From NCBI GenBank assembly GCA_963739305.1, contig CAVTZU010000036.1:11284-75283 (forward strand): a stretch of DNA of 64,000 bases, in the 5' to 3' direction. Positions 1-64,000 of this stretch are shown here, in pieces (positions within the stretch are counted from its first letter, which is position 1; each line of letters opens with the position of its first letter). The stretch is from Candidatus Bathyarchaeota archaeon. Its GTDB lineage: Archaea; Thermoproteota; Bathyarchaeia; Bathyarchaeales; Bathycorpusculaceae. Made by a program: the position numbers and the translations under genes. The notes below the pieces were generated by a model. The model ran no database searches. It saw nothing but the letters and a program-made list of their open reading frames with translations, and was not told where the DNA came from.

Positions 1-263
1 TTCTCCTTGAGCTCTTCTACAAGGAGCTCAACCTCGAGCAAATCACCATACCTAGCAGGTTTCTTGTACTGGCAAAAGGCTTCAACCCTTGGAAACCAGA
101 GTCCTCTTTCCCTGAAATCGGTAAAGTCGAAACCCAAATGCCTGTAGAACTCCTCTTCAGTTCTTTCAAAGAATCTAAAGTAATTGCTAAAGTGAACGAC
201 TCCCGCGGCGTCAGTGTCGACCCAGGTGACTCTGATAGAAGCTTTGAATGAGCTTTGAGACAT
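1..263 (-). CDS. acyl-CoA thioesterase (YbgC/4HBT hot-dog family), partial, runs off the window edge
   Basis: Not in the ORF track. Manual translation from ATG at 263 gives MSQSSFKASIRVTWVDTDAAGVVHFSNYFRFFERTEEEF...; DTDAAGVVHxxNY is the 4HBT/YbgC signature. Confidence 0.9.
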   Translation of the reverse strand, partial: MSQSSFKASIRVTWVDTDAAGVVHFSNYFRFFERTEEEFYRHLGFDFTDFRERGLWFPRVEAFCQYKKPARYGDLLEVELLVEELKE

Positions 264-272
264 GACACTTCA

Positions 273-749
273 CTAAGGTATCTTGTAAAGGTAGATTCCG
301 TGGGACGGGAACCCCAAGGTTTGATTTTCGCAGAAATTGATCACCTTAGCAGGTTTCCACCCAACAATTTCATAATCGTGACTGATGATGCGTGCTCCGC
401 GCTTGAGTTCGTCCTCCAGTTTCGGCTTGACTTTTTCATTTGCGCTCGTCGTCAAATACAAGAAAACAACATCAGCCGACGTCAAATCCACGTTAAACAT
501 GTCGCCGTTGACTATGGTAATTCTGTCCTGTAAACTCTGCTCGTATATGGTGCTCAACGCCTTCTTAGCGAGGTCTTCCCTTAGCTCAACGCCTACAGCT
601 CTTGCGCCATACTCTTTTGCCGCCATCACGACCGTTCTTCCATCCCCCGCCCCCAGATCGAAGAACACTTCACCCGCTTTCAAGTCGGCCAAGATCAACA
701 TCTGGCGAATCACTTGTACCGGACTGGGAACATAGGGCGCTATGAACAA
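273..749 (-). CDS. class I SAM-dependent methyltransferase (likely protein-lysine methyltransferase type)
   Basis: APYVPSP N-terminus, DLGAGDGR motif I, VGVE, DVVFLYL, ISHDY. Confidence 0.85.
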   Translation of the reverse strand: MFIAPYVPSPVQVIRQMLILADLKAGEVFFDLGAGDGRTVVMAAKEYGARAVGVELREDLAKKALSTIYEQSLQDRITIVNGDMFNVDLTSADVVFLYLTTSANEKVKPKLEDELKRGARIISHDYEIVGWKPAKVINFCENQTLGFPSHGIYLYKIP

Positions 750-820
750 ATTATTCGAACTCCATCGTTCGGTTATTGTTCTCTTATCAACTGATTTTGT
801 CCTTTAAGACTTTCCGTAGA

Positions 821-1150
821 TTAGGAAACGTACGTCGCCTTCTTAGGCTGTGGTTGCCTTGCTTCTCCACACTTCGAGCAGCTCTGAGCACACATTTCAA
901 GGTACTTTGCTTCGTCACCTGTTCCAACGGCTTCGGAGGCTTTCCTGCACATTTCACTCGCCTCATCGCACTTCTCTTCTCGGCAAAGCTTCGATATCGA
1001 TAGGCAGATGTCTTGCACATCTTTGGGTTCGAGCACAGCACGATTAGTGCGCACCAGCAGGCATACTTCTCGAGCCAAAACGCACGTTCTCATATACCTT
1101 ATTCTTTCCAGAATTTCAGAGCGCAGGTTCTTTCGGCTTATTTCCAACAA
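821..1150 (-). CDS. Cys-rich helical hypothetical protein (four C-x6-C motifs)
   Basis: 109-aa ORF co-oriented with neighbours, GAGGAAG upstream, 9 Cys in helical spacing. Confidence 0.65.
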   Translation of the reverse strand: MLEISRKNLRSEILERIRYMRTCVLAREVCLLVRTNRAVLEPKDVQDICLSISKLCREEKCDEASEMCRKASEAVGTGDEAKYLEMCAQSCSKCGEARQPQPKKATYVS

Positions 1151-1270
1151 ATCTTCCTCTTGACGAATTATTGAGAGTCACGTTCATTAGGTTTCACATT
1201 CATTTAAAGATTGTTTACTACAAGTAACTCAGAAACTAATATGTGTGAAGATGCCGAAAACGTTTTTCCA

Positions 1271-4150
1271 TCACCAAAAACGCTTGCTCAATGCTTTACG
1301 TTCAATCTCAAGCACCAATTCATAAAACTTGTCGTTAGGCTTAGCTTGCTTCTCAAGAATTGTCTTTACATCGTTGGGCGAAATTCTTCTGGCAGACAAT
1401 GCAATTGCAGCTGGTTTACCGTATTTTTCGACCAGTTTCCCTGTCAATATAGCACTATCGTGAAGTTTCTCCTCGACCTTCGTGAGCTTCTCGCCCTTCT
1501 TCTCTATGATAGGCGTCACTTTCTCTTCCTCAACCTTCACTAGGCCCAAAGCTCCAGAACCACATCTTGGACATTTCGGCCAGTCGGGCAGGTCTTTGAT
1601 ACTAATAGTTTCCGAGTAACTCCAACAGGTCGTGCACAGAAAAGTGCCAGTTTCACTTAGCAACCGTGCTGCAGCCGACTCCACAAGAACGGCTCGCATG
1701 CGTTCAGGCGGAATAAGATCGGTCTTCATACTGATGCGTTCTATACCCAGTCGTGCAATCGGAGTCGCGGTGCCCGCGTTTTCCACCCTCTCAATCGTTA
1801 CATCACCTTGACGCATCGCTCTAAGAACGCAAATCAGATTGTCTAAATCGACGTCTTTAGTGAAAACCTCTTTCAAAGCTTCTTCATATATTGGGGTTCC
1901 CTCAAAGCTCTTAACGAGCCGTTGAAGACTTACGCTGCTGAAGTCAGCCCATTTTTCTAGCGCCCCGAACCTGTGGGCAACGTGAATCATTCGGCGCTTG
2001 AACAAACCAGTCTTGACAGCCGCGTTTCTCAGATGATCCCTCACGTTATCCTCTGACAAGCTTTGGACGTCTTTTAGCAAGTCTGCCATTTGATCCGAAT
2101 TGACGCTGCCCATGGTCTGCACGAAAATTCGATATGGATCATGTTGAACAACGGCTGTGAAACCCATCTTGTCGGAAAGCAACTCACCGATCAACAATGC
2201 GAGAGCCCTGTTTGTAAGCGAACCGAAGTTAGCGTGAATAAGAATGAATTCTTTCCAGTCCTCAACTATAATTCTTTTGTCCGTAGGAGCCGGATACCCC
2301 GCATTGACATGCTCGATAGTCTCGGACAAAGCGCGCAAAACTGTGTCTGCGTCCGCAGGATACTGTTCACTGAGCCTCTTGGCAATACTGTCGGTTGATG
2401 ACCCTTTACGAAACTGTCTCTCAACGAAACCTCTTATCGCTCCGACTTCCTGAGAAACCGTGAAAGGAACAGGGATCTCCTCTCCAATCCAGCTGGGAAT
2501 AGCCCCAGTAGGATCTTCAATCGGTCTGACGTGCACTTTCTTTTCGTCAACGTGTTGGATAATCCAAGGTGAACCTCGGATGATGAACTTTGTTCCTGGC
2601 TTTCCGAACTCTGCCATGAATGCTTCATCCAAAACTCCGACGGCTTGATCGCTTGATTCGTCCACCACAAGAAACTGTTTCTCTTCAGGAATCATCGACA
2701 AATTGTCAAAATAGTATTCAAACAGGGCTTTAGTCTGACGGGGTCTCAGAATCATTTTGTCTTCGAAAGAGACCCAAGCTAACCTCGGAAAGCGCCCGTG
2801 CATGTACTTCATAACTCCCGCGACATCTTCCTCTGTGAGATTCTCATAAGGGTAGGCATTCCTGAACGTCTCCAAAATCTCGCTGAACGCGAGCCTTCTG
2901 TTCTTTATCAACAACCCTGCGATCTGATGTGCTAGAACATCGTATGGTTTCGGGGGAATTTGAACGGGTTCAAGGTTCTCCTTTAAAGCCATCTTCGCGA
3001 TCGCTAATGCTTCAAGGGCGTCATCGGAATCTAAGGCGATTATTATACCTTCAGCAGTTCTTCCGACGCTGTGACCGCTTCTTCCAACCCTTTGAATTAG
3101 CCTCGTTGCTTGACGAGGACTCATGTACTGGATGACCAAGTCAATCCTGCCCACGTCTATCCCCAGCTCAAGTGAACTCGTGCACACGAGCCCTTTCAGT
3201 TCACCGCTCTTCAGGCCTCTTTCGGCGGCCAAACGGGATGGTTTCGCGAGGGAGCCATGATGTATGGATACGGGGAAATTCATATCCCAGACTTTCAGGC
3301 GGCTTGCGAGGACTTCTGAAATTGCGCGTGTGTTCGTGAACAACAAAACAGACTTGTGTTTACTGATGTAGTCTTTTATGATTCTGAGTCTGGCCGCAAC
3401 TTCTGGATGCGTGTAGAGTTTTGAGGCCAGACGCAGATCTTCGTCGTCAGGCTTCGGGAAAACGATTTTGAGCCGCAGAATCCTTGCGACTGGAACTCGT
3501 ACTATTTCGACTTTTCTGTCTTTGCCAACGAGGAAATGAGCCACCTTATCCGGAGTGCCAATGGTTGCTGACAGTCCTATGAGCTGGAAGTCTCTTCCAA
3601 TCATTAATCTGAGCCTTTCTAAAGCTAACGCCAGTTGACTACCGCGTTTGCTGTCCGCTAGCTCATGAACTTCGTCGATTATCACCCAACGCACTTGTTG
3701 CAAGTGTTGGCGCATGATCCAACCGGAAAGAATCGCCTGCAGTGTTTCGGGCGTCGTGATCAAGATTTCAGGAGGCATCCTGGACTGGCGAACCCGTTCC
3801 TTTGTCTCGGTGTCGCCGTGACGGACAGCCAATTTGACGTCGAGGCTGTTGCACCACCACTCAAGCCTCTCGAGCATGTCTCTGTTCAAAGCTCGCAACG
3901 GCGTTATGTACAAGACTTTGATGCCAGGTGTTCCTTGTTGACCTTGTAACAGCATGCTTAGAACGGGGAGGAAGGCGGCTTCAGTTTTGCCTGTTGCTGT
4001 GGGCGAGATCAAGAGGACGTTCTTTCCTTCGAGAATCAACGGAATGACTTTTTCCTGAGGCTCAGTGGGTTTCAGGAACTCCCTCTGCTCAACGAGCCTT
4101 CGAACCGGCTTTACAAGCAAATCAAAAGCATCTGCACGAGACTCTTTCAA
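1271..4150 (-). CDS. lhr: Lhr-family ATP-dependent SF2 helicase
   Basis: SPTATGKT, TPLRALNRD, RHGDT, DEVH, SAT, HHGSL, TSSLELGID, QRVGRSGH, PSWIGE and C-terminal CxxC..CxxC. Start moved to TTG 4150, which follows GAGGT. Confidence 0.93.
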   Translation of the reverse strand: MKESRADAFDLLVKPVRRLVEQREFLKPTEPQEKVIPLILEGKNVLLISPTATGKTEAAFLPVLSMLLQGQQGTPGIKVLYITPLRALNRDMLERLEWWCNSLDVKLAVRHGDTETKERVRQSRMPPEILITTPETLQAILSGWIMRQHLQQVRWVIIDEVHELADSKRGSQLALALERLRLMIGRDFQLIGLSATIGTPDKVAHFLVGKDRKVEIVRVPVARILRLKIVFPKPDDEDLRLASKLYTHPEVAARLRIIKDYISKHKSVLLFTNTRAISEVLASRLKVWDMNFPVSIHHGSLAKPSRLAAERGLKSGELKGLVCTSSLELGIDVGRIDLVIQYMSPRQATRLIQRVGRSGHSVGRTAEGIIIALDSDDALEALAIAKMALKENLEPVQIPPKPYDVLAHQIAGLLIKNRRLAFSEILETFRNAYPYENLTEEDVAGVMKYMHGRFPRLAWVSFEDKMILRPRQTKALFEYYFDNLSMIPEEKQFLVVDESSDQAVGVLDEAFMAEFGKPGTKFIIRGSPWIIQHVDEKKVHVRPIEDPTGAIPSWIGEEIPVPFTVSQEVGAIRGFVERQFRKGSSTDSIAKRLSEQYPADADTVLRALSETIEHVNAGYPAPTDKRIIVEDWKEFILIHANFGSLTNRALALLIGELLSDKMGFTAVVQHDPYRIFVQTMGSVNSDQMADLLKDVQSLSEDNVRDHLRNAAVKTGLFKRRMIHVAHRFGALEKWADFSSVSLQRLVKSFEGTPIYEEALKEVFTKDVDLDNLICVLRAMRQGDVTIERVENAGTATPIARLGIERISMKTDLIPPERMRAVLVESAAARLLSETGTFLCTTCWSYSETISIKDLPDWPKCPRCGSGALGLVKVEEEKVTPIIEKKGEKLTKVEEKLHDSAILTGKLVEKYGKPAAIALSARRISPNDVKTILEKQAKPNDKFYELVLEIERKALSKRFW

Positions 4151-4313
4151 GACAGGCTGAACCTCGGTTGCAGACAGAATAAGCACAGAGTCGGTGGTAA
4201 AAGCATTTTGGACAAGATCGTGGCGAGGCCAATCGTTCGGATTTTTTATTGACAAGCAATGACGGGAAACGACCAGAAGGGTGGATGTTGGAAAAAGAGG
4301 AAAAAGTGGGTGT

Positions 4314-5639
4314 TTACTTCGATTTTGTCATGTGCACGTTTTTCATCAGAACGTAGGGGCTAAGTGAAGGTGGATCAGCTTCTCCCCACCAATGCACGTG
4401 CTGTCTTTCTTTTGAGACACCCACGATGTTTCCGAGCATCGCGAGAGCATTGTCGCTTAATCGCAGGTCCTTCAGAGATTGTTTAATTTCGCCGTTCTCC
4501 ACGAGGAAAATGCCGTCTCTAGGAATTGTGGAGAAGTCTCCTTTTGCATAGTTCTGAAATCGTGTGTACCAAGTGTTGGTGAGGTAAAGTCCTCTTTTCA
4601 TTTCTTCGAAGAGTTCCTCTTTGCCCATTTCGCCTGCGTCCGTTTCAACGCTCCATGCGCCTGGAGCAATCAGGCCCGCGTTGGCCGTTGTGTCTGTTTT
4701 GAAGATTTTTGCGGTTGAGTTGTTGTGAAGATAGGTCTTGAGCACGCCATGATCAATGATGATGTTCTCTTTTGTGGGAACCCCTTCGTCGTCGAACGTT
4801 CTGTTTGACAACGAGTAAGAGGCGGGGTTGTCTCTCAAAGTCACGATTCGCGGGGCTACCTTTTTGCCAAGTTTGTCGACGAAGATGGACATCTGCGTCA
4901 TGATAGAGTATGCCGAAACCATGCCTGCCCATATGCTAACGATGGAGCCGAAGATCAATGGGTCAAATATTACGTCGAAGGCGCCTTCGTCGCCTATTTT
5001 CGGTTTTCTCGCAAGTTTCGCAATTTGTCCAGCTTTTGTTCCTGCTTTTGAGGGTTTGAAGTCTTTGAGCGTCGAGCTGCATTCGACTCCGTGTCCTGAA
5101 GCTTCTCTCTCTGCGAAGGCTCTGATCGAGAGTTCGATCGAAGATCTCGTGTCGGAGCCTGTTGGTCCTTCGGAGGAAGCCAAGTAAACTCTTTCGAATT
5201 TAGTGAGCAGTATTCCGCCGGTGTCAACTTTTGGTCCCACTTCCACCTTTGCGGCTTCTATGGCTTCGAAGACGTGGTCTGTGAGGTTTTTCAGGTCTTC
5301 AATTCTCTTGTCGGCTTTGCTTTTCGAGTAGTTGAATTTGCCTTTTGCGAATCCTCCGAAAGTTGGGCTTTCACTGGAGACTTTTGCCAATTTCAAGAGT
5401 TGCTTGAGGTTCTTGTCAACGTCGATGAAGTTGTGCATCTGGGTTGCGACTAATCTTTTTTTCCAGGCTAACGCGAGGTCTGTGACGTAGTCGTTCCATG
5501 CGACAGTGATGTCTACCTGATTGTTGCTGAAGCGGACCTGTCGGTATTTGCCCTGTGTCGTCTTGGCGATGACCTCGTCTGCACCTAACTGCTTTGCTTT
5601 TGTCACTATTTCCTGTGTTTTGTTCGCTGTGTCGTTCAT
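4314..5639 (-). CDS. TldD/PmbA family protein (PmbA/TldE-like)
   Basis: FDDEGVPT, GVLKTYLHN, no HExxxH; ATG 5639 overlaps the tldD stop (ATGA). Confidence 0.88.
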   Translation of the reverse strand: MNDTANKTQEIVTKAKQLGADEVIAKTTQGKYRQVRFSNNQVDITVAWNDYVTDLALAWKKRLVATQMHNFIDVDKNLKQLLKLAKVSSESPTFGGFAKGKFNYSKSKADKRIEDLKNLTDHVFEAIEAAKVEVGPKVDTGGILLTKFERVYLASSEGPTGSDTRSSIELSIRAFAEREASGHGVECSSTLKDFKPSKAGTKAGQIAKLARKPKIGDEGAFDVIFDPLIFGSIVSIWAGMVSAYSIMTQMSIFVDKLGKKVAPRIVTLRDNPASYSLSNRTFDDEGVPTKENIIIDHGVLKTYLHNNSTAKIFKTDTTANAGLIAPGAWSVETDAGEMGKEELFEEMKRGLYLTNTWYTRFQNYAKGDFSTIPRDGIFLVENGEIKQSLKDLRLSDNALAMLGNIVGVSKERQHVHWWGEADPPSLSPYVLMKNVHMTKSK

Positions 5640-7054
5640 TTTATGAACACTCCCCTCAGCCTCAAGCATGGGCCACCTGTGTACACTGGGACTCCCTGGG
5701 CTGGATCACCTTTGCCGCAAGTGGCTGCGTCAAATTTTACTTGTTTAGAAACGGCGTCGACTGACGTCCAGAATTTTTTCGTCGTGGTTTCGATGACTGG
5801 TCTAGCAATCGGGGCTTTGACTTCGCCTCTTTCTATGAGGTATGCTTCCCTGCCGACGTAGCGTTGGTTGAATCGTTTGTCATCGATGTTCCATTCGGTG
5901 AAGGATTTCATGTAAATGCCGTGGTCGACGTCTTCAAGTAACTCTTCCTCTGTGAGTTTCCCTGGTAGCACAAACGTGTTTGCCATGCGGACTATTGCTT
6001 CACGGTCGTAGTTTATGGATCTTGAAGAGCCGTTGCTGCGGGTCTTGAGTTTGGCGGCTGATTCTCTGTTTTGAAGGAACTCGTTTATGATGCCGTCTTT
6101 GTACAGGAATCTTCGTTTGGCTTTGACGCCTTCGTCGTCGAACATGTAGTAGCCGTAGCTGTACTCGATCGTGGGGTCATCGACGATTGTGACAGCGTCG
6201 CTGCCTATTCTTGTTCCAACCCAGTAGGGACCGCCTTGGTAGATGAAGGATCTTCCGGCTTGGCTCATCTCGCGGCCCAGAATCCTGTCTGCTTCCATCG
6301 GGTGACCGCACGATTCGTGTGCTGCTATTCCAGCGACTTCTGGACCGCACACAAGGTCGGTTTTTTCAGGTTTGACGGTTTTGGCTTTTGCAATGACGTC
6401 TCTCAGGACTTTTGCGTCGTGGATGAGCTTGTCCGCGACTTTCCATTCTTTGAAAGCTTCCCAACCGCCGCTGCGCCCGAATTGTTCGGAGGCTTGTTCA
6501 GTTTTTCCTTGTTCTTCGACCGTGATGAAGAAGTATGCTCCAATCTTGGGGACGAAAGATGATATTTGTGAGCCTTCGGAGTTTACGTAGTACTTTGTGA
6601 TTAAGTCGATAGAGCATTGTGATATTGTGGCGGGTATTTTGACGCCGCAGGAACTGACTTTTTTGTTGATGTCGGTTAGTGTTTCAATTCTTTCTTCGTT
6701 GGGCACGTTCTGAATTTTCTGATTCTGGTCAACCGTCCATTTTGCTTTGACTGCCTTTTCTTTGGTGAAGGACAGTTTTTGTTCTCTGTTTGCTCTTTTT
6801 GCGTATTTGAAGGCAAGGCCTACGATTTGTTTTGCTTCGGTTTTTGACCACAGGTTTGTTGATGCGAATCCGATCCCGCCGTTGGCCATTATTCTCACGG
6901 AGTATCCGCTATCTACGGCTGAGGCATATGCTTCTAGGTTTCCGTTTCTTAGAATGATTCTGTCGGATGTTTGGGCTTGGCCTCTTACTTCGACGTATTC
7001 AGTTTCTTTGGTTTGTGCGTACTCAAGTGTGTAATCAATCAGGTCTTGTTTCAA
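5636..7054 (-). CDS. tldD: TldD metalloprotease
   Basis: HESCGHPMEADR zinc motif, DDEGV, RMANT, CGKGDPAQ. Confidence 0.92.
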   Translation of the reverse strand: MKQDLIDYTLEYAQTKETEYVEVRGQAQTSDRIILRNGNLEAYASAVDSGYSVRIMANGGIGFASTNLWSKTEAKQIVGLAFKYAKRANREQKLSFTKEKAVKAKWTVDQNQKIQNVPNEERIETLTDINKKVSSCGVKIPATISQCSIDLITKYYVNSEGSQISSFVPKIGAYFFITVEEQGKTEQASEQFGRSGGWEAFKEWKVADKLIHDAKVLRDVIAKAKTVKPEKTDLVCGPEVAGIAAHESCGHPMEADRILGREMSQAGRSFIYQGGPYWVGTRIGSDAVTIVDDPTIEYSYGYYMFDDEGVKAKRRFLYKDGIINEFLQNRESAAKLKTRSNGSSRSINYDREAIVRMANTFVLPGKLTEEELLEDVDHGIYMKSFTEWNIDDKRFNQRYVGREAYLIERGEVKAPIARPVIETTTKKFWTSVDAVSKQVKFDAATCGKGDPAQGVPVYTGGPCLRLRGVFIK

Positions 7055-7273
7055 TTCTTTCCATCCTTTGATACTTTATGTGTGTTTGGGGATGAAGTAT
7101 TTCACTTTGCTGGTTTGTTTTGACTTGTGTTTCTTATGAGTGTCCGTGGTTTGTTATGCACCTTGTTCTAGGTTGGTTTCTGCCATGTTGAGTGTTGAGT
7201 GTTGTAGGATGGAAAATTATTTATCTACCATCATGTGAAGACCATGGATATGATGATGTTTGGAGGAAGATAG

Positions 7274-7444
7274 ATGGCTAAGTGTCCCAAATGTGGAACC
7301 GAAGTTTCAAAACCAAGGAAGACGTGGATGATGGCGGGGCGTCCAGATAAGACTGGAAAAAGGATACAGCTTGAAATAGGGCTTTTCGATTGCCCGAAGG
7401 ATCATAAGCCATTCCGGGAAGTCCTAAGCAAGAAGAAGATTTAG
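7274..7444 (+). CDS. Cren7-like small basic chromatin protein with zinc-ribbon Cys pairs (56 aa)
   Basis: Below the ORF-track cutoff. MAKCPKCGTEVSKPRKTWMMAGRPDKTGKRIQLEIGLFDCPKDHKPFREVLSKKKI; GGAGG at 7262; KTW...IGLF...FR pattern as in Cren7; T-tract follows. Confidence 0.8.
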   Translation: MAKCPKCGTEVSKPRKTWMMAGRPDKTGKRIQLEIGLFDCPKDHKPFREVLSKKKI

Positions 7445-7464
7445 ACAATTCGCCTGATTCTCCG

Positions 7465-7490
7465 TCTTTTTCCCTTTTTTTTGTCTTTTT
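7465..7490 (+). terminator. archaeal oligo-T terminator of the Cren7-like gene
   Basis: TCTTTTTCCCTTTTTTTTGTCTTTTT about 20 nt after the stop. Confidence 0.65.
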
Positions 7491-7543
7491 GGGCGTTAGG
7501 TTTTAAAGTGTGCTTTGGCTAGTGGTCAGGCAAGTTTGGTCTG

Positions 7544-8218
7544 ATGGAAGGTTGTTTGTTGGCTGAATCTAGGGCTAGGCGCGTTTGGAAGAATGAGTAT
7601 TTCCAGACGGCTGTCATGATTTTGGTTATTCTAGGAGTCGTCTGGGGCTTTTGGTATGGTTCTCGTTGGGTGTTGAACACGGATTATCCGATGCTTGCGG
7701 TTGCTTCTGGGAGCATGAGTTTGCCGAAGGGTGTGCCTGATGACGGGTGGTCTCGGCCGTTTGATCCGACGTTGCACACGGGGGATTTGATTTTGATTCA
7801 GGGTGTGAATGCTGACGATGTTTATGCGGCGCCGCTTAATGAGAGCGGGGGGCGATCTGGTGACATCTTGGTGTTTCATGCTCCAGGGAGTGACGAGTTG
7901 ATTGTTCACAGGGCGATTCAGAAGGTCGTGCTGGGTGGGGAGGTTTATTTTGTCACGCAGGGCGATGCTAATCTGGGTCCTGGGCCTTATTCGCCTACTC
8001 CTGCGTCCAGTGTTATCGGGCGTGTTGTGTTGCGAGTTCCTTGGATTGGGCATCTCGCTTTGTATATGAGGAACTCGGCTGGCATCGTGATCATTGTCGT
8101 GTTGATTGCTGTGTTGGTTGTTGTTGAATTTGTTCTTCCCGCGGTTACGCATAAGAAGCCTGAAAACAACGTCGACGAGCACGTTGAGCAGAATCCTGAG
8201 ACTGAGAATCCAATATGA
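7544..8218 (+). CDS. signal peptidase I (archaeal Sec11/SipW type)
   Basis: N-terminal TM, VASGSM (Ser), GDL, IVHR (His), TQGDAN, VIGRVV..P.IG, C-terminal TM. Confidence 0.9.
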   Translation: MEGCLLAESRARRVWKNEYFQTAVMILVILGVVWGFWYGSRWVLNTDYPMLAVASGSMSLPKGVPDDGWSRPFDPTLHTGDLILIQGVNADDVYAAPLNESGGRSGDILVFHAPGSDELIVHRAIQKVVLGGEVYFVTQGDANLGPGPYSPTPASSVIGRVVLRVPWIGHLALYMRNSAGIVIIVVLIAVLVVVEFVLPAVTHKKPENNVDEHVEQNPETENPI

Positions 8219-8502
8219 GCTGTTTGGGTCTTCTCGGTTGAGAGGATACGACTGCTCAAGAACTTAATTGTTGGGGCTTAAGACCCACTAGAAAGGAAGA
8301 GAACGAACCAAGTGAGGAATCTTTCCAGCATTCAACTTGTGAGAACAAAAAACCATCTAGCAGCACTTGTTGCCGTATGGAGAATGACCGAGACAACGGG
8401 AATTCCATAAACTGACCGAACTCGAAATAGAACACTGCAGTTCCTCGAAGAATCCAAGCGGAACCAATAGGATCCACATTACATAGCGCGCGCACTTCAA
8501 CA

Positions 8503-8901
8503 TCAATGGCCAGTCTTCTCAGCAGGCTGAAAAATTCGACAAGCATCCTGCTTTCTCCAAAACTCATTGTCATGGTCATAGTGCCTTGGACACTTCCTCT
8601 TCATATAATAAAGACAGTTTCCACATTCACCTTGCGAATCATAGTCAGTAGCAACCTCCTGTTCAACAGGCTGTGATTTCTCGGTCACTTCTTCCTCGTT
8701 CGTCTTGTCCAGTAGGTCGCAGCCTATTTCGCAATTGCTACGCAATGAGCACTTGTAACAACAAGCGTCTTTGATCGTGTTCTGACACTTGTCTTTTCTC
8801 AGAGCTCCCATGTCAGATTCCTTTATCGCTCGACAGCTGTCGTCTCCAACGAGGAATTCGCATTCGGAAACGCGGTCCTCAACAGTTTTCCTCAACAACA
8901 A
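8503..8901 (-). CDS. Cys-rich hypothetical protein (12 Cys)
   Basis: AAAGGAGGT immediately upstream; two Cys clusters joined by an acidic linker. Confidence 0.65.
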   Translation of the reverse strand: MLLRKTVEDRVSECEFLVGDDSCRAIKESDMGALRKDKCQNTIKDACCYKCSLRSNCEIGCDLLDKTNEEEVTEKSQPVEQEVATDYDSQGECGNCLYYMKRKCPRHYDHDNEFWRKQDACRIFQPAEKTGH

Positions 8902-9085
8902 CCTCCTTTAGTCAGTAGCGCGCGCGGTCAACCAATGACAACTTTAAGGATAGCTTTCTGAAAAGGCTTTTCATCATTGACGTTCCTAAAGCGCTAGGAT
9001 TTTTGGTGGCATTCCAAAACCTTCTTCCATTCATGAACATCACTTAAAATCAATCTTGGTAGCACAAATGCCCGAAGACGTGCTC

Positions 9086-9382
9086 TTAGACTATGAACAA
9101 CAAGAGTACCGAAGAAATCAGGCAGAACAATCCTACTAGGAACATGACAGCGGCCGTTGTCCACAGCTTCTTCCTCGTCGGATAGATGCTGTAAAAGAAG
9201 ATCGAAAAAGCCGACAGGAGAAATGTAACGGCTCCAAGCAACAGCGTAAATTTCAATATGATAGGCGCGGTTTCACCACGGAGACCCGTAATTTGCAGAA
9301 CCGTCAAACTCAGCGCAGCTAGAGTTCCTGGGTAGGACGCGTTCACTATCGGTTTTATGAATTTCTCTTCAAATTCTTCCAT
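9086..9382 (-). CDS. small membrane protein (about 3 TM)
   Basis: ATG start, three hydrophobic segments. Confidence 0.7.
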   Translation of the reverse strand: MEEFEEKFIKPIVNASYPGTLAALSLTVLQITGLRGETAPIILKFTLLLGAVTFLLSAFSIFFYSIYPTRKKLWTTAAVMFLVGLFCLISSVLLLFIV

Positions 9383-9622
9383 AATTCAATCTCTTCCGCA
9401 GCAAATGGCCACGTTGTCGATATTAAGTCGGTCAAGGCTTAAACTTTTTGTGAAATCGACCGCATCAACTTCTTCAAGGTGAGACTAGCGCGCGCTAATT
9501 ATTCTTCTAGAACTGTCCTCTCGATTTTTCCAACATACGTATTTAAGAAACCCGAAATGGCTAATTTCGATAAGGAGACAGGAGAAGGCAGATAGGTGCA
9601 GACGGCTCAGAACGTGCGGAAA

Positions 9623-9808
9623 ATGGACGAAGAGTTTCTAGGAGGTTTCTTAAAATCCTACTCTAAACGCTATCAACAGTGGAAGAGGAAAGACCTTCTT
9701 GTAGTAGCGCTTGAAACGATGCCGAAACAAGTCAACACGGACGATGTCATTGACAACTTGATAAAGTTGAAGTGCGAGTTCTCAAAGAGGCTAAGCTACG
9801 AAGGCTAA
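9623..9808 (+). CDS. small hypothetical protein
   Basis: ORF 9596/9623-9808 with purine-rich GGAGAAGG upstream and TATTTAAG further upstream. Confidence 0.45.
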   Translation: MDEEFLGGFLKSYSKRYQQWKRKDLLVVALETMPKQVNTDDVIDNLIKLKCEFSKRLSYEG

Positions 9809-9960
9809 GTTCTCTAGAACCTTCGAACTGAAAACTCCTTTTCCACGCACCAGCCAAGTCTCGGACACTGAAACCAAGGATAAAACGTAGATTTCTTGTT
9901 TGTACACTGAATTCATAATTCTAATAAACAAAACGGGCAAACTTGACGTGAGAAATTGCA

Positions 9961-10371
9961 ATGAGAATTCTCCGTAGGCAGAACTCAACTTACGCGCTCA
10001 GTCTATTCCTGGTCTTACTGGGAGTTGCGGCACTCCTATTCACGGTCTGGAAAACTTGGCCTCAAGTCTCCTCAGCCACGGATCCCCTCTCAACCTTCAT
10101 GAATCTATTAGGAACTGAAAAACTGGATTTTGTTCCAATTTTTGAATTCAAACTGGTACACCTTTTTGCTTTGGGCGACGCACTGCTAATTTCAGGCGTC
10201 TTGCTGTACATCTTGAGTGTGCAATGGTTTTATCTGCCTGGAAGAATCGTGTGGTTCAGATGCCCGTTCTGCCACAAGGATTGGAGGTCAACGGGAGACA
10301 AGGCACTGGTGCATTGTCCTCATTGCCGCCAACTGGTCCATCCGACTCTGATCGAGAAAAAGGACGCATAG
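9961..10371 (+). CDS. membrane protein with C-terminal zinc ribbon
   Basis: Two TM segments, then CPFC-x12-CPHC. Confidence 0.7.
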   Translation: MRILRRQNSTYALSLFLVLLGVAALLFTVWKTWPQVSSATDPLSTFMNLLGTEKLDFVPIFEFKLVHLFALGDALLISGVLLYILSVQWFYLPGRIVWFRCPFCHKDWRSTGDKALVHCPHCRQLVHPTLIEKKDA

Positions 10372-10483
10372 AAAACCAGCGCCTCTTTCCTTGTAGTATA
10401 GCCCGCGCGCAAACGTCCACGACGTGAGTCAAACATCTCAACGGAACCCTCCATCAGCCCAACGATGTCTCGTTAACGCAAGC

Positions 10484-10622
10484 ACTACATGCAAAACGCA
10501 TCAGAAACCACACCCAGAACCTCAAACAGCCCTCCCGAGCACCCCAAGCCCAGCACCGCACGCGAAAAAAAGGCCGGGGGGTAGGGTGTTTTAGAGCTGA
10601 AAACACTCAAAATCCATGTTGA
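10484..10622 (+). repeat. 139-bp dispersed element, copy 1
   Basis: 49-bp core 10564-10612 identical to 48800-48848; ends ACTACATG...CATGTTGA. Confidence 0.85.
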
Positions 10623-10629
10623 GTAGGCC

Positions 10630-12993
10630 CTAGAACGACCTGTGCTCAGTTCGCTTGATAATCTCGTCCTGCAACTCCTTGCTCAAATTAACAAAGTAAT
10701 CACTGAAACCCGCAACCCTCACCAACAAATCACCATACTTCTCCGGATGCCTCTGCGCCTCACGCAACGTCTCAGCGTTCACCACATTGAACTGAACATG
10801 ATGACCATCAAGCCGAAAATACCCACGAACAAGATTCGCCAACTTACTCAAACCCTCCTCGCTCTCCAACAACTCCGGCGCAAACTTCTGATTCAACAAA
10901 GTCCCACCCGTCCTCACATGATCAATCTTCGAAACCGACTTCACCACGGCCGTCGGACCCTCCCGGTCCGCACCCTGAACGGGCGAAACCCCCTCCGACA
11001 ACGGTTCACCCGCTCTCCGCCCGTCAGCCGAAGCTCCAACCATCTTGCCGAAATAGACGTGCACAGTCGTTGGCAACAAATTAACCCTATACTTGCCGCC
11101 CTTAGTGTTCGGACGCCCATCAATAGCACCAAAATAAGCCTCAAAAACCTCCCGCATCACCGAATCCGCGTAATCATCGTCATTCCCGTACTTCGGCGTC
11201 TTATTCAACAATCGCTGCCGCAGAACCTCGAAGTCCTTAAAATCAGCAGCAAGAGCCTTCAAAAAGTCACGCAACAGAACTTCCTTCCGATCATAAACAT
11301 GATACTTCAAAGCCGCCAAAGAATCTGTAACCGAACCCAGACCAACACCCTGAATATAATTCGTGTTATACCGAGCACCGCCATCATTGTAATCCTTACC
11401 CTTCGAAATGCAATCACTGATCAGAAGAGACAGAAACGGAACAGGAAGGACCTCAGCGTACAACCTCTCAATCACGTTGTTTCCTCTGACTTTCACATCC
11501 ACGAAATACTCAAGCTGCCTCTTGAAAGCGCCAAAAAGCTCCTCAAAAGACCCAAACTCACACGGATTTCCAGTCTCAACCCCAATCTTCTTGCCCGTAC
11601 GCGGGTCAACCCCATTGTTCAAAGCGACTTCAAGCACCTTCGGCAGATTGAAGTAGCCCGTAAGAATGTAACTCTCCTTCCCAAACGCGCCCGTCTCAAC
11701 ACAGCCACTCGCCCCCCCGTTCCTAGCATCCTCAATCGTCTTCCCCTGCCTCAACAACTCCTGAACAATAGCATCCGTGTTGAAAACAGACGGCTGCCCA
11801 AAACCCGTCCTAATAATCTCCAAAGCACACTTGAGAAAACTGTCAGGAGACCTCTTGCTGATCTGAACCATCGACCCAGGCTGCGGAATCCTCATCTCCC
11901 CAATAACATCCAGAATCAAGTAAGAAAGCTCATTCACCGCATCCGAACCATCCCCCTTCACACCGCCCAAGTTGACCAACGCAAAATCATTGTACGTGTT
12001 ACTCTCCTCAGCCGTAACCCCAACCTTCGGCGGCGCCGGCTGATTGTTAAACTTCACCCAGAACAACTCAAGAAGCTCCCTCGCCTTCTCCTTCGTCAAA
12101 CTCCCATCCTCAAGCCCCCTCTTGAAGAAAGGATACAAATGCTGATCCAGCCTCCCCGGGTTGAAAGCGTCCCACGGATTCACTTCCACGATGACACCCA
12201 AATGAATGAACCAATAATGCTGCAGAGCTTCCCAAAAATCCCGCGGAGCATACTTAGGAACCCGACTGCACACATCGACTATTTTCTTAAGCTCCTTCTT
12301 CCTCTTCGCACTCTTCTCTTTCCTAAGCAGCTGCTTCGCTTTCTCAACGTGACGCAATGCGTAGCAAATCAAGGCGTCAGCCGCAATTTGCATCGCCTTG
12401 AGCTCCTCCATCTTCTGGTGCGCGCTCGGATCAACCAGAAAATCCAAACTTTCCATGCTTTTTCTAATATCTTCTTTGAAGTCAACCAAACCTTTCCGAT
12501 AGATTTTGTCGTCCAACGCGGTGTGCCCAGGAGCCCTCTGTTCCAGAAACTCTGTAAAAACACCTGTGCCGTAAGCAGCTTTCCACTCATCAGACATTTC
12601 ATTGAAGACAACGTCCCTGATCGACCTGCCCTTCCAAAAAGGAATAACCCTCTCCCTGTACACCTTTCTGGTCTCCGCATCCACGCCGTAAGGAGTCTTC
12701 TTCCTCGCATCCAGAATCTCCAAGTCACCAAGCGAATGACAGCATATCTCAGGATAAGTCGGGACAAGCTTCGGTCCAGGCCCCCTTTCTCCAACGAGCA
12801 GCTCCCCATCCCCAACGCAAATGTGCTTGTTCTCGAGCAAATGCTTGAACGCCAGTGCTCTTGCAACAGGCGCAGAGACCCGACTCGCAGCATCGCTCTC
12901 ATAGAATTCGGTTATCAGAACAGCCCTCTCCGACGTGATGTATGGCTTCGTCCTGATACTCTCTTCCCTTAAGCGCCTAACTCTCTCGTTCAT
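10630..12993 (-). CDS. hypD: glycyl radical enzyme, trans-4-hydroxy-L-proline dehydratase type
   Basis: PTYPEICCH, EQRAPGH, WDAF, KFNNQPAPPKVG, ESxTYxDF, GCVE, LTGY, LPTT, RVAG(F): motifs recalled from clostridial HypD. Confidence 0.85.
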   Translation of the reverse strand: MNERVRRLREESIRTKPYITSERAVLITEFYESDAASRVSAPVARALAFKHLLENKHICVGDGELLVGERGPGPKLVPTYPEICCHSLGDLEILDARKKTPYGVDAETRKVYRERVIPFWKGRSIRDVVFNEMSDEWKAAYGTGVFTEFLEQRAPGHTALDDKIYRKGLVDFKEDIRKSMESLDFLVDPSAHQKMEELKAMQIAADALICYALRHVEKAKQLLRKEKSAKRKKELKKIVDVCSRVPKYAPRDFWEALQHYWFIHLGVIVEVNPWDAFNPGRLDQHLYPFFKRGLEDGSLTKEKARELLELFWVKFNNQPAPPKVGVTAEESNTYNDFALVNLGGVKGDGSDAVNELSYLILDVIGEMRIPQPGSMVQISKRSPDSFLKCALEIIRTGFGQPSVFNTDAIVQELLRQGKTIEDARNGGASGCVETGAFGKESYILTGYFNLPKVLEVALNNGVDPRTGKKIGVETGNPCEFGSFEELFGAFKRQLEYFVDVKVRGNNVIERLYAEVLPVPFLSLLISDCISKGKDYNDGGARYNTNYIQGVGLGSVTDSLAALKYHVYDRKEVLLRDFLKALAADFKDFEVLRQRLLNKTPKYGNDDDYADSVMREVFEAYFGAIDGRPNTKGGKYRVNLLPTTVHVYFGKMVGASADGRRAGEPLSEGVSPVQGADREGPTAVVKSVSKIDHVRTGGTLLNQKFAPELLESEEGLSKLANLVRGYFRLDGHHVQFNVVNAETLREAQRHPEKYGDLLVRVAGFSDYFVNLSKELQDEIIKRTEHRSF

Positions 12994-13914
12994 TTATCCT
13001 CCACCTATCTTCACGTTTAAACCGAAATCCTCGAGACTCAGCATAATCCTCTTCAACCGCTCATCCGACGGGGACTCGACCTTGTTCAACCCATATCTTC
13101 TACCTAGGCTCCTGTACTTCTCGATTCCGGCTCTGTGATAAGGAAGAACCTGTATGTCTCCAACTCCGTTCCTGCGCAAGAAATCGCCCATCTCAGCTAC
13201 GTTCTCGTTATCATCATTCACACCTGAAATTACCGGAAAACGAACCAGAATACTGCGACCGCTGTTCGCCAGTCTAGCGAAGTTTCCCAAAATCAACCTG
13301 TTCGAAACACCCGTATACCTCTTATGAACCCAATCATTCATGACTTTAAGATCATAAAGAAACAGGTCAACCTTTTCCACGACCTTGTCAAAATCCTCGC
13401 GAGATGCATACCCACAAGTCTCCAACGCTGTATGAATACCTTCTTTTTCGCATCCCTTCAGGAGCTCCTTCAAAAAATCGACTTGCATAAGCGGTTCTCC
13501 ACCAGAAAAAGTAACGCCTCCATTCGATTCCTCAAAAAAAACTTTGTCCTTGACAATTTCCTCCAAGACCGCCTCTACGCCCAGTTTCTTGCCAACAACT
13601 TCGATTGCACCGGTCGGGCACTTCCCATTACACTTGCCACACAGATCGCAAAGTTTCCGGTCTATCGACACCAGTCTCCTTGATAACGCCAGGGCTCCTC
13701 TCGGACAGGCTTTTGAACATTCTTGGCACCCAATGCACTTGTTCTTCCGGTACATCAACTCAGGCTTCAGAATCTGTCCTTCAGGGTTATGACACCACAA
13801 GCAACGAAGGGGACAGCCCTTCAAAAATATGGTGGAGCGGATGCCAGGTCCGTCGTCAACTGCATACCTCTTGATTTCAAAAACAAAACCCTCTGTCGTC
13901 GTTGCACTCACCAA
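12994..13914 (-). CDS. glycyl-radical activating enzyme (radical SAM with 2x[4Fe-4S] ferredoxin insert)
   Basis: DGPGIRST, GCPLRCLWCHNPE, two CxxCxxCxxxCP motifs, SGGEP, LPYH; abuts hypD. Confidence 0.93.
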   Translation of the reverse strand: MVSATTTEGFVFEIKRYAVDDGPGIRSTIFLKGCPLRCLWCHNPEGQILKPELMYRKNKCIGCQECSKACPRGALALSRRLVSIDRKLCDLCGKCNGKCPTGAIEVVGKKLGVEAVLEEIVKDKVFFEESNGGVTFSGGEPLMQVDFLKELLKGCEKEGIHTALETCGYASREDFDKVVEKVDLFLYDLKVMNDWVHKRYTGVSNRLILGNFARLANSGRSILVRFPVISGVNDDNENVAEMGDFLRRNGVGDIQVLPYHRAGIEKYRSLGRRYGLNKVESPSDERLKRIMLSLEDFGLNVKIGGG

Positions 13915-14125
13915 ACGTCGCCTGAATTGGAGCCTGAAATTGCCATAAAAACCTTATGCACTAGCTCTCATGCACTTTACGATTAGACGATGCATCAAGA
14001 AATCCTCATTCAACGGTCATCCAACGATAGTTTTTCCCTATGCTTTCGACAGGTTTAAGAATTGCCTCCTAAAGTAAAGAATAAAAGAGTGCAAATAGAA
14101 ACACTAGAATCACGAGGACAAACAT

Positions 14126-14380
14126 ATGTCATCTGGAAGCGAAGGCTCGAGCAAATATTCATTCATCTCTTTCATACTCAGCATTTTTGGATTCTTCTTC
14201 TTCAGCCTCTACTACATCGGGGGATTCATGGGCGGATTTGCGATACTCCTTTCATTCTTGGCCGAAGACGTTTTCAAGGAAAAATCCGTTTTCCAGTACC
14301 TCGCCATCATCATTGCAGTGATAGATGTATTAGGCGCAATCCTCGGATGGAACATAATATTCCATAGTGGAGCAGGATAG
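14126..14380 (+). CDS. small membrane protein
   Basis: GAGG upstream of ATG; hydrophobic 84 aa. Confidence 0.55.
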   Translation: MSSGSEGSSKYSFISFILSIFGFFFFSLYYIGGFMGGFAILLSFLAEDVFKEKSVFQYLAIIIAVIDVLGAILGWNIIFHSGAG

Positions 14381-14567
14381 AAAACACTAATCCTCCTCGT
14401 TTTTGAATGATCCACCCAATCCGAAAAGAATAAGGCGGAAACGTTCGCGCTCCGTGAATTGCATTCTTGTCAAGTGAGCTTAGAAAATTGCGCTGAATTG
14501 GGCACAAGATATGCCGAAAGCCTTATTCAGAAAGTCAAGTATGTCCTTAAGCTAAGGAGGTAAACAC

Positions 14568-15047
14568 TTGAGTTCAAAAGAAGAGTTGATCGAGTTCCTA
14601 AGAGAACAGGTCAAAGTGGAAAACAAAATCGTTGATTCTCTGAACAAGTCTTTGCCTGAAATCGACAACGCAACAGTGAAGGGTGTCTTGAAAGGAATTT
14701 CATTGGATTCGATCAAGCATGCCGAGATGTACGCTTCCGCTGTCAGACTAATAACGACTGTTTCCAAGGCTTTGACGCAGGAAAACTTGGACAAACAGAA
14801 AGATCTCGTTGAGAAGCACATTCAGATGGAAGCTGAACTCATAAGGAAAATCGGTAAGGTGCTGCCGACGATCAAAGATAGCAAAGTCAAACTTCTACTG
14901 AAAGCTATACTAGAAGATGAAAAGAGGCATCACGGGCTGTTGAAGGAAGTGCTCGAGATATTGGTCAAAGGCGAGACGATCACGGAAGCAGACTGGTGGG
15001 ACATCATATGGAAAGACGTTCCGTTCCACGGATCGCCGGGCGGTTAG
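14568..15047 (+). CDS. ferritin-like (rubrerythrin-type four-helix) protein
   Basis: GGAGG SD; E..E, DSIKH, E..E, DEKRHH di-iron-like pattern. Confidence 0.8.
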   Translation: MSSKEELIEFLREQVKVENKIVDSLNKSLPEIDNATVKGVLKGISLDSIKHAEMYASAVRLITTVSKALTQENLDKQKDLVEKHIQMEAELIRKIGKVLPTIKDSKVKLLLKAILEDEKRHHGLLKEVLEILVKGETITEADWWDIIWKDVPFHGSPGG

Positions 15048-15139
15048 ACCTCAGAAGCCGTAAGTACAGCTGAGCTCTCTTTTACCTTATTGATGAACCC
15101 AAGAGCCAGCCCACAGCACAGGCATTCGACCTTAATGTC

Positions 15140-16147
15140 TCAAGATAGACCAGTCGCAGTCTGGGTGTCCAACGAATCTGAACCGGCGCTATCCCTCTCT
15201 TTAAGAAATCTATCGCTCGTAGCCTTAGCCACAACCGTCAGGTCCCGCAGGGTTTTCAACATCAAGGCTAATTTTCCACCACGGTCAGTCAAACTGTAAG
15301 CCAAAGGCTTCTTCCTTTCAAACACGAGTTTCTTTCCCTTGAGTTTTCTCACGTACTTGTACAATCTCCTCAGCGAGATGTCCGACGAGTTCGCCAATCT
15401 CTTCGCATATATGCCTTCTTGAGGAATATTCTGATAGACTCTGTTTTCAGTCGATGACAAGTTTTCGAGTGAAGAGCACCTTTTGGTTTTGAAAAAGAAT
15501 ACATAATTCTTCTCTTTTCTCGTTTGAACCAGACCTGCTCTTTGAAGTCTGCTCAAGACTCTCGCAGCGCTTTTCGAGGAAATTATCCTCCGCACTTCTT
15601 CGAAGGTCTTAGGTCCACCTAGCATCGAATCCAGAGCTTTTTCTTCATAGCAATCTGAATGTGGCGGAAGAGTATCTTCTAAATCTCGAAAGTCTTTAAG
15701 TAATTCGTTGACTTTGCATCCAAGCACCGTTAGGTAAAACGGATGGTGCGCGTCCTGGACCAGTCCCACATCGACCAAGGGCTGAATATATTCCTCAAGT
15801 ATCGTCTGTTGACTGTGTCTATACCCGAGTGAACTCATCTTTTGCTGGAGTTTCAGCATTGAACAATGCTCCCTTGAAATCATGCCAAGAAGCTCCAACC
15901 GCCTCCGGTTTTTCAACGTGTTCAACAAGAACTCGAGATAATTCGGTCTACTAATCTTTTCATGCATTTTTCTTATTTCGTTTTTTAGCTTCCACGTCTT
16001 ACAATCAGAGATGCAGGTAAGTGCAGTCAGCGGTTTGCACTTTTTGCATCTCTCCTCGAGGTTTCCTAAAATCTGATCGAGAGTCGCCGAGTTCCCCGCT
16101 GTCACTATAAACCCGTTATAATCTGGTGTTTCTATCATATGAATCAC
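15140..16147 (-). CDS. multi-winged-helix DNA-binding protein with N-terminal Cys cluster
   Basis: Repeated wHTH ends (LVDVGLV..YLTVLG, LQRAGLV, LKGKKLV..YSLTDRG); CKKC-x7-CISDC. Confidence 0.7.
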   Translation of the reverse strand: MIHMIETPDYNGFIVTAGNSATLDQILGNLEERCKKCKPLTALTCISDCKTWKLKNEIRKMHEKISRPNYLEFLLNTLKNRRRLELLGMISREHCSMLKLQQKMSSLGYRHSQQTILEEYIQPLVDVGLVQDAHHPFYLTVLGCKVNELLKDFRDLEDTLPPHSDCYEEKALDSMLGGPKTFEEVRRIISSKSAARVLSRLQRAGLVQTRKEKNYVFFFKTKRCSSLENLSSTENRVYQNIPQEGIYAKRLANSSDISLRRLYKYVRKLKGKKLVFERKKPLAYSLTDRGGKLALMLKTLRDLTVVAKATSDRFLKERDSAGSDSLDTQTATGLS

Positions 16148-16229
16148 CTTTGACCGCAGTCACGGCAGGTCTTGAAGAAAATCGGTTGATTCTCGCTCAT
16201 GACTTGGTTTTGGGAATGCTGTCCCTGTC

Positions 16230-16264
16230 ATGACATACGTCATAACAGATATGACATACGTCAT
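16230..16264. promoter_or_regulatory. tandem palindromic operator ATGAC-N4-GTCAT x2 abutting a TATA box
   Basis: ATGACATACGTCAT at 16230-16243 and 16251-16264 (21-bp period); TTTATATA at 16266-16273. Confidence 0.75.
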
Positions 16265-16310
16265 CTTTATATACTTTTCCGCACAACCTAACTCAAACGG
16301 TGAATACTCT

Positions 16311-16697
16311 GTGATACTTCCGTGCGAGGTCGCTGTAAAATCAGTTGTTCCAGCAGTAAAAGCTTTGATGGCGCAACAGCTCGTTGAACAGCATGGCTTG
16401 AACCAAGATCAGGTAGCAGAAGTACTTGGAATTTCTCAATCTGCTGTAAGCAAATACACCAAGAAAGTCAGGGGATACGTTCTAGTGCTAGAAAATGTGG
16501 AGCCTATTCAACCGTTGATTTCAGACATGATAACCATGCTGATGAACGGAGAGTATCAAAGAGCCGAGTTTCTCCAACTCTTCTGTCGAACGTGCGCAAT
16601 CATTCGTCGAACAGGTATGGTCTGCGAGTTTTGCAGGAAATCAGAAGCCAGAATGAATATTGCAGAATGCAATTTCTGCATTCGACCTGACCCCTAG
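16311..16697 (+). CDS. HTH transcriptional regulator (COG2522-like, PCE motif, C-terminal Cys)
   Basis: GTG start; LPCE, QDQVAEVLGISQSAVSKY HTH, three C-terminal CxxC. Confidence 0.85.
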   Translation: MILPCEVAVKSVVPAVKALMAQQLVEQHGLNQDQVAEVLGISQSAVSKYTKKVRGYVLVLENVEPIQPLISDMITMLMNGEYQRAEFLQLFCRTCAIIRRTGMVCEFCRKSEARMNIAECNFCIRPDP

Positions 16698-16716
16698 AAC
16701 CGCAAAAGGTGGCATT

Positions 16717-17652
16717 ATGTCTTCTTTTGATGAAAAAACTGTTTTGGACATTCTCGAAAGAGTCAGCCGGAGTGTCGTTAACATAAGCACTGTGAGACTT
16801 GTGAGTCGAATGTTCTACCAAGTGATCCCGGTTGAAGGGATGGGTTCTGGAACCATAATAGACCAGAAAGGAGAAATCTTGACGAACAATCACGTTGTCG
16901 GAGGAGCCGAGAGAATCGCGGTGACTCTTTGGAATGGTGAGGAACTCGAAGGAACGATAGTTGGTGCATGTTCAGTACACGACACGGCTATCGTAAAAGT
17001 TGAAAAGGAAGGTCTTCCAGCAGCCGAGCTCGGAGATTCAGAAAAGCTGAGAGTTGGACAAAGAGTCTACGCAATCGGAAATCCATTTGGCTTGTCCGGG
17101 GGGCCAACTATAACCTCAGGGGTCATCAGCGCGACGAAAAGAACCATAGAATCTCAGCGAGGGTTGGTAGAGAACCTTGTACAGACTGACGCTGCTATCA
17201 ACCCTGGCAACAGTGGGGGTCCGCTCGTGGACCTTGAAGGAAAAGTTGTCGCCATAAACACGGCCATAATTCCCTATGCTCAAGGAATCGGATTTGCAGT
17301 TCCAATAAATACTGCAAAAAATTGCACGGCCGACATGCAGAAACAGGGAATCTCTGCGAGACCGTGGCTGGGGATCGTGGGTCTTAGCCTCAACGCAGAG
17401 GTCGCGCAGCACTACGGCATACCGCTTGAACGAGGAGTCTTCGTGACAAAGGTCACAGATGGAAGTCCGGCACAGGCTGCAGGCTTGATGATGGGGGACA
17501 TAATCATGAAGATGGACAAAGTAACTATTGACACCGTTGAAGACCTCTTAACCGAGATTCACAAGAGAAAGGTCGGCGAAAACGTCAGAATAATGGTATT
17601 CAGAAGAGGCTTTCAACAATATTTCGATGTTGTACTCAGCAAGATGCCATAG
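16717..17652 (+). CDS. htrA: HtrA/DegP-like serine protease with PDZ domain
   Basis: GSG, TNNHVV, QTDAAINPGNSGGPL, C-terminal PDZ; no signal peptide seen. Confidence 0.93.
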   Translation: MSSFDEKTVLDILERVSRSVVNISTVRLVSRMFYQVIPVEGMGSGTIIDQKGEILTNNHVVGGAERIAVTLWNGEELEGTIVGACSVHDTAIVKVEKEGLPAAELGDSEKLRVGQRVYAIGNPFGLSGGPTITSGVISATKRTIESQRGLVENLVQTDAAINPGNSGGPLVDLEGKVVAINTAIIPYAQGIGFAVPINTAKNCTADMQKQGISARPWLGIVGLSLNAEVAQHYGIPLERGVFVTKVTDGSPAQAAGLMMGDIIMKMDKVTIDTVEDLLTEIHKRKVGENVRIMVFRRGFQQYFDVVLSKMP

Positions 17653-17828
17653 AGTCAGATACAAGCTTTTGACCGAAGTATTTCTCCCATCCTACTCAGG
17701 ACCGTGAGGTTTGAATTGGCAAATCTGTGGTATTAGCATGCTTTCGACGTGGCTTAAACGCGTCATTCAGTTCACTGCTTTCGAGTAACGTATTAGGGAG
17801 TTTTTGTTTAAGACTTTCTGAGATCGAA

Positions 17829-18800
17829 TCAGACGACCAGAGAACGTGTAACGTTCTTTATTGTTGCAGCCGATTTCTTGAAGTTCAAAATCTCTTTCTC
17901 ATCTAGGGGAAGTTTTATGATTTTTCTGATTCCAGTTCGATTGAGGATAACGGGGACGCTTAGGCAGATGTCGCTCACCCCGTAGTAGTCTTCAAGGAAA
18001 CAGGACACAGTCAACACCGCATTTTCGTTCCGAAGTATGCTTTCCACAATCTTCGTCATGCCTAAAGCAACAGCGTAGAACGTTCTTCCTTTGCGTTTAA
18101 TGATCTCATAACCTGCGTTTCGCACTTTCAGAAACATCTCGTTGAAATCGCTGACGCTGTAGAGCGCATCACACGCAGGGCAGAAGTCTTTCAGTTTGAT
18201 CCCTGCAACGTTTGCTAGGCTCCATACAGGCACTTCGCTGTCGCCGTGTTCGCCAATTATGTAGGCGTGAACATTCCTCGGGTCGACTTGTAGGTGCTCT
18301 CCGAGCAAGTATCTAAGGCGTGCAGTGTCCAAAATTGTCCCTGATCCGATTACTTGGTTCTTCTTGAACCCGGACAATTTCAGTGCAGCGTAGGTCATGA
18401 CGTCGAGGGGATTAGTCACGACAAGCAAGATGCACTCTTTGTTGTATTTCGTGATGTTGGGGATTATCTGCTTGAACGTTTCAAAATTCCCCTTTGCCAG
18501 ATCCAGTCTCGATTGTTCTATTTTCTGTCCTTTGTCCACCGCAATCACGACGATGTCTGCACCTCTACAATCGGAATATTCGCCAGCCCAAATTTTGGCT
18601 GGATAGGCAAATGGCATTCCATGAGTCAAATCCATCACTTCTCCTTCCGCTCTTTCTCTGTTGATGTCAATCAACACGATTTCAGGGGCTAACCCGTGAA
18701 TCAGCATTGAATAGGCGAAGGTTGACCCTACCGCGCCAGCGCCAATAATCGCGATCTTAGGTCCACTGAGACTTTTGGATATCATGGCAGGTTCACTCAT
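17829..18800 (-). CDS. ldh: L-lactate dehydrogenase
   Basis: GAGAVG, Gln in the substrate loop (GQKIEQSRLDL), NPLD, GTILDTAR, GEHGDS. Confidence 0.85.
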   Translation of the reverse strand: MSEPAMISKSLSGPKIAIIGAGAVGSTFAYSMLIHGLAPEIVLIDINRERAEGEVMDLTHGMPFAYPAKIWAGEYSDCRGADIVVIAVDKGQKIEQSRLDLAKGNFETFKQIIPNITKYNKECILLVVTNPLDVMTYAALKLSGFKKNQVIGSGTILDTARLRYLLGEHLQVDPRNVHAYIIGEHGDSEVPVWSLANVAGIKLKDFCPACDALYSVSDFNEMFLKVRNAGYEIIKRKGRTFYAVALGMTKIVESILRNENAVLTVSCFLEDYYGVSDICLSVPVILNRTGIRKIIKLPLDEKEILNFKKSAATIKNVTRSLVV

Positions 18801-19464
18801 CCTTTCCGAACGTAAAGGCTGAGGGGCATATCTTGTTCAGAACGCATATCTTGCACTTAGGCTTTCTTGCGGTGCATATCCTCCTTCCCAGGAATATGAG
18901 AAGATCTGTTATCCTCCTCCATTTTTCCTTGGGTACTATCTTCATAAGATCCTGTTCAATTTTGTCTGGATTCTTGTTTGCTGTGAGCCCAAGTCTCGCA
19001 GACACTCTGCGCACGTGAGTGTCCACCGCAATCCCCTCTACGACACCATATGCATTCTGCAGGACTATGTTTCCTGTCTTCCTTGCCACGCCTGGTAATT
19101 CGAGAATTTCTTCCATTGTCCTCGGAACTTTCGAATCGAATTTTTCAATTAGCATTTGTCCAGTTTTCTTGATGTTCTTTGCTTTGTTCCTGTAAAAACC
19201 TGTTGATCTTATGTCATGTTCAAGCTCAGTCAGGTTCGAATCTGCAAATTCTTCCGCTGTCCTATACTTCTTGAAAAGCGACTTCGTGACGATGTTCACT
19301 CTTTCATCTGTTGTCTGTGCGGAAAGGATTGTCGCGACCAGAAGCTCCAGTGGGCTAGAATAGTTCAAGGCTATCTTTGCATCCGAAAATTCCTTTTCCA
19401 GAAGAGCAATTATCTTCATACCTCTGCTCCTGTTCTCTTTTTCAGAATACTCGGTTTTCTTCAT
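18793..19464 (-). CDS. nth: endonuclease III
   Basis: LSAQTTD, LPGVARKT HhH, VDTHVRR, C-x6-C-x2-C-x5-C. Confidence 0.95.
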   Translation of the reverse strand: MKKTEYSEKENRSRGMKIIALLEKEFSDAKIALNYSSPLELLVATILSAQTTDERVNIVTKSLFKKYRTAEEFADSNLTELEHDIRSTGFYRNKAKNIKKTGQMLIEKFDSKVPRTMEEILELPGVARKTGNIVLQNAYGVVEGIAVDTHVRRVSARLGLTANKNPDKIEQDLMKIVPKEKWRRITDLLIFLGRRICTARKPKCKICVLNKICPSAFTFGKDE

Positions 19465-19563
19465 TTTTCCCTTGCCAATCTTCCTTTTGTTTTCTTGTGC
19501 TAGAAAAAGGTTTGCAGAAAGTTTTTACCCTAGGTCGTCGGTCTAAGACAGAGGTGTTGTCTT

Positions 19564-19713
19564 TTGGATGCCAAACTCCTGGTTGATGGCAAAGAAATAG
19601 TCTTGAATGATTTTGTCAATAGAATTCTCTGTGGCACGATCGTTGGAGCGGTGACCTCACTTCGTAACGTGAATGAAGACTGGAAAATAATCGAGATAAA
19701 GGTAACAAAATGA
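19564..19713 (+). CDS. small protein resembling the C-terminal domain of archaeal MobB (49 aa)
   Basis: Below cutoff. GAGGTG, 7 nt, then TTG; MDAKLLVDGKEIVLNDFVNRILCGTIVGAVTSLRNVNEDWKIIEIKVTK. Confidence 0.65.
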   Translation: MDAKLLVDGKEIVLNDFVNRILCGTIVGAVTSLRNVNEDWKIIEIKVTK

Positions 19714-19725
19714 TGATGCTTTTCT

Positions 19726-20274
19726 CTAACCTTTTGCACTTATTTCTATTTGCGCAAACATTTCTCTTTTAGCCTTGCATATCGGGCAGACATACGGCGG
19801 ATTTTCTCTGAAAACCACATAGCCGCACTGTCTACAGTACCATAATTTCTTCTTGACTTCGACGGGTTGCTCCGGCAGCTTTGTTTCAGACAGTTTCACG
19901 TCCGGCGAGGGAGTACCAGCTTGGGAAGAAGCAGCGTATGCTCTTGCTTGTATTTCAGGAGGTCTGCGTTCGGGGATAGGAGTGATGGGTGTTTTGCCTT
20001 CGTACAGGTCTTTTCTCATATAAAGTGCGCAATAGCAGGCTCCAAACTCTGCTACGTCAGGGTCTCGATAGTCGCAGGGGCATATTATGTCCCTGTCCAG
20101 TTCCAGCTTACCTGATGCTACTCTGCAAGGACAAGATGGGTAACCATACCTTTCCTCGTTCCGCTTAAGTCCTTCCAGCAAATCGTTAAGGAACTCGGGG
20201 TCCGGGTGCAAGTAGTACCCGTAGGTTTTGGCGTCGGCTTCGACTCTCTGTCGAACTTTCTCCAGCGTAATCAA
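19726..20274 (-). CDS. ferredoxin:thioredoxin/disulfide reductase catalytic subunit with C-terminal rubredoxin-like domain
   Basis: CPCR, CPC, CYC FTR motifs; CRQCGY...CPIC. Confidence 0.9.
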   Translation of the reverse strand: MITLEKVRQRVEADAKTYGYYLHPDPEFLNDLLEGLKRNEERYGYPSCPCRVASGKLELDRDIICPCDYRDPDVAEFGACYCALYMRKDLYEGKTPITPIPERRPPEIQARAYAASSQAGTPSPDVKLSETKLPEQPVEVKKKLWYCRQCGYVVFRENPPYVCPICKAKREMFAQIEISAKG

Positions 20275-20555
20275 AGATCCAAGGCCTCTTTGATTAGGTC
20301 TTTGCGGAAACCGGTAATTACCTTCTTGTTGTCCACGATTATCGTTGGATAGCTTGGCTCGCTCCCTCTTTCAATTAGGTCTCGTCTGATTTTCTCGTGA
20401 TCTTCGTCGTTTGCTAGATCGACATCAACGTATTCATATTCAACGCCGTTTTCGTTCAGAAATTTCTTGGTCATCTTGCACCATGCGCAAGTGCTAAGGG
20501 CATACATCAAAACTTTGTGCTTGCTGTTTTTGCCTGCGACTTTTACCTTGTCCAT
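20271..20555 (-). CDS. glutaredoxin/NrdH-like redoxin
   Basis: CAWC, SYPT, ITGF; overlaps the FTR start. Confidence 0.9.
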   Translation of the reverse strand: MDKVKVAGKNSKHKVLMYALSTCAWCKMTKKFLNENGVEYEYVDVDLANDEDHEKIRRDLIERGSEPSYPTIIVDNKKVITGFRKDLIKEALDL

Positions 20556-20929
20556 CTTCTCACCCTCCATCTGCATTGACCGTTATCTAACGCTTAGTCA
20601 TATAATAGTTTGGCGTAGATGTCTGTAGGCTTTTCCAAGTTGCCGAATGAATCGTAAACGAATCTTGACGTTGATCTGGTTCAACTCTATTGATTTTCAG
20701 TGTTTTACCGTTCAGGCTGAACCGACCACGATGAATCTGCTTCTTCCATGAATTTGTACCGAATAGCTTGTGAAAAGTTCAACTGTGGCATCGAAGGGTG
20801 CACTCAGAACCGTGTGGTTCATGACCTCGAAAATCTCCGCGTATGTTTGCGAGTATTGACTTAGAGGTTCTTGGAGATGAGTGTTCCAGAAAAGGCTTAA
20901 TACATCGTTGACATTAGACAAAAAAGTAG

Positions 20930-21898
20930 GTGGATCTGTTGGACAGTGAACCCATTTTCAAGAAGATATTGTTTCTCACTGATGGTTCAGCGCCTTCACT
21001 TTCAGCTCAAGAACTGACCATTCAATTGGCCAAGAAAATGAAGGCTGAGGTAACTGTTTTCCACATTGTGACTCATGAATTGATGAGACCGATTGTTCAA
21101 GACTTTCTCGTTCAGAGTCGTGGGGTTCCAGAATCTGCAGATAGCGAACCTGGACTTATCATGGGCTCAGAGGTTTCTTTAGGCAGGAAGACCCCGACGT
21201 CTACTGGTTCACATTATGGAGAACGAGTAGAAGGAGAAATCACGAGCATATATCGTCAAGAGGGAGAGGATATTGTTGCAGATTCAGCGCGAACGTTCAA
21301 GGAAGAGGGAATTCAAGCCGAACCGCGAATAGTTGTGCACAAGAACATAGTCCAGGCTGTAATGGAAGAGATTGAACGAGAAAACTACGATCTCATCGTG
21401 ATCGGGCGTAGCGGACACAAAGAAAGTGAGTCGCGATTGGGAACTGTTGCAGAAAAAGTGTCACGCCGTTCCGAAATACCTGTCTTGATAGCTGGTGAAC
21501 GGAAAACTATTGTGCGACTGCTTGTGCCACTGGATGGTTCCAAGAGTTCAGAAAAAGCCCTCGCATACGCTTCATCGTTGGCGAAGAAAATGGACGGAAA
21601 GTTGACTTTGCTACACGTCCAAGAATCACGACTTTTCCGCTCGCGTCCAAAATTGACCGAAGCTATTGGAAAGAACATCCTATCTGACGCTAGCGGGAAA
21701 CTGAAGGATATCAGCTTTGACCAGAAAATGGAGACAGGAGATCCGGCTAGGAAAATAACTGATATGGCCGAGAAAGAGAACTTCGACCTGATAGTCTTGG
21801 GAAACAGCGGTCACAGTTCCTTGGGAAGATCTTCGCTTGGTGGTGTGACCAACCATGTGTTACATTACACGAGACAAGCAGTTCTTATCGTGAAATAA
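20930..21898 (+). CDS. universal stress protein (two USP domains)
   Basis: TDGS..., DLIVIGRSG..LGTVAEKV; PLDGS..., DLIVLG..LGGVTNHV. Confidence 0.92.
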   Translation: MDLLDSEPIFKKILFLTDGSAPSLSAQELTIQLAKKMKAEVTVFHIVTHELMRPIVQDFLVQSRGVPESADSEPGLIMGSEVSLGRKTPTSTGSHYGERVEGEITSIYRQEGEDIVADSARTFKEEGIQAEPRIVVHKNIVQAVMEEIERENYDLIVIGRSGHKESESRLGTVAEKVSRRSEIPVLIAGERKTIVRLLVPLDGSKSSEKALAYASSLAKKMDGKLTLLHVQESRLFRSRPKLTEAIGKNILSDASGKLKDISFDQKMETGDPARKITDMAEKENFDLIVLGNSGHSSLGRSSLGGVTNHVLHYTRQAVLIVK

Positions 21899-22075
21899 GC
21901 CTCAAATAAGGAGCGGACCCGCAGCAAACCTCCCTTCGCAAGACGGCTTTGATATCGACTCGATAGAATGTTCAAGCCTTGAGACCGCTTTTCAAGAACT
22001 AGACTTGAAATGTTGCACGCGTCACCTACAAACGTTTTCGCAACAATTGACTCAGTGTCGAAAGTAGAGGCGTGA

Positions 22076-22264
22076 TTAGCCGCCGTAGCGTCCTAAGATA
22101 TAGAAGAATACGATGACAGCTACTAGGTACGCCGCTATGAAGCCAAAGAACACGCCTAATTTCGGAGAGACATTTGCCTGTGCATACCATGCTATTGATC
22201 CGAAGCCTATTAGGACTATGACCGCTGCAAAGTACTTTAGGTTCGCTTTTAGTCCAGTACTCAT
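22076..22264 (-). CDS. small 2-TM membrane protein
   Basis: ATG after GAGGG; two hydrophobic segments. Confidence 0.55.
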   Translation of the reverse strand: MSTGLKANLKYFAAVIVLIGFGSIAWYAQANVSPKLGVFFGFIAAYLVAVIVFFYILGRYGG

Positions 22265-22397
22265 CTTCCAACCCTCTTTTTGTGGTATACCCACTGCATT
22301 TCAACTAATATCTCTGACGGTTAAGAGTGCATAAACCGTTGACGTATCGCTCTATTTAGCCTCTTCGCCGTTTCTCTTCGCAACGGATGTTGATGCA

Positions 22398-23012
22398 CTA
22401 CTTCAATGCTGCGTCGAGTCTTTTGCCAATTTCATTCCAGTTGACGATATTCCAGAATGCTTCGACAAATTTGCCTCGATCGTTCTTGTAATCAACGTAG
22501 TACGCGTGTTCAAAAACGTCTAAAACCATTAGAATCTTGTATGTAGGGTACACGTTGGTGTTGTGTTTCTCTATTTGCATTATCAGCGGTCTGTTGGTCT
22601 GAGTGCACCTCGCCAGTGCTGCCCAGCCTGAGCCTTCTACGCTGGTTGCTGCCATTGTAAATTCTTTCTTGAACCGGTCGAAGCTTCCGAATTCCTTCTC
22701 TAACCAGTCGCCTAGCTTCCCGCCAGGTTTTCCTCCCGCTTTGTTTGGCGCTGCCATGTTTTCCCAATATAGAGAGTGTAGAATGTGTCCTCCAATGTTC
22801 CATGATAATTCTTTTAGAGTGGATTTGATGTCGACGTCGACGTTCTCCTTTCTTGCCTTGTCAAGCCTTTGCAGTATCGCGTTTGCTCCGTTTACGTATG
22901 CCTGGTGATGTTTGTCGTGATGAATCGTGAGCTGCTCCTTGGACATGTGCGGTTCCAAAGCGGCATAGTCGTAGGGCAGTTTTGGCAACGAGTAAGACAT
23001 GTTTTGTTCCAT
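22398..23012 (-). CDS. sod: Fe/Mn superoxide dismutase
   Basis: HHDKHH, GGHILH, GSGW, DVFEHAYY. Confidence 0.96.
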   Translation of the reverse strand: MEQNMSYSLPKLPYDYAALEPHMSKEQLTIHHDKHHQAYVNGANAILQRLDKARKENVDVDIKSTLKELSWNIGGHILHSLYWENMAAPNKAGGKPGGKLGDWLEKEFGSFDRFKKEFTMAATSVEGSGWAALARCTQTNRPLIMQIEKHNTNVYPTYKILMVLDVFEHAYYVDYKNDRGKFVEAFWNIVNWNEIGKRLDAALK

Positions 23013-23146
23013 ACTCTTTCCTCCTTTTTTAGACAGCTATTCCTCTTGAATTTTAAGTTTTCGTTCTGCCCAACGACCGCATCAAAATGCTATTTAATAT
23101 GGAATTAGTACATCATAAGCTAGGTTTCAAAAATGGGTGGGTTAGT

Positions 23147-23458
23147 TTGCCAATAGACCCTGAGTTCCAGAAGAAATGCAAGATCATAGGTCAACATCAA
23201 GGTCACGATGTCTGGGGGCCCATAAGCCCTCCTCAGAAGCAAGGCATACACGGAACTGATGTCGCAGTCGATTGGGATGTCTGTACTGGAGACGGTGTTT
23301 GCATCGACGTGTGTCCAGTGACAGTGTTCGACTGGGCTGATGCTAAAGGACATCCAACTTCCGAGAAGAAATCTGACCCTGTACGCGAAAAGGATTGCAT
23401 AAAGTGCTTGGCATGCGAGACTCAATGCCCAGTTCAAGCGATCAAAATCACGCAGTAG
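23147..23458 (+). CDS. zfx: zinc-containing dicluster ferredoxin (Zfx type)
   Basis: PIDP..HQGH.VWGP..GIHGT N-terminal extension; CTGDGVCIDVCP and CIKCLACETQCP. Confidence 0.85.
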   Translation: MPIDPEFQKKCKIIGQHQGHDVWGPISPPQKQGIHGTDVAVDWDVCTGDGVCIDVCPVTVFDWADAKGHPTSEKKSDPVREKDCIKCLACETQCPVQAIKITQ

Positions 23459-23569
23459 GCTCTAGAGTCCGTAAAAATTCAGTTCTTGTTTCAGTTTCGC
23501 GATGTATGAAACTAATCTTTGCGAAAGTTTTTTTATTCCTTTGTTAAGGCTCTATTGTGTGAGGGAAAC

Positions 23570-23809
23570 ATGATGAAAAACAAGCCGGATAGAACTCTCG
23601 ATTGTTTGGGTCTGTATTGTCCCGAACCCGTCTTCAAGACAAGGCTGGAACTCGATGAAATGAAGGTCGGGGAGATGCTTGAGGTTTTGGCAGACGATCC
23701 AGCGGCTGAGTCTGACATCAGAAGCCTTGTGAAGAATTTGGGACAGGAGTTGATTGGCGTTACTAAGAAAGGTGATGCTGTTCAAATACTAATCAAGAAG
23801 GTAAGTTAG
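23570..23809 (+). CDS. tusA: TusA-family sulfur carrier
   Basis: LDCLGLYCPEP, LADDP. Confidence 0.9.
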   Translation: MMKNKPDRTLDCLGLYCPEPVFKTRLELDEMKVGEMLEVLADDPAAESDIRSLVKNLGQELIGVTKKGDAVQILIKKVS

Positions 23810-23833
23810 AAAATTGAAAAGGAAGTGAGATAA

Positions 23834-24205
23834 ATGAGTCAAAAGAAAAAGAAAATACTATATGTTCAGACAAGTGGTGTCGACAACCCTGAAAGAGCCT
23901 ATTCACCCTTTGTCCTCGCTACGACAGCTGCTATGATGAACCTGGAGGCGACCGTTTACTTCGTGATAAAAGGCGTCACGCTCGTGAAGAAGGGAGAAGC
24001 TGAAAAAATCAAGATGGGCAGTTTCCCAACTCTCAAAGAGGTCATGGATCAGGCAGTGAAGGCAGGAGTCAAACTCGCCGTCTGTGAACAAAGCTGCGGA
24101 CTACTGGGAATACCACGTGGAGCCTTCACGAACGAAGCCAAGGTTGTCGGTGCAGCAACTCTGAACGATCTAGCACTTGAAGCTGATGCTGTACTGTGCT
24201 TCTGA
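23834..24205 (+). CDS. DsrE/DsrF-like protein
   Basis: PF.LA, F..KGV, GVKLAVCEQS, VVGAAT. Confidence 0.85.
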   Translation: MSQKKKKILYVQTSGVDNPERAYSPFVLATTAAMMNLEATVYFVIKGVTLVKKGEAEKIKMGSFPTLKEVMDQAVKAGVKLAVCEQSCGLLGIPRGAFTNEAKVVGAATLNDLALEADAVLCF

Positions 24206-24216
24206 GTGAGACTGGG

Positions 24217-25401
24217 ATGACGACGACTCGACGGATCAACCTGGATCATGCAGCAGGCAAAACAGTGGATCTACGTGTGATAGAGGCAATGCTGCCGTAC
24301 ATGGAATCATCGTATGGAAACCCCTCTTCCATACACACGATGGGACAAGAGGCCAAGCGTGCACTTGAAGAAGCAAGATCCGAAGTTGCGGCGTTGATCA
24401 ATGCCGAAAAGAAAGAGTCGATAATCTTTACCTCGGGGGCAACTGAAAGCAACAACTTGGCAATTAAAGGCGTTGCAAACCGGAACAAGGACCGCGGAAC
24501 TCGCCTTATCACTTCAAGCGTGGAACACATGTCCGTCGTAAACTCAATCAAATACCTAAGCACAAAAGGGTTTGAAAGCATATTTCTTCCAGTTGACAAG
24601 TACGGCTTCGTGAACCTCGAACTGCTCGAGAGAGAGGTGAATGATAAGACAACACTTGTCTCCGTCGTGTACGCGAACAGCGAGATAGGAACGATTGAGC
24701 CCATAAAGGAAATCAGCAAGATTGCCCACGCCAAAAATGCTTACTTACACGTTGATGCCACCGCCGCTTGCGGACAAGTCTCCATAGACGTGAAAGATGA
24801 AGGAATAGACCTGTTGACCGTCTCCTCGAATGACATGTATGGCCCAAAAGGTGTCGGAGCTCTCTACGTCAAAGAGGGAATACGTCTGGAACCACAGCTT
24901 CACGGCGGAGGACAGGAACGGGGCGTGAGATCTGGAACAGAAAACCTTCCTGGGATAGTTGGATTGGGCAAAGCAGCCGAAATAAGGAAGAATGAAATGC
25001 AAACCGAAAGCCCAAGACTTGTCAAGCTGAGAGACAGAATGATTAATGGTCTAACCAAACCAATTCCTTATTCTTTCTTGAATGGACACACAACCAAACG
25101 TTTACCCGACAACGTCTCAGTGAGGTACAGCTTCATAGAAGGCGAATCAATGCTCCTAAGCCTCGACCTGGAAGGCGTGTTTGCATCTTCAGGCTCAGCC
25201 TGCACCGCAAAAACTCTTGAACCGTCACACGTCCTTCTGGCTACTGGTCTGAAGCATGAGGAAGCGCACGGTTCTCTAATGTTCACACTAGGCAAGGAAA
25301 ACACTGAGGAAGAAATTGATTATGCCGCAGGCCTGATGCCGGGTATAGTGAAACGGTTAAGAGCAATGTCGCCCTTAACACCAAAAGAGTTGAACCAGTG
25401 A
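24217..25401 (+). CDS. iscS: cysteine desulfurase (IscS/NifS)
   Basis: LDHAA, FTSGATESNN, HVDA, SSGSACT. The PLP-lysine motif reads SSNDMYGPKG (see findings). Confidence 0.85.
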   Translation: MTTTRRINLDHAAGKTVDLRVIEAMLPYMESSYGNPSSIHTMGQEAKRALEEARSEVAALINAEKKESIIFTSGATESNNLAIKGVANRNKDRGTRLITSSVEHMSVVNSIKYLSTKGFESIFLPVDKYGFVNLELLEREVNDKTTLVSVVYANSEIGTIEPIKEISKIAHAKNAYLHVDATAACGQVSIDVKDEGIDLLTVSSNDMYGPKGVGALYVKEGIRLEPQLHGGGQERGVRSGTENLPGIVGLGKAAEIRKNEMQTESPRLVKLRDRMINGLTKPIPYSFLNGHTTKRLPDNVSVRYSFIEGESMLLSLDLEGVFASSGSACTAKTLEPSHVLLATGLKHEEAHGSLMFTLGKENTEEEIDYAAGLMPGIVKRLRAMSPLTPKELNQ

Positions 25402-25784
25402 TGTACAGCCAGAAAGTCATGGATCACTTCAAGAATCCACGCAACATGGGGGAAATCCCGGACGCAGACGGCGTCGGAACCGTTGGCAATCCCGTTTGTG
25501 GAGACTTGATGACCATATACATAAAGGTAAAGGACAATCGTCTCGAAGATATAAAGTTCAAGACATTCGGCTGCGGTTCAGCGATAGCCACGAGCAGCAT
25601 GATTACAGAGCTGGCTAAAGGAAAGACTTTGGAAGAAGGGCTGAAGATAACGCGTGGAAACGTGGCGGATGAACTCGGCGGGTTGCCTCCCGTCAAAATG
25701 CATTGCTCCAACCTTGCGGCGGACGCATTGCACGCTGCGATAGAAGATTACTATAAGAAGCAGAAAGCAAAAGAGGTGAAGTGA
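25398..25784 (+). CDS. iscU: Fe-S scaffold IscU/NifU
   Basis: GNPVCGD, FGCGSAIA, LPPVKMHCS. Confidence 0.95.
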   Translation: MMYSQKVMDHFKNPRNMGEIPDADGVGTVGNPVCGDLMTIYIKVKDNRLEDIKFKTFGCGSAIATSSMITELAKGKTLEEGLKITRGNVADELGGLPPVKMHCSNLAADALHAAIEDYYKKQKAKEVK

Positions 25785-25975
25785 TGAACCCAGAATTTGT
25801 CAGATGTGAATACTGCAAAATCGAGATTCCATCAGAAACTTGCAAGCTTGCAGCACACACGACCAAGATTGATGGAAAAGAATACACGTTCTGTTGTGCC
25901 AGCTGCGCCGGAAGGTACATGGAGAGGATAGGGAAAACAAAACAAGGGAAGAAATCCACCAAGAAAAACGTCTGA
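25781..25975 (+). CDS. TRASH/YHS-like metal-binding protein
   Basis: CEYC...IDGKEYTFCCASC. Confidence 0.75.
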   Translation: MMNPEFVRCEYCKIEIPSETCKLAAHTTKIDGKEYTFCCASCAGRYMERIGKTKQGKKSTKKNV

Positions 25976-26046
25976 TCGGGCTAGAAGCATAATTGTGAAC
26001 TGACTAGTTAAGACAAGGCTTCGAAAAAGCGCGCGCGTTGGATATT

Positions 26047-26871
26047 CTACTTTTTCTTTTCTATTGGTTCTTGTGATCTTTTTCGTAGCGACACGTCTCC
26101 TGCAAGAAAGTGTTTCGACGTGCCATTTTTGAGCCTTAAGATCAGGCGTCCTTCTTCATCTACGTCTTCAGCAACGCCAGTAATCGATTTTCCATGATCT
26201 ATGACTCGAACCTCTCGACCCAGAAAGCTCGCGTGTTTTTTCCATACCGCAAGAATGCTAGCAAAACCTGACTCCGTATAAGTATCATAGTCGGCTTCCA
26301 ACCTCTCCAAAAGTGCTCCCAGAAGGTCCTCGAGCCGAATTTTCCTGCCTAACTCAGTCTCAATCGAGGAGGCATTGGCCGCAATTGAATCTGGCAACGA
26401 CTTGTAGGCGTCAAAGTTGGCATTTATGCCTATCCCCAGTATTACGAAGTTGACTTTTTCACCCTTTGAATTCGCCTCACCAAGTATGCCGCAGATTTTT
26501 CGTCCGTTAACAAGAATATCGTTTGGCCACTTGGTTTCAATTCTTAGACCGTAGAGTCTTTTCAGCGTTTCAGCCGCTGACAAACCCGCCAAGACGGTTA
26601 GTTTAGGCACGTCGGCAGGACGCATTCTAGGTCTAAGAATTATCGAAAACCATAACCCTCCGATTGGAGAGGCCCACGTTCTTCTCAGCCTTCCTCGGCC
26701 TGATGATTGAGTGGCGGCGATTGTGATTGTTCCTTCCTTGGCGCCTGACATTGCAAGCTGTTTGGCCCACTCATTGGTGGAACCGGTCTCTTCGATCGAG
26801 AATATGCTTCTTCCAAAGGACTTGGTCTTTAGGCATCGACGAAGTCGGTCCAAGTTCAAGGTAACAGGCAA
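26047..26871 (-). CDS. birA: biotin-protein ligase
   Basis: STN, QSSGRGR, KWPND, KICGIL, GIGIN. Confidence 0.93.
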   Translation of the reverse strand: MPVTLNLDRLRRCLKTKSFGRSIFSIEETGSTNEWAKQLAMSGAKEGTITIAATQSSGRGRLRRTWASPIGGLWFSIILRPRMRPADVPKLTVLAGLSAAETLKRLYGLRIETKWPNDILVNGRKICGILGEANSKGEKVNFVILGIGINANFDAYKSLPDSIAANASSIETELGRKIRLEDLLGALLERLEADYDTYTESGFASILAVWKKHASFLGREVRVIDHGKSITGVAEDVDEEGRLILRLKNGTSKHFLAGDVSLRKRSQEPIEKKK

Positions 26872-27013
26872 TTTCAGTCAACCTGGACTGGTTATGCGAA
26901 CCCGAAGAATAACGTTACCTCAGGCTGGAGGGAATTTTAGCCCTCAGATCGTGATGCTCGTCAAGCATTTAAGTTCGCTTGGCTTCTGTAACTCTGTGGA
27001 AGCGGGTGGATGA

Positions 27014-27874
27014 TTGTTCAACATCTTCCAGATTGATGTCTCCCTTCTTTCGACCTCTGTTGTTCTCCTAATAATGGGCGGCGTCGCGGTTGTCTTTGCA
27101 CTGATGCTTCGTCAAAAATCCCACGCGTTAGGAAGACTGCCAAAGAATCTTTCGGTCAGAGTCTTTGACAGAACCTTCAACGTTTTTGACCCCTCCAGCG
27201 AGCGCCGGCGAATCATCAACAGCCACACAGGACTCGTCATTTTTGTTGCCGTTTATGGCTCCTGGATTGCCACTATTTATGTGGTGTTCAAGGCTTTTGA
27301 AGTTGGCGCCATACTGGGCTCGATTGCTTTCTTGATTTGTGCCGCCCTGCTCATGATTGACGAGACTCAAGAGTTCTACAGAAACGCTGGGATTTTCGTG
27401 AAAGCCATCGCAAAGGGAAATGGCCTCGGGAGAGGGGACATGCGAGTTTTGACTGTCATGAAGAAGACTTTGCCAAGACTCAGTAAATACCATCTTGTTC
27501 TGGCAGTTTTTTTCTTCGCTTCTGCTTTTGCAGTTCCCTTCTTGGTTGATGCGGTCTTTCTGGCAACTGCAGGCGTCGCGTCCGCCGTGTTTGCTGTGAG
27601 CCTCGTTTTCAAAGCATTTCCGATATTTCCTTTCTTTGTCATCGCGGGCATGTTTGCGGCGGCTGTGGTGCTGGCCCAAATCGCAGTGAATAAGACGAAG
27701 AAGAGGGTTTTCGGTTTTCCTCCTCCTGTTCCAATAGACGTCGAGAGTAGACAGTTCTTTCGCATGAAAATGTACGTGGGGATTTTGCATCATCACCCGA
27801 CACTTCGTGAGCCATTGCCCGAGGATACTGAGAACGTCAATAGACAAGATCTTGACGAACACTCGGAACACTAG
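27014..27874 (+). CDS. multi-pass membrane hypothetical protein
   Basis: 286 aa with about 6 hydrophobic segments. Confidence 0.7.
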   Translation: MFNIFQIDVSLLSTSVVLLIMGGVAVVFALMLRQKSHALGRLPKNLSVRVFDRTFNVFDPSSERRRIINSHTGLVIFVAVYGSWIATIYVVFKAFEVGAILGSIAFLICAALLMIDETQEFYRNAGIFVKAIAKGNGLGRGDMRVLTVMKKTLPRLSKYHLVLAVFFFASAFAVPFLVDAVFLATAGVASAVFAVSLVFKAFPIFPFFVIAGMFAAAVVLAQIAVNKTKKRVFGFPPPVPIDVESRQFFRMKMYVGILHHHPTLREPLPEDTENVNRQDLDEHSEH

Positions 27875-27990
27875 CTCTGCACCTGAATGTCCTTTCGCCA
27901 AAGGCGCTTTTTCTTTGTTTCTCCTTTGCAGTTTGGAACACCTACAGGGAAAAAGAAATTATATTAACACGGACACGGAAGTTCTAAGCT

Positions 27991-28266
27991 ATGCCTGACA
28001 AAGTCCATTGTGCTCACGTTCTAGTGAGAACGGAACAAGAAGCCAAGACCGTCGTCGAGCGGCTTAACAAGGGCGAGAAGTTCGCGAACGTCGCGAGAGA
28101 AGTCTCATTGTGCCCTTCGGGAAAGCGAGGCGGAGACCTCGGGACCTTCACGAGGGGAAAAATGGTCAGAGAATTTGAGACAGCTGCTTTTGCACTTCAG
28201 AAAGGACAGACTTCGTCCACTGTGAAAACGAAATTCGGTTACCACATTATCAAGCGTCTCGAATAA
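27991..28266 (+). CDS. ppiC: parvulin-type peptidyl-prolyl isomerase
   Basis: HVLV, CPSGKRGGDLG, MVREFE, FGYHII. Confidence 0.93.
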   Translation: MPDKVHCAHVLVRTEQEAKTVVERLNKGEKFANVAREVSLCPSGKRGGDLGTFTRGKMVREFETAAFALQKGQTSSTVKTKFGYHIIKRLE

Positions 28267-28310
28267 ACACGGACAAGAAACTGTGGCTTCTGCTGACTAG
28301 CATGCGCTAA

Positions 28311-28499
28311 TCATGTTCGAGTCAGGATCCTTTTTGCGGTCCATGCAGCGGGCATGATTTTTCCGTCGCTTGGGATCGTTTGGCTAGACGTTAGAACTGC
28401 AATAGCGACTGCCACTATCATCACTACCAAGATTACGGCTAAAGTCGCCGCTAGACACGCGATCAGAATCCTTTTCTTTGAAGCCATTTCTCTTTCCAT
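28311..28499 (-). CDS. short signal-anchor protein (possibly a truncated secreted protein)
   Basis: Basic n-region, long hydrophobic helix, short tail SSQTIPSDGKI. Confidence 0.45.
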   Translation of the reverse strand: MEREMASKKRILIACLAATLAVILVVMIVAVAIAVLTSSQTIPSDGKIMPAAWTAKRILTRT

Positions 28500-28687
28500 C
28501 TGGTTCGTGTCTTACTTCAAATCTTAATAACAATTAAGAAATGGAAATTCGGACTGATAATTCATATTCACAGTCAACTTATGTGACCTGTGAAGACGTT
28601 CTGCAACGACGGATAAGGCTCGGGACGAGAACAATGGCTTTTCCAGATACTGGCTTTCTCCTCGCGCTCTGCTTCTCTTGTTGGATT

Positions 28688-29263
28688 CTAGTTTTCGCAT
28701 ACGACATGGACGAAATTCCTGAGTATGTCCTCACCATGCTCAGTGTTGTTTACTTCGGGATGAAACTGTACGCCATAGTATGGTTTCCTTAGGTGTTTCG
28801 CGGCTTGGACGCTGCAATTCTCTGATTCAGCCAAGATTGCAAAGCCCGGTGCTTCCTTTACTTCATCGTTGTGAGACTCCCAAACAAGAAACTGTGTCGG
28901 CAAACCCTTGAACAGATCATCGGCCTCAAGGACTCTTATTTTTGCGAGTCCATATTCGGGAACTTTCGAGGGTCCGGCCTTTCCTCCGCAGTTGACGGCC
29001 ATCAGCTGAAGTCCAACGCAAATTCCGAGTATCGGGCCTTTGAACTCGTTTAGGTAGTCCGTGCATTTGCCCAATTTCGGAGACTCCCAGGCTATTCTGG
29101 GTGCTCCGCCACTGAGGACCAAGCCGTCGGCGTCCATTTCACTCAAGGGTGTCGTGTTTGGAACGATCTTGGTTTCGCATTCTATTTCCCTTAAGACTCT
29201 CCAGATCCTGTGTGTCCATTGCCCGCCGTTGTCTATGACGTAGACTTTGGTCTTTCTACTCAT
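28688..29263 (-). CDS. guaAA: GMP synthase, glutaminase subunit A
   Basis: DNGGQWTHRI, GICVG, SHNDEV, QFHPEV. Confidence 0.95.
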   Translation of the reverse strand: MSRKTKVYVIDNGGQWTHRIWRVLREIECETKIVPNTTPLSEMDADGLVLSGGAPRIAWESPKLGKCTDYLNEFKGPILGICVGLQLMAVNCGGKAGPSKVPEYGLAKIRVLEADDLFKGLPTQFLVWESHNDEVKEAPGFAILAESENCSVQAAKHLRKPYYGVQFHPEVNNTEHGEDILRNFVHVVCEN

Positions 29264-30209
29264 ACTCAATCGTCCCAGGTGGCTTGTTTGTCAGGTCGAA
29301 CACGACTCTGCTGACTTCATCTTTCAAAGTGTTTGTGATTCTCACAGAGATTGTTTCCAATACCGCGTGAGGAATCTTCGAGTAAGAGGCACTCATTCCA
29401 TCCAGGCTCTCAACGGCACGAACGGAAACTACGCTTCCATAAAACCTGACGTCACCATGAACCCCGACGGTTTTGCAGGGCAGGAGAACCGCGAAATATT
29501 GCCATGGACGGTTCATTTCCTTGTTTGCGACGGCTTTCTCAATCTCCTCTTCCACGATTGCGCAGGCTTCCCTCACGATTCTTGTGCTTTCGGGATCTGC
29601 TTCACCGAGAATTCTCACGGCCAATCCGGGGCCTGGAAAGGGTTGTCTCTCGTAGATATGCTTGGGCAAATCGAGTTTCTCTCCAACGATTCTCACTTCG
29701 TCCTTGTATAGATCTCTGAGGGGTTCGATGATCTCAAACTCTATTCTTTCAGGCAGGCCTCCAACGTTGTGATGGGACTTGATTTTGTCTCTGAGTCCAC
29801 CGCCACTTTCGATCCAGTCTGGGGCGATCGTGCCTTGGACGAAGAACCTCGCCTTTTCTTTTCTCGCGACTTCTTCAAAGACTCTGATGAAGAGTTCTCC
29901 GATGACTTTCCTTTTTTGTTCCGGATCATTTATCCCCCTTAACTTCTGGTAAAAACGATCTTTTGCATCGACGACAAGAACGTTCAGTCCGAGTTTCGTC
30001 AAAAGTGCTTTGTTGTTCTTAATTTCATTCTTCCTCATATAACCAGTGTCGACCAGGACGCACCGAAGGTTCTCTCCGATAGCTCTGTTGACCAGAATGG
30101 CGGTCACCGTGGAATCGACTCCGCCGGAAACCCCGATAACGGCTTTTCCGACTATTTTGCTTTTGAGTTCTTCGACGGTTTCTTGAATGAACTTCTCTGT
30201 CTTGAACAT
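29256..30209 (-). CDS. guaAB: GMP synthase, ATP pyrophosphatase subunit B
   Basis: SGGVDS, IKSHHNVGGLP, PFPGPGLA, KPPGTIE; start at ATG 30209. Confidence 0.95.
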   Translation of the reverse strand: MFKTEKFIQETVEELKSKIVGKAVIGVSGGVDSTVTAILVNRAIGENLRCVLVDTGYMRKNEIKNNKALLTKLGLNVLVVDAKDRFYQKLRGINDPEQKRKVIGELFIRVFEEVARKEKARFFVQGTIAPDWIESGGGLRDKIKSHHNVGGLPERIEFEIIEPLRDLYKDEVRIVGEKLDLPKHIYERQPFPGPGLAVRILGEADPESTRIVREACAIVEEEIEKAVANKEMNRPWQYFAVLLPCKTVGVHGDVRFYGSVVSVRAVESLDGMSASYSKIPHAVLETISVRITNTLKDEVSRVVFDLTNKPPGTIEYE

Positions 30210-30352
30210 TAGATCAACACATCCTAGGATAAACGAGCTGATATAAATGTCTTGAAAAGAGTAATTTGGAAAAATACGAACCACGAAGTCAACGTCCTGT
30301 GCCGATTGGAAAACTATAAAACGCAGGTTCCACAATTCCCTCATCTTTAGGA

Positions 30353-32065
30353 ATGGTGGATTTCGTGGAAAAGTTGAGTCATGACATTGTCATAATCGGA
30401 GCGGGGCTGGCTGGGTTACGAGCAGCAACGTCGGCAGCCGAGGTGAATCGTAAACTTGACATCGCCGTGGTTTCGAAACATCACCCCTTGCGGTCACATT
30501 CTGTGTGTGCACAAGGTGGGACTGGAGCTGTAATGAGGGAAAAGGATTCTTTTGATCTGCACGCCTACGACACGGTCAAGGGGGCCGACTTTTTAGCGGA
30601 TCAAGATGTTGTCGAATTTTTCGTGAAGCAGGCGCCCAAAGAAATTGTGCTTACCGAGCATTGGGGTTGTCCGTGGAGCAGAACGGCGGATGGAAAGATA
30701 GATCAACGAGCCTTTGGTGGTCACACGTTTCCTCGGGCTTGTTTCGCCGCGGACATGACCGGTTTCCACGAGATGCAGGCGTTGTATGGACAAGCCTCAT
30801 CGTACGACAATATAAAGTTCTATGATGAATGGTTCGTGACTTCTCTAGTAGTTGAAGACAACAGAGCAGTAGGGGTAACGGCCATAGAAATGAAAACCGG
30901 CGTGATGCACGCTTTTGGTGCAAAAGCGTTTGTGATGGCGAGTGGAGGACACGAGCGCATCTATGAGTTCACAACATTTTCCCACACCACGACAGGGGAT
31001 GGAATGGCCATGGCCTATCGAGCCGGAGTTCCGTTGGAGGATATGGAGTTCGTTCAGTTTCATCCGACGGGTCTTCTGCCGTCAGGGGTTCTGATTACCG
31101 AGGGAGCTCGGGGAGAAGGCGGATACCTGATCAACGCCAACGGCGAACGCTTCATGAAGAAGTATGCTCCAGAGAAGATGGAGCTGGCCCCTCGAGACGT
31201 CGTCTCCAGATCTGAGCAGACGGAAATTTTGGAAGGAAGGGGGCTTCAAGGACCTTACGGGCCTTATATCGCTCTGGACCTTAGGCATCTGGGCGAAGAA
31301 AAAATCAGTGAAAGGCTGCCGCTGATCCGCGATGTCGCGATAAAACTTGGCGGCGTGGATCCAGTGAAAGAACCTATTCCGATCAGGCCGGCTGCCCATT
31401 ACTCGATGGGTGGAATCCAGGCCAACATTAGAACTGAGACTCCGGTTTCCGGGTTGTTTGCGTCTGGAGAGTGTTCCTGTTTGAGCCTGCACGGTGCCAA
31501 TAGGCTTGGGACCAATTCTACCAGCGAGTGCTTGGTCTTCGGCGCCGTTTCGGGCGAGGAAGCCGCAAAGTTTGCGTCGAAAGCTGTTGCTCGCGAAGCG
31601 TCAAATGAGAGACTCGCGGCAGAGGAAAGAAGGGTTTTCAACGGTATCCTTGCTAGCGAAGGCAGCGAGAGAGTCGCGGAGATTCGGAACGTGATGAGAC
31701 ACATAATGTATGAGAAAGCATGGATCTACCGTAGAGGAGAACAGATGGAGAGCGGGTTGAAAGAGATACGACAGTTGAAGCAAAGATTCAAGAGAATCAA
31801 GGTACAGGACAAGGGAAGACCCTTTAACACTGGAATGTTGAATGCTATCCAGCTTGAGTTCATGCTGGATTTGGCTGAAGTAACGTTTGTGAGTGCGCTT
31901 CCAAGAACAGAATCGCGAGGAGCTCACTCGAGGATCGACTATCCGAAACGCGACGACCAGAGCTGGCTCAAACACACGCTTGCTTACCGCACGGATGAGG
32001 GTCCTATGCTGCGGTACATGCCTGTGACTATTACGAGGTGGCAGCCTGCCGCAAGAACGTACTAG
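30353..32065 (+). CDS. sdhA: succinate dehydrogenase/fumarate reductase flavoprotein subunit
   Basis: GAGLAG, SHSVCAQGG, QFHPTG, HYSMGG, HGANRLG, ESRGAH. Confidence 0.93.
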   Translation: MVDFVEKLSHDIVIIGAGLAGLRAATSAAEVNRKLDIAVVSKHHPLRSHSVCAQGGTGAVMREKDSFDLHAYDTVKGADFLADQDVVEFFVKQAPKEIVLTEHWGCPWSRTADGKIDQRAFGGHTFPRACFAADMTGFHEMQALYGQASSYDNIKFYDEWFVTSLVVEDNRAVGVTAIEMKTGVMHAFGAKAFVMASGGHERIYEFTTFSHTTTGDGMAMAYRAGVPLEDMEFVQFHPTGLLPSGVLITEGARGEGGYLINANGERFMKKYAPEKMELAPRDVVSRSEQTEILEGRGLQGPYGPYIALDLRHLGEEKISERLPLIRDVAIKLGGVDPVKEPIPIRPAAHYSMGGIQANIRTETPVSGLFASGECSCLSLHGANRLGTNSTSECLVFGAVSGEEAAKFASKAVAREASNERLAAEERRVFNGILASEGSERVAEIRNVMRHIMYEKAWIYRRGEQMESGLKEIRQLKQRFKRIKVQDKGRPFNTGMLNAIQLEFMLDLAEVTFVSALPRTESRGAHSRIDYPKRDDQSWLKHTLAYRTDEGPMLRYMPVTITRWQPAARTY

Positions 32066-32069
32066 GAGG

Positions 32070-33644
32070 ATGAACCAAATGACCACAGACGTTGAGAAGA
32101 CTGTAGAATTCAAGATAAGTCGCTTTGATCCCACGCAAAACAGGCGATACGACTCAACCTTCAAGGTTCCAGTTCGACGAGGAACAACCATTCTGGAAGC
32201 GTTGCTTTACGTTAAAGATAATCTTGACGAATCACTCACGTTTAGGCAATCCTGCAGGATGGGTATATGCGGAGACTGCGCCGTAAACATCAACGGAAAA
32301 CCCATGCTAGCCTGCTACACACAAGTATTGGATCTCAATGCAGACCATTTGCTCATTGAACCGCTTGCAAACGCTCCCGTCATAAAAGATCTCGTTGTAG
32401 ACATGCAGCCCTTCTTCGACACCTACAAACGGATTAAGACTCACCTGATTAAGCCAGCAGAAGAGTTGAAAAAACCAAACGAGTTCCCACAATCTCCTAG
32501 CGAGCTCAAGAAGTACTGGGATCTAACGCTCTGCATCAAATGCTCAATCTGCAACTCCTCATGTCCCGCGATAATAGATGAAAAGTTCCTCGGGCCTTCA
32601 GCTTTGACGGCAACGTACCGGTTCGTGACTGATTCGAGAGATCAAGGCGCTGAGGAACGACTGAAACCGATGGCGGACAACGTTTGGCTTTGCACTCAGT
32701 GCAGCTCGTGCACTTTATTCTGTCCTAAGAAACTCACGTGTGCCGAAGCGATAGTGGATGACCACAGTCTCATAGTTGAGACGGGTGATATTCCGCGAAC
32801 CGTTAAGGACGTGCTTGAGAGCGTTTACAAGTATCATAACCCGATGAGCACGACGCAGTTGAAGAGGATGGATTGGGCCAAAGACTTGAACGTCCAGGCT
32901 TATCCAACAGTCACAAAAGCCGATGTGCTGTTTTTCGTTTGCTGTTCAAACGTGTACGACCTGAGAAATCAAGAAGCTGCAAGAAACATGGCCGCCGTCT
33001 TCAACAGCATGGGTGTTTCCTTCGCAACCTTGGGTTCTGAAGAATGGTGCTGTGGAGATCATATGCTAAGGATGGGCGAGAAAGGGCTCTTTGAGGAACT
33101 GGCCACACACAACATTGCCATGTTCAGGAAGCTTGAAGCCGCGAAAATAGTGACACTTTCCCCGCATTGTTACAACACGTTCAAGAATGACAAGCCCTAC
33201 AAAGACGCAGGCCTCAAAGTCCAACACTACACGGAGTTCCTGGCCGAAGCATTGCAGACAGGCAAGCTCAAGCTCACGAAACCTGTGAATAAGACTGTGG
33301 CCTACCACGATCCCTGTTTCCTAGGCAAGCGCAACGATATCTTTGACGCTCCACGACGGATTCTGCGGGCAATCCCAGGGATCAAACTTGTCGAGATGAA
33401 AAGAACGGGACAAAGCAGCTTCTGCTGCGGCGGAGGCGCAGGAAGAGTGTGGACTGAGGATGCATTGCCGGAGAAGAGGCCGAGCACAAACCGGCTTCAT
33501 GAAGCTCTCGACCTCGGCGTCGACACATTAGCAGTAGCGTGTCCGTATTGCGTGACGACCCTTGAAGACGCGGTGAAGGTTCTTGACGTTGAGAACAAGA
33601 TCGTGGTAAAAGAGATCCTCGAACTTGTGAAAGAGGCAATGTAG
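32070..33644 (+). CDS. SdhB/FrdB iron-sulfur subunit fused to CCG (HdrB/HdrD-like) domains, TfrB-like
   Basis: SCRMGICGDC [2Fe-2S], two CxxCxxCxxxCP, then EWCCG, YHDPC, FCCGGG, ACPYC. Confidence 0.88.
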   Translation: MNQMTTDVEKTVEFKISRFDPTQNRRYDSTFKVPVRRGTTILEALLYVKDNLDESLTFRQSCRMGICGDCAVNINGKPMLACYTQVLDLNADHLLIEPLANAPVIKDLVVDMQPFFDTYKRIKTHLIKPAEELKKPNEFPQSPSELKKYWDLTLCIKCSICNSSCPAIIDEKFLGPSALTATYRFVTDSRDQGAEERLKPMADNVWLCTQCSSCTLFCPKKLTCAEAIVDDHSLIVETGDIPRTVKDVLESVYKYHNPMSTTQLKRMDWAKDLNVQAYPTVTKADVLFFVCCSNVYDLRNQEAARNMAAVFNSMGVSFATLGSEEWCCGDHMLRMGEKGLFEELATHNIAMFRKLEAAKIVTLSPHCYNTFKNDKPYKDAGLKVQHYTEFLAEALQTGKLKLTKPVNKTVAYHDPCFLGKRNDIFDAPRRILRAIPGIKLVEMKRTGQSSFCCGGGAGRVWTEDALPEKRPSTNRLHEALDLGVDTLAVACPYCVTTLEDAVKVLDVENKIVVKEILELVKEAM

Positions 33645-33799
33645 TAAAGTTGCATTTTCCCTGTTTTGGGACACGGAGGAGCTCGTGGCAGGTTTCTTTT
33701 GCACCGTGAGTCACCTTTCGTGTGAATCTTCGTCTGATCATAGATAAATTAATATCAATCATGCCTTTCCCTTTACGAAATGACTTCGGAGGAAACTCG

Positions 33800-35647
33800 T
33801 TGTTAGGTTATGCTGGGCGTGTTCTTCGTATCGATCTGACCTCAGGTAAGACTAGTGTTGAGCCGTTGAATGAGGAGTATGCGAAGAAGTACATTGGTGG
33901 AATAGGCCTTGGTATGCGCTTGTGGCTTGACAACTCGAAGCCTGGAGTCGACCCGTTCAGTCCGGATAACCCGCTAATTCTGGCCACGGGGCCGATTGCG
34001 GGAACGATGTGGCCAACAGGCGGAAACGGGCATGCTTTTGTTTCGAAGTCACCGGCAAGCTACGGAGTTGGCGAAGCAAAGGCTCACGGCACCTTCGGAA
34101 CTGAGTTGAAAAGAGCCGGATACGACGTGGTTATTGTCAAGGGCAAGGCTGAACGGCCCGTTTACCTCTGGATTGATGATGATTCGGTTCAGATGTTGGA
34201 TGCCTCTCGCTTGATGGGGAAGTCTCCTCAGGACACGGAGGACATGATACGGGATGAGCTTGGAGACTACTACATCCGTGTGGCTGCGATCGGAGTTGCG
34301 GGTGAGAAGCTTTCACGCATAGCTTGCATAATCAACGACAAGACTCGTGCTGCGGGAAGAACGGGGCTCGGCGCAGTGATGGGTTCCAAGAATCTTAAGG
34401 CGATAGCTGTCCGTGGAACTCGCGACATCACGGTTTCGAAACCCGAAGTCTTCATGGAGATGGTCAAGGAATTTCACGAGAGAATGAAAGGTCCTGCAGC
34501 GCAGAAGTACCGCACTTTGGGCACGGTTGAGAACGTGTTGGTGCACAATTCCTTGGCGTGCATGCCGACAAGAAACTACCGTAACGCGTCGTTTGAAGGC
34601 GCAGACAAGATAAGCGGGGAAGTGTTGAACGAGAAGTATGTTAAGAAGATAATCGGGTGCAGCTCCTGTGCGATGCGTTGCGAGCACATGTGTGTTGTTT
34701 CGGAAGGTCCGTATAAGAATACGATGACGCGCATGGAGTATGAGACTCTGTGGGCTCTGGGACCTTACTGTGGCGTTGATCGTCTTGACGCGATAATAAA
34801 GGGGATGCAGCTGTCAAACTATTATGGAATCGATGCCATTAGTGTCGGCGTTATCATAGGCTTTGCTATGGATTGTTACGAGAGAGGCATATTGACTCAG
34901 AAGGACCTTGACGGAATTGACGCGCGCTTCGGTAACCATGAAGCTATGGTTCAGCTTGTTGAAAAAATCGGCAAGCGTGAAGGCATCGGAGAAATCCTTG
35001 CCGATGGGGTCAAGGTTGCGGCAGAAAAGATCGGGAAAGGCTCCGAAAAGTTGGCGGCAGAGATCAAGGGAGTGGAAGTGACGGGTTACGACCTCAGATG
35101 TCTGAAGACAGCGGCGCTGGGTTTTGCGGTGTCATTTCGTGGCGCCGACCACAACAGGCATGGGGCTTACGCGTTTGACGTGAAAGGAAAAGTGAACCGG
35201 CTGATCGCTGAAAAAGGCAGGGGAAAACTGGTTATGGGTATGGAGGATTCTTATGCTGTTATCGATTCTTTGGTGGTCTGCAAGTTTTCAAGGGGAACTT
35301 ATTACAAGGAATTTGAGGACATGTCCAAGCTTTACAGTGTCGTCACGGGTCATGAGATGAAGCCTGATGAGCTCAGGCTTGCTGGTGAAAGGATAAACAA
35401 CATCGGCAGAGTCTTCAATATTCGAGAAGGATTAGGAAGAAAAGACGACACACTGCCCTATATGGTGATGCACAATCCGATTCCCGATGAAGGGCCTTCC
35501 AAAGGCGCGGTCTTCACTCAAGAAGAGCTAGATTTGTTGCTTGATGATTATTATGAAGCGCGCGGGTGGACGAGAGAAGGAATTCCGACTGAACAGAAGC
35601 TCAAGGAACTCGGGATGGAAGACGTGATTCCGATGGTTCAGAAGTAA
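33800..35647 (+). CDS. aor: tungsten-dependent aldehyde:ferredoxin oxidoreductase family protein
   Basis: GRTGLGAVMGSKNLKAI, CSSCAMRC, EYET, G.DAIS; TTG start after GGAGG. Confidence 0.92.
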   Translation: MLGYAGRVLRIDLTSGKTSVEPLNEEYAKKYIGGIGLGMRLWLDNSKPGVDPFSPDNPLILATGPIAGTMWPTGGNGHAFVSKSPASYGVGEAKAHGTFGTELKRAGYDVVIVKGKAERPVYLWIDDDSVQMLDASRLMGKSPQDTEDMIRDELGDYYIRVAAIGVAGEKLSRIACIINDKTRAAGRTGLGAVMGSKNLKAIAVRGTRDITVSKPEVFMEMVKEFHERMKGPAAQKYRTLGTVENVLVHNSLACMPTRNYRNASFEGADKISGEVLNEKYVKKIIGCSSCAMRCEHMCVVSEGPYKNTMTRMEYETLWALGPYCGVDRLDAIIKGMQLSNYYGIDAISVGVIIGFAMDCYERGILTQKDLDGIDARFGNHEAMVQLVEKIGKREGIGEILADGVKVAAEKIGKGSEKLAAEIKGVEVTGYDLRCLKTAALGFAVSFRGADHNRHGAYAFDVKGKVNRLIAEKGRGKLVMGMEDSYAVIDSLVVCKFSRGTYYKEFEDMSKLYSVVTGHEMKPDELRLAGERINNIGRVFNIREGLGRKDDTLPYMVMHNPIPDEGPSKGAVFTQEELDLLLDDYYEARGWTREGIPTEQKLKELGMEDVIPMVQK

Positions 35648-35661
35648 GGAGACAGAGAACT

Positions 35662-36171
35662 TTGGTAAAGATTCATGACAGAAAGTTTGTTTCAGCGGAT
35701 CCGGACAAGTGCGTAGGTTGCCAGGTGTGTGAATACATATGTTCAATGACTAATGAGAAAGCGTTTAACCCGCTTAAGTCGCGCATTCGGGTTGTCAGGA
35801 TAGATCAGCTGATAAACATGGCTGTGACGTGTCGATTGTGTGAAAACCCCGCGTGCGTTGCGGCGTGTCCAAGAAAAGCTCTGATTCAGTCAGAAGAAAC
35901 AGGACTTGTATCTCTGGAGAAAGACAAGTGCAACGGTTGCGGATGGTGCATAGAAGCCTGCGATTACGGTGCGATCATGCTTCATCCGGATAAAAAAGTA
36001 GTCTACGTTTGCGACCTGTGCAAGGAAAAGGGAGAACCGCAGTGTATCAAGTGGTGTCCTGAAGAAGCTCTGGAGCTCGTCACCAGCGACGTTCTGGCGC
36101 AGAAGGCGCGACTTACAGCTGTCAAGAAGCTGTTCCAGGAATCAGGCAAGGAAAAGACGGGGAAAGCATAG
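35662..36171 (+). CDS. 4Fe-4S ferredoxin subunit (AOR partner)
   Basis: Four Cys clusters of DmsB/CooF type. Confidence 0.9.
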   Translation: MVKIHDRKFVSADPDKCVGCQVCEYICSMTNEKAFNPLKSRIRVVRIDQLINMAVTCRLCENPACVAACPRKALIQSEETGLVSLEKDKCNGCGWCIEACDYGAIMLHPDKKVVYVCDLCKEKGEPQCIKWCPEEALELVTSDVLAQKARLTAVKKLFQESGKEKTGKA

Positions 36172-36209
36172 CTTTCTGGTTCATTGTCAGCGTTGCGTTC
36201 CCGACATTG

Positions 36210-36914
36210 CTAGCGCATCAGGTCCCGAACTAGCTTCACTACGTTTTTGATGACGTAATCGTTGATCATTTGCCCTTTCTTGCCGGTTGCTCTTGTTGGG
36301 TCGCCGATTACTCCACTCGGAAAGAGCTTCTCCGGATGAGGAGTAATTTCGAACCTCGGCATTTCTGGGTAGCTGCTTCTGCCCTTTGTCTTCACGAGGT
36401 CAGGTCTTATCGCCATGATTCTTGCGGTTTCGATTGTTCCGGCGTGTCCGTCCTTGTCGCTGAAGTGCTTACCCTTTAGTTCGTAGGCGAAGTCGTAGTC
36501 GCTGCAGACTATTATTCTCACCGTTTTCTCTGCCGGTTTGTTTTCGTTAGTCCAGATGACTTCTTGAGCTGCGAGCCTGAGTGCAGCCATGTGCGATTGG
36601 CCTGCGTGGCCGCTCATTATCAGGATTCGTTTGAACCCGTTGCGGACGAATTCTTCGAGGATGTCCTTGACGATCTTGTAGAGTGCTTGGAAGCTTATCG
36701 AGATTGTTCCTGGAAAGCCGCGTGTTGAGTTGCAGACGCCGTACCTCAAGGTTGGGGCGACGAGGCACCTGGTTTTCTTTGCAACCTCCGTTGCGACGAA
36801 TTCGGGTTGGATGCTGTCGGTCGCCAGGGGAAGGTGTTCGCCGTGTTCTTCGACGCTTCCGATTGGGAGTATGATGACCTTGTTTGTTTTGGCGGCCTTT
36901 TCTGCTTCATTCAT
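36210..36914 (-). CDS. creatininase/creatinine amidohydrolase family protein
   Basis: PIGSVEEHGEHLPLATD, SGHAG, DGHAGTIET, GVIGDP. Confidence 0.9.
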   Translation of the reverse strand: MNEAEKAAKTNKVIILPIGSVEEHGEHLPLATDSIQPEFVATEVAKKTRCLVAPTLRYGVCNSTRGFPGTISISFQALYKIVKDILEEFVRNGFKRILIMSGHAGQSHMAALRLAAQEVIWTNENKPAEKTVRIIVCSDYDFAYELKGKHFSDKDGHAGTIETARIMAIRPDLVKTKGRSSYPEMPRFEITPHPEKLFPSGVIGDPTRATGKKGQMINDYVIKNVVKLVRDLMR

Positions 36915-37185
36915 GCTCAGCTCATCGAACCAAAGGCACTCGTTTTTCTTTGACCGAGGGTCTTCGGGACTTGTTTTGTTTGTTCATTTTCATGTATTCT
37001 CCTGAGGTTTCAGTTGAGTGTTCCTACGTAATTTAGTTTATTATTTGCTCATTTGATAGTCGATGCTGTTTCTGTATATGTGTATTTGCGCTGAACTGTT
37101 GTGAAATAAGGTTTATTAAGATACCAGAGACTTCCTCCCTGAGCAACATCAAAACCACCCCATTAAGGGACTTGGAGAACAACAC

Positions 37186-39149
37186 TTGCCAGCGCACGGT
37201 GTGAACAGAAGATTCCATTCTTCAAAGAGGACATTCATGATGATTCTTCTGATCGTCCTCACCTTGACAGGCCTAATCATTTCGAGGATGACGCAGGACG
37301 TCTACGCGGCCAACCTGAACCTCGGCAACCTTCCAACGCCCTTCGTCTCGCCGAGCAAAGTGATGAACAGTTCCACGGTCGTAGCTTCGAGCGTTGGCCA
37401 CGGTCCATGCGGTGGTTGTCACACCATGGACGTCATGGGCGCCATCATGGTCGCGGCAAAATTCGGTCTCAAGAGCGGCAACGGCACGATGGAGTCGATC
37501 ATGGATGACTCGGTTTCGTCCTACAACCTCACGAGCGGAAAGTTTCAGTTCAACGACCTGACGTCAAATCTGATCGTCATCGGCGGTCCAGGTGTCAACC
37601 AGGTCACTTGGTACTACAACGGTTTGAAGTATCCAAACGGCAGTAGGGTTCTGCTGGCGTACTTCAGCAAGTTCGGGAACGGCACGGACAACATCTACGT
37701 TGCTCCAACCAATCATTACTATGCTATCCAGTACGACGGTCAAGGCAGGGTGAGCACGGACTACGGTCTGGTTGAGGTTTTGAATGATCATGGTCGCTAC
37801 GCGCTTTTGCTCGGTGGGCTCGGTGGAGGCGGGACGTGGGCTGCCTGCAAGATAATCTCTACGTATGATTCTTACACGCTCACCGGATGCGTGGCCATCG
37901 TGAGGTACAGTGACTCGAACGGTGACGGGTTCCTAGATACACTCTCAATCGTAGAGCAGGTCGGTGGGACAATAGGTTACTTCAACGTGTTCGCGCCCTT
38001 GTCGATCGGGGTGTTCTTGGCTGCGTTGGTGCCGAAGCTGAGGGTTTTGAAGGACAAGTTGACGAAGAGGCGCTTGCTGGTGATGGTCTGCTTCGTTCTG
38101 TTTGTGGTGGTTGCTTCGCAGACGACTTTGACTGTTCTCTCGGATAATCCTGGTCCGGGAAGTCGTACACTTTCAACGATCTTTCTCATCCGTTTGTCTC
38201 TGCGGGCGGGCTGCTCAATTCCACGGCTGTTGTCGCTTCTAGTGTCGGTCATGGTCCTTGTGGCGGTTGTCATACGATGGACGTTATGGGAGGCGTTATG
38301 GTTGGGGCTCAATTCGGGATGGACGCCACAGGAGGATCACTGGACGCGACTTTGGATGATTACATTACGGACTACAACCTGACCACTGCCCAGTTGACAT
38401 TCCACGCTTTAACCAACAACTTGTTGCTCATCGGTGGACCCGGCGTCAACCAGATCACTTGGTATTACAACAACTTACGGAACGGCAGCGGCGTGAGGGT
38501 TTTGCCGGTTTACTTTGACAAGTTTCCCAACGGAACCGACTATATTTACGTCGCGTCGACCGACCACTACTACACGATCGAGCGTGATGCTCAGGGTCGG
38601 GTCAGCGCTGATTACGGCATCGTTACGCTCTATTATGACTCGAGTCATGGGTGGTGGGTGGTGATCGCCGCCGGACTGGGTGGTTTCGGCACCACTGCGG
38701 CGTCAAGGCTGCTTGCGACTTACAAGGGTTGGAGCCTTTTCGGTCAGTCGATAATTGTGAAGTATGCGGATACCAACGGAGATGGGTATCTGGACACGAT
38801 AAGCGTGCCAGAGATCGTTGGAGTTGGGAAGAGTATCGATGTCTTCTGGGATGCGAATTGCATGAATCCTGTGGCTTCGATAGATTGGGGAACGCTGTCT
38901 CCTGGTGACATAGAGAACATTACTGTCTTTGTTAGGAACGAGGGAGAAAGCGGCACGGTTTTGGCGCTGAACGTGTCGGATTGGAACCCGCTTCCAGCTG
39001 CAAGCTATCTGAGTATCGGATGGAATTATTCTGGAACCGCTGTTCCGCCTGGGCAAGTCTTGCCGATCAGTCTTAGCATGGTCGTTAACGAGACGATTTC
39101 GGGGATAACGAACTTCGGAGTGAACGTGACCGTTAGCTCCGGCGGATGA
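37186..39149 (+). pseudogene. frameshifted membrane-anchored surface protein: two S-layer-like domains each with CxxCH, plus a C-terminal beta domain
   Basis: ORFs 37186-38382 and 38277-39149 join by a -1 shift near 38148-38165. Duplicated VVASSVGHGPCGGCHTMDVMG...NL..IGGPGVNQ.TWYYN...D.NGDG.LD. Could be an assembly error rather than a pseudogene. Confidence 0.7.
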
Positions 39150-39360
39150 TGAGGCTTTCGTTTTTGGTGTCCGATCTGAGAAGATAGATCGTTATTCTCA
39201 ATACATAATATTAAATGGGGAAAAAATCACTATTAATCCATCCCAGCCACGGGAAACTTTTTGGTGTCACTGAAAAATTCTTGACTATAGTGAGTCGTAA
39301 TCCATAATATTTAATACGCTTTTGGATGGAAAACGCTAGTGACCAGACTAGGCTTACGGC

Positions 39361-40728
39361 TTGACCTGCATGTTTCGAAGGATTCACTTAGGAAGGATTC
39401 ACTTAGGAATCACGGTTCCGAAAAAAGGCTACTTGGCCGCGGGACTGCTGCTTCGACTGTTTCTAGCGCCTTTTCTGAGTCACCCGTTCGACATGAGGAT
39501 ATTCATGGCGGTGGGCGTAGCGGTGTCGCGAGGAGTGACCCCGTACGGTCAATACGTCCTCCAAGACCTGTTCGTAACAATGCCTCATCCCAACCTCTAC
39601 GGTGTGTTTCCGGGCATCGGTTACCCGCCGCTATGGGGTTTGATGTGCGGCGCAGCTTACGAGATTTCATCGTTCCTCGCTCCAAACAACCTTTACGCGT
39701 ACGTTCTTGCGCTGAAGATTCCGATAATCATCGGTGAGCTGGCTCTTGCAGTGTTGGTTTACAATATCTTGAGGAAGCAGACAAACGAGAGAATCGCGAC
39801 TGCGACCTACTTGCTATTCATTTTCTGTCCGTTCATCCTCGCTGTAGGCACGATTTGGGGCATGTTTGACGCCATCGCGCTTCTCTTCGCTTTGCTTGCA
39901 GCCTACGGTTTGCTGAACGATTGGAAGCTTTCAGCGATCTTCCTTTCTGTGTCCTCGATCCTGAAGGTCTTTCCACTGGTTCTCGTCCCACTGTACAGTA
40001 TACTGCTTTACAGGGCCATGCGAAAGTGGAAGCCCGCGGTTGCCTATGCTGGCTTCACAGTGGGCTTGACAGCTCTCTTCACTATTCTGCCTATGCTGGT
40101 TTTCAGCTGGCCCATATCCAACCTGTACAATGCCTTGGCATATCACGTGACGACCTCAGAGTCTACATACAACAGCCTTGCAAGTTTTCCCTATGGAGCC
40201 GCGAGCCCGTTCAACTTGTTCACTCTGGCGAGTAACTTGAGCAACGGCGCCGTTCAACCTCCTTCGGCGCTGATCTACCTCTGGATACCGGCGTGCATCG
40301 AGATCTACCTGTCGTTGTGGAGGGCACCCGCGAACCCCACGGTGCAGGCTTTTGGGGCCAACAAGGACTTCGCTTGGACCGTTCAATGGTCTCTTCTATT
40401 GTTGCTCATGTTTTTTACGACGCGGGTCTGGGTTTCCGAGCAGAACCTGATCTTTCTTTTCGCGTTTTTCACGCTGAGCGTCTTCCTGCAGCATCCGCAG
40501 GAGCTGGACCGAGTTCAGTTGTTGTGGCTTCTGCTGTTCATATTCGTGCTCGTACACGTGCCGATGGTGTCCTTCTTCTGGCTACCGGTTCCTTGGACGC
40601 TGACGGCGGCCAGCTCTTTTGCTGATGGACCCTTCGGGTGGACACGGCTGCTGCTGATGACCATCTTAACGTTCGGCTGGCTTGCAATGTGTTGGCACTA
40701 CAGCATCAAAAAGTTGAGGTGGCATTGA
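39361..40728 (+). CDS. GT-C fold integral membrane glycosyltransferase (GT87/PIG-M-like)
   Basis: HPFD, YPPLW, KIP.I..E, WG.FD, LK.FP; many TM segments. Confidence 0.75.
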   Translation: MTCMFRRIHLGRIHLGITVPKKGYLAAGLLLRLFLAPFLSHPFDMRIFMAVGVAVSRGVTPYGQYVLQDLFVTMPHPNLYGVFPGIGYPPLWGLMCGAAYEISSFLAPNNLYAYVLALKIPIIIGELALAVLVYNILRKQTNERIATATYLLFIFCPFILAVGTIWGMFDAIALLFALLAAYGLLNDWKLSAIFLSVSSILKVFPLVLVPLYSILLYRAMRKWKPAVAYAGFTVGLTALFTILPMLVFSWPISNLYNALAYHVTTSESTYNSLASFPYGAASPFNLFTLASNLSNGAVQPPSALIYLWIPACIEIYLSLWRAPANPTVQAFGANKDFAWTVQWSLLLLLMFFTTRVWVSEQNLIFLFAFFTLSVFLQHPQELDRVQLLWLLLFIFVLVHVPMVSFFWLPVPWTLTAASSFADGPFGWTRLLLMTILTFGWLAMCWHYSIKKLRWH

Positions 40729-41879
40729 TGAAGGTGTTGACGTTGCTCTTGCACGACGAGAGGTTCAGCGGCTGGACTCTGAGAGACAAGCTCACTCGCC
40801 ATCACTTTTCACTGCAGTACATGCAGCATTACAGGCAAAAGAACGCAGAGCCTCTGCTTTACACTTTCCATCAGCAAATCGACTCGAAGAAGACTTTCCG
40901 GATTGATAACGTGGGCACTGTGAAGGTCTTTCCGGTTGAGGTTCGTTTTCCGCCGTTTCTCCGCTTCGGCAACGATCACAACCCACGACAGATAACGAGA
41001 GAAATGCTTTCGGATCAGCCTGACCTGGTTCATTTTCACAATTACTACTTGGCTTCGTTTCCTTACGTGGCTGCTTTTGTCAAGAAGAAGCTGCGAAGAC
41101 CGTTGATTGCACAACTGCACGGGTACGATAATCGTTCACTTCGAAAATGGCTGTACCTGCCCTGCTTGCTGGCTTTGAGGCACGCGGATAAGATACTTTA
41201 CAGTTACGAGCCCGAGCGAGAAGTGTACCGAAAGCTAGGTGTCCTAGAAAGGGCGAAGAAGCTTCCTGTGCCTGGGGTTGATCCAGCGATCTTCAGGCCG
41301 GAGAGGCGGTTTCCGGCGCAGAGGTTCCTGTACGTTGGGAGGATTCCGGCTCCTGAAGCAGCGCATGGCGAGAAATCTCCGTATTTGCTGATTCAGATTT
41401 TGAAGAAGCTTCTTCACCGCTCGAAAGAGGTGGGGTTGGACATCGTGGGCGATGGTCCTGGGTTGCAGCGAACTCGTGAGCTCGTTAGGAGTCTTGGGAT
41501 CTCGGAGCATGTGGCGTTTCATGGTTACGTGCCGAACCGTGATCTGCCCAAGTATTATCATGCTGCGGCGTTGACTTTTTCGCCGATCCAGGTTTACGAT
41601 GTCGACGGATGGTTTGACGGTTCGATACAGGAGAGCCTCGCGTGTGGGACACCGGTGGCTGCCTTCAAGGCGTCGCGGAGAACGCCTTTGCATGGAACCT
41701 ATGGGTTCTTGTTATCGAATGACGCTGAGAGAGCGGCGGTTGAGCTGCACGGGCTGCTGAAGAGATCTGAGGATATGGATGAGGTTGCGGCGGAAGGTTC
41801 GCGTTTTGTGAGGGAGAATTGTTCTTGTGAAACCGTGGTTTCTGAGCTTGGGAAGACTTTGGAGAGTGTGTGCGGTTGA
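40728..41879 (+). CDS. glycosyltransferase family 4
   Basis: PDLVHFH, PGVD, FLYVGRI, IVGDGP, ESLACGTPV. Confidence 0.88.
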   Translation: MKVLTLLLHDERFSGWTLRDKLTRHHFSLQYMQHYRQKNAEPLLYTFHQQIDSKKTFRIDNVGTVKVFPVEVRFPPFLRFGNDHNPRQITREMLSDQPDLVHFHNYYLASFPYVAAFVKKKLRRPLIAQLHGYDNRSLRKWLYLPCLLALRHADKILYSYEPEREVYRKLGVLERAKKLPVPGVDPAIFRPERRFPAQRFLYVGRIPAPEAAHGEKSPYLLIQILKKLLHRSKEVGLDIVGDGPGLQRTRELVRSLGISEHVAFHGYVPNRDLPKYYHAAALTFSPIQVYDVDGWFDGSIQESLACGTPVAAFKASRRTPLHGTYGFLLSNDAERAAVELHGLLKRSEDMDEVAAEGSRFVRENCSCETVVSELGKTLESVCG

Positions 41880-42796
41880 AGTTGAGCATAATTGTTTGTG
41901 CCTATAATGAGGAGAAGTCGATTGGTCCTCTATTGGAGAACCTCCTGTTGCAAGATGTTCCTCCGGAGGTGGACGATCGTGAAATAGTCGTTGTTGCCTC
42001 AGGCTGCACGGACAGGACGGAAAGGGTTGTGGAGGAACGGGCTAGGATGGATCCGAGGATCAGGTTGATTTCCGAGCCTGAGAGGTCTGGTAAGGCTACG
42101 GCGTTGAACAAGGCGTTTGAGGCTTCGTCGGGTGGTTACATCGCTTTGATTCCGGCGGATGTTTTTCTCGCGGAGAACGCTTTGTTTAGTCTGCTTGTTC
42201 CGTTTAGAGATCGCGGTGTGTCGGCTGTGAGTGGTCGTCCGATGCAGGATCCTAATCGGGTTCCTGAGGGTTTCTCTGGTTACTTGGCGAACATGACTTT
42301 CAGGCTGTGGGCCAGGTTGATGTCGAAACTGAATGATAGGGGGGAGATGGCTCATTGCAGCGGTGAGTTTATGGCGATTAGGAGTGATGTGAAGACCGAT
42401 ATTCCGTGTGATTGCGCTGCGGACGATTCTTACATTGCTATCGCGGCGAAAAGGAAGGGCCACATCAAGTTTGCTTCGAAGGCTGTTTGTTACAATTTGA
42501 GGCCTTCAAACGTTGCTGATTACATCAATCAGAGACGAAGGTGGCTTTACGGGCATTTTCAGACGAAAAGGATGACTGGTGAGTACCCGACGGTGCTGGA
42601 CACCGTGGTCCTGTCGAAGCCTAGTGTGGCTTTGAGGGTTTTGGCTGAGGAGGTTACGGAGCAGCCGAGGACGGCTGGTTACCTGGCTTGTGCGATTCTG
42701 GTTGAAGGGGTTATTTATGCGCTGTCGATGTTTGATCGGCTTGTTAATCGGCGCTATGGTGTGTGGCCTGTGATCAAGTCTACAAAGTTTACGTGA
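41870..42796 (+). CDS. glycosyltransferase family 2 (processive type, QRRRW)
   Basis: AYNEE, GKATALN, ADD, QRRRW. Confidence 0.88.
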   Translation: MRLKLSIIVCAYNEEKSIGPLLENLLLQDVPPEVDDREIVVVASGCTDRTERVVEERARMDPRIRLISEPERSGKATALNKAFEASSGGYIALIPADVFLAENALFSLLVPFRDRGVSAVSGRPMQDPNRVPEGFSGYLANMTFRLWARLMSKLNDRGEMAHCSGEFMAIRSDVKTDIPCDCAADDSYIAIAAKRKGHIKFASKAVCYNLRPSNVADYINQRRRWLYGHFQTKRMTGEYPTVLDTVVLSKPSVALRVLAEEVTEQPRTAGYLACAILVEGVIYALSMFDRLVNRRYGVWPVIKSTKFT

Positions 42797-42807
42797 GTGT
42801 GCGTGTG

Positions 42808-43614
42808 ATGAGCAAACTGTGTGTTGTTGTTCCGACGTATAATGAGGCTGAGAACCTTCCAAGACTCGTTGGGCAGATCGAGGAGACGTTGCGTGGTTTG
42901 AGTTTCAAGCTGATAGTGGTTGACGACAGCAGCCCTGATGGCACGGCGAGAGTGGCTGAACAGTTGAATGCAGTGCACGGGAACATTCTCGTGAAGTCGA
43001 GACGTGCCAAGTCTGGTCTGGGTTCAGCTATTCAAGCAGGCCTCAGGGCTGCTCTGGAGATGGAGGACGTGGAGAGCGTCTTGACGTTGGACGCGGATTT
43101 GTCGCACGACCCTGGTGAGATTCCGAAGCTTCTCCGTGCGAGTCAGCAGGCGGATCTTGTTCAGGGAAGCCGGTACGTCGAAGATGGCAGAGCCGTTGGA
43201 TGGAGTTTCAGGAGAAGATTAGTTAGTTGTGTTGCTAACCTGGTTTGCAGGATGCTTCTGCGGATGTCGGTTCACGATTGCACGGGTAACTTCAGAGTCT
43301 ACTCGAGAAAGTGCGCTGAGGCGATTGTGAGTTCTGCGGTTGAGCGAGGTTTTGAATGGGTCGTTGAGGCTTTGTTTATTGCTAAGAAGCATCAGCTTGT
43401 TGTCAAGGAAGTGCCTATCGCCTTTGTGAACAGGAAAGATGGCGAGACCAAATTGAAGGGCAAGGACATCGTGAACTGGGCCTTCTTCACGGGGAAGAGC
43501 CTCTTTTCATTAAGACCGTTTTCCAGTATGCCCGTTCAGGTTAACAGTACTATTTGCAAGTCGTCGGCTCTGAGTGTGACGTTGACTGCGCCGCCTGCTT
43601 CTACGACGAAATAG
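42808..43614 (+). CDS. polyprenol-phosphate mannose synthase-like GT2
   Basis: PTYNEAEN, VDDSSPDGT, DADLSHDP, GSRY, DCTGNFR. Confidence 0.9.
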   Translation: MSKLCVVVPTYNEAENLPRLVGQIEETLRGLSFKLIVVDDSSPDGTARVAEQLNAVHGNILVKSRRAKSGLGSAIQAGLRAALEMEDVESVLTLDADLSHDPGEIPKLLRASQQADLVQGSRYVEDGRAVGWSFRRRLVSCVANLVCRMLLRMSVHDCTGNFRVYSRKCAEAIVSSAVERGFEWVVEALFIAKKHQLVVKEVPIAFVNRKDGETKLKGKDIVNWAFFTGKSLFSLRPFSSMPVQVNSTICKSSALSVTLTAPPASTTK

Positions 43615-44318
43615 ACGCTTTCCAGCAGGTCGCCTGGCTTGAGTTGCCATGCGTTGTTAATGCAGGAAGTTAGGTTCAGCTGGTAGCTTTTCCACTGGTT
43701 TTGGGACAGTTGATCGATCTTGTACTCGACCACGTCTCCGCCTTTGTAGATTATGTTGCCGCCTTGTTGAATGTTGCCCGATGGGTTGGCGAGAGCTGTG
43801 GGGCTGTCCCAGAGGTCCATTTCGGTGTAGACCACCGAGCTGTCGCTTCGTTGCACGGCGCAGGCGAAGGCGATACGTAGCCATTCGTTTCCAACGGTCA
43901 GGTCCGCATTAGCCAGGACGGCTCGAAAACTTGCCGCCACTTGAACTGGTCCTGAAGTGTAGAGGGGAAGTTTTTGTCTAGTTATGAAACTTGTTGTCCA
44001 CCATGCACCGGTCGCAATGTGCCCGGCTTCGTTTGCAGATGTTTTCAGGCGCATCTCTGTTTCATTGATGAATGTGATTGTCCAACTGGAAGCGTTCGTG
44101 AGCCCTACTGTATGCGGGTTCCAAACTTTCGCGTTCTGTTCAGGATTGAGTGAGAGGTCGCCATCGGTGTTTATCACTTCCAGGTTTTTTGACACCAAGT
44201 CTTTCTGTGAGAACTGTTGTGCTCCTCGGGTGGCGTTGCCTGAGACGGGAATGTTGGCCAACGATAGAGTTGGCAGACTCACTAGTATCATTAAGACTAA
44301 TGAGTAGTAGTTTCGCAT
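43536..44318 (-). CDS. secreted hypothetical protein (beta-rich, possibly carbohydrate-binding)
   Basis: Signal-peptide-like N-terminus; Trp/Asn-rich; 3' end overlaps the convergent GT2. Confidence 0.7.
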   Translation of the reverse strand: MRNYYSLVLMILVSLPTLSLANIPVSGNATRGAQQFSQKDLVSKNLEVINTDGDLSLNPEQNAKVWNPHTVGLTNASSWTITFINETEMRLKTSANEAGHIATGAWWTTSFITRQKLPLYTSGPVQVAASFRAVLANADLTVGNEWLRIAFACAVQRSDSSVVYTEMDLWDSPTALANPSGNIQQGGNIIYKGGDVVEYKIDQLSQNQWKSYQLNLTSCINNAWQLKPGDLLESVYFVVEAGGAVNVTLRADDLQIVLLT

Positions 44319-44947
44319 CTCTTCTGCCTTCTCCCGCCTGTGATGGTGATTGTTTTCGGGTTGTACGGGTGTACAATATGTACTGACCCGAACCTATATT
44401 CCAAGGTACTAGCGTTCTCGAGTGCCAATTAAAGCTTATTCCCAAAACCTATAGGAGAACTTTGGCGGCATTTGCGTCCCTGCAGAGTGTCATGCACTGA
44501 ACTCTAGTATGTCTAGATTCTAGAACGTGCTAATTTGGTTACAGGCTAAACCAATGCAGCTCTAATACAACAATCTTCTTAGCGGAGGCGTTTGAATGCT
44601 TGCAATGTTATGTGCCAGCTTTCATATTGCAGTTGCTACAATTAGGATGCCTGACGTAGGATCTCTGGTTCTCATTCCTCCAAAAATCATCAAAGAAAAC
44701 CAAATAGTTAAGAGGAGGATATGCCGATGCGAAGAGAACTGGAAACTTCGCGTGCGCGAAGTTTTAGGAAATCACGAAGCATAATGGAATAAACAGAACT
44801 TGACATTGCGTTCAATCTGCACGGAAATGGCTCGAGAATCGTATAGGCTTTGCGTCATTATTCTTGAATTTATATTTAAAATTCATAAGTGAGATATATA
44901 TACTGACTCATTCGCTTTTCACCACGGAAAATTGAAACGGTGACTCA

Positions 44948-46114
44948 ATGTCCGAGCAAGTTGTTCAACATACCTCCCAATACGCTGAATCACAGGTAGT
45001 CATAGATACTAAGGTGCAGCGCGAAGAGCAACAGCCGGGCGTCAAGATGAATATGAGGAAATACGTATGGTACGTCTTTCGACAATTCTACGAGTACAAC
45101 CACAGATATACGAGGCTAAGCACTCTACCTCAAATTGGAGAAATAGAACCAACCAACAACTGCAACTTGCGATGTCGATTCTGTTCAAGAGAGGCTATAG
45201 AAAAACATCGCGGCCTAGGATTCATGCCCTTCAAGAAGTTCGAGTACATCGTAAAAACCTATAGTAAACAGCTCATAAGCCCTGTTTTAGCAATGCATGG
45301 AGAACCAACTTTCCACCCTGATCTGCCACGAATGATAAAACTTGTTAAAGATCAAGGCCCGCACAGTGTTAGCATCACAACTAACGGCACTTTAGTTGAT
45401 GAAGATCTATTCATGAAGCTAGTTAATGCAGGGCTAGATGGAATGGAAATCAGTTTTGAAGGCACAGACAAGACGAACTATGAATATCAACGCGTGGGAG
45501 CGAAATTCGACGTTACAAAGAACAACATTCTGCGAATGTGTGAACTGAAAACTCAGTATCACTTACCGATAAACTTGGGGATAAACATCATTGACAATGC
45601 CATCACGCATGATAGACTGCCTGAATTCATAGCGTACTGGAGCAAAGTGCCTGGCTTGAACAGGGTGGATACTGGCAGGATAATAGACTGGGTTGGAACA
45701 CTGGACAAGAGCAGGTTCAAAGAACTTGTGCGAGAAGAAACTTACGCTCATCCTTTCAGCAAATTTAATGTGTGCCCGATCGCATGGTTCAAAATCGGCA
45801 TAGATTACAACGGTTGGGTAGTTCCCTGCTGTCACTGGCTCACCGAACCGATGGGAAACATTTTCGAAGAACCTCTAGAAACGATTTGGAACGGACCAAA
45901 ATACATTGCGTTTAGAAAGTTAATGCTGAAGAAAGGTCGCCATGCTCACGATTACTGTGCCAAATGCTGGGACGGAACCGTGAGGACTGATAGTCCATAC
46001 TTCCATAAACCTAACCGAGCCTTTCCGTTCACCAAACGGTTCTACCGCAACGTGAAAGTTTTCATGCGATGGTCCACACAGAAAGAGTATGCACCAATTA
46101 GAGGAATCATGTAA
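44948..46114 (+). CDS. radical SAM protein with SPASM/twitch domain
   Basis: CNLRCRFC, GEP, TTNG, CP..W, VPCC, GNI, CAKC. Confidence 0.9.
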   Translation: MSEQVVQHTSQYAESQVVIDTKVQREEQQPGVKMNMRKYVWYVFRQFYEYNHRYTRLSTLPQIGEIEPTNNCNLRCRFCSREAIEKHRGLGFMPFKKFEYIVKTYSKQLISPVLAMHGEPTFHPDLPRMIKLVKDQGPHSVSITTNGTLVDEDLFMKLVNAGLDGMEISFEGTDKTNYEYQRVGAKFDVTKNNILRMCELKTQYHLPINLGINIIDNAITHDRLPEFIAYWSKVPGLNRVDTGRIIDWVGTLDKSRFKELVREETYAHPFSKFNVCPIAWFKIGIDYNGWVVPCCHWLTEPMGNIFEEPLETIWNGPKYIAFRKLMLKKGRHAHDYCAKCWDGTVRTDSPYFHKPNRAFPFTKRFYRNVKVFMRWSTQKEYAPIRGIM

Positions 46115-46163
46115 GTCATGCTTGGCAAGTTTTCTTGACCTGAACCTGTTCAGTAGCGCGCGC

Positions 46164-46553
46164 TCATGAAATGAGGCGTGCTTGCCCTTTAGCCTCTGCC
46201 ATTGCAGTTTCTCTTAATATCCTGTCTGAGACTACGCGGAAGTATATTGTTTTTGAGTCTCTCCTTTTTGTCAGCCAGCCCATTCGAACTAGTTGGTTGA
46301 GGTAGCTGCTCTCCACTGCGCGGCTGCGACCGGTCAGGTCTGATACTCGTATAGAGTTGCATTCGCCTTTCGACGCGACGGTCATGTAGGTTTTTCGAAG
46401 GTTATCTGGCAATAGGAATAGCTCTGAGGGGGAAATCTTTAGAGGCGGAGGGTTCCAATTTGAAAAGGATTTTTCAATGTCGTCAAGGCGGTAGCGTACT
46501 TCCCGTATTTCTCGGAAGAGTTGATCAAACAGAGATCTCCTCACCAAGTTCAT
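46164..46553 (-). CDS. winged-helix transcriptional regulator
   Basis: LPDNLRKT, TGRSRAVESSYLNQLVRMGWL; GGAG SD. Confidence 0.8.
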   Translation of the reverse strand: MNLVRRSLFDQLFREIREVRYRLDDIEKSFSNWNPPPLKISPSELFLLPDNLRKTYMTVASKGECNSIRVSDLTGRSRAVESSYLNQLVRMGWLTKRRDSKTIYFRVVSDRILRETAMAEAKGQARLIS

Positions 46554-46638
46554 TCTCTCCCTTCGATTCTGTCTCCGTTAGGCCCAATGAATCTTCATGG
46601 GCATTTAACAGTTTTTGAGAACGGTTTTAGAGTAGTTA

Positions 46639-46689
46639 GCAAATTCTGTTAGGAAAACTGCAAAGTCTGGTTTGCAAAATTGCAAAGTC
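46639..46689. promoter_or_regulatory. phased direct repeats GCAAA(G/T)TC x3 in a divergent promoter
   Basis: At 46639, 46660 and 46682 (21/22-bp spacing) between the wHTH gene and the epimerase. Confidence 0.45.
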
Positions 46690-46778
46690 AAACTGGTAAG
46701 TCGTCTGCCTCCTCGTAAGCACGCGCGCAACCACTTTGATTTTTAAAGAAGAAGCCAAAATAGTGGTAAGCGATAAAG

Positions 46779-47759
46779 ATGTTGAAAAGCCGCAAAGTGA
46801 TCGTGACTGGTGGAGCTGGGTTCATAGGAAGCTATCTGGCAGAAGAGCTTTTGAGCAGAGACTGTGAGGTCACGGTGATTGACGATTTTTCCGCGGGGAC
46901 GATGGAGAACATGCAGCATTTGGTCGGAAACCCTTCGTTGAAGCTTGTGAAGGAAGATTTGAAGAGTCCGAGGCAGCTCGATAAGATTGTTGCGGAGCAT
47001 GATTTGATATTTCACTTGGCTGCGAATCCTGAAGTGCGTGTGGGGCAGACAGAGCCGAAAGTGCATTTTGAGGAGAACGTTGTCGTGACTTTCAACTTGC
47101 TTGAGGCTATCAGGCGGGCTGAAAAGGAGAAGACTTTGGTTTTCACGTCGACATCGACGGTGTATGGTGAGGCGTCTGTGATGCCGACTCCGGAAGATTA
47201 TGGGCCGTGCGTTCCGATCTCAACTTATGGGGCTTCAAAGCTTGCTTCTGAGGCGTTGATAACTAGTTATGTGCACACTTTCAATCATAAAGGATTGATT
47301 CTTCGTTTGGCCAACGTGATTGGTCCAAGGTCAAATCACGGCGTGATCTTCGATTTTATCAGGAAGATTGTTGCAGATCCTCGTAAACTTGAGATTTTGG
47401 GTGACGGAACGCAGGAGAAATCCTATTTGTACGTCACAGATCTGATTGGAGCCATAATGCATTTGACGGAGCATTGTCTTGAAAACGGTGGCAGGACTGC
47501 GATCTACAACGTTGGTTCGAAAGACAGGATGAGGGTCAAGGAGATTGCCAAAACAGTTGCGGCTGAAATGGGTTGTCCGAGAATACGTTACAGGTTTACT
47601 GGCGGGGTTGATGGTGGTCGTGGTTGGAAGGGGGACGTGAAGAACATGCAGTTATCGATTCAGAAGCTTTTGAGCACGGGGTGGAAGCCGCGGTTTTCGA
47701 GTAAGCAGGCGGTGAAACTCGCGGCTCACGAGCTAGCGCGAGAGTTTCGGGAAGATTAG
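46779..47759 (+). CDS. NAD-dependent epimerase/dehydratase (UDP-glucose 4-epimerase-like)
   Basis: TGGAGFIGS, HLAANP, STSTVYG, YGASK, GWKGDV. Confidence 0.92.
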   Translation: MLKSRKVIVTGGAGFIGSYLAEELLSRDCEVTVIDDFSAGTMENMQHLVGNPSLKLVKEDLKSPRQLDKIVAEHDLIFHLAANPEVRVGQTEPKVHFEENVVVTFNLLEAIRRAEKEKTLVFTSTSTVYGEASVMPTPEDYGPCVPISTYGASKLASEALITSYVHTFNHKGLILRLANVIGPRSNHGVIFDFIRKIVADPRKLEILGDGTQEKSYLYVTDLIGAIMHLTEHCLENGGRTAIYNVGSKDRMRVKEIAKTVAAEMGCPRIRYRFTGGVDGGRGWKGDVKNMQLSIQKLLSTGWKPRFSSKQAVKLAAHELAREFRED

Positions 47760-48180
47760 TGCGCGCGGTGGGTGGCTGATGTTGGGTGTTACATGATTTG
47801 GAAGACGCGCATGACGACTGTGGCCATCGGATAAGAAAACCCCAGAGCACCAACCTGTCCGTGATCTCTTTCTCCACCACTCCACTCAATCTTTTCCTAG
47901 CATATATTTAAACAATTCAGTATGAAACATCTGAGCAAATCTTCTAGAACATTATCCCATACTTTCTATAAGATATATAAAACTACTTACCAAACCCGAT
48001 ATATGCACCGCCGTCCTGACAGGGATACACAACCTACTTCTCCAACAAAACACAACATTCAACGATCGAGGCATGTGTGAATTCTTTGCACGCACTTCGA
48101 AGCAACCTTAACATAGAAGCATAAACCCTAGAACCTGTAACAAACCAAACAAGGCAATAACCAACGGAAGCCAACCACAA

Positions 48181-48708
48181 TTGTCCAAAAAACCCACAGA
48201 AGACGAACTGGACCAACAAATAATCCACACCGTTGAAACGACAAAACCCGAAAAACTTGCCAGTTACCTCACCTCAAAATACGCCTTCTGGTACTGGACC
48301 ACCATAACACTCACGATCGCAACAACCATAGTCGTATTCACCGTGCCCGAAAACGCGTACCCACTCGTCTACATAAGATACTCTCTAGGCATAATATTCG
48401 TCCTCTGGCTCCCAGGCTACACCTTCATAAGAGCACTGTTTCCACAGCACCTTCCATTCACGAAAGGCCCAGCACACACACTCGAAACCTCTGAAAAAGA
48501 CCTAGACACAATCGAACGCATAGCTCAAAGCATCGGCATGAGCCTAGCCCTCGTCTCAATAACCGGCTTACTCCTAAACTACACACCATGGGGCATCCGC
48601 CTAACACCGATAATCCTAAGCCTCCTTCCACTGACCATAATCCTCGCCACAACAGCCATGATAAGAGAATACCAAACCAAACCTCATGAACAGATTCCAT
48701 CTCAATAA
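48181..48708 (+). CDS. DUF1616-like membrane protein
   Basis: LPGY..ALFP, ER..SIGMSLA, LNYTPWGI. Confidence 0.75.
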   Translation: MSKKPTEDELDQQIIHTVETTKPEKLASYLTSKYAFWYWTTITLTIATTIVVFTVPENAYPLVYIRYSLGIIFVLWLPGYTFIRALFPQHLPFTKGPAHTLETSEKDLDTIERIAQSIGMSLALVSITGLLLNYTPWGIRLTPIILSLLPLTIILATTAMIREYQTKPHEQIPSQ

Positions 48709-48719
48709 ACCAACAAACT

Positions 48720-48858
48720 TCAACATGCAAAACCGCACAAAAACCACGCAAACCCCAACAAACAGCCCCCCACAAACACCCGCCAACAGTTCTACGCAAG
48801 AAAAAAAGGCCGGGGGGTAGGGTGTTTTAGAGCTGAAAACACTCAAAAACCATGCTGA
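48720..48858 (+). repeat. 139-bp dispersed element, copy 2
   Basis: TCAACATG...CATGCTGA ends; 49-bp core identical to copy 1. Confidence 0.85.
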
Positions 48859-49066
48859 CCAGTCCTTCATACGCACCTACGTTTCAGTCCAATTCACCTT
48901 TCTCAAGAACACGCCTGTTTCGCCGCAAGCAACAAGCAACGTTTATATCAAGAACTTCCCCACAAACCAACTCCAGAAACCACACAGCTCAACCCGTCAC
49001 AATTAAACATCCGTAGTCACAACATATCCTCTTCAAACGTGAAAACTCATCAGGACGTGACCGCAG

Positions 49067-50008
49067 GTGCCCCTGAGAACCATCAAAAAAGAAACCGCCC
49101 AAGCATTATCGCTAGAGTGGGCCCTGCACGTAAAGAACTACCAACTCACCCTCGACAAGGACACGTGCGTCGGCTGCCAAATCTGCACGTTAGCCTGCCC
49201 GAAAGAAGCAGTCAAAACCACAAAACCCACAAAGACTCAACAACAAAAAACACAGAAAGCCACAGTCGACATCGACCTCGCCAAATGCAACTTCTGCGGA
49301 ATATGCGACGCAGCCTGCCCCTACGGCGCCATCAAACTAACAATCGACGGAAAACACGTACTCTCCGTCGTTGAAAAACAATGTTTCCCCTCACTAACAC
49401 GAGACATCCAAGCCGACCCAAACAAGTTCCCAACAAAACACAAAGAAGCCGAAGACGCCTGTCCACTCGGCCTCATCAAAGTCACATACACGACACCCGA
49501 CGGCAAGCCAACCGAAAACCCAACCAGCCTCGCCGAACCCGACCGAAGCTGGTACAAAACCAACGTCAACCTCGACAAAGACCACTGCCCATGCTGCACC
49601 GTCTGCAAAACCAAACTCCCCGACGGAGCAATCCACGTACACAAATTCATAGCAGGAAAACTAAAGATCAACCCGGCAAAATGCCCAGACGGATGCACAC
49701 TCTGCCTTGACGCCTGCCCAATCACAGGAACACTCTACCTGTCACATCAAGACAACAAGGTGCATGTAAACGAAGCCTTCTGCGTCTACTGTGGAGCGTG
49801 CAAGCTAGCCTGCCCGGTTGACGAAGCGTTAGAACTGAAGAGAACAAGCATCAACCACACACCTGTACGCTCAGGAGCATGGAACAAAGCCCTCGAACGC
49901 CTAACCTCACCGACAGACCTAACAAAAGAACTCAAGACCAAAGGCTCCCAAAAAGCGCGTGAGGCAGTCAGAAAACGAACGATGCCGGAGGACCAGAAAC
50001 TTGCCTAA
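49067..50008 (+). CDS. polyferredoxin (FwdF/MvhB-like)
   Basis: Multiple CxxCxxCxxxCP motifs. Confidence 0.85.
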   Translation: MPLRTIKKETAQALSLEWALHVKNYQLTLDKDTCVGCQICTLACPKEAVKTTKPTKTQQQKTQKATVDIDLAKCNFCGICDAACPYGAIKLTIDGKHVLSVVEKQCFPSLTRDIQADPNKFPTKHKEAEDACPLGLIKVTYTTPDGKPTENPTSLAEPDRSWYKTNVNLDKDHCPCCTVCKTKLPDGAIHVHKFIAGKLKINPAKCPDGCTLCLDACPITGTLYLSHQDNKVHVNEAFCVYCGACKLACPVDEALELKRTSINHTPVRSGAWNKALERLTSPTDLTKELKTKGSQKAREAVRKRTMPEDQKLA

Positions 50009-52058
50009 AAAGTCCTCCAAACAGAAGCCCCCAGCAGCCAAAAAACCGACAAAACCCCGGAAAAAAGCCCTTTCTACCAAACCTCAGAGCCCCCGCATCG
50101 GAGTGTTCGTCTGCCAATGCGGCACCAAAATAGCCAGCGTCATCAACGTCCAGGAAGTAACAGACTACGCCAACACCCTGCCAAACGTCGTACACGCGGA
50201 AAACATGAATTACCCCTGCAGCCGCCAAGGCCAAGAAACCATAAAAACCACGATCAAAACCCAAAAACTCAACCGCGTCATCGTCGCAGGCTGCTCACCA
50301 AGACTCTACGAACCAACCTTCCAAACATGCGTCTCCCAAGCCGAGCTGAACCCTTGGCTCTTCGAAATGGCCAACATCCGTGAATTCGCTTCTTACTGCC
50401 ACAAAACAACACCAACAGAAGCAACCGAAAAAGCCAAAGACACCGTCAGGATAGCCGTCGCAAAAGCCCGCCTCCTCGAACCGTTAAAACCCATCGAACT
50501 CCCCATAACCAAAAAAGTCCTAGTCATCGGCGGAGGCATAGCCGGAATCAACGCTGCCCTAGACCTAGCAGACATGAACTTCAAAGTCTACATGGTAGAA
50601 AAAACCGAAACCATCGGCGGCTATATGGCTCTTTTGGACAAAACGTTCCCAACCCTCGACTGCAGCATATGCATCGAAGGACCGAAAATGGTCGACGTAG
50701 GAAGACATCCGAACATAGAGATAATCAGCTACGCCGACATCCAGAAAGTCACGGGCAACATCGGCAACTTCAACGTCAAAATACACAAAAACCCCCGCTA
50801 CGTCATCGCCGCAAACTGCACCGGATGCGGAGAATGCCGAGACGCCTGCCCCATCGAATACCCAAACTACGCCGACATGTACCTCGGCGTGAGAAAAGCA
50901 ATATCCATCCCGTTCGACCAAGCCGTCCCACTCACCCACACGATCAACCGGGACTACTGCATCGAATGCTACAAGTGCGTCGACGCATGCGGAGCCCGAC
51001 AAGCGATCGACTTCGACCAAAAACCAGAAGAAATCACAATCAACGTCGGAGCCATAATACTCAGCACCGGCTACGACATGTACAACCCCAAAGACCTAGA
51101 ATGGACCGGCTACGGAAAACACCAAAACGTCTTCACAGCACTAGAATTTGAAAGACTCATACTCGCAGCCGGCCCAACCGGCGGCAAAGTCGTCCGCGCC
51201 AGCGACGGCCAAAAACCTCACAGCGTAGCCTTCATACAATGCGTCGGCTCACGAGACATCAATCACTACGAATACTGCTCGAGCTTCTGCTGCATGTACA
51301 CCATCAAACACGCCGTCATGCTCAAAGAAAAATACCGCGAAGCTATCGAAGTCAACGTCCTATACAACGACATGAGAAGCAACTTCAAAGGCTATGAAGA
51401 ATTCTTCAACCGCGCCCAAAAATCAGGAGTCAAATTCACACGCGTCAAACTCGAAAAGCGCCGCGTAATCGAAGACCCCAAAACCAACAACCTCACGGTC
51501 CACGCAGAAACAGAGGACGGAAAAACCGTCACCGTACACGCCGAAATGGTGGTCCTCGCAAACGCAGCAATCCCAACACAGACCAACCCTGAAATCGCCA
51601 AAATCCTCGGTCTGCAATTGGGCAAAGATGGGTTCTTCATCGAATGCCAACCCAAAATCCGCCCCACCGACACCTCCGTACCAGGAATCTTCATGGCGGG
51701 CGCATGCCAAGGACTGAAAGATATCCCCTACAGCGTAGCTCAAGGAAGCGCCGCTGCAGCACAAGTCGCATCCGTCCTGAGCAGAGACTCATGGCCCGTC
51801 GAGCCACTGGTAGCCCAGATAAACGAGGACCTCTGCAGCGCCTGCGGAGTATGCGAACCAGCCTGCAGCTACCACGCAATCAGCCTGCAAAGAAAAGGAG
51901 ACAAATCGATTGTAAAGATCGCCGACGGCCTGTGTCGCGGATGCGGCATATGCAGCTCAGCCTGCCCGATGGACGCTGTCAAAATGCCCAATTACTCCGA
52001 CGGCCAGATCGTCGCCCAGATCCAAGCGGTTACAGAGAAAAAGGTGCCCCCCAAGTGA
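50001..52058 (+). CDS. hdrA: heterodisulfide reductase subunit A-like flavoprotein
   Basis: GVFVCQCG, AGCSP, NIRE, GGGIAG, KTFPTLDCSIC, QCVGSR, CSSFCC, C-terminal ferredoxin; TTG after GGAGG. Confidence 0.93.
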   Translation: MPKKSSKQKPPAAKKPTKPRKKALSTKPQSPRIGVFVCQCGTKIASVINVQEVTDYANTLPNVVHAENMNYPCSRQGQETIKTTIKTQKLNRVIVAGCSPRLYEPTFQTCVSQAELNPWLFEMANIREFASYCHKTTPTEATEKAKDTVRIAVAKARLLEPLKPIELPITKKVLVIGGGIAGINAALDLADMNFKVYMVEKTETIGGYMALLDKTFPTLDCSICIEGPKMVDVGRHPNIEIISYADIQKVTGNIGNFNVKIHKNPRYVIAANCTGCGECRDACPIEYPNYADMYLGVRKAISIPFDQAVPLTHTINRDYCIECYKCVDACGARQAIDFDQKPEEITINVGAIILSTGYDMYNPKDLEWTGYGKHQNVFTALEFERLILAAGPTGGKVVRASDGQKPHSVAFIQCVGSRDINHYEYCSSFCCMYTIKHAVMLKEKYREAIEVNVLYNDMRSNFKGYEEFFNRAQKSGVKFTRVKLEKRRVIEDPKTNNLTVHAETEDGKTVTVHAEMVVLANAAIPTQTNPEIAKILGLQLGKDGFFIECQPKIRPTDTSVPGIFMAGACQGLKDIPYSVAQGSAAAAQVASVLSRDSWPVEPLVAQINEDLCSACGVCEPACSYHAISLQRKGDKSIVKIADGLCRGCGICSSACPMDAVKMPNYSDGQIVAQIQAVTEKKVPPK

Positions 52059-54556
52059 CCGCGCAATTAGCTTCACAGCCTCAGAAAGCAGTCGCCGAGC
52101 CACGCATCGGCGTCTTCGTTTGCTACTGCGGCCTCAACATCGCCGGCACAGTGGACGTTGAAGACGTAGCCGAGTACGCACGCAAACTTCCCGGAGTCGT
52201 CTACGTCAAAACAAACCGCTACACATGCGCCGACCCTGGTCAAGAAGAAATCAGAAAAGGAATCAAAGAACACAAGTTAGATCGCGTCGTCGTCGCCGCG
52301 TGCTCACCCAGAATGCACGAACCAACCTTCCGTAGAACGGTCTCAGAAGCCGGCCTAAACCCATTCGTCTACGAGATGGCCAACATCCGCGAGTTCTCAT
52401 CCTGGTGCCACCAAGGCACGCCAAAAGAAGCAACCGAGAAAGCCAAAGAACTCGTGAAAATGGCTGTAGCCAAGGTGAGACTCCTTGAGCCCCTTGACGT
52501 CATCGAGGTTCCAGTCATCAACAGGGCCCTCGTCGTCGGAGCAGGCGTCGCCGGTGCAAGCGCAGCCGTTGACTTGGCCGAGATGGGTTATCAAGTCTAC
52601 CTGGTCGAGCGCTCCGAAATAATCGGGGGACACATGGCTCAACTGGGCAAAACGTTTCCCGTCTTCGAGTGCTCAAACTGTCCCCAACAGATCCACTGCC
52701 CAAGGTTCTCGTGCGTAGCCACACGAATCGGCGCCGCCGCCGTTCAACCAAAGATCAACCTGCTCGCCTACTCCGACGTAACACACGTCGAAGGAGTCAT
52801 CGGAAGCTACAAAGTCACCGTTGCAAGGAAACCGAGGTTCGTCGACGAGTACAAGTGCACAAGCTGCGGAAAATGCTCCGAAGCCTGCCCCGTTGAGACA
52901 GCTAGCAAGTTTGACGCAGGCGTAAGGAAGCGGAAAGCCATCTACCTGCCGTTCTCAGACGCGAGTCCCAACACCTATACCGTCGACAAAGAGGCATGCC
53001 TATTCTTCAGAGACGGAAGCTGCAGGAAGTGCCAGGAAACGTGCCCCGTCGGCGCCGTCGATTTCGAGCAGAAGCCAACGGAGGAAAAGCTAGACGTCGG
53101 ATGCATGGTCGTTGCCACGGGCTACGACGTCTACGAACCCCTCGACCTACCGAATTACGGCTACGGCAAACACAAGAACGTCGTTACCGCATTGCAGCTC
53201 GAGAGAATCATTGATTCCGGCACTCAGATCTTGGGAGAGCTTAGAAAGCCTTCCGATGGCAAGATGCCTGAAAGCCTGACGTACATTCAATGCGTCGGCT
53301 CACGAGACATAAACAAGTTCGAGTACTGCTCGGGCTTCTGCTGCATGCTCACACTCAAGAGCGCCGTCTTCCTGAAAGAGAAGTATGGTGACCAACTGAA
53401 AATCAACGTGCTCTACACCGACATGCGCGCAAACAGAAAAGGTTACGAAGAACTCTTCAATAAAGCACAGAACCTCGGCATAAGCTTCGTCCGCGTCAAG
53501 CTGACTAACAAGAAAGTGACCGAAGACCCAACCACAAAGAAGCTCACGGCATATGCCGAGAAGGAAAATGGCGAGCCCGTTCAAGTGGAGAGCGACATGA
53601 TCGTACTAGCAACGGCCGCCGTTCCCAGTCAAGGCTCAGAAGAAGTCGCAAGAGTCTTCAACATCAGTCGCGGCAGCGACGGTTTCTTCATGGAAAGCCA
53701 CCCCAAGCTCAAACCGATCGACACGCCCTCAGACGGCGTCTACGTTGCCGGAGGCTGCCAAGGACCAAAGGACGTTCCCTACAGCGTTTCACAAGGTTTA
53801 GGAGCAGCTGCAAGGGCCGCAACAATTCTGGCAAAGCCAACGTATAAAATCCAACCGATCGTAGCCGTTGTCGACCCAGTAAAATGCCGAAACGCGAAAG
53901 TCAAGTGTGGACTCTGCGCGAAAGCCTGCCCCTACGGTGCAATACGCGCGCCAGATGGCCAGATTGCAATAACCGAGAGCGCAATGTGTCACGGCTGCGG
54001 CACATGCGTTGCAGAGTGTCCAGCCGATGCGATCACCCAGAAACATTTCACAGACGCACAGATCATCTCGCAGATTAGAGCGGCTTTGGAAACAGAACCC
54101 GAAGGAAAAATCCTCGCGTTCCTGTGCAACTGGTGCAGCTACGCCGGAGCAGATCTGGCGGGCACGAGCAGGTTCGAGTACCCTCCCGTGATTCGGCCGA
54201 TCAGAGTCATGTGTTCAGGAAGGGTAGACCGAGATTTCGTGCTAGAAGCGTTCAGGCTCGGCGCCGGGATGGTAATGGTCGGCGCTTGTCACTTACCCTA
54301 CGACTGCCACTACATCAGCGGAAACTACCGAATGAAGGCAAGAATGGACGCGCTGGCGCCGATGCTGCAGAAGCTCGGAATGAGCCCTGAAAGGCTGCGA
54401 GTTGAGTATGTCTCGGCGGCCGAAGGGATCAAGTTTGCCGAGGTCGTCCGGGAGATCGATGGACAGATGCGGGCGCTGGGCAAGGAAAAGATCGTTGCTG
54501 AGAACGCCAAGATGCGTCCAATCTTGGAAAACATGCTGAAGAGAAAGCAGCAGTAG
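52055..54556 (+). CDS. hdrA: HdrA fused to C-terminal MvhD
   Basis: Second HdrA (GTG 52055 overlaps the previous stop) followed by FLCNWCSYAGAD..RVMCSGR..CH..DCHY (MvhD). Confidence 0.92.
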   Translation: MTAQLASQPQKAVAEPRIGVFVCYCGLNIAGTVDVEDVAEYARKLPGVVYVKTNRYTCADPGQEEIRKGIKEHKLDRVVVAACSPRMHEPTFRRTVSEAGLNPFVYEMANIREFSSWCHQGTPKEATEKAKELVKMAVAKVRLLEPLDVIEVPVINRALVVGAGVAGASAAVDLAEMGYQVYLVERSEIIGGHMAQLGKTFPVFECSNCPQQIHCPRFSCVATRIGAAAVQPKINLLAYSDVTHVEGVIGSYKVTVARKPRFVDEYKCTSCGKCSEACPVETASKFDAGVRKRKAIYLPFSDASPNTYTVDKEACLFFRDGSCRKCQETCPVGAVDFEQKPTEEKLDVGCMVVATGYDVYEPLDLPNYGYGKHKNVVTALQLERIIDSGTQILGELRKPSDGKMPESLTYIQCVGSRDINKFEYCSGFCCMLTLKSAVFLKEKYGDQLKINVLYTDMRANRKGYEELFNKAQNLGISFVRVKLTNKKVTEDPTTKKLTAYAEKENGEPVQVESDMIVLATAAVPSQGSEEVARVFNISRGSDGFFMESHPKLKPIDTPSDGVYVAGGCQGPKDVPYSVSQGLGAAARAATILAKPTYKIQPIVAVVDPVKCRNAKVKCGLCAKACPYGAIRAPDGQIAITESAMCHGCGTCVAECPADAITQKHFTDAQIISQIRAALETEPEGKILAFLCNWCSYAGADLAGTSRFEYPPVIRPIRVMCSGRVDRDFVLEAFRLGAGMVMVGACHLPYDCHYISGNYRMKARMDALAPMLQKLGMSPERLRVEYVSAAEGIKFAEVVREIDGQMRALGKEKIVAENAKMRPILENMLKRKQQ

Positions 54557-54585
54557 CCGAGAAGCTCGGCTAGGGGTTACTCAAC

Positions 54586-55524
54586 GTGGTTTTTGACAGT
54601 TTTGGCTCACAAACGGAAATAGGTGAGGAAGTCAGCTTGGATGCTATGGCTGTCAAGATCAGAAAACTGCGTCCGTCGGATCGTGCCGACATAGCGGAGA
54701 TTTCTCGACACGTCTGGGAAGGACACGATTACCTACCGTCGGTCGCTGAAGAATGGCTCAAGGACAAGAATTGCTACTTCTACGGCGTCGTGGCCGACGA
54801 TCACGTCGTAGCCGTCGGCAACCTACATCTGCTGGAGAACGGACGAACCGGCTGGATGGAAGGGTTAAGGGTCCATCCTGACTACAGGGGCAAAGGATAT
54901 GCAAACGAGATGACCCTCTACCTAGTTCGAAAAGCAGAAGACCTGGGCGTTCGTCGCCTTCGATACACCACGTCCGACGAGAACGCTGCTTCCCTGAAGC
55001 TCGCAAAGATGGCCGGGTTCTCAAGGCTTCTGGAAATGGCCGTGCTCTGGAGCGCCAACCCCAAAACAGCTCCTCCCGTGCAAGGCTGTTATCCAATAGA
55101 GAGAACGACACCTGCAAGAATCTACGAGTTGTTACAGACTAATCCCAGCATTGTTCCCCGCGGAATTCTGATTTACGACTGGAAGGCCGTCGACAGTGAA
55201 CTCCAAAATCTCGAAGAGATCGGCAAAACCCACGGGTTCTACGTAGCGCTCAAGAACGGAAAAATAGATTCCTTCTCGTTCGGCCATCTCAGACAAGAGT
55301 TTAACAGTACCTGGAGTTTTACAACGTACGCTCGCGATTCCGAGGGCTTCTTGGCTCAGCTTTCCTACAGCTTAACGAACGCTCTGAAACTAGGCTGCAA
55401 TTGGATCATGTTCACGTTTGAAAAAAGATTCGAAGAGGCAGCAAAGCAAGTGGACCTGCAATCCGAAGAGCAAGATTTGGGTCATCTCGTTCTGCTTGAA
55501 AAGCAGATTCAGCCGGCAAATTGA
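54586..55524 (+). CDS. GNAT-family acetyltransferase
   Basis: DYLP, EGLRVHPDYRGKGYA, NAASLKLA..GF; true start may be 54637 or 54646. Confidence 0.85.
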   Translation: MVFDSFGSQTEIGEEVSLDAMAVKIRKLRPSDRADIAEISRHVWEGHDYLPSVAEEWLKDKNCYFYGVVADDHVVAVGNLHLLENGRTGWMEGLRVHPDYRGKGYANEMTLYLVRKAEDLGVRRLRYTTSDENAASLKLAKMAGFSRLLEMAVLWSANPKTAPPVQGCYPIERTTPARIYELLQTNPSIVPRGILIYDWKAVDSELQNLEEIGKTHGFYVALKNGKIDSFSFGHLRQEFNSTWSFTTYARDSEGFLAQLSYSLTNALKLGCNWIMFTFEKRFEEAAKQVDLQSEEQDLGHLVLLEKQIQPAN

Positions 55525-55606
55525 CGTAGCATGAAGGGCGCTCTCTGAACCCAGTCGCACAAAGCTTTTATCTGGTTGAATCAAATTCATCCACAGAGGT
55601 TAAAAA

Positions 55607-56261
55607 ATGGAATTAGAATCTGCAAAAAACATCGGCGGCGTAGGTGCAATACTACTTGTCATAGGATCTTTAGCAATATTTGCAAATTCCTACGGAGGAC
55701 TACTTTCCCTCGCAGGCATAATACTGGTACTTATCGGGTTGAAAGGAATGGCCGACAACTACAAGGAAGGAGGAATAATCAACAATGCCCTGTATTCAGT
55801 TGTCACGGCAATCGTCGGTGGAGTGGTTTCCATAGGCGTACTTGTTGCGTCCGTCCTCGTATTCTTATCCAACGCTCCTGACTGGCTGAAAACGCCGCTT
55901 CAAGCTGGGGATTGGCAGGGATTATCGAACGCCGTTCAGCAACACATAAGCATCGAACGACTTCAGCTCTCTGTGGACTCTCATCGGATCCGTTATAATA
56001 GCTATCGTCGTGCTGTTCGTATTCATCGTGATCACGACGTTCTTCTTCAGAAGGTCCCTAGGATTGTTATCGAAGAAGAGCAACGTTGGGCTTTTCGGAA
56101 CAACAGGCTTGCTCTTTCTGATAGGTGGCTTGCTAACAATAGTGCTAATCGGATTCGTCCTGATCTGGATAAGCTGGATAATGCTGGCCGTAGCCTTCTT
56201 CCAAGTAAAAGCCCTTCCTCAACCACAGCCACCCCCTCCAGCTCCCACGACTCAACTTTGA
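55607..56261 (+). pseudogene. DUF996-like membrane protein with a one-base frameshift
   Basis: AK.IGGVGAIL...G.ILVLIG; the TM-rich second half (LFGTTGLL..IG.LL.I.LIG...AVAFF) is in the +1 frame from about 55949. Confidence 0.7.
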
Positions 56262-56456
56262 TGAAAGCCAAACAGAAACGGCAACCACCGCCCCTGTCTT
56301 TTCTTTTTCTTTGTCACATTGGACCAGAGGTGCGAACGCTATCAAAGTTGTTATGTTTGATGGAAACTCAAAGATCTCACGCTACATGATTGAGCTAGTT
56401 TGTTATTTGCTGAAGTGCAAATTCAGCTTCCTTCTGAGTCCTCGCTTAGGGACTGG

Positions 56457-56595
56457 TCAACATGGTTTTTGATTGAAAAACAGTCTAAAACACCCTACCC
56501 CCCTACCTTTTTTTCTTGCACGGTTCTGGGGTTGAGCCTTTCGTGAGGGCGTTGGTTGATTCTTGCTGTGGTTTTCGCTTGGATCTGCATGTTGA
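56457..56595 (-). repeat. 139-bp dispersed element, copy 3 (inverted, hairpin altered)
   Basis: Perfect TCAACATG/CATGTTGA ends; GGGGGGTAGGGTGTTTTAGA and A7 tract on the minus strand. Confidence 0.8.
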
Positions 56596-56850
56596 GTGTG
56601 ACAGAATAATAGACTTTCATTGCGTAAAGAAGCCGGTGATCTCAGGCGTTGTCAAGGATGTTAGAAAACTCTGATGAAGCACACGCGAGGTTGACTTCGG
56701 TCGTAGAAGCGCGAGCGCAATTGCTTCGAAATCAACCCTGAAAAGCTCTTGGAGGCAGCCAGAAATGCCATGGCTCCGGTGTTATGTGCGTCTCAAATTG
56801 ATATGTGCAATCTCGCTATGTTTTTAAGCAGACTATTCATTTAGCTCGGC

Positions 56851-57828
56851 GTGCAAAGTGTGATCGAGAAGCTAAAACTATTCGGAACTGTCTCCAGGGC
56901 CGAGTTCATACTACCTAATCTAGGCTCCCTGATCCTTGGACTCGCTTGGGGAGCGACACGAGCCTTGGACCTCACGAGTCTAGTCGTACTCTTGGTTTTG
57001 TCCTTTGCAATAATCAATCTGAGCTCAGCGATTGGCGCTCAAGTCAACACTTACTCCGATTATGACCTGGATTCCAAAGATGATCGCAAGAAACGGCTGG
57101 TTCAGGCCGTTGATTCTTTCGGTCGGAATCGCCTCAAGACAGCGTACACTGTGGAGTTTCTCGTTGCATTGTTGTTAGTTTCTTTGTTCGCTCTCATCCA
57201 AGGAAAGCCTGTTCTATTGTTGATGTGGATCGTAGGAATTTTCTTAGGCTGGGCATACTCTGCTCCACCGTTGAGGTTGAAGGCTAGATCTTGGTTGGCG
57301 CCCGCCTCGCTTTTCCTCGTGCTTGCCATTTTTCCCGTGCTCTTCGCTTACTACTCTTTTACATCCATCGTGGAGCCCCTCTTTCTCATGTCCCTCGCAG
57401 GACTAACCCTTACGATCTACGGCGTGATAATACCCACCGAAACCCGAGACTATTTTGGGGACAAGGCAATGCATATCGAGACGTTGACAGTTCACCTGGG
57501 GCTCGTCAAAGCTTCACTTCTTGCCATCGTCTTGCTGGCAACTGGTGCTGCTTTCACGGCAGTCGCGTTCTTGCTGAGATTCGTTTATGATGGCCATTCA
57601 CTGTTGGGCCTTTTCTTGCTAATCATACCAGTGGCCGTTCTATTCGTGCTCGGAAAACTCAGGAAACTCTATCTCCTTTCTAAGGAATACGTGGCTTCTG
57701 GGGCCAAAACGTCAATCGGAGAAGAGATCGTAGCACTTTCTTCGGACAACCCCCGTTGGATCATGCTTGTTACCCAAACTTACAGTTTCATTTCCATCTT
57801 GCTTCTGGTCTCCAAATTCCTGCTCTGA
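56851..57828 (+). CDS. UbiA-family prenyltransferase
   Basis: NTYSDYDLD, YSAPPLRLK, RDYFGD; multiple TM. Confidence 0.88.
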   Translation: MQSVIEKLKLFGTVSRAEFILPNLGSLILGLAWGATRALDLTSLVVLLVLSFAIINLSSAIGAQVNTYSDYDLDSKDDRKKRLVQAVDSFGRNRLKTAYTVEFLVALLLVSLFALIQGKPVLLLMWIVGIFLGWAYSAPPLRLKARSWLAPASLFLVLAIFPVLFAYYSFTSIVEPLFLMSLAGLTLTIYGVIIPTETRDYFGDKAMHIETLTVHLGLVKASLLAIVLLATGAAFTAVAFLLRFVYDGHSLLGLFLLIIPVAVLFVLGKLRKLYLLSKEYVASGAKTSIGEEIVALSSDNPRWIMLVTQTYSFISILLLVSKFLL

Positions 57829-57921
57829 CGACATATTCAAAAAACGCCTGATTCAATTTCTGAAGATGCAAAATTTGCAAACCTAATGAAAAGAAGGATA
57901 TGAGTTCGTTAAGCCACGCGT

Positions 57922-57987
57922 CTATTCTTCGTCGTCATCGCTTTCGCTTTCATCTTCGTCTTCGTCCCATTCTTCCTCTTCGCTCGT
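57922..57987 (-). CDS. putative 21-aa ultra-acidic micropeptide with ACG start
   Basis: (M)SEEEEWDEDEDESESDDDEE*; GAGGTG 7 nt upstream; GAAAGGTTTAAA promoter-like site at 58024-58035. Confidence 0.5.
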   Translation of the reverse strand, partial: TSEEEEWDEDEDESESDDDEE

Positions 57988-58072
57988 AATATTTCACCTC
58001 AACCAGATAATTTCTAGGTGGTGTTTAAACCTTTCAGCCGTGAAAGGTGATCGCACTTGTACGGAGTGGCCT

Positions 58073-58855
58073 TCACATGTATTTTAGAATCATGTTCGCT
58101 CCGGCGACTATAAGTATGGCACAGAAGATCATCGTCAGATTTCTGTTTGAGATTTTTCCAGAAGTGTAAGCTCCGACTTGCGCGCCGACAACGGTTCCTA
58201 GCGCAAAGAGTAAGGCAGTTGGGAAGTTTACTAGACCTGAGAGGTAATATTCCGTAACGCCGCTTGTTGCCGTAAAAATTATCGTGAACATTGAGGTGGC
58301 CACAGCTATGCTAATCGGCATGCCTAATGCAATTGTCATTATCGGCACGATGAGTATTCCTCCCCCTATTCCAAGAAGGCCAGACGCGAAGCCGCCGAAG
58401 AAGCCCAATGCGACGCCGATGATAGCCATTTTTCCCGTTCTCAGCACTTCCTTGTCTGTTCTTGTCGTTTGAGCTTGACTTTCGCTTTTTCTTCTTAGCA
58501 ACCCGATGATCATGCGGAGGGCGACGAGAACCAGAAAAATGCCGAAGGTGAGTCCAAGAACCTGTTCTTGAGCCATACCTGCAACCCAGCTGCCCACAAA
58601 GGCGCCTGGAGCCGTGGTTAACGCCAAGACTAACCCAGTTCTGTAATAGATTCTTTTTTGTCTCGCATAGTTGATTGAAGAGGCCAATGCTGTGAAGATT
58701 ATAGCAGTCAGGCTCGTTCCGGTTGCGGCATTAACTCTGAAATCGTAGAAGAAGGTGAGTATGGGAACGATGAAAATGCCGCCGCCTATCCCTGCCATCG
58801 AGGCTATTATGCCGATAAAAAACCCGAATATAATCAGCAGCAATTGATCCAGCAT
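58073..58855 (-). CDS. TauE/SafE (TSUP) family transporter
   Basis: GIGGG twice, A.GTS/AVATS, about 8 TM. Confidence 0.9.
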   Translation of the reverse strand: MLDQLLLIIFGFFIGIIASMAGIGGGIFIVPILTFFYDFRVNAATGTSLTAIIFTALASSINYARQKRIYYRTGLVLALTTAPGAFVGSWVAGMAQEQVLGLTFGIFLVLVALRMIIGLLRRKSESQAQTTRTDKEVLRTGKMAIIGVALGFFGGFASGLLGIGGGILIVPIMTIALGMPISIAVATSMFTIIFTATSGVTEYYLSGLVNFPTALLFALGTVVGAQVGAYTSGKISNRNLTMIFCAILIVAGANMILKYM

Positions 58856-58876
58856 GGAGCGCTCCCTTTCCAGTTC

Positions 58877-60145
58877 TCAGATCGCGGTCTTCTTTTTGAC
58901 GACGTAGTACACCGCTCCCGCTAATAAACTTGCGATGCCAATTATCCACGATAGCACTGAAGCAAAAACCACGAAAGCGAGCAGAGCGAGGCACGTTACC
59001 ATTCCGAGAAAAGGCACGATTCTCGGATACTTCCTCTTCTCTTTTTTCAAACGCAACGTTGAGACGTTTGCAGAAGCATAATAGAACAGCATCGCAAAAG
59101 TGCTAACCGCGATGACGCTTGACAGGTCAAATAGCAAAACGAGCAGTGCCATGATTATTCCGGTTATCCATATCGCGTAATAAGGCGTGTTGAATTTCAC
59201 ATGCAGCCGGGCAAGCCCTTTCGGGAGATCCTTACCTCTTGCCATGGCGAATGACATTCGAGAGACTCCTAGAATCGACGTGAGCAGCACACTTGCGGTT
59301 GCAAGAAGCCCGCCTAAGGAAACAATTCGCACGGCGATTGAGCTTCCACTGACACCTATTGCTGTTGAAAGCGGGGAAGTGGAGGTTGAGAGAGTTGGAG
59401 CTCCAACAAGCCCCACTGCAACCACGCCGACCAGAACGTAGAATATTGTCGATATCACTAGGGACAGAAGAATGGCTCTTGGAACATTTTTCCGCGCGTC
59501 TTTGACTTCTTCTGCAACTACTGCTACTCTTCCAAATCCACCGTAAGCAAAGAAGATGTAGAACGCGCCAGCCAATACACCTGTTTGAAGAGGTGCAAAC
59601 GGGCTGAAGTTTGAAGCGTTCGTATAGAAGAGGCCGAAAAGGCAGAAGAACCCTAAAATCGCGAGTTTTGTGGTGACAAGCAGGTTGTTCAGAATGGCTG
59701 ATTCTCGGATTCCAATAAAGTTGAGCGCTGTGAAAACCAGGCAAAGACGAGCGGCTACGATTTGTGGAGGAACCGTTGGAAACCAGTTTGCGAAGTAGTT
59801 GGCAAACCCTAGAGAGACTGCAGCGCCTGAAAAAGTGTTGCTCAGCATCCACATCCAGCCGGACAAGAACCCAGCAAAGGGTGAGATCAGTTCACGCCCA
59901 AATTCGTAAACACTTCCTTCCTTCGGCAGCCAAGCAGTCAATTCAGCAAAGCTCAAAGCGGTGAACGAAGAGATAACCGCTGCAATGATCATCGAAACTA
60001 TGAGAGCAGAGCCAGCATAACCCGCGGTAATGCCTGTAACAACAAATATGCCTGCCCCGACGATGGCACCCACGCTTATGGCAGTAGCTCCAAACAGACC
60101 CAGAGTTGGCTTCAATTTGGCTTGTTGGTCTTTTTCGTTATCCAT
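58877..60145 (-). CDS. APC-family amino acid permease
   Basis: GAIVGAGIF, FAEL, FFAYGGF, EEVKD..NVP, SRMSFAMAR. Confidence 0.92.
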   Translation of the reverse strand: MDNEKDQQAKLKPTLGLFGATAISVGAIVGAGIFVVTGITAGYAGSALIVSMIIAAVISSFTALSFAELTAWLPKEGSVYEFGRELISPFAGFLSGWMWMLSNTFSGAAVSLGFANYFANWFPTVPPQIVAARLCLVFTALNFIGIRESAILNNLLVTTKLAILGFFCLFGLFYTNASNFSPFAPLQTGVLAGAFYIFFAYGGFGRVAVVAEEVKDARKNVPRAILLSLVISTIFYVLVGVVAVGLVGAPTLSTSTSPLSTAIGVSGSSIAVRIVSLGGLLATASVLLTSILGVSRMSFAMARGKDLPKGLARLHVKFNTPYYAIWITGIIMALLVLLFDLSSVIAVSTFAMLFYYASANVSTLRLKKEKRKYPRIVPFLGMVTCLALLAFVVFASVLSWIIGIASLLAGAVYYVVKKKTAI

Positions 60146-60217
60146 GCCAATTCCGCGGCTAGTTAGTTTGATTTGAAAACCTGCGTATTAAGCCTTGATT
60201 CGAACGACTTCAAGCGA

Positions 60218-60964
60218 TCAGGCTGGCCCATTGCCTTGGGCGACGGGGCAGGCTTTGATGCAAAACCCGCAAACGGTTCCTCCAGAGAAGCTAATAATGA
60301 ATTCTTTGCACTTCTTCTTATCCATGCGCCATCCTTTCAGTCCGTCGTACTTGGGATTCCTCAAGGCCTTCGCTGGACAGGCTTTCACACACTTCATGCA
60401 TTTCATTCCCAAGCAGATATCTCTTGGTAATGGTCTGTCGGGTTTCAGCTTGGCCGTCGTTAACACAGTTACGAATCGCACATATGCACCGTGACGAGGC
60501 GTCAAGATTAGGTTGTTCAATCCAAACTTACCTAAGCCCGTTGCCGCTGCGGCGTGTTTGTGAGAAATGTCTGCGAAGTTCTTCGTTTCGTCATAGGGTG
60601 AGCTTGCCGGGATGGCCAATGCCTCATAGCCAAGATCCGCCAGAAAATTGGCGGTTTCCCATGCAAGACAGTTGAGCTTAAGGTTCGTCATATCATAATT
60701 TGTGATGTACTCTTTTTTGGTCTCGGGAAGCTGAAGGACCGCTGATTTGTTTATCTTCAGGCCTATTGAAATCACGGTTTGCGCCTTCGGCAAGAAATCT
60801 GTCGGACGATGGCCTTTAGGGGCGTCCAGCAGGCTCTTCGCAGTGGTTATTCCAACGAGAGTCGCTCCTCTGGTAAGGATGAACTCTTTTGTTCTCTTGG
60901 TCAAATCAGCGAAGTTTTCGTCCTGGTTTCTGACTGTCTCTTCGCTACCAAGGGGTTTTTTCAA
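60218..60964 (-). CDS. QueG/reductive-dehalogenase-like double 4Fe-4S protein
   Basis: SHKHAA..GLG.FG.NNL, C..C.KC..ACP, CGFCIKACP. Confidence 0.8.
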   Translation of the reverse strand: MKKPLGSEETVRNQDENFADLTKRTKEFILTRGATLVGITTAKSLLDAPKGHRPTDFLPKAQTVISIGLKINKSAVLQLPETKKEYITNYDMTNLKLNCLAWETANFLADLGYEALAIPASSPYDETKNFADISHKHAAAATGLGKFGLNNLILTPRHGAYVRFVTVLTTAKLKPDRPLPRDICLGMKCMKCVKACPAKALRNPKYDGLKGWRMDKKKCKEFIISFSGGTVCGFCIKACPVAQGNGPA

Positions 60965-63864
60965 TTCCTATTCTCTCTTTCTTCCCAGTAGGCTCTGGTG
61001 CGCAGGTATTGGATCTTAGCTTTCAGAAGATCCATGTAGAACTCTTCTTCTTTCGGGTGCATTTTCCCAAGGATTCTCGAGGCAGTTTCTGGTCCGACGC
61101 CTTTAACTTCAAGCGCAATAATCGCTTTCGTTCCATAGCTCAGCACGAGATCCGCCTCCCGTCTGGCCTTGGTGAGTTCTTTCAGCTCTTCTTCTGTCAA
61201 GTCTTTCCCTTCACGTCGTTTGTTCAAAACCTCGCGGAGATGGTCGGCGTCTTGACTTCGGTAGAGCACTGCAAGTAGTTTCGAACCGCATTTTCCGCAC
61301 GTTGGTTGTTGAGTTAGGTTTCTGATCTTCTCTTCACTGAACCATTCGCCGCAGGTCATGCATAGCATCCTTGCCGTCCTCGCTTCAATCGCCATTTTCA
61401 TTCTGTCAATGTTGCTCATTAGGACGTGCTCCGGTGCCATGAGTTCTGACATGTCGGAATATCTGGCGAGCATGTGATATGCTAGGGGCGTGGGTTTCTC
61501 CAAACTGAACACAGTGTTGACTTTGATGCTGCCGCTCTTTATGCAGTCCATGATTTCCTTTGCTTTTCCCAGGTCAACCATTTCTATCATTGCTTCTCGG
61601 ATAGTTTCGTCTTGAATTGGTGTTCCCATGAATCGACTTGGAAGCTGGCTTAATCTTTCGTAGCTCATAGTTTTGCCCCGGGTCAACGCTCCGAATCTTT
61701 CAGCAACAAACTTCATTTTGTACGAAAACGGGAATTTGGTCTCCAAGTAGTCGTTGAAAGCGTCGTCCACTTCCTCAGTCGTCAAGCTGAACAGTCTGGA
61801 GGAGATGTTCTGGACTTCGGTCAGGTTCAGTTTCCGAGGCGTTTCGATTAGAATTCGGTAACCATCATTCCACCATCCGACGATGATTTCTCTGTCTGAG
61901 AGTACAGCGTCAAACACGCAGCCGAGCGTGCGGTTTACGAGTTCGCCGAAGCAGGCGTGAACTAACAAGTACTTGTCAAAACCCTCGACAACGATGCGAT
62001 CGTTCGTGGGAATAGGGGCGCCGAGTTTCAAGTGTTCTTCGATTTCCTTGACGGTCGCGAGCAATGTGTTTTGGTTCGTTGACAGTTTTGCCGCGAGACT
62101 TTCGGCAGCAGCTTCTGCTGTTTTGGTTGCCTTTAGTTCCTTAGAGATTTCGTCTCGCAGTTTTCCGGTTTTCTGCGCAAGATCGAACGGCACCGGAATC
62201 ATTTCTCCGTCCCATCCTGGGATGGCTGCAAGAGGGTCTTCGCTCGGGACAACGTGGACTGTGCCCGTTTCATCTTCTATCTGGACTATTCTCCAGACTC
62301 TTCCCCTGATGATGATGTTCAACCCAACTCGGGCTTTGAGGGCCATGAACTCGTCGCCGAGAGTTCCGATTTTCCTGTCGGAGATCACGTTTATTACAGG
62401 ATAGCGTTTCTCATCGGGTATCATAGACAGGTTTTCATAATAGTAACTTCTTGTCTTTCGGGATTTTCCCAAGACCTTGCCTTCTTCTCCTACTCTGATG
62501 TTGCCGAGACGATCTAAAAAGCGTATCATATCAAGAAAGGCGTCCTTTCGAAGCCTTCTGTAGGGGTAAGCTCGTTTCAGCAAAGACAGAACTTCTTTTG
62601 AACCTTCAGTTCCCTTGTCCATCAGTGTTCCTGCGATCTGGTGGGCCAATACGTCTAAGGCGTTTTCGTGGATCACTACGGGTTCAAGCTTGTTCTCGTA
62701 GGCGCTTCCAACGGCCGCGATTGATTCCAGCGTGTCGTCTGGAAAAGCGGTTATGATCACGCCCTCGGACGTCATGTTTAATCGGTGGCCGCTGCGGCCG
62801 ACTCTTTGTATCAGACTGTTTACCTGTCGAGGAGAAAGATACTGTATGACCATGTCGACCGTTCCAATGTCTATTCCAAGCTCAAGCGTGCTTGTGCAGA
62901 TTATCGCTTTCAAGACGCCGGTTTTGAACTCATCCTCAATCTGGGCTCTTACCTCTTTTGACAAGGAGCCGTGATGGACGGCGATGTCCGTTCTGCCGAG
63001 TTGGTGAAACCTGTATCCAATCATTTCGGCGATCGTTCTGGCATTAACGAACACCAAGGTTGATCTGTGACTGTCGATGAGTTCGGCTATTCGCCTTATC
63101 CGAGCAGCAGCTTCAGGTGCAGTGTCAAGCTTCGCCGCAAGATCATAGTCTGACCCAATCGGTTCGGGGCTCTCCACGCGATACCTGTAACTTTTTAGAT
63201 ACGAAGCTTGGATGATCTTGATTTTCCTGTTCGATCCTGCTATCAACTGCGCGACATCATCTGGGTTACCAACTGTCGCGGAAAGTCCCACTCTCTGAAA
63301 CTCGTTGGCCGCGAAATCCTGAAGTCTTTCCAGCGCCACTGCGAGCTGCGTTCCACGCTTGCTAGATGCAAGCTCGTGCACTTCATCTATCACCACGTGC
63401 CTTACGTTTGCCAAATGTTGTCTCATCCGTGTGCCTGGCAGAATCGCCTGAAGAGTCTCAGGCGTCGTAACCAGCATCTGAGGCGGAAAAATCGCTTGTT
63501 TTCTTCGAAGCTTCTGTTCAGTGTCGCCGTGTCTGATTTCGATTGAGATGCCGAGCCTTGAAGACCAAAAGGACAAACGTTTGAGCATATCGCGATTCAA
63601 CGCTCGAAGGGGTGTTATGTAGATCACGGCGATGCTCTTTTGCTTCTCTTGCTGAATCAGTTTTGAGAATATCGGCAGTAAGACTGCTTCTGTCTTTCCG
63701 GTTCCAGTCGGTGCAATCAGCAGTACGTTTTCGCCTCTTGCGACGGAAGGAATGGCCATTTTCTGCGGAATTGTCGGTTCTTCGAAGCCGAGTTCAGATA
63801 AGGCTTTGCGAACAGGCCTAGCAAGTAGGCTAAAGGTTTTGTCGTCTTCAAGATTCTTGCCCAT
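60961..63864 (-). CDS. lhr: second Lhr-family helicase
   Basis: APTGTGKT, TPLRALNRD, DEVH, HHGSL, QRVGRSGH, PGWDGE, C-terminal CxxC..CxxC. Confidence 0.93.
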   Translation of the reverse strand: MGKNLEDDKTFSLLARPVRKALSELGFEEPTIPQKMAIPSVARGENVLLIAPTGTGKTEAVLLPIFSKLIQQEKQKSIAVIYITPLRALNRDMLKRLSFWSSRLGISIEIRHGDTEQKLRRKQAIFPPQMLVTTPETLQAILPGTRMRQHLANVRHVVIDEVHELASSKRGTQLAVALERLQDFAANEFQRVGLSATVGNPDDVAQLIAGSNRKIKIIQASYLKSYRYRVESPEPIGSDYDLAAKLDTAPEAAARIRRIAELIDSHRSTLVFVNARTIAEMIGYRFHQLGRTDIAVHHGSLSKEVRAQIEDEFKTGVLKAIICTSTLELGIDIGTVDMVIQYLSPRQVNSLIQRVGRSGHRLNMTSEGVIITAFPDDTLESIAAVGSAYENKLEPVVIHENALDVLAHQIAGTLMDKGTEGSKEVLSLLKRAYPYRRLRKDAFLDMIRFLDRLGNIRVGEEGKVLGKSRKTRSYYYENLSMIPDEKRYPVINVISDRKIGTLGDEFMALKARVGLNIIIRGRVWRIVQIEDETGTVHVVPSEDPLAAIPGWDGEMIPVPFDLAQKTGKLRDEISKELKATKTAEAAAESLAAKLSTNQNTLLATVKEIEEHLKLGAPIPTNDRIVVEGFDKYLLVHACFGELVNRTLGCVFDAVLSDREIIVGWWNDGYRILIETPRKLNLTEVQNISSRLFSLTTEEVDDAFNDYLETKFPFSYKMKFVAERFGALTRGKTMSYERLSQLPSRFMGTPIQDETIREAMIEMVDLGKAKEIMDCIKSGSIKVNTVFSLEKPTPLAYHMLARYSDMSELMAPEHVLMSNIDRMKMAIEARTARMLCMTCGEWFSEEKIRNLTQQPTCGKCGSKLLAVLYRSQDADHLREVLNKRREGKDLTEEELKELTKARREADLVLSYGTKAIIALEVKGVGPETASRILGKMHPKEEEFYMDLLKAKIQYLRTRAYWEERENRN

Positions 63865-64000
63865 TTGGGAAGCCTAGATTGATGGGCGATTGAAAGCTTT
63901 ATATTTATGGGCGGACTACAAAGTTCAAAATTTACATCTTCCTTTTCGACCTAGCAGCTATAACTTTTCCGCAAACGTCGAAAGTCGTTGCTGGGGTAAA

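Follow-up and report, generated by a model that had tools for sequence, protein, structure and literature searches.

Why does the composition of one DNA strand switch from G+T-rich to A+C-rich within a few kilobases of this archaeal contig, irrespective of the direction of the genes, and what marks the switch? The window analysed here is a stretch of 64,000 nt from a peat archaeon, Candidatus Bathyarchaeota archaeon (contig CAVTZU010000036.1, assembly GCA_963739305.1). The initial annotation described the switch near 8.2–10.4 kb (site 1) from hand counts. It inferred a site that repeatedly exposes 3' single-stranded DNA, by recurrent break resection or recombination, fork convergence or strand displacement, with a 139-bp element at its edge.

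Strand composition at the two sites of the window

The observation of a switch that ignores gene direction is confirmed and is stronger than first described. The three counts of G+T per 60 nt (42, 40 and 16) are exact. In 500-nt windows, the keto skew of the + strand is +0.14 to +0.34 at 4501-8000, about 0 (-0.09 to +0.02) at 8001-10500 and -0.30 to -0.25 at 10501-12000, after which it fades to -0.14 at 13501-14000. The features of the window are as follows, with gene families assigned by Pfam profile searches.

4300..8218, left arm of site 1, + strand G+T-rich, strongest next to 8.2 kb and fading into Lhr
4314..5669 (-), PmbA/TldD-family metallopeptidase gene (PF19289 and PF19290), coding strand A+C-rich
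5636..7054 (-), TldD-family gene (Pfam), coding strand A+C-rich
7544..8218 (+), signal-peptidase-like membrane protein gene without Pfam match, coding strand G+T-rich
8219..10400, compositionally neutral junction with small ORFs without Pfam matches and four GCGCGC runs
10485..10621 (+), element copy 1, a 137-nt unit that abuts the stop codon of the glycyl-radical gene
10400..13914, right arm of site 1, + strand A+C-rich, fading over about 3.5 kb
10630..12993 (-), PFL-like glycyl-radical enzyme gene (PF02901 and PF01228), coding strand G+T-rich at four-fold sites
10642..12972 (+), in-register antisense ORF of 776 codons without Pfam match
12994..13914 (-), glycyl-radical activating enzyme gene (radical SAM), weaker skew
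40638..47830, left arm of site 2, + strand G+T-rich over genes of both orientations, interrupted by a recently exchanged, unskewed segment
47831..54556, right arm of site 2, + strand A+C-rich
48721..48857 (+), element copy 2 (137 nt), between the DUF1616 gene and the Fer4/HdrA-like cluster
56458..56594 (-), element copy 3 (137 nt), of the subfamily with conserved flanks, without adjacent skew, forming a convergent pair with copy 2

The bias resides at four-fold degenerate and non-coding sites. On the + strand, the keto skew at four-fold sites is +0.26 in PmbA, +0.47 in TldD and +0.65 in the signal peptidase gene, as compared to -0.70 in the glycyl-radical enzyme and -0.20 in the activase on the other side of the junction, while codon positions 1+2 move by at most 0.13. 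Non-coding stretches show the same signs (+0.38 at 7055-7273, +0.39, then -0.27). The bias also declines with distance inside single genes, with values of -0.62/-0.40/-0.41 for the thirds of TldD, -0.42/-0.20/-0.19 for the thirds of PmbA and +0.51/+0.79/+0.73/+0.77 for the quarters of the glycyl-radical enzyme gene, the 3' end of which lies at the element. At site 2, the switch is abrupt and falls within non-coding DNA near 47.83 kb, with a four-fold skew in the right arm of -0.60 to -0.66 that fades to -0.18. Here, however, the A+C-rich domain begins about 0.9 kb upstream of the element.

Two details of the initial annotation needed correction: the gene called hypD encodes a PFL-like glycyl-radical enzyme, and the element unit is 137 rather than 139 nt. 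The gene, which was said to contain no TTA, CTA or TCA codon, has TTA 1, CTA 0 and TCA 0 in 788 codons, as compared to a genome mean of 2.9%; 1 of 796 long genes has none. Its four-fold sites consist of A 4-5%, C 10%, G 45% and T 40% on the coding strand, and the antisense ORF is thus a by-product of A-poor third codon positions and not a gene. The statement that the G+T-rich strand has its 3' end at the junction holds.

The skew arose in place. Syntenic orthologs in 5-6 genomes of the same genus are unskewed: the TldD orthologs in four of these (G001, G002, G008 and G009) have values of -0.10 to +0.01, and the signal peptidase gene, which is conserved in 6 congeners at 62-70% identity, has values of -0.03 to +0.15. 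In the metagenome contig of the closest relative, L126 (89% nucleotide identity), the signal peptidase value is +0.17. Four-fold differences between L126 and this genome are directional on the + strand (G/A 49 vs 10, T/C 31 vs 14, T/A 14 vs 3, C/A 15 vs 2), whereas they are symmetric in the control gene Lhr (16 vs 21 and 7 vs 9). Polarization with an outgroup is weak, since four-fold sites are saturated and only 27 and 34 sites were polarized.

These comparisons bear on the possibility that the skewed blocks are horizontally acquired DNA from a donor with asymmetric strands, an inverted replichore segment, or a product of mis-assembly or mis-binning. The genome is a 36-contig metagenome bin with 7.8% contamination, and the segment at 44.2-47.3 kb is indeed recently exchanged. 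However, the recently exchanged radical SAM gene is the unskewed one, the skew is graded rather than block-like, and arms change sign within one contig. Independent metagenome contigs (L126-L131) share the order Lhr-PmbA-TldD-signal peptidase, and L126 also shares most of the junction, the first ~280 nt of which is here the remnant of a small gene truncated by a ~420-nt deletion relative to L126. Foreign origin or artifact is largely refuted and is considered highly improbable.

A repeat family at the head of one-sided domains

The element belongs to a genus-restricted family with 26 copies in this genome. The unit of 135-138 nt has inverted ends of 8-9 nt, and copy 1 consists of a degenerate 5' inverted repeat, a 71-nt A+C-rich spacer, an A7 tract plus G-rich core, a short hairpin and a 3' inverted repeat. 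By our reading, a start codon at the 5' end is kept in only about half of the copies. The G+T-rich core remains 90-100% conserved inside strongly A+C-driven surroundings, which implies selection on it.

We compared the composition of the flanks of the 26 copies to random placement. The 2 kb downstream averages a keto skew of -0.193, against a null of 0.001 with a standard deviation of 0.017 (z = -11). In total, 17 of 26 copies are below -0.15 (null mean 1.1, maximum 8 in 5000 trials) and 0 of 26 are above +0.15, while the upstream side is near neutral (-0.045). Within 3 kb downstream, 29 co-oriented genes average a four-fold keto skew of -0.44 on the element strand and 29 anti-oriented genes -0.32, and none exceeds +0.3. 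Genome-wide, there are 96 domains of 1.5-6.7 kb that cover 238 kb, and 16 of the 37 strongest sharp onsets lie within 1.2 kb of a copy. The other 21 have no element, including the left arm of site 1. The absolute skew exceeds 0.25 in 2.3% of 1-kb windows here, as compared to 0.3% in a 400-kb sample of G001, which has no element hit. Among 12 diverged copies in two other genomes, G003 and G004, about 4-5 show the same polarity and none shows a strong opposite skew.

The conditions that the initial annotation had set as refuting its view were examined, and none was fulfilled: the skew follows neither gene strand nor amino-acid content, it has a gradient, and it co-locates with the repeat far beyond chance. 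Its interpretation is nevertheless only partly supported. The polarity is that expected for 3' single-stranded tails, as in yeast resection clusters (PMC6786661), but the average effect is one-sided and depends on orientation, so that the unit is not a two-sided break site. Fork convergence does not explain a decay over a few kilobases, and strand displacement from the element predicts the opposite polarity.

Site 1 is best read as two back-to-back one-sided domains. The left arm has no element in this genome, but a related lineage (contigs L127/L128) carries an inverted family member directly after the stop codon of the signal peptidase gene, exactly at the head of the left arm, pointing into genes with skews of +0.87 (signal peptidase) and -0.62. 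A copy is absent from this position in L126 and in this genome, which has lost it or has another driver there.

Nine of the 26 copies have no clear skew domain (downstream 2 kb not below -0.15). Eight of them belong to a nine-copy subfamily with conserved flanks, of which the ninth member, at 19.6 kb on contig C23, does show skew (-0.21). That these copies lack skew because they are young is an assumption. The nine share a conserved ~40-nt upstream stretch that resembles, by our reading, a BRE/TATA, and four of them have a T5 run about 35 nt downstream.

This raises the alternative that the asymmetry is linked to transcription, with the element acting either as a strong promoter or small-RNA gene whose read-through transcripts run into the domain, or as a terminator or roadblock for transcripts that arrive from it, and with strand-biased damage or repair during transcription writing the skew. 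The lack of clear skew at eight of the nine promoter-like copies would fit termination without read-through, the opposite strand of the core carries a T7 run, several genes end exactly at the element, and 78 of the 106 strongly skewed genes in the genome are A+C-rich on the coding strand. Transcription-associated skews of either sign are reported in eukaryotes. However, since co-oriented and anti-oriented genes carry the same sign, half the genes would need dominant antisense transcription over kilobases. Moreover, the skew falls inside single ORFs, and the skew-associated copies show, by our reading, no conserved promoter-like motif upstream. With expression assumed from gene identity only, the coding-strand values at four-fold sites are -0.02 to +0.45 in the L3-L2 ribosomal-protein operon, which is expected to be highly transcribed, -0.41 in EF-1alpha, and +0.07 and +0.69 in two EF-2 paralogs. 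We consider the transcription models unlikely.

Alternatively, the domains may pre-exist for another reason, with the element inserting into them preferentially and in a fixed orientation, for example by targeting DNA that is often single-stranded. Orientation-specific insertion on one replication strand is established for IS200/IS605-type elements, and the element looks mobile, being multi-copy, with inverted repeats and presence/absence differences between lineages. However, the mean profile steps at the element, from -0.04 upstream to -0.22 downstream, so that the element marks the head of the domain and is not scattered inside it, and eight of the nine conserved-flank copies sit in unskewed DNA. 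At the signal peptidase locus, the strength of skew tracks the presence of the element (+0.87 with it in L127/L128, +0.17 without it in L126), and no IS200-type TnpA or TnpB was found in the genome, which is 97% complete. Such reverse causality is considered improbable.

Finally, selection might keep one strand free of G and T, for example to give unstructured transcripts or single-stranded DNA, or to bind a protein. The skew is extreme (T 4-6% and G 10-12% at four-fold sites on the A+C-rich strand) and stable at some loci across several species. However, it covers non-coding DNA and genes of both orientations alike, decays smoothly with distance, and appears and disappears between close relatives at housekeeping genes, and no function for a kilobase-scale A+C strand is apparent. 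This explanation is considered very improbable.

An inferred one-sided processing of DNA

Our analysis demonstrates that the bias is mutational in kind and positional, independent of genes, anchored to the element and one-sided, that it arose in place, and that it recurs in other lineages, whereas the reading of its polarity and the mechanism are inferred from sequence alone, including any nicks, breaks, single-stranded DNA or fork pausing. In the explanation that we tentatively favor, the repeat acts in cis and in one direction, imposing a strand-asymmetric substitution pressure over the 3-6 kb on its 3' side, such that its own strand becomes A+C-rich and the complementary strand G+T-rich. 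The element's strand would be recurrently removed 5'-to-3' and resynthesized from a nick, a one-ended break or an arrested replication fork at the element. The complementary strand, whose 3' end faces the element, would then be transiently single-stranded, its lesions at A and C would be copied and fixed, and variable tract length would give the gradient. In this view, the right domain of site 1 is driven by the copy at 10485-10621, and the left one was driven by a copy now missing, or by an unidentified driver.

The G+T-rich strand always has its 3' end at the head, which is the pattern of 5'-to-3' resection clusters in yeast, where top-strand C's are mutated on the left and G's on the right, with one-sided clusters from unidirectional resection (PMC6786661). 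This polarity argues against strand displacement and against simple transcription models. NurA homologs are present in the genome (2 matches), but no protein partner of the element was identified. MutS was not found, which argues against a variant with nick-directed mismatch repair. Transversions away from A also contribute, so that pure deamination is insufficient, and the convergent pairing of copies is not predicted by a simple nick model.

It remains possible, although this is also tentative, that the element is a new kind of cis-acting, polar DNA-processing site in Bathyarchaeia, a programmed nick or polar fork-arrest site built around a conserved A-tract plus G-run core. At each generation it would leave a single-stranded or resynthesized tract of several kilobases on one side only, and over evolutionary time this would write a directional mutational shadow strong enough to reshape the codon usage, and slightly the protein composition, of whatever genes lie there. 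Insertions and losses would then switch local mutation spectra on and off between close relatives.

Strand asymmetry is usually read as a chromosome-scale signature of replication or a gene-scale signature of transcription, whereas here the position and orientation of a short repeat predict which strand of the next 3-6 kb will be driven to as little as 4% A at four-fold sites on the G+T-rich strand (A plus C together about 15%). If the cause is recurrent one-sided strand removal or fork arrest, these elements are natural reporters of DNA-end or fork processing in an uncultured archaeal class where no genetics exists. They would be the first case known to us in which a repeat family sets local mutation spectra in a cellular genome. 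In practice, such domains distort predictors of expression or HGT based on codon usage, create long spurious antisense ORFs and can mislead skew-based origin prediction in archaeal genome bins.

Comparison with known strand asymmetries and elements

We found no description of such element-anchored local skew in the library searched. Replication-associated asymmetry likewise sets G+T against A+C at synonymous and non-coding sites irrespective of gene direction, and the sign change seen here along the + strand is that of a bacterial terminus. However, that asymmetry persists along whole replichores with one or a few switches per chromosome, whereas the domains observed here are many, mostly one-sided, anchored to a repeat and decay to about zero within 3-6 kb, with an amplitude about ten-fold above the large-scale skew seen in a complete congener. 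In transcription-associated asymmetry, which is also of kilobase scale and polar from a start point, the sign follows the genes, whereas here it does not follow gene direction and shows no consistent relation with expression as assumed from gene identity.

Vertebrate mitochondria show a gradient of A-to-G and C-to-T on the exposed strand with distance from a fixed site, near-saturated four-fold skew and an A+C-rich complementary strand (PMC9561281; PMC11792237). That is an organelle with strand-displacement replication, whereas this is a cellular chromosome with many sites, in which displacement starting at the element would expose the strand opposite to the G+T-rich one.

Strand-coordinated mutation clusters from DSB resection in yeast follow the same polarity rule, the mutated strand being the 3'-ended one, are of kilobase scale, and occur in two-sided and one-sided forms (PMC6786661). 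In agreement with this rule, the top strand in the window is depleted of C (and A) on the left and of G (and T) on the right. However, the two arms meet at one point only at site 2, near 47.83 kb, while they are 2.2 kb apart at site 1, and the average copy has a near-neutral upstream side. The yeast clusters are single events in single cells under APOBEC or alkylation stress, whereas the present pattern is an evolutionary near-equilibrium composition at fixed, recurrent sites, with A loss stronger than C loss.

Polar replication fork barriers (Tus-Ter, Fob1-RFB, RTS1) are also short cis elements with an orientation-dependent effect, and Ter sites face each other, as do the neighboring copies here: of 7 pairs within 21 kb, 6 are convergent, 0 divergent and 1 tandem (P(at least 6) = 0.0002 under random placement). 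These pairs are only 8-21 kb apart, the similarity concerns arrangement and the one-sided profile rather than a barrier protein or fork pausing, and we know of no mutational shadow reported for such barriers.

Miniature inverted-repeat transposable elements (MITEs) share with the 137-nt element its short, non-coding, multi-copy nature, terminal inverted repeats, genus-restricted distribution and presence or absence at orthologous sites. No target-site duplication or autonomous partner was established: six long-range pairs of the end motifs were found, none with extended matching ends, in a metagenome bin of the type from which repeats are often missing, and the transposase search covered TnpB and IS200 TnpA only. 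The element differs in that one half is a selected, highly conserved G-rich core and the other a free-running A+C-rich spacer of fixed length, and we know of no MITE reported to imprint a directional skew on its flank.

Strand composition and gene content at the two sites

The window is contig C36:11284-75283 of a genome that is a 2.32-Mb bin of 36 contigs, belongs to Bathyarchaeia, by the names given to the sources of close TldD homologs, and is found mainly in peat and wetland metagenomes. The initial annotation had counted 42, 40 and 16 G+T per 60 nt in three segments by hand, and all three counts are exact. The strand-composition switch it described was confirmed. We calculated the keto skew, (G+T-A-C)/N, of the + strand in 500-nt windows and obtained values of +0.14 to +0.34 at 4.5-8.0 kb, close to zero at 8.0-10.5 kb and -0.30 to -0.25 at 10.5-12 kb, fading to -0.14 by 14 kb. 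A second, stronger site was identified at 41-54 kb, with an abrupt switch inside non-coding DNA near 47.83 kb. The genes at the first site are as follows.

1271-4255, - strand: Lhr helicase
4314-5669, - strand: PmbA
5636-7054, - strand: TldD
7544-8218, + strand: conserved membrane protein, called a signal peptidase in the initial annotation (hereafter signal peptidase), without a Pfam hit but conserved in six congeners
10630-12993, - strand: PFL-like glycyl-radical enzyme
12994-13914, - strand: radical-SAM activase of the glycyl-radical enzyme

The bias is positional rather than genic. At four-fold degenerate sites, expressed on the + strand, the skew is +0.26 in PmbA, +0.47 in TldD and +0.65 in the signal peptidase, as compared to -0.70 in the glycyl-radical enzyme and -0.20 in the activase to the right of the junction, while codon positions 1+2 shift by no more than 0.13. 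Non-coding stretches carry the same sign and size, with values of +0.38, +0.39 and then -0.27 at the first site, and +0.32, -0.31 and -0.33 at the second site. The skew declines with distance inside single ORFs and continues across a change of gene orientation, from +0.70/+0.60 in the signal peptidase through 0.62/0.40/0.41 in TldD and 0.42/0.20/0.19 in PmbA to about 0 in Lhr.

The glycyl-radical gene has only 4-5% A and 10% C at four-fold sites, and uses TTA once and CTA and TCA never in 788 codons, against a genome mean of 2.9%. This is why an in-register antisense ORF of 776 codons stays open; this ORF has no Pfam match. The best matches of the glycyl-radical enzyme outside the genus are bacterial (Aminicenantes and others, 71% identity), which suggests an old inter-domain transfer of the gene family.

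Alternating GC runs of 6-13 nt (GCGCGC type) occur about 900 times in the genome, which is about three times as often as other G+C hexamer palindromes. Of these, 70-80% lie outside our gene calls, although only 17% of the genome is non-coding, and they have no flanking consensus. In the window they were recorded at 8486, 8918, 9488, 10405, 26029, 46156, 46723 and 47761, and seven of the intergenic ones in the window sit in the two junctions.

Comparison with related lineages

The gene order Lhr-PmbA-TldD-signal peptidase is conserved through the genus. In five or six congeners, with 62-85% amino-acid identity, the orthologs of PmbA, TldD, the signal peptidase and the glycyl-radical enzyme have four-fold skews near zero, mostly within ±0.15, with the exception of TldD in the congener G004, at -0.22. 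Lhr, in contrast, has a coding-strand four-fold skew of +0.24 to +0.40 in six congeners, but of about 0 here and in the metagenome contig L126, and the left arm seems to have cancelled an older, opposite skew. The contig L126 is 89% identical in DNA over 8.2 kb with the same synteny, and has a skew of only +0.17 in the signal peptidase and -0.09 in TldD. The skew therefore arose in place.

The four-fold differences between this genome and L126 in the three skewed genes are strongly directional on the + strand.

Four-fold differences between this genome and L126 in the three skewed genes, + strand (this genome / L126: count; reverse)
G / A: 49; 10
T / C: 31; 14
T / A: 14; 3
C / A: 15; 2
G / T: 16; 5

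In the neighboring control gene Lhr the differences are symmetric, 16 vs 21 and 7 vs 9. The main component is therefore loss of A, and next of C, on the G+T-rich strand, mostly by transitions but not only; the contribution of transversions is unexplained. Polarization of the substitutions with an outgroup was weak, since four-fold sites are saturated and too few sites remained. On the branch to this genome, changes from A/C to G/T numbered 14 against 7 in reverse, and on the L126 branch they numbered 4 against 20.

Relative to L126, this genome lacks about 420 nt right after the stop codon of the signal peptidase. The missing stretch includes the start and the signal peptide of a small secreted-protein gene, of which the 3' part remains as a remnant (window 8219-8500). 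Contigs from four DNA sequencing runs consisted of short multi-strain pieces without reliable joints, with summed depths that cannot be read as copy number, and were uninformative for the mechanism.

The repeat and its association with skew

A repeat was identified in 26 copies in the genome, which in most copies measures exactly 137 nt between CAACAT and ATGTTG. It consists of terminal inverted repeats of 8-9 nt, a spacer of fixed length (71 nt in the copies that we counted) that is A+C-rich but free in sequence, a conserved A7 tract followed by a G-rich core and a T run, and a short variable hairpin. The copies in the window are as follows.

10485-10621, + strand: copy of the repeat
48721-48857, + strand: copy of the repeat
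56458-56594, - strand: copy of the repeat

The repeat matches no Rfam family. No family was recovered at gathering score over the whole window, only a chance-level miRNA hit at E = 4 was obtained on the element, and no tRNA genes were found. Prediction with RNAalifold on 24 copies gave only the terminal stem and a weak A/T-closed hairpin, at -3.6 and -2.0 kcal/mol on the two strands, and a highly structured RNA is thus not supported. A frame of 31 codons from the 5' repeat to a TAG in the core exists in some copies, but by our reading the start codon is kept in only about half, and this frame is probably not coding. The repeat is restricted to this genus, with hits in 4 of 10 congeners and in 0 of 30 other relatives searched. 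A search for the core motif in 1.0 Mb of Bathyarchaeia TldD loci recovered only the copy in the L127/L128 lineage, known from metagenome contigs, and one doubtful hit, and eleven congener loci held none.

Oriented by the element, the 2 kb downstream have a mean keto skew of -0.193, as compared to 0.001 with a standard deviation of 0.017 under random placement (z = -11). In total, 17 of the 26 copies are below -0.15 (null mean 1.1, maximum 8 in 5000 trials) and none is above +0.15. The 2 kb upstream average -0.045, and the mean profile steps at the element and decays to zero by 4-5 kb. Of the 37 strongest sharp onsets of the right polarity, 16 lie within 1.2 kb of a copy, although a few of these are mirror hits on the other side of the same copy, and the 21 onsets without an element are unexplained. 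An all-against-all BLAST search of the 37 onset windows for a shared motif gave a single match of 30 nt. A template scan for head-to-tail polarity of all domains gave only a modest excess, 32 vs 17 at a score of 0.32 or above, and since short block-like domains match from both ends, this was not used as evidence.

Genes within 3 kb downstream split into 29 co-oriented and 29 anti-oriented genes, with a mean four-fold skew on the element strand of -0.44 and -0.32, respectively, and none exceeds +0.3. Models based on transcription only thus fail for half of the genes, which would need dominant antisense transcription over kilobases. If expression is assumed from gene identity, they also would not fit the ribosomal-protein operon, which is at -0.02 to +0.45 on the coding strand, or the EF-2 paralog at +0.69. 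At contigs C32:71475-73697 and C13:50219-52417, and at C23:54527-56000, there are two EF-2 paralogs, one with a four-fold skew of +0.69 next to an element copy and one with +0.07, and a thermosome gene that is interrupted by an in-frame TAG. With 7.8% contamination in the bin, the paralogs could come from two strains.

Nine copies share conserved flanks, and eight of them have no clear skew. The other 17 all do, including the copy at C28:16.8 kb, for which the adjacent gene is at -0.78. The copies with conserved flanks may simply be younger, but this is an assumption. Neighboring copies within 21 kb are convergent in 6 of 7 pairs, with none divergent (P for at least 6 convergent = 0.0002 under random placement). 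A composite mobile element was considered, but the gene content between the six convergent pairs is unrelated, with 4 weak cross-hits among 75 proteins.

Diverged copies in the congeners G003 and G004 show the same downstream polarity in about 4-5 of 12 cases, and none shows a strong opposite skew. In G004, two copies (locus L119 on contig C239 and locus L114 on contig C105) are followed within about 60 nt by what by our reading looks like the 3' end of a tRNA gene on the opposite strand. The lineage L127/L128 is about 81% identical in TldD, and has a skew of +0.87 in its signal peptidase and -0.62 in its TldD. Directly after the stop codon of the signal peptidase it carries an inverted member of the family, which points into the skewed genes and which, by our reading of the reverse complement and the spacing, has the 5' repeat, a 71-nt A+C spacer, and an A7 tract plus G5-A-G6-AGG core. 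Neither this genome nor L126 has a copy there. The first site is therefore best read as two back-to-back one-sided domains, of which the driver of the left one has been lost from this genome or is unidentified.

At the second site, the Fer4/HdrA-like cluster is skewed here (-0.65, -0.66, -0.41). It is also skewed, more weakly, in G004, G003, G009, G005 and G007, but not in G001, G002 or G008 (-0.15 to +0.23). The domain starts 0.9 kb upstream of its copy, for which we have no explanation. The segment at 44200-47300 is 90-97% identical to contigs of G004 and G008, where the rest of the window is 66-79% identical, and looks like a recent exchange. Its radical SAM/SPASM gene (44948-46114) is the one unskewed gene inside the left arm of this site. 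In a 400-kb sample of the complete congener G001, which has no element hit, |skew| > 0.25 was observed in 0.3% of the 1-kb windows, as compared to 2.3% here. These genomes are kin, and the comparisons are thus not independent tests.

Inferred mechanism and comparison with known systems

These results show a substitution bias that is cis-acting, orientation-dependent, one-sided, distance-graded, gene-independent and tied to the element, whereas the process that generates it, including any nicks, breaks, arrested forks or exposure of single-stranded DNA, is inferred. The interpretation in the initial annotation, a site that repeatedly exposes 3' single-stranded DNA through recurrent break resection or recombination, fork convergence, or strand displacement, is supported in part.

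In every domain the G+T-rich strand has its 3' end at the head. If the bias comes from damage to a transiently single-stranded strand, with loss of A and C, three processes fit the polarity: 5'-to-3' removal of the element's strand from a nick or a one-ended break, resection of the nascent lagging strand at forks arrested at the element, and related excision-resynthesis tracts. This is the polarity rule documented for resection clusters in yeast, including one-sided clusters from unidirectional resection (PMC6786661). Strand displacement, rolling-circle or transfer-type processes starting at the element would expose the other strand, as would R-loops of transcripts leaving it. NurA (two matches) and NucS are encoded, while MutS was not found in this 97%-complete bin. 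The convergent pairing of copies is what a polar fork barrier would predict and a simple nick would not. We leave these variants together as one family of explanations, which we hold only tentatively.

No report of repeat-anchored local skew was found in full-text literature searches, which did not extend to supplements, and no paper was recovered on GC skew and replication origins in Bathyarchaeia. A 2026 survey of archaeal skews attributes them mainly to gene-strand bias and translation, and contains neither the word "repeat" nor "Bathyarchae". Among the closest known phenomena, polar fork barriers and MITEs represent the same kind of element, although a mutational shadow is not known to us for either. 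Replication skew is the same kind of bias, but the scale and the number of sites are wrong. The mitochondrial single-strand gradient follows the same gradient logic with the opposite geometry. Strand-coordinated clusters born from resection have the same polarity, but are single events.

Follow-up and report, generated by a model that had tools for sequence, protein, structure and literature searches.

Chi, an 8-mer found about once per 5 kb, makes together with RecBCD/AddAB a polar switch to producing a 3′ single strand; to our knowledge, it is neither known in archaea nor known to leave a compositional tract. In vertebrate mitochondrial DNA, the strand that spends time single-stranded accumulates C>T and A>G changes, so that one strand becomes A+C-rich and the other G+T-rich, graded by exposure time, and immunoglobulin somatic hypermutation covers 1.5–2 kb from a fixed cis start. 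We know of no MITE or REP-like repeat that heads a kilobase-scale strand-specific mutation tract. Kataegis at resected breaks consists of kilobase-scale strand-specific base damage in single-stranded DNA (ssDNA) arising from 5′ to 3′ resection (PMC6786661, PMC3521656).

The 139-bp unit that an earlier note had delimited three times in the window (the whole 64,000-nt stretch of DNA analysed) proved to be the core of a 165–185-bp non-coding repeat family restricted to one genus of Bathyarchaeia. The three copies lie at the coordinates and on the strands given in that note and share the 20-mer GGGGGGTAGGGTGTTTTAGA, which was found three times as against never in 100 shuffles. Equally accurate were the 49 bp, hairpin included, described as identical in copies 1 and 2 (10564–10612 = 48800–48848), and the inverted 8-mers, perfect in copy 3 alone, the left one of copy 1 being ACTACATG and the right one of copy 2 CATGCTGA. 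With the top strand defined as that reading TCAACATG ... A7 ... GGCCGGGGGGTAGGGTGTTTT ... CCATGTTGA, the features of the window are:

10476–10636, + strand: copy 1 (covariance model, 112 bits, E 6e-34; core of the earlier note 10484–10622; variant A)
10564–10612, + strand: right module of copy 1 (A7, G-run GGCCGGGGGGTAGGG, T-run with hairpin), followed by CCATGTTGA and GTAGGCC to 10629
10640–12317, + strand: strand-skewed tract on the right side of copy 1 (A+C 0.638 over 10640–12140)
47818–51917, + strand: strand-skewed tract around and right of copy 2 (A+C 0.662)
48711–48875, + strand: copy 2 (covariance model, 117 bits; core 48720–48858; right module 48800–48848; variant A)
54564–54612, − strand: partial right end of an element, the fourth in the window (model positions 122–171; 14.9 bits, E 8.7e-4; 34 nt at 82%)
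56338–56713, − strand: long-form repeat around copy 3 (about 117 nt left and 110 nt right of the copy, also repeated elsewhere)
56437–56606, − strand: copy 3 (covariance model, 125 bits; core 56457–56595; variant B; long-form subfamily; without tract)

Copy 1, with its hairpin GTGTTTT-N7-AAAACAC at 10586–10606, stands between convergent genes and adjoins the stop codon (10630–10632) of a gene for a PFL-like glycyl-radical enzyme, the 3′ two thirds of which, antisense to the element, are taken in by the tract. Copy 2 lies between a full-length DUF1616 gene, whose stop precedes it by 12 nt, and a ferredoxin-type gene (49067–50008) that begins about 200 nt after it; the tract of this copy spans at least three genes sense to the element, the ferredoxin-type gene among them. 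The note had placed the two hairpin-intact copies, but not copy 3, in A+C patches, and the 1.5-kb right flanks bear this out, with A+C of 0.638 and 0.678 for copies 1 and 2 versus 0.479 for copy 3 in element orientation (54900–56400, 0.521 on the + strand).

Far from being limited to these copies, the family has 31 members in the genome of this peat archaeon; two sister species have 22 and 42, and four other species have 3–9 weak copies. Genome-wide, the copies are intergenic, dispersed, in both orientations relative to genes, and at loci that differ between species. In all this, as in being short, non-coding, present in tens of copies and variable in number among species (3 to 42), the family resembles MITEs and REP-like repeats, and to that extent the earlier label of a MITE-like element holds for a genus-restricted family. 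It fails in other respects: the copies have no target-site duplication, and the inverted 8-mers lie inside the element instead of at its ends, conservation reaching about 10 nt left and 9–26 nt right beyond them. The similarity noticed past the right repeat corresponds to CCAGTCC or GTAGGCC in the genome-wide alignment. No partner IS sharing the ends of the element was found, and genes for TnpB, Y1 (including Y1/RAYT), and reverse transcriptase are absent from this genome, in line with the note's failure to see a target duplication or transposase. Near 7184, the 12-mer of the possible remnant is exact and recurs at the left junction of copy 3, giving 2 matches where 0.01 would be expected; the element model nevertheless detects nothing significant there (E 7).

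The A7/T7 run is invariant in the aligned copies. What had been taken for loss of the hairpin in copy 3 is an alteration, namely variant B, with a local inversion of the 3′ arm; it is the commoner form (16 of 26 aligned copies), and variants A and B are both present in three species. Because variant B makes up 9 of the 18 tract-bearing copies, tract presence is independent of the hairpin, contrary to the proposed tie between hairpin integrity and flanking skew. A structured RNA, also proposed, finds no backing in the RNAalifold consensus (−1.9 kcal/mol, no conserved fold or covariation) or in an Rfam search with the element, which gave no match.

The orientation of the element coincides with a one-sided change in composition. 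Over the right flank, from 20 to 1520 nt beyond the CATGTTGA end, all 31 copies have a mean A+C of 0.594, whereas intergenic points taken at random, also as to orientation, average 0.5016 (means of 31 having an sd of 0.0088); the copies lie about 10 sd off this control, whose largest value in 20,000 resamples was 0.541. Flank A+C is at least 0.58 in 18 of 31 copies, as compared with 1.65 expected and a maximum of 9. Among 136 skewed patches, whose thresholds were set after the data had been seen and on which the flank test does not depend, 21 adjoin a copy, and the A+C-rich strand is the top strand of the element in 21 of 21; of the patches of at least 1.9 kb, 12 of 18 have a copy, 0–1.1 kb from the oriented left end. 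A+C is 0.51–0.53 in the left flank, 0.62–0.66 on the right over 0–1.5 kb, 0.55 at 2.5 kb, and at baseline by about 4 kb; the tracts measure about 1.5–3.5 kb, and the skew sets in within about 150 nt of the left end of the element, with a weak A+C shoulder on the left (0.58–0.63 within 150 nt; mean 0.55 in G003 and G004, genomes of other species). Genes to the right of tract-bearing copies have a third-position A+C of 0.59–0.94 on the same strand (14 genes) versus 0.14–0.39 on the opposite strand (12 genes), the genome mean being 0.536 (sd 0.099); the skew ignores gene orientation and is located at third codon positions. A tract is missing in 13 of 31 copies, comprising all 8 long-form copies, several with a perfect core, and 5 degenerate ones; therefore, either the core alone is insufficient or those copies are young. 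The control genome G001 has 3 weak copies; within its first 400 kb, 0.18% of sequence windows are at or beyond 0.65/0.35, versus 1.55% here. In G003 and G004 the right flank is at least 0.63 in 8 of 18 examined copies. In G004, an element and the same skew (0.852) occur upstream of the orthologous ferredoxin gene.

Comparison with orthologues indicates that the skew is derived. In the PFL-like gene, third-position G+T climbs toward the element, from 0.69 to 0.87, versus 0.30–0.57 in four orthologues, and the coding (bottom) strand of the gene has undergone A>G at 110 of 552 and C>T at 61 of 321 sites, versus G>A at 14 of 369 and T>C at 12 of 333, the ancestral states being taken from the agreement of four relatives rather than from a rooted tree. 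The ferredoxin-type gene, encoded by the opposite strand, has a third-position A+C of 0.856, as compared with 0.51–0.52 in three relatives, and shows T>C at 13 of 67 but C>T at 1 of 93 sites. Judged by these orthologues, from which it is absent, the tract skew stems from bottom-strand C>T and A>G at synonymous sites. The neighbours of the mutated bases give no clear enzyme motif, in a comparison confounded by codon position. Within tract-bearing copies, T>C and G>A amount to 59% and 23% in the left half, and to 6% and 2% in the right module; by these rates, the G/T-rich right module resists the mutation pressure of the tract and is kept under purifying selection. A second, related family (10 hits) has CAACAT, the A-run, and the G-run in common with the first; its right flank is at least 0.62 in 7 of 10 hits, and it heads 3 of the 6 large patches that lack a copy of the first family. 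Further patch edges hold eroded elements, and 30 of 55 patches of at least 1 kb have no recognised element of either family.

Since the element always has the same orientation at the start of a tract mutated on one strand, it resembles the entry point of a strand-specific DNA-processing activity, one that would be hitherto undescribed. The reading that we favour, giving it about an even chance on the strength of geometry and mutation spectrum, makes the element a polar cis site at which recurrent exposure of the bottom strand as ssDNA begins; among the roles listed in the earlier note, this corresponds to the site for nicking or loading. The conserved right module would serve as the polar start, from which the top strand would be repeatedly removed or peeled 5′ to 3′ over about 1.5–3.5 kb rightward, in the simplest form by resection or unwinding after a nick in the top strand or an entry at one end. 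C and A bases of the bottom strand, left single-stranded, would be deaminated, and refilling would fix C>T and A>G there, that is, G>A and T>C on the top strand, which over evolutionary time would turn A+C-rich irrespective of local gene direction. Deamination of C and A in ssDNA to give these changes is established chemistry. Two reports tie long ssDNA and resection to strand-coordinated mutation clusters (PMC3521656, PMC6786661).

A site of this kind would share with Chi a short oriented signal, one defined strand rendered single-stranded for kilobases on one side, and decay with distance; the geometry fits, the 3′ end of the bottom strand pointing at the element, although the signal is about 70 nt long and present 30–40 times per genome. 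Like HUH nick sites (conjugative oriT, rolling-circle origins, and IS91/Helitron ends), it would have an inverted repeat or hairpin beside a site of one-direction 5′ to 3′ strand peeling, with possible read-through into the flanks and no target duplication; unlike them, its hairpin is dispensable, and a search found no PIF1-type helicase. Searches for a Y2 transposase or Helitron-like Rep gave no match, as did their controls, and hence are uninformative. Vertebrate mitochondrial DNA shows the same two transitions and the same A+C/G+T division of strands, but genome-wide and tied to replication origins, whereas here dozens of local 1.5–3.5-kb tracts are each headed by an element in a 2.3-Mb chromosome, with a polarity unfit for displacement synthesis starting at the element. 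Kataegis is likewise kilobase-scale and strand-specific, and somatic hypermutation likewise extends over kilobases from a fixed cis start, but these are somatic, eukaryotic processes that switch strand at the break or need transcription and AID, in contrast to a germ-line, one-sided signal fixed at recurring sites and affecting both C and A.

Causality might run the other way: the tracts would have some other cause, and a mobile element would insert at their origin in one orientation, for example by targeting the ssDNA there. Transposons of the IS200/IS605 type target ssDNA with an orientation bias and offer a precedent; the patches without an element and the copies without a tract also speak for this account, and different loci occupied in different species are to be expected of a mobile element. 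We consider this unlikely, because constancy of the right module under strong mutation pressure is unexpected for a passive passenger, because two different families with a common CAACAT/A-run/G-run core both head tracts and eroded elements lie at other patch edges, and because the left half of the element has itself undergone mutation in the tract direction and the genome is without Y1 or TnpB transposase. Still less do we credit an ordinary MITE, intergenic terminator, or small-protein gene lying near skewed DNA by coincidence, an account with hardly any prospect given the flank skew, the uniform orientation, and the tract shape, even though the copies are dispersed, short, and intergenic with inverted 8-mers. 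In 21 of 26 copies, the ATG and TAG positions are exactly 96 nt apart, but the ATG itself is present in just 12 of 26, the three codon positions are about equally variable (1.01/0.93/1.07 bits), and the frame is not kept in G003 and G004 (19 copies: phase 0 in 5, phase 1 in 9, phase 2 in 3, no TAG motif in 2). Fifteen of 31 copies follow a convergent gene; because the right-hand gene faces the element in only 15 of 31, the terminator role suggested earlier is impossible as a general one.

Transcription-associated mutagenesis, by an outward promoter with long read-through, whether sense or antisense to genes, or by a strong terminator (bottom-strand T7) ending heavy leftward transcription, seems to us rather improbable as well. 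Promoter-proximal hypermutation covers 1.5–2 kb, and the tract geometry is like it; the A7/T7 run is invariant, and a TATA-like box lies 18 nt before TCAACATG in the long-form copies, some of which also have a T5 run about 40 nt beyond the right end that could stop a transcript and is thus a possible reason why long-form copies lack tracts. Nevertheless, if transcription ran rightward, C>T should accumulate on the top strand, non-template in that case, the reverse of what is seen. Leftward transcription would yield the right sign on the non-template strand, but about half of the loci would then need strong antisense transcription. Moreover, the copies have no consistent promoter upstream, and a ribosomal-protein cluster, presumably highly transcribed, has a third-position A+C of about 0.54, equal to the genome mean. 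Error-prone copying toward the element, in which the bottom strand of the tract would be repeatedly resynthesised (as cDNA of an RNA started at the element, or by repair synthesis ending there) with G·T-type misincorporation and replace the resident strand, could account for bottom-strand A>G plus C>T as G·T/G·U mispairing on the nascent strand, and a coverage peak at the transcript 5′ end with rightward decay would match the tract shape. It is nonetheless a quite remote prospect in our estimation: an RVT_1 reverse transcriptase is absent from this 97%-complete genome, the control having matched in 3 genomes, and the copies have neither a polymerase nor an integrase linked to them. As for the long form in the window, copy 3 and its surroundings are 84.5% identical over 381 nt to a copy on contig C7 and partly similar to copies on C23 and C17, the homology stopping beside GCGCGC-like tracts.

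In the window, a covariance model relocated all three copies of the element, a 165–185-bp non-coding repeat (hereafter family 1) whose core is the 139-bp unit of the earlier note, together with a partial copy:

10476–10636 (+), copy 1, covariance model
48711–48875 (+), copy 2, covariance model
56437–56606 (-), copy 3, covariance model
54564–54612 (-), partial right end of the element, covariance model (E 8.7e-4)

The coordinates and strands of the three copies were found as first described, as were the 49 identical bases common to copies 1 and 2 with the hairpin GTGTTTT-N7-AAAACAC within them, and the 20-mer GGGGGGTAGGGTGTTTTAGA occurs three times in the window as against zero times in 100 shuffles. 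Of the possible remnant near 7184, only the 12-mer stands, being equal to the left junction of copy 3; the model finds no significant element at that place (E 7). The family extends beyond the three copies of the earlier note: an iterated nhmmer search of the host assembly (2.32 Mb, 36 contigs, 47% G+C, with a MAG contamination estimate of 7.8%) returned 31 copies from 18 contigs; 29 of the copies cover at least 120 of the 153 profile positions. A sequence-only covariance model (R1), run on this genome, the sister species, and other genera of the family, likewise detected 31 copies here, 22 and 42 in the two element-rich sister species (G003 and G004, respectively), 3–9 weak, diverged copies in each of four other relatives (G001, G002, G005, and G007), and, beyond the genus, no more than one weak match each (E 7e-6 to 9e-4) in 4 of 59 other sampled genera. 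The flanks of 20 G003/G004 copies map away from the copies of this genome, a probable exception being the locus upstream of a ferredoxin-type gene, where the element appears to be common to this genome and G004. Identity between the relatives and this genome is only about 70%, and in the one syntenic pair available (G003 L169 versus C5:33.3–33.5 kb) the intergenic region is too diverged for element boundaries to be placed. Among public contigs (one genome per species), the exact 20-mer has no match, and a 16-mer scan gave multi-copy matches only in Bathyarchaeia MAGs, most others being chance matches in bacteria; 24 matches in viral contigs contain no real element, the model matches there being at most 57 nt long and centred on the pattern itself. 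In the DNA contigs of four runs, depth rises 10–20-fold over both elements, as predicted for repeats, and contigs end at element edges; none of the joints listed for these runs, beyond which 13 further joints lie, skips an element.

Read along the top strand, that is, the strand running TCAACATG ... A7 ... CATGTTGA, the element is composed as follows.

Order of parts on the top strand of the element
1, about 10 bases, weakly conserved
2, (T/C)CAACATG
3, about 75 nt of fixed length, poorly conserved and high in A+C, with islands AACCAC and CAGTACTNTG
4, A6–7, invariant
5, G-run (GGCC/GGTA-GGGGGG-TAGGGTG), then TTTT
6, segment of about 10 nt in two forms that are mutual local inversions (variants A and B)
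7, CAAAA(N)CCATGTTGA
8, CCAGTCC or GTAGGCC, in tandem in G003/G004 as ACAGTCC-ATACT-GTAGGCCTAC

Variant A, in which the hairpin is intact, is present in 10 of 26 aligned copies, and variant B, which has the 3′ arm locally inverted and forms no hairpin, in the other 16, each variant being found in all three species. Conservation runs about 10 nt to the left and 9–26 nt to the right of the inverted 8-mers TCAACATG / CATGTTGA, which are thus internal rather than terminal, and some copies, as well as the diverged G001/G002 relatives, have the left 8-mer in direct instead of inverted orientation. A long-form subfamily of eight copies, copy 3 among them, has a further 35–117 nt shared on the left and 50–110 nt on the right, this homology stopping beside GCGCGC tracts. 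Alternating (GC)3–5 tracts number 899 in the genome, one of them at window 10403–10413, and are not enriched near the copies (14 of 31, versus 10.9 ± 2.7 at random intergenic points). Two local inversion polymorphisms were observed, one in the 3′ hairpin arm (CTGAAAACA versus TGTTTTTCA; columns 128–140 of alignment A2) and one in the left 8-mer (TCAACATG versus CATGTTGA); as both are present in several species, they suggest recurrent template switching at quasi-palindromes.

The family's many short, scattered, non-coding copies, varying in presence between relatives, resemble those of a MITE, as the earlier note had proposed, but the 8-mers are not terminal repeats, there is no IS with the same ends, and target-site duplication, which the earlier note had not seen either, is absent from the 31 aligned copies and from 20 G003/G004 copies. 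No long-range pair of the element's two ends, and hence no full-length IS, exists in the 36-contig assembly, in which an IS may have remained unassembled. The two DDE_Tnp_1 genes of the genome have ends unrelated to the element, one with the 21-bp terminal inverted repeat TAGTCTTACTTTGTCACATTA; a 1.5-kb insertion sequence at C4:5353–6878 (locus L171 818–2343) encodes a 444-aa DDE_Tnp_1 protein between 21-bp terminal inverted repeats unrelated to the element. An IS200/IS605-derived PATE or omega-RNA was rejected, as the genome has zero matches to Y1 transposase (PF01797) and TnpB (PF07282), for which 6 and 8 control genomes, respectively, were positive, and the element has a single hairpin, in 10 of 26 copies, instead of one at both ends. 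The suggestion of a structured RNA was not borne out either: the RNAalifold consensus is -1.86 kcal/mol for the top strand and -1.21 for the bottom strand, with 0 compensatory pairs, and Rfam gave 0 matches to the element, whether cut off at the gathering score or at an E value of 5. An ATG-to-TAG frame of 96 nt is present in 21 of 26 copies, and the A/C-rich composition leaves all three frames fairly open. A small-protein gene was nevertheless rejected, because the ATG itself occurs in only 12 of 26 copies, entropy over codon positions is flat (1.01/0.93/1.07 bits), and the frame is not conserved in the sister species, where the ATG–TAG spacing among 19 G003/G004 copies falls in all three phases, with in-frame stops. 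Our own crude ORF calls place the copies between genes, with the right neighbour pointing towards the element in 15 of 31 cases and away from it in 16; of 30 left neighbours, 13 are co-oriented. The bottom-strand T7 thus follows a gene end in only 15 of 31 copies, which speaks against termination as a general role, although the element may terminate transcription where it lies behind a gene, as at copy 1. The ends of some copies resemble the RYYYAAC / GTTRRRY consensus of integron attC core sites, but L-box pairing is absent, and the copies occur singly on many contigs. A CRISPR link, prompted by GTTTTAGAGCT, was dismissed in the absence of any array in the assembly, the sole regular repeat being a 3-unit one on C20.

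Following up the A+C patches of the earlier note gave an unexpected result. With all 31 copies oriented, the right flank (20–1520 nt past the right end) has a mean A+C content of 0.594, compared with 0.5016 at intergenic points chosen and oriented at random (means over 31 such points have an sd of 0.0088) and with a maximum of 0.541 among 20,000 control resamples; 18 of the 31 right flanks reach at least 0.58, as against 1.65 expected and a resample maximum of 9. The A+C profile is flat (0.51–0.53) to the left of the element, rises within about 150 nt of its left end, stays at 0.62–0.66 for 1.5 kb rightward, falls to 0.55 at 2.5 kb, and is back to baseline near 4 kb, thus forming a one-sided tract of 1.5–3.5 kb. 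When skewed patches are defined as 500-nt windows with A+C of at least 0.62 or at most 0.38, thresholds set post hoc on data already seen and on which the flank test does not depend, the genome contains 136 of them (142 kb in total, 6% of the genome). Twenty-one adjoin a copy, and in all 21 the A+C-rich strand is the top strand of the element; among patches of at least 1.9 kb, 12 of 18 carry a copy 0–1.1 kb from their oriented left end. The tract is absent at 13 of 31 copies, namely all 8 long-form and 5 degenerate ones, whereas right-flank A+C is at least 0.566 at every one of the remaining 18. As these 18 comprise nine copies of variant A and nine of variant B, the suggested link between hairpin integrity and skew is not seen. 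Long-form copies might lack tracts because they are young, or because the added sequence on their right, with a T5 run in 4 of 8, stops the process. In G003/G004, right-flank A+C is at least 0.63 in 8 of 18 copies with enough flank, and in a control genome with 3 weak copies (G001; first 400 kb) 0.18% of windows lie beyond 0.65/0.35, versus 1.55% here. Three patches in the window have no recognisable element of either family (the second is described below) at their oriented start:

6318–8217, G+T-rich patch on the + strand
36618–37117, G+T-rich patch on the + strand
41418–43117, G+T-rich patch on the + strand

About 280 nt from the first of these, CCATTGATGTTGAAG occurs beside GCGCGCGC on the - strand near 8495–8510.

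Comparison with orthologues, for which the relatives' genomes were read in part, indicates that the skew is mutational, derived, and strand-specific. Genes to the right of tract-bearing copies have a third-position A+C of 0.59–0.94 when on the element's strand (n = 14) and of 0.14–0.39 when on the opposite strand (n = 12), the genome mean being 0.536 (sd 0.099). In the PFL-like gene at 10630–12993, antisense to copy 1, third-position G+T increases from 0.69 at the 5′ end to 0.87 beside the element, compared with 0.30–0.57 in four orthologues from relatives without the element there. At sites where these four relatives agree, their shared base being taken as the ancestral state without a rooted tree, the coding (bottom) strand has undergone A>G at 110 of 552 and C>T at 61 of 321 positions, versus G>A at 14 of 369 and T>C at 12 of 333; for third positions only, the values are 65% and 51% versus 6% and 16%. 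The extreme composition of the PFL-like gene in this genome supports this choice of ancestral state. The ferredoxin-type gene at 49067–50008, sense to copy 2, shows the mirror-image skew, with a third-position A+C of 0.856 here, 0.852 in G004, where the element is also upstream, 0.678 in G005, and 0.51–0.52 in three other relatives (G001, G002, and G008); its changes are T>C 13/67 versus C>T 1/93 and G>A 10/78 versus A>G 6/132. The neighbour context of the mutated bases gave no clear motif in a test confounded by codon position. Across the genome, skewed windows take up over 30% of the length of 271 genes, of which 169 have a sense third-position A+C above 0.6 and 74 one below 0.45. An A+C-rich sense strand is thus about twice as common in tracts as the reverse, perhaps owing to the 0.53 baseline or to selection against the rarer arrangement.

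The element itself lies inside its own tract, which explains why the left halves are diverged but equal in length, as the earlier note described them, and A/C-rich: they have mutated in the tract direction. Relative to the long-form consensus, the left halves of tract-bearing copies show T>C at 59%, G>A at 23%, and G>C at 30%, with opposite changes of 12% (C>T) and 14% (A>G); in the right module, the conserved G/T-rich part, T>C amounts to 6% and G>A to 2%. The exact retention of G and T at conserved positions indicates that the A7 / G-run / T-run / CCATGTTGA block, and with it the right module, is under strong purifying selection. BLAST among element-less patch edges further revealed a compact relative (family 2) with the core GTTAC-N-CAACATTACAAAAAACGTTAC-A-run-G-run, whose profile has 10 hits, 7 with a right-flank A+C of at least 0.62. 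Eight of the 10 hits, 7 of these 8 with the tract on the same side, are as follows:

C18:63988–64197 (+), family 2, profile hit
C11:126867–127081 (+), family 2, profile hit
C11:149719–149917 (-), family 2, profile hit
C20:145539–145724 (-), family 2, profile hit
C4:53823–53885 (-), family 2, profile hit
C15:86426–86498 (+), family 2, profile hit
C28:106821–106868 (-), family 2, profile hit
C17:9220–9274 (-), family 2, profile hit

Family 2 heads three of the six large patches without a family-1 copy (C4:52.4 kb, C15:85.9 kb, and C28:104 kb), and eroded family-1-like right ends occur at further patch edges. Families 1 and 2 together head 25 of the 55 patches of at least 1 kb, the other 30 being without a recognised member; a k-mer motif search at 37 element-less patch edges returned A/C-rich words only.

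When cytosine and adenine are deaminated in single-stranded DNA, C>T and A>G transitions result, and the bottom-strand changes are those expected if the bottom strand had been single-stranded. The element would then be a polar start from which the top strand is removed or unwound 5′ to 3′ rightward, exposing the bottom strand, whose 3′ end points at the element, most strongly beside the element and less so farther to the right. Such exposure might take the form of resection from a top-strand nick or a one-ended break, of a Chi-like switch in a travelling helicase–nuclease, or of relaxase/HUH-type peeling of a nicked strand. The one-sided tracts, their 21/21 orientation, and the deamination-type spectrum form an evolutionary footprint such as a Chi-like or nick-site polar signal might leave. 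In a tentative and on balance doubtful extension, a natural, cis-directed, unidirectional hypermutation machine of archaea would load or nick at the element; here a helicase/nuclease, possibly coupled to a base deaminase, would start at the A7 / G-run module, travel about 1.5–3.5 kb, and rewrite one strand (C>T, A>G) at no fewer than two dozen sites per genome, thereby reshaping about 6% of the chromosome, housekeeping genes included. No PIF1-type helicase was found in the genome, nor were matches to Y2_Tnp and Helitron_like_N, two profiles for which the controls were silent everywhere, so that these two negatives are uninformative.

Other sources of strand asymmetry agree less well with these observations. 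Replication was rejected, as forks or displacement synthesis starting at the element and moving right would expose the top strand and give the opposite sign. The same sign problem arises for transcription-associated mutation if transcription is rightward, and leftward transcription would require strong antisense activity at about half of the loci; moreover, a ribosomal-protein cluster has no such skew (third-position A+C about 0.54), so that this explanation does not fit well. Error-prone resynthesis of the bottom strand, or its copying as cDNA, would fit the observed spectrum, but the cDNA route is at odds with a genome that has no reverse transcriptase. Reverse causality, in which the element inserts at pre-existing tract origins, is disfavoured by the selection that keeps the right module, by a second family that also heads tracts, and by the eroded elements at other patch edges.

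Literature searches combining Bathyarchaeia with miniature inverted-repeat or with strand asymmetry found nothing, and one on archaeal MITEs, intergenic repeats, and terminators turned up, among the papers listed, only general work on MITEs. The closest parallels are Chi, oriT, rolling-circle nick sites, mitochondrial strand asymmetry, and resection-associated mutation clusters, none of which is known to be a dispersed repeat heading fixed one-sided tracts in a cellular chromosome; a hypermutation machine of the kind considered here would have its engineered counterparts in mutators that tether a deaminase to a helicase or polymerase. Should the element cause the tracts, it would be a cis-acting genomic signal of a new kind, a repeat setting the rate and direction of mutation over the next few kb of chromosome. 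The extreme local strand-skew patches in Bathyarchaeia would then be explained, and the synonymous-site composition of core genes, in which third positions reach 85–94% of two bases within tracts, and even their amino-acid usage, would be driven by a neighbouring repeat. It would also point to an archaeal activity that processes DNA ends or edits DNA from a defined start site. In practice, such tracts bias work on codon usage, HGT detection, and phylogeny in these uncultured archaea.

Several further features of the window deserve mention. The ORF at 55607–56389 (+) encodes 260 aa, of which only the first 85 residues match DUF996 (profile positions 1–53 of 138); the remainder looks like non-coding read-through, there is no paralogue in the genome, and the real DUF996 gene probably ends earlier or is frameshifted. 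Downstream of an epimerase gene, a 175-nt stretch at 47828–48002 (+) has matches of 79–81% identity at two G005 sites and one of 94% over 51 nt in G002, being conserved better than the adjacent coding DNA; it contains no tRNA and has no Rfam match, and may represent a small RNA or small gene. Finally, two paralogous Lhr-type large helicases with DEAD, Helicase_C, WH_Lhr, and DEAD_assoc domains are encoded near the window ends, at 1271–4255 (-) and 60961–63864 (-).
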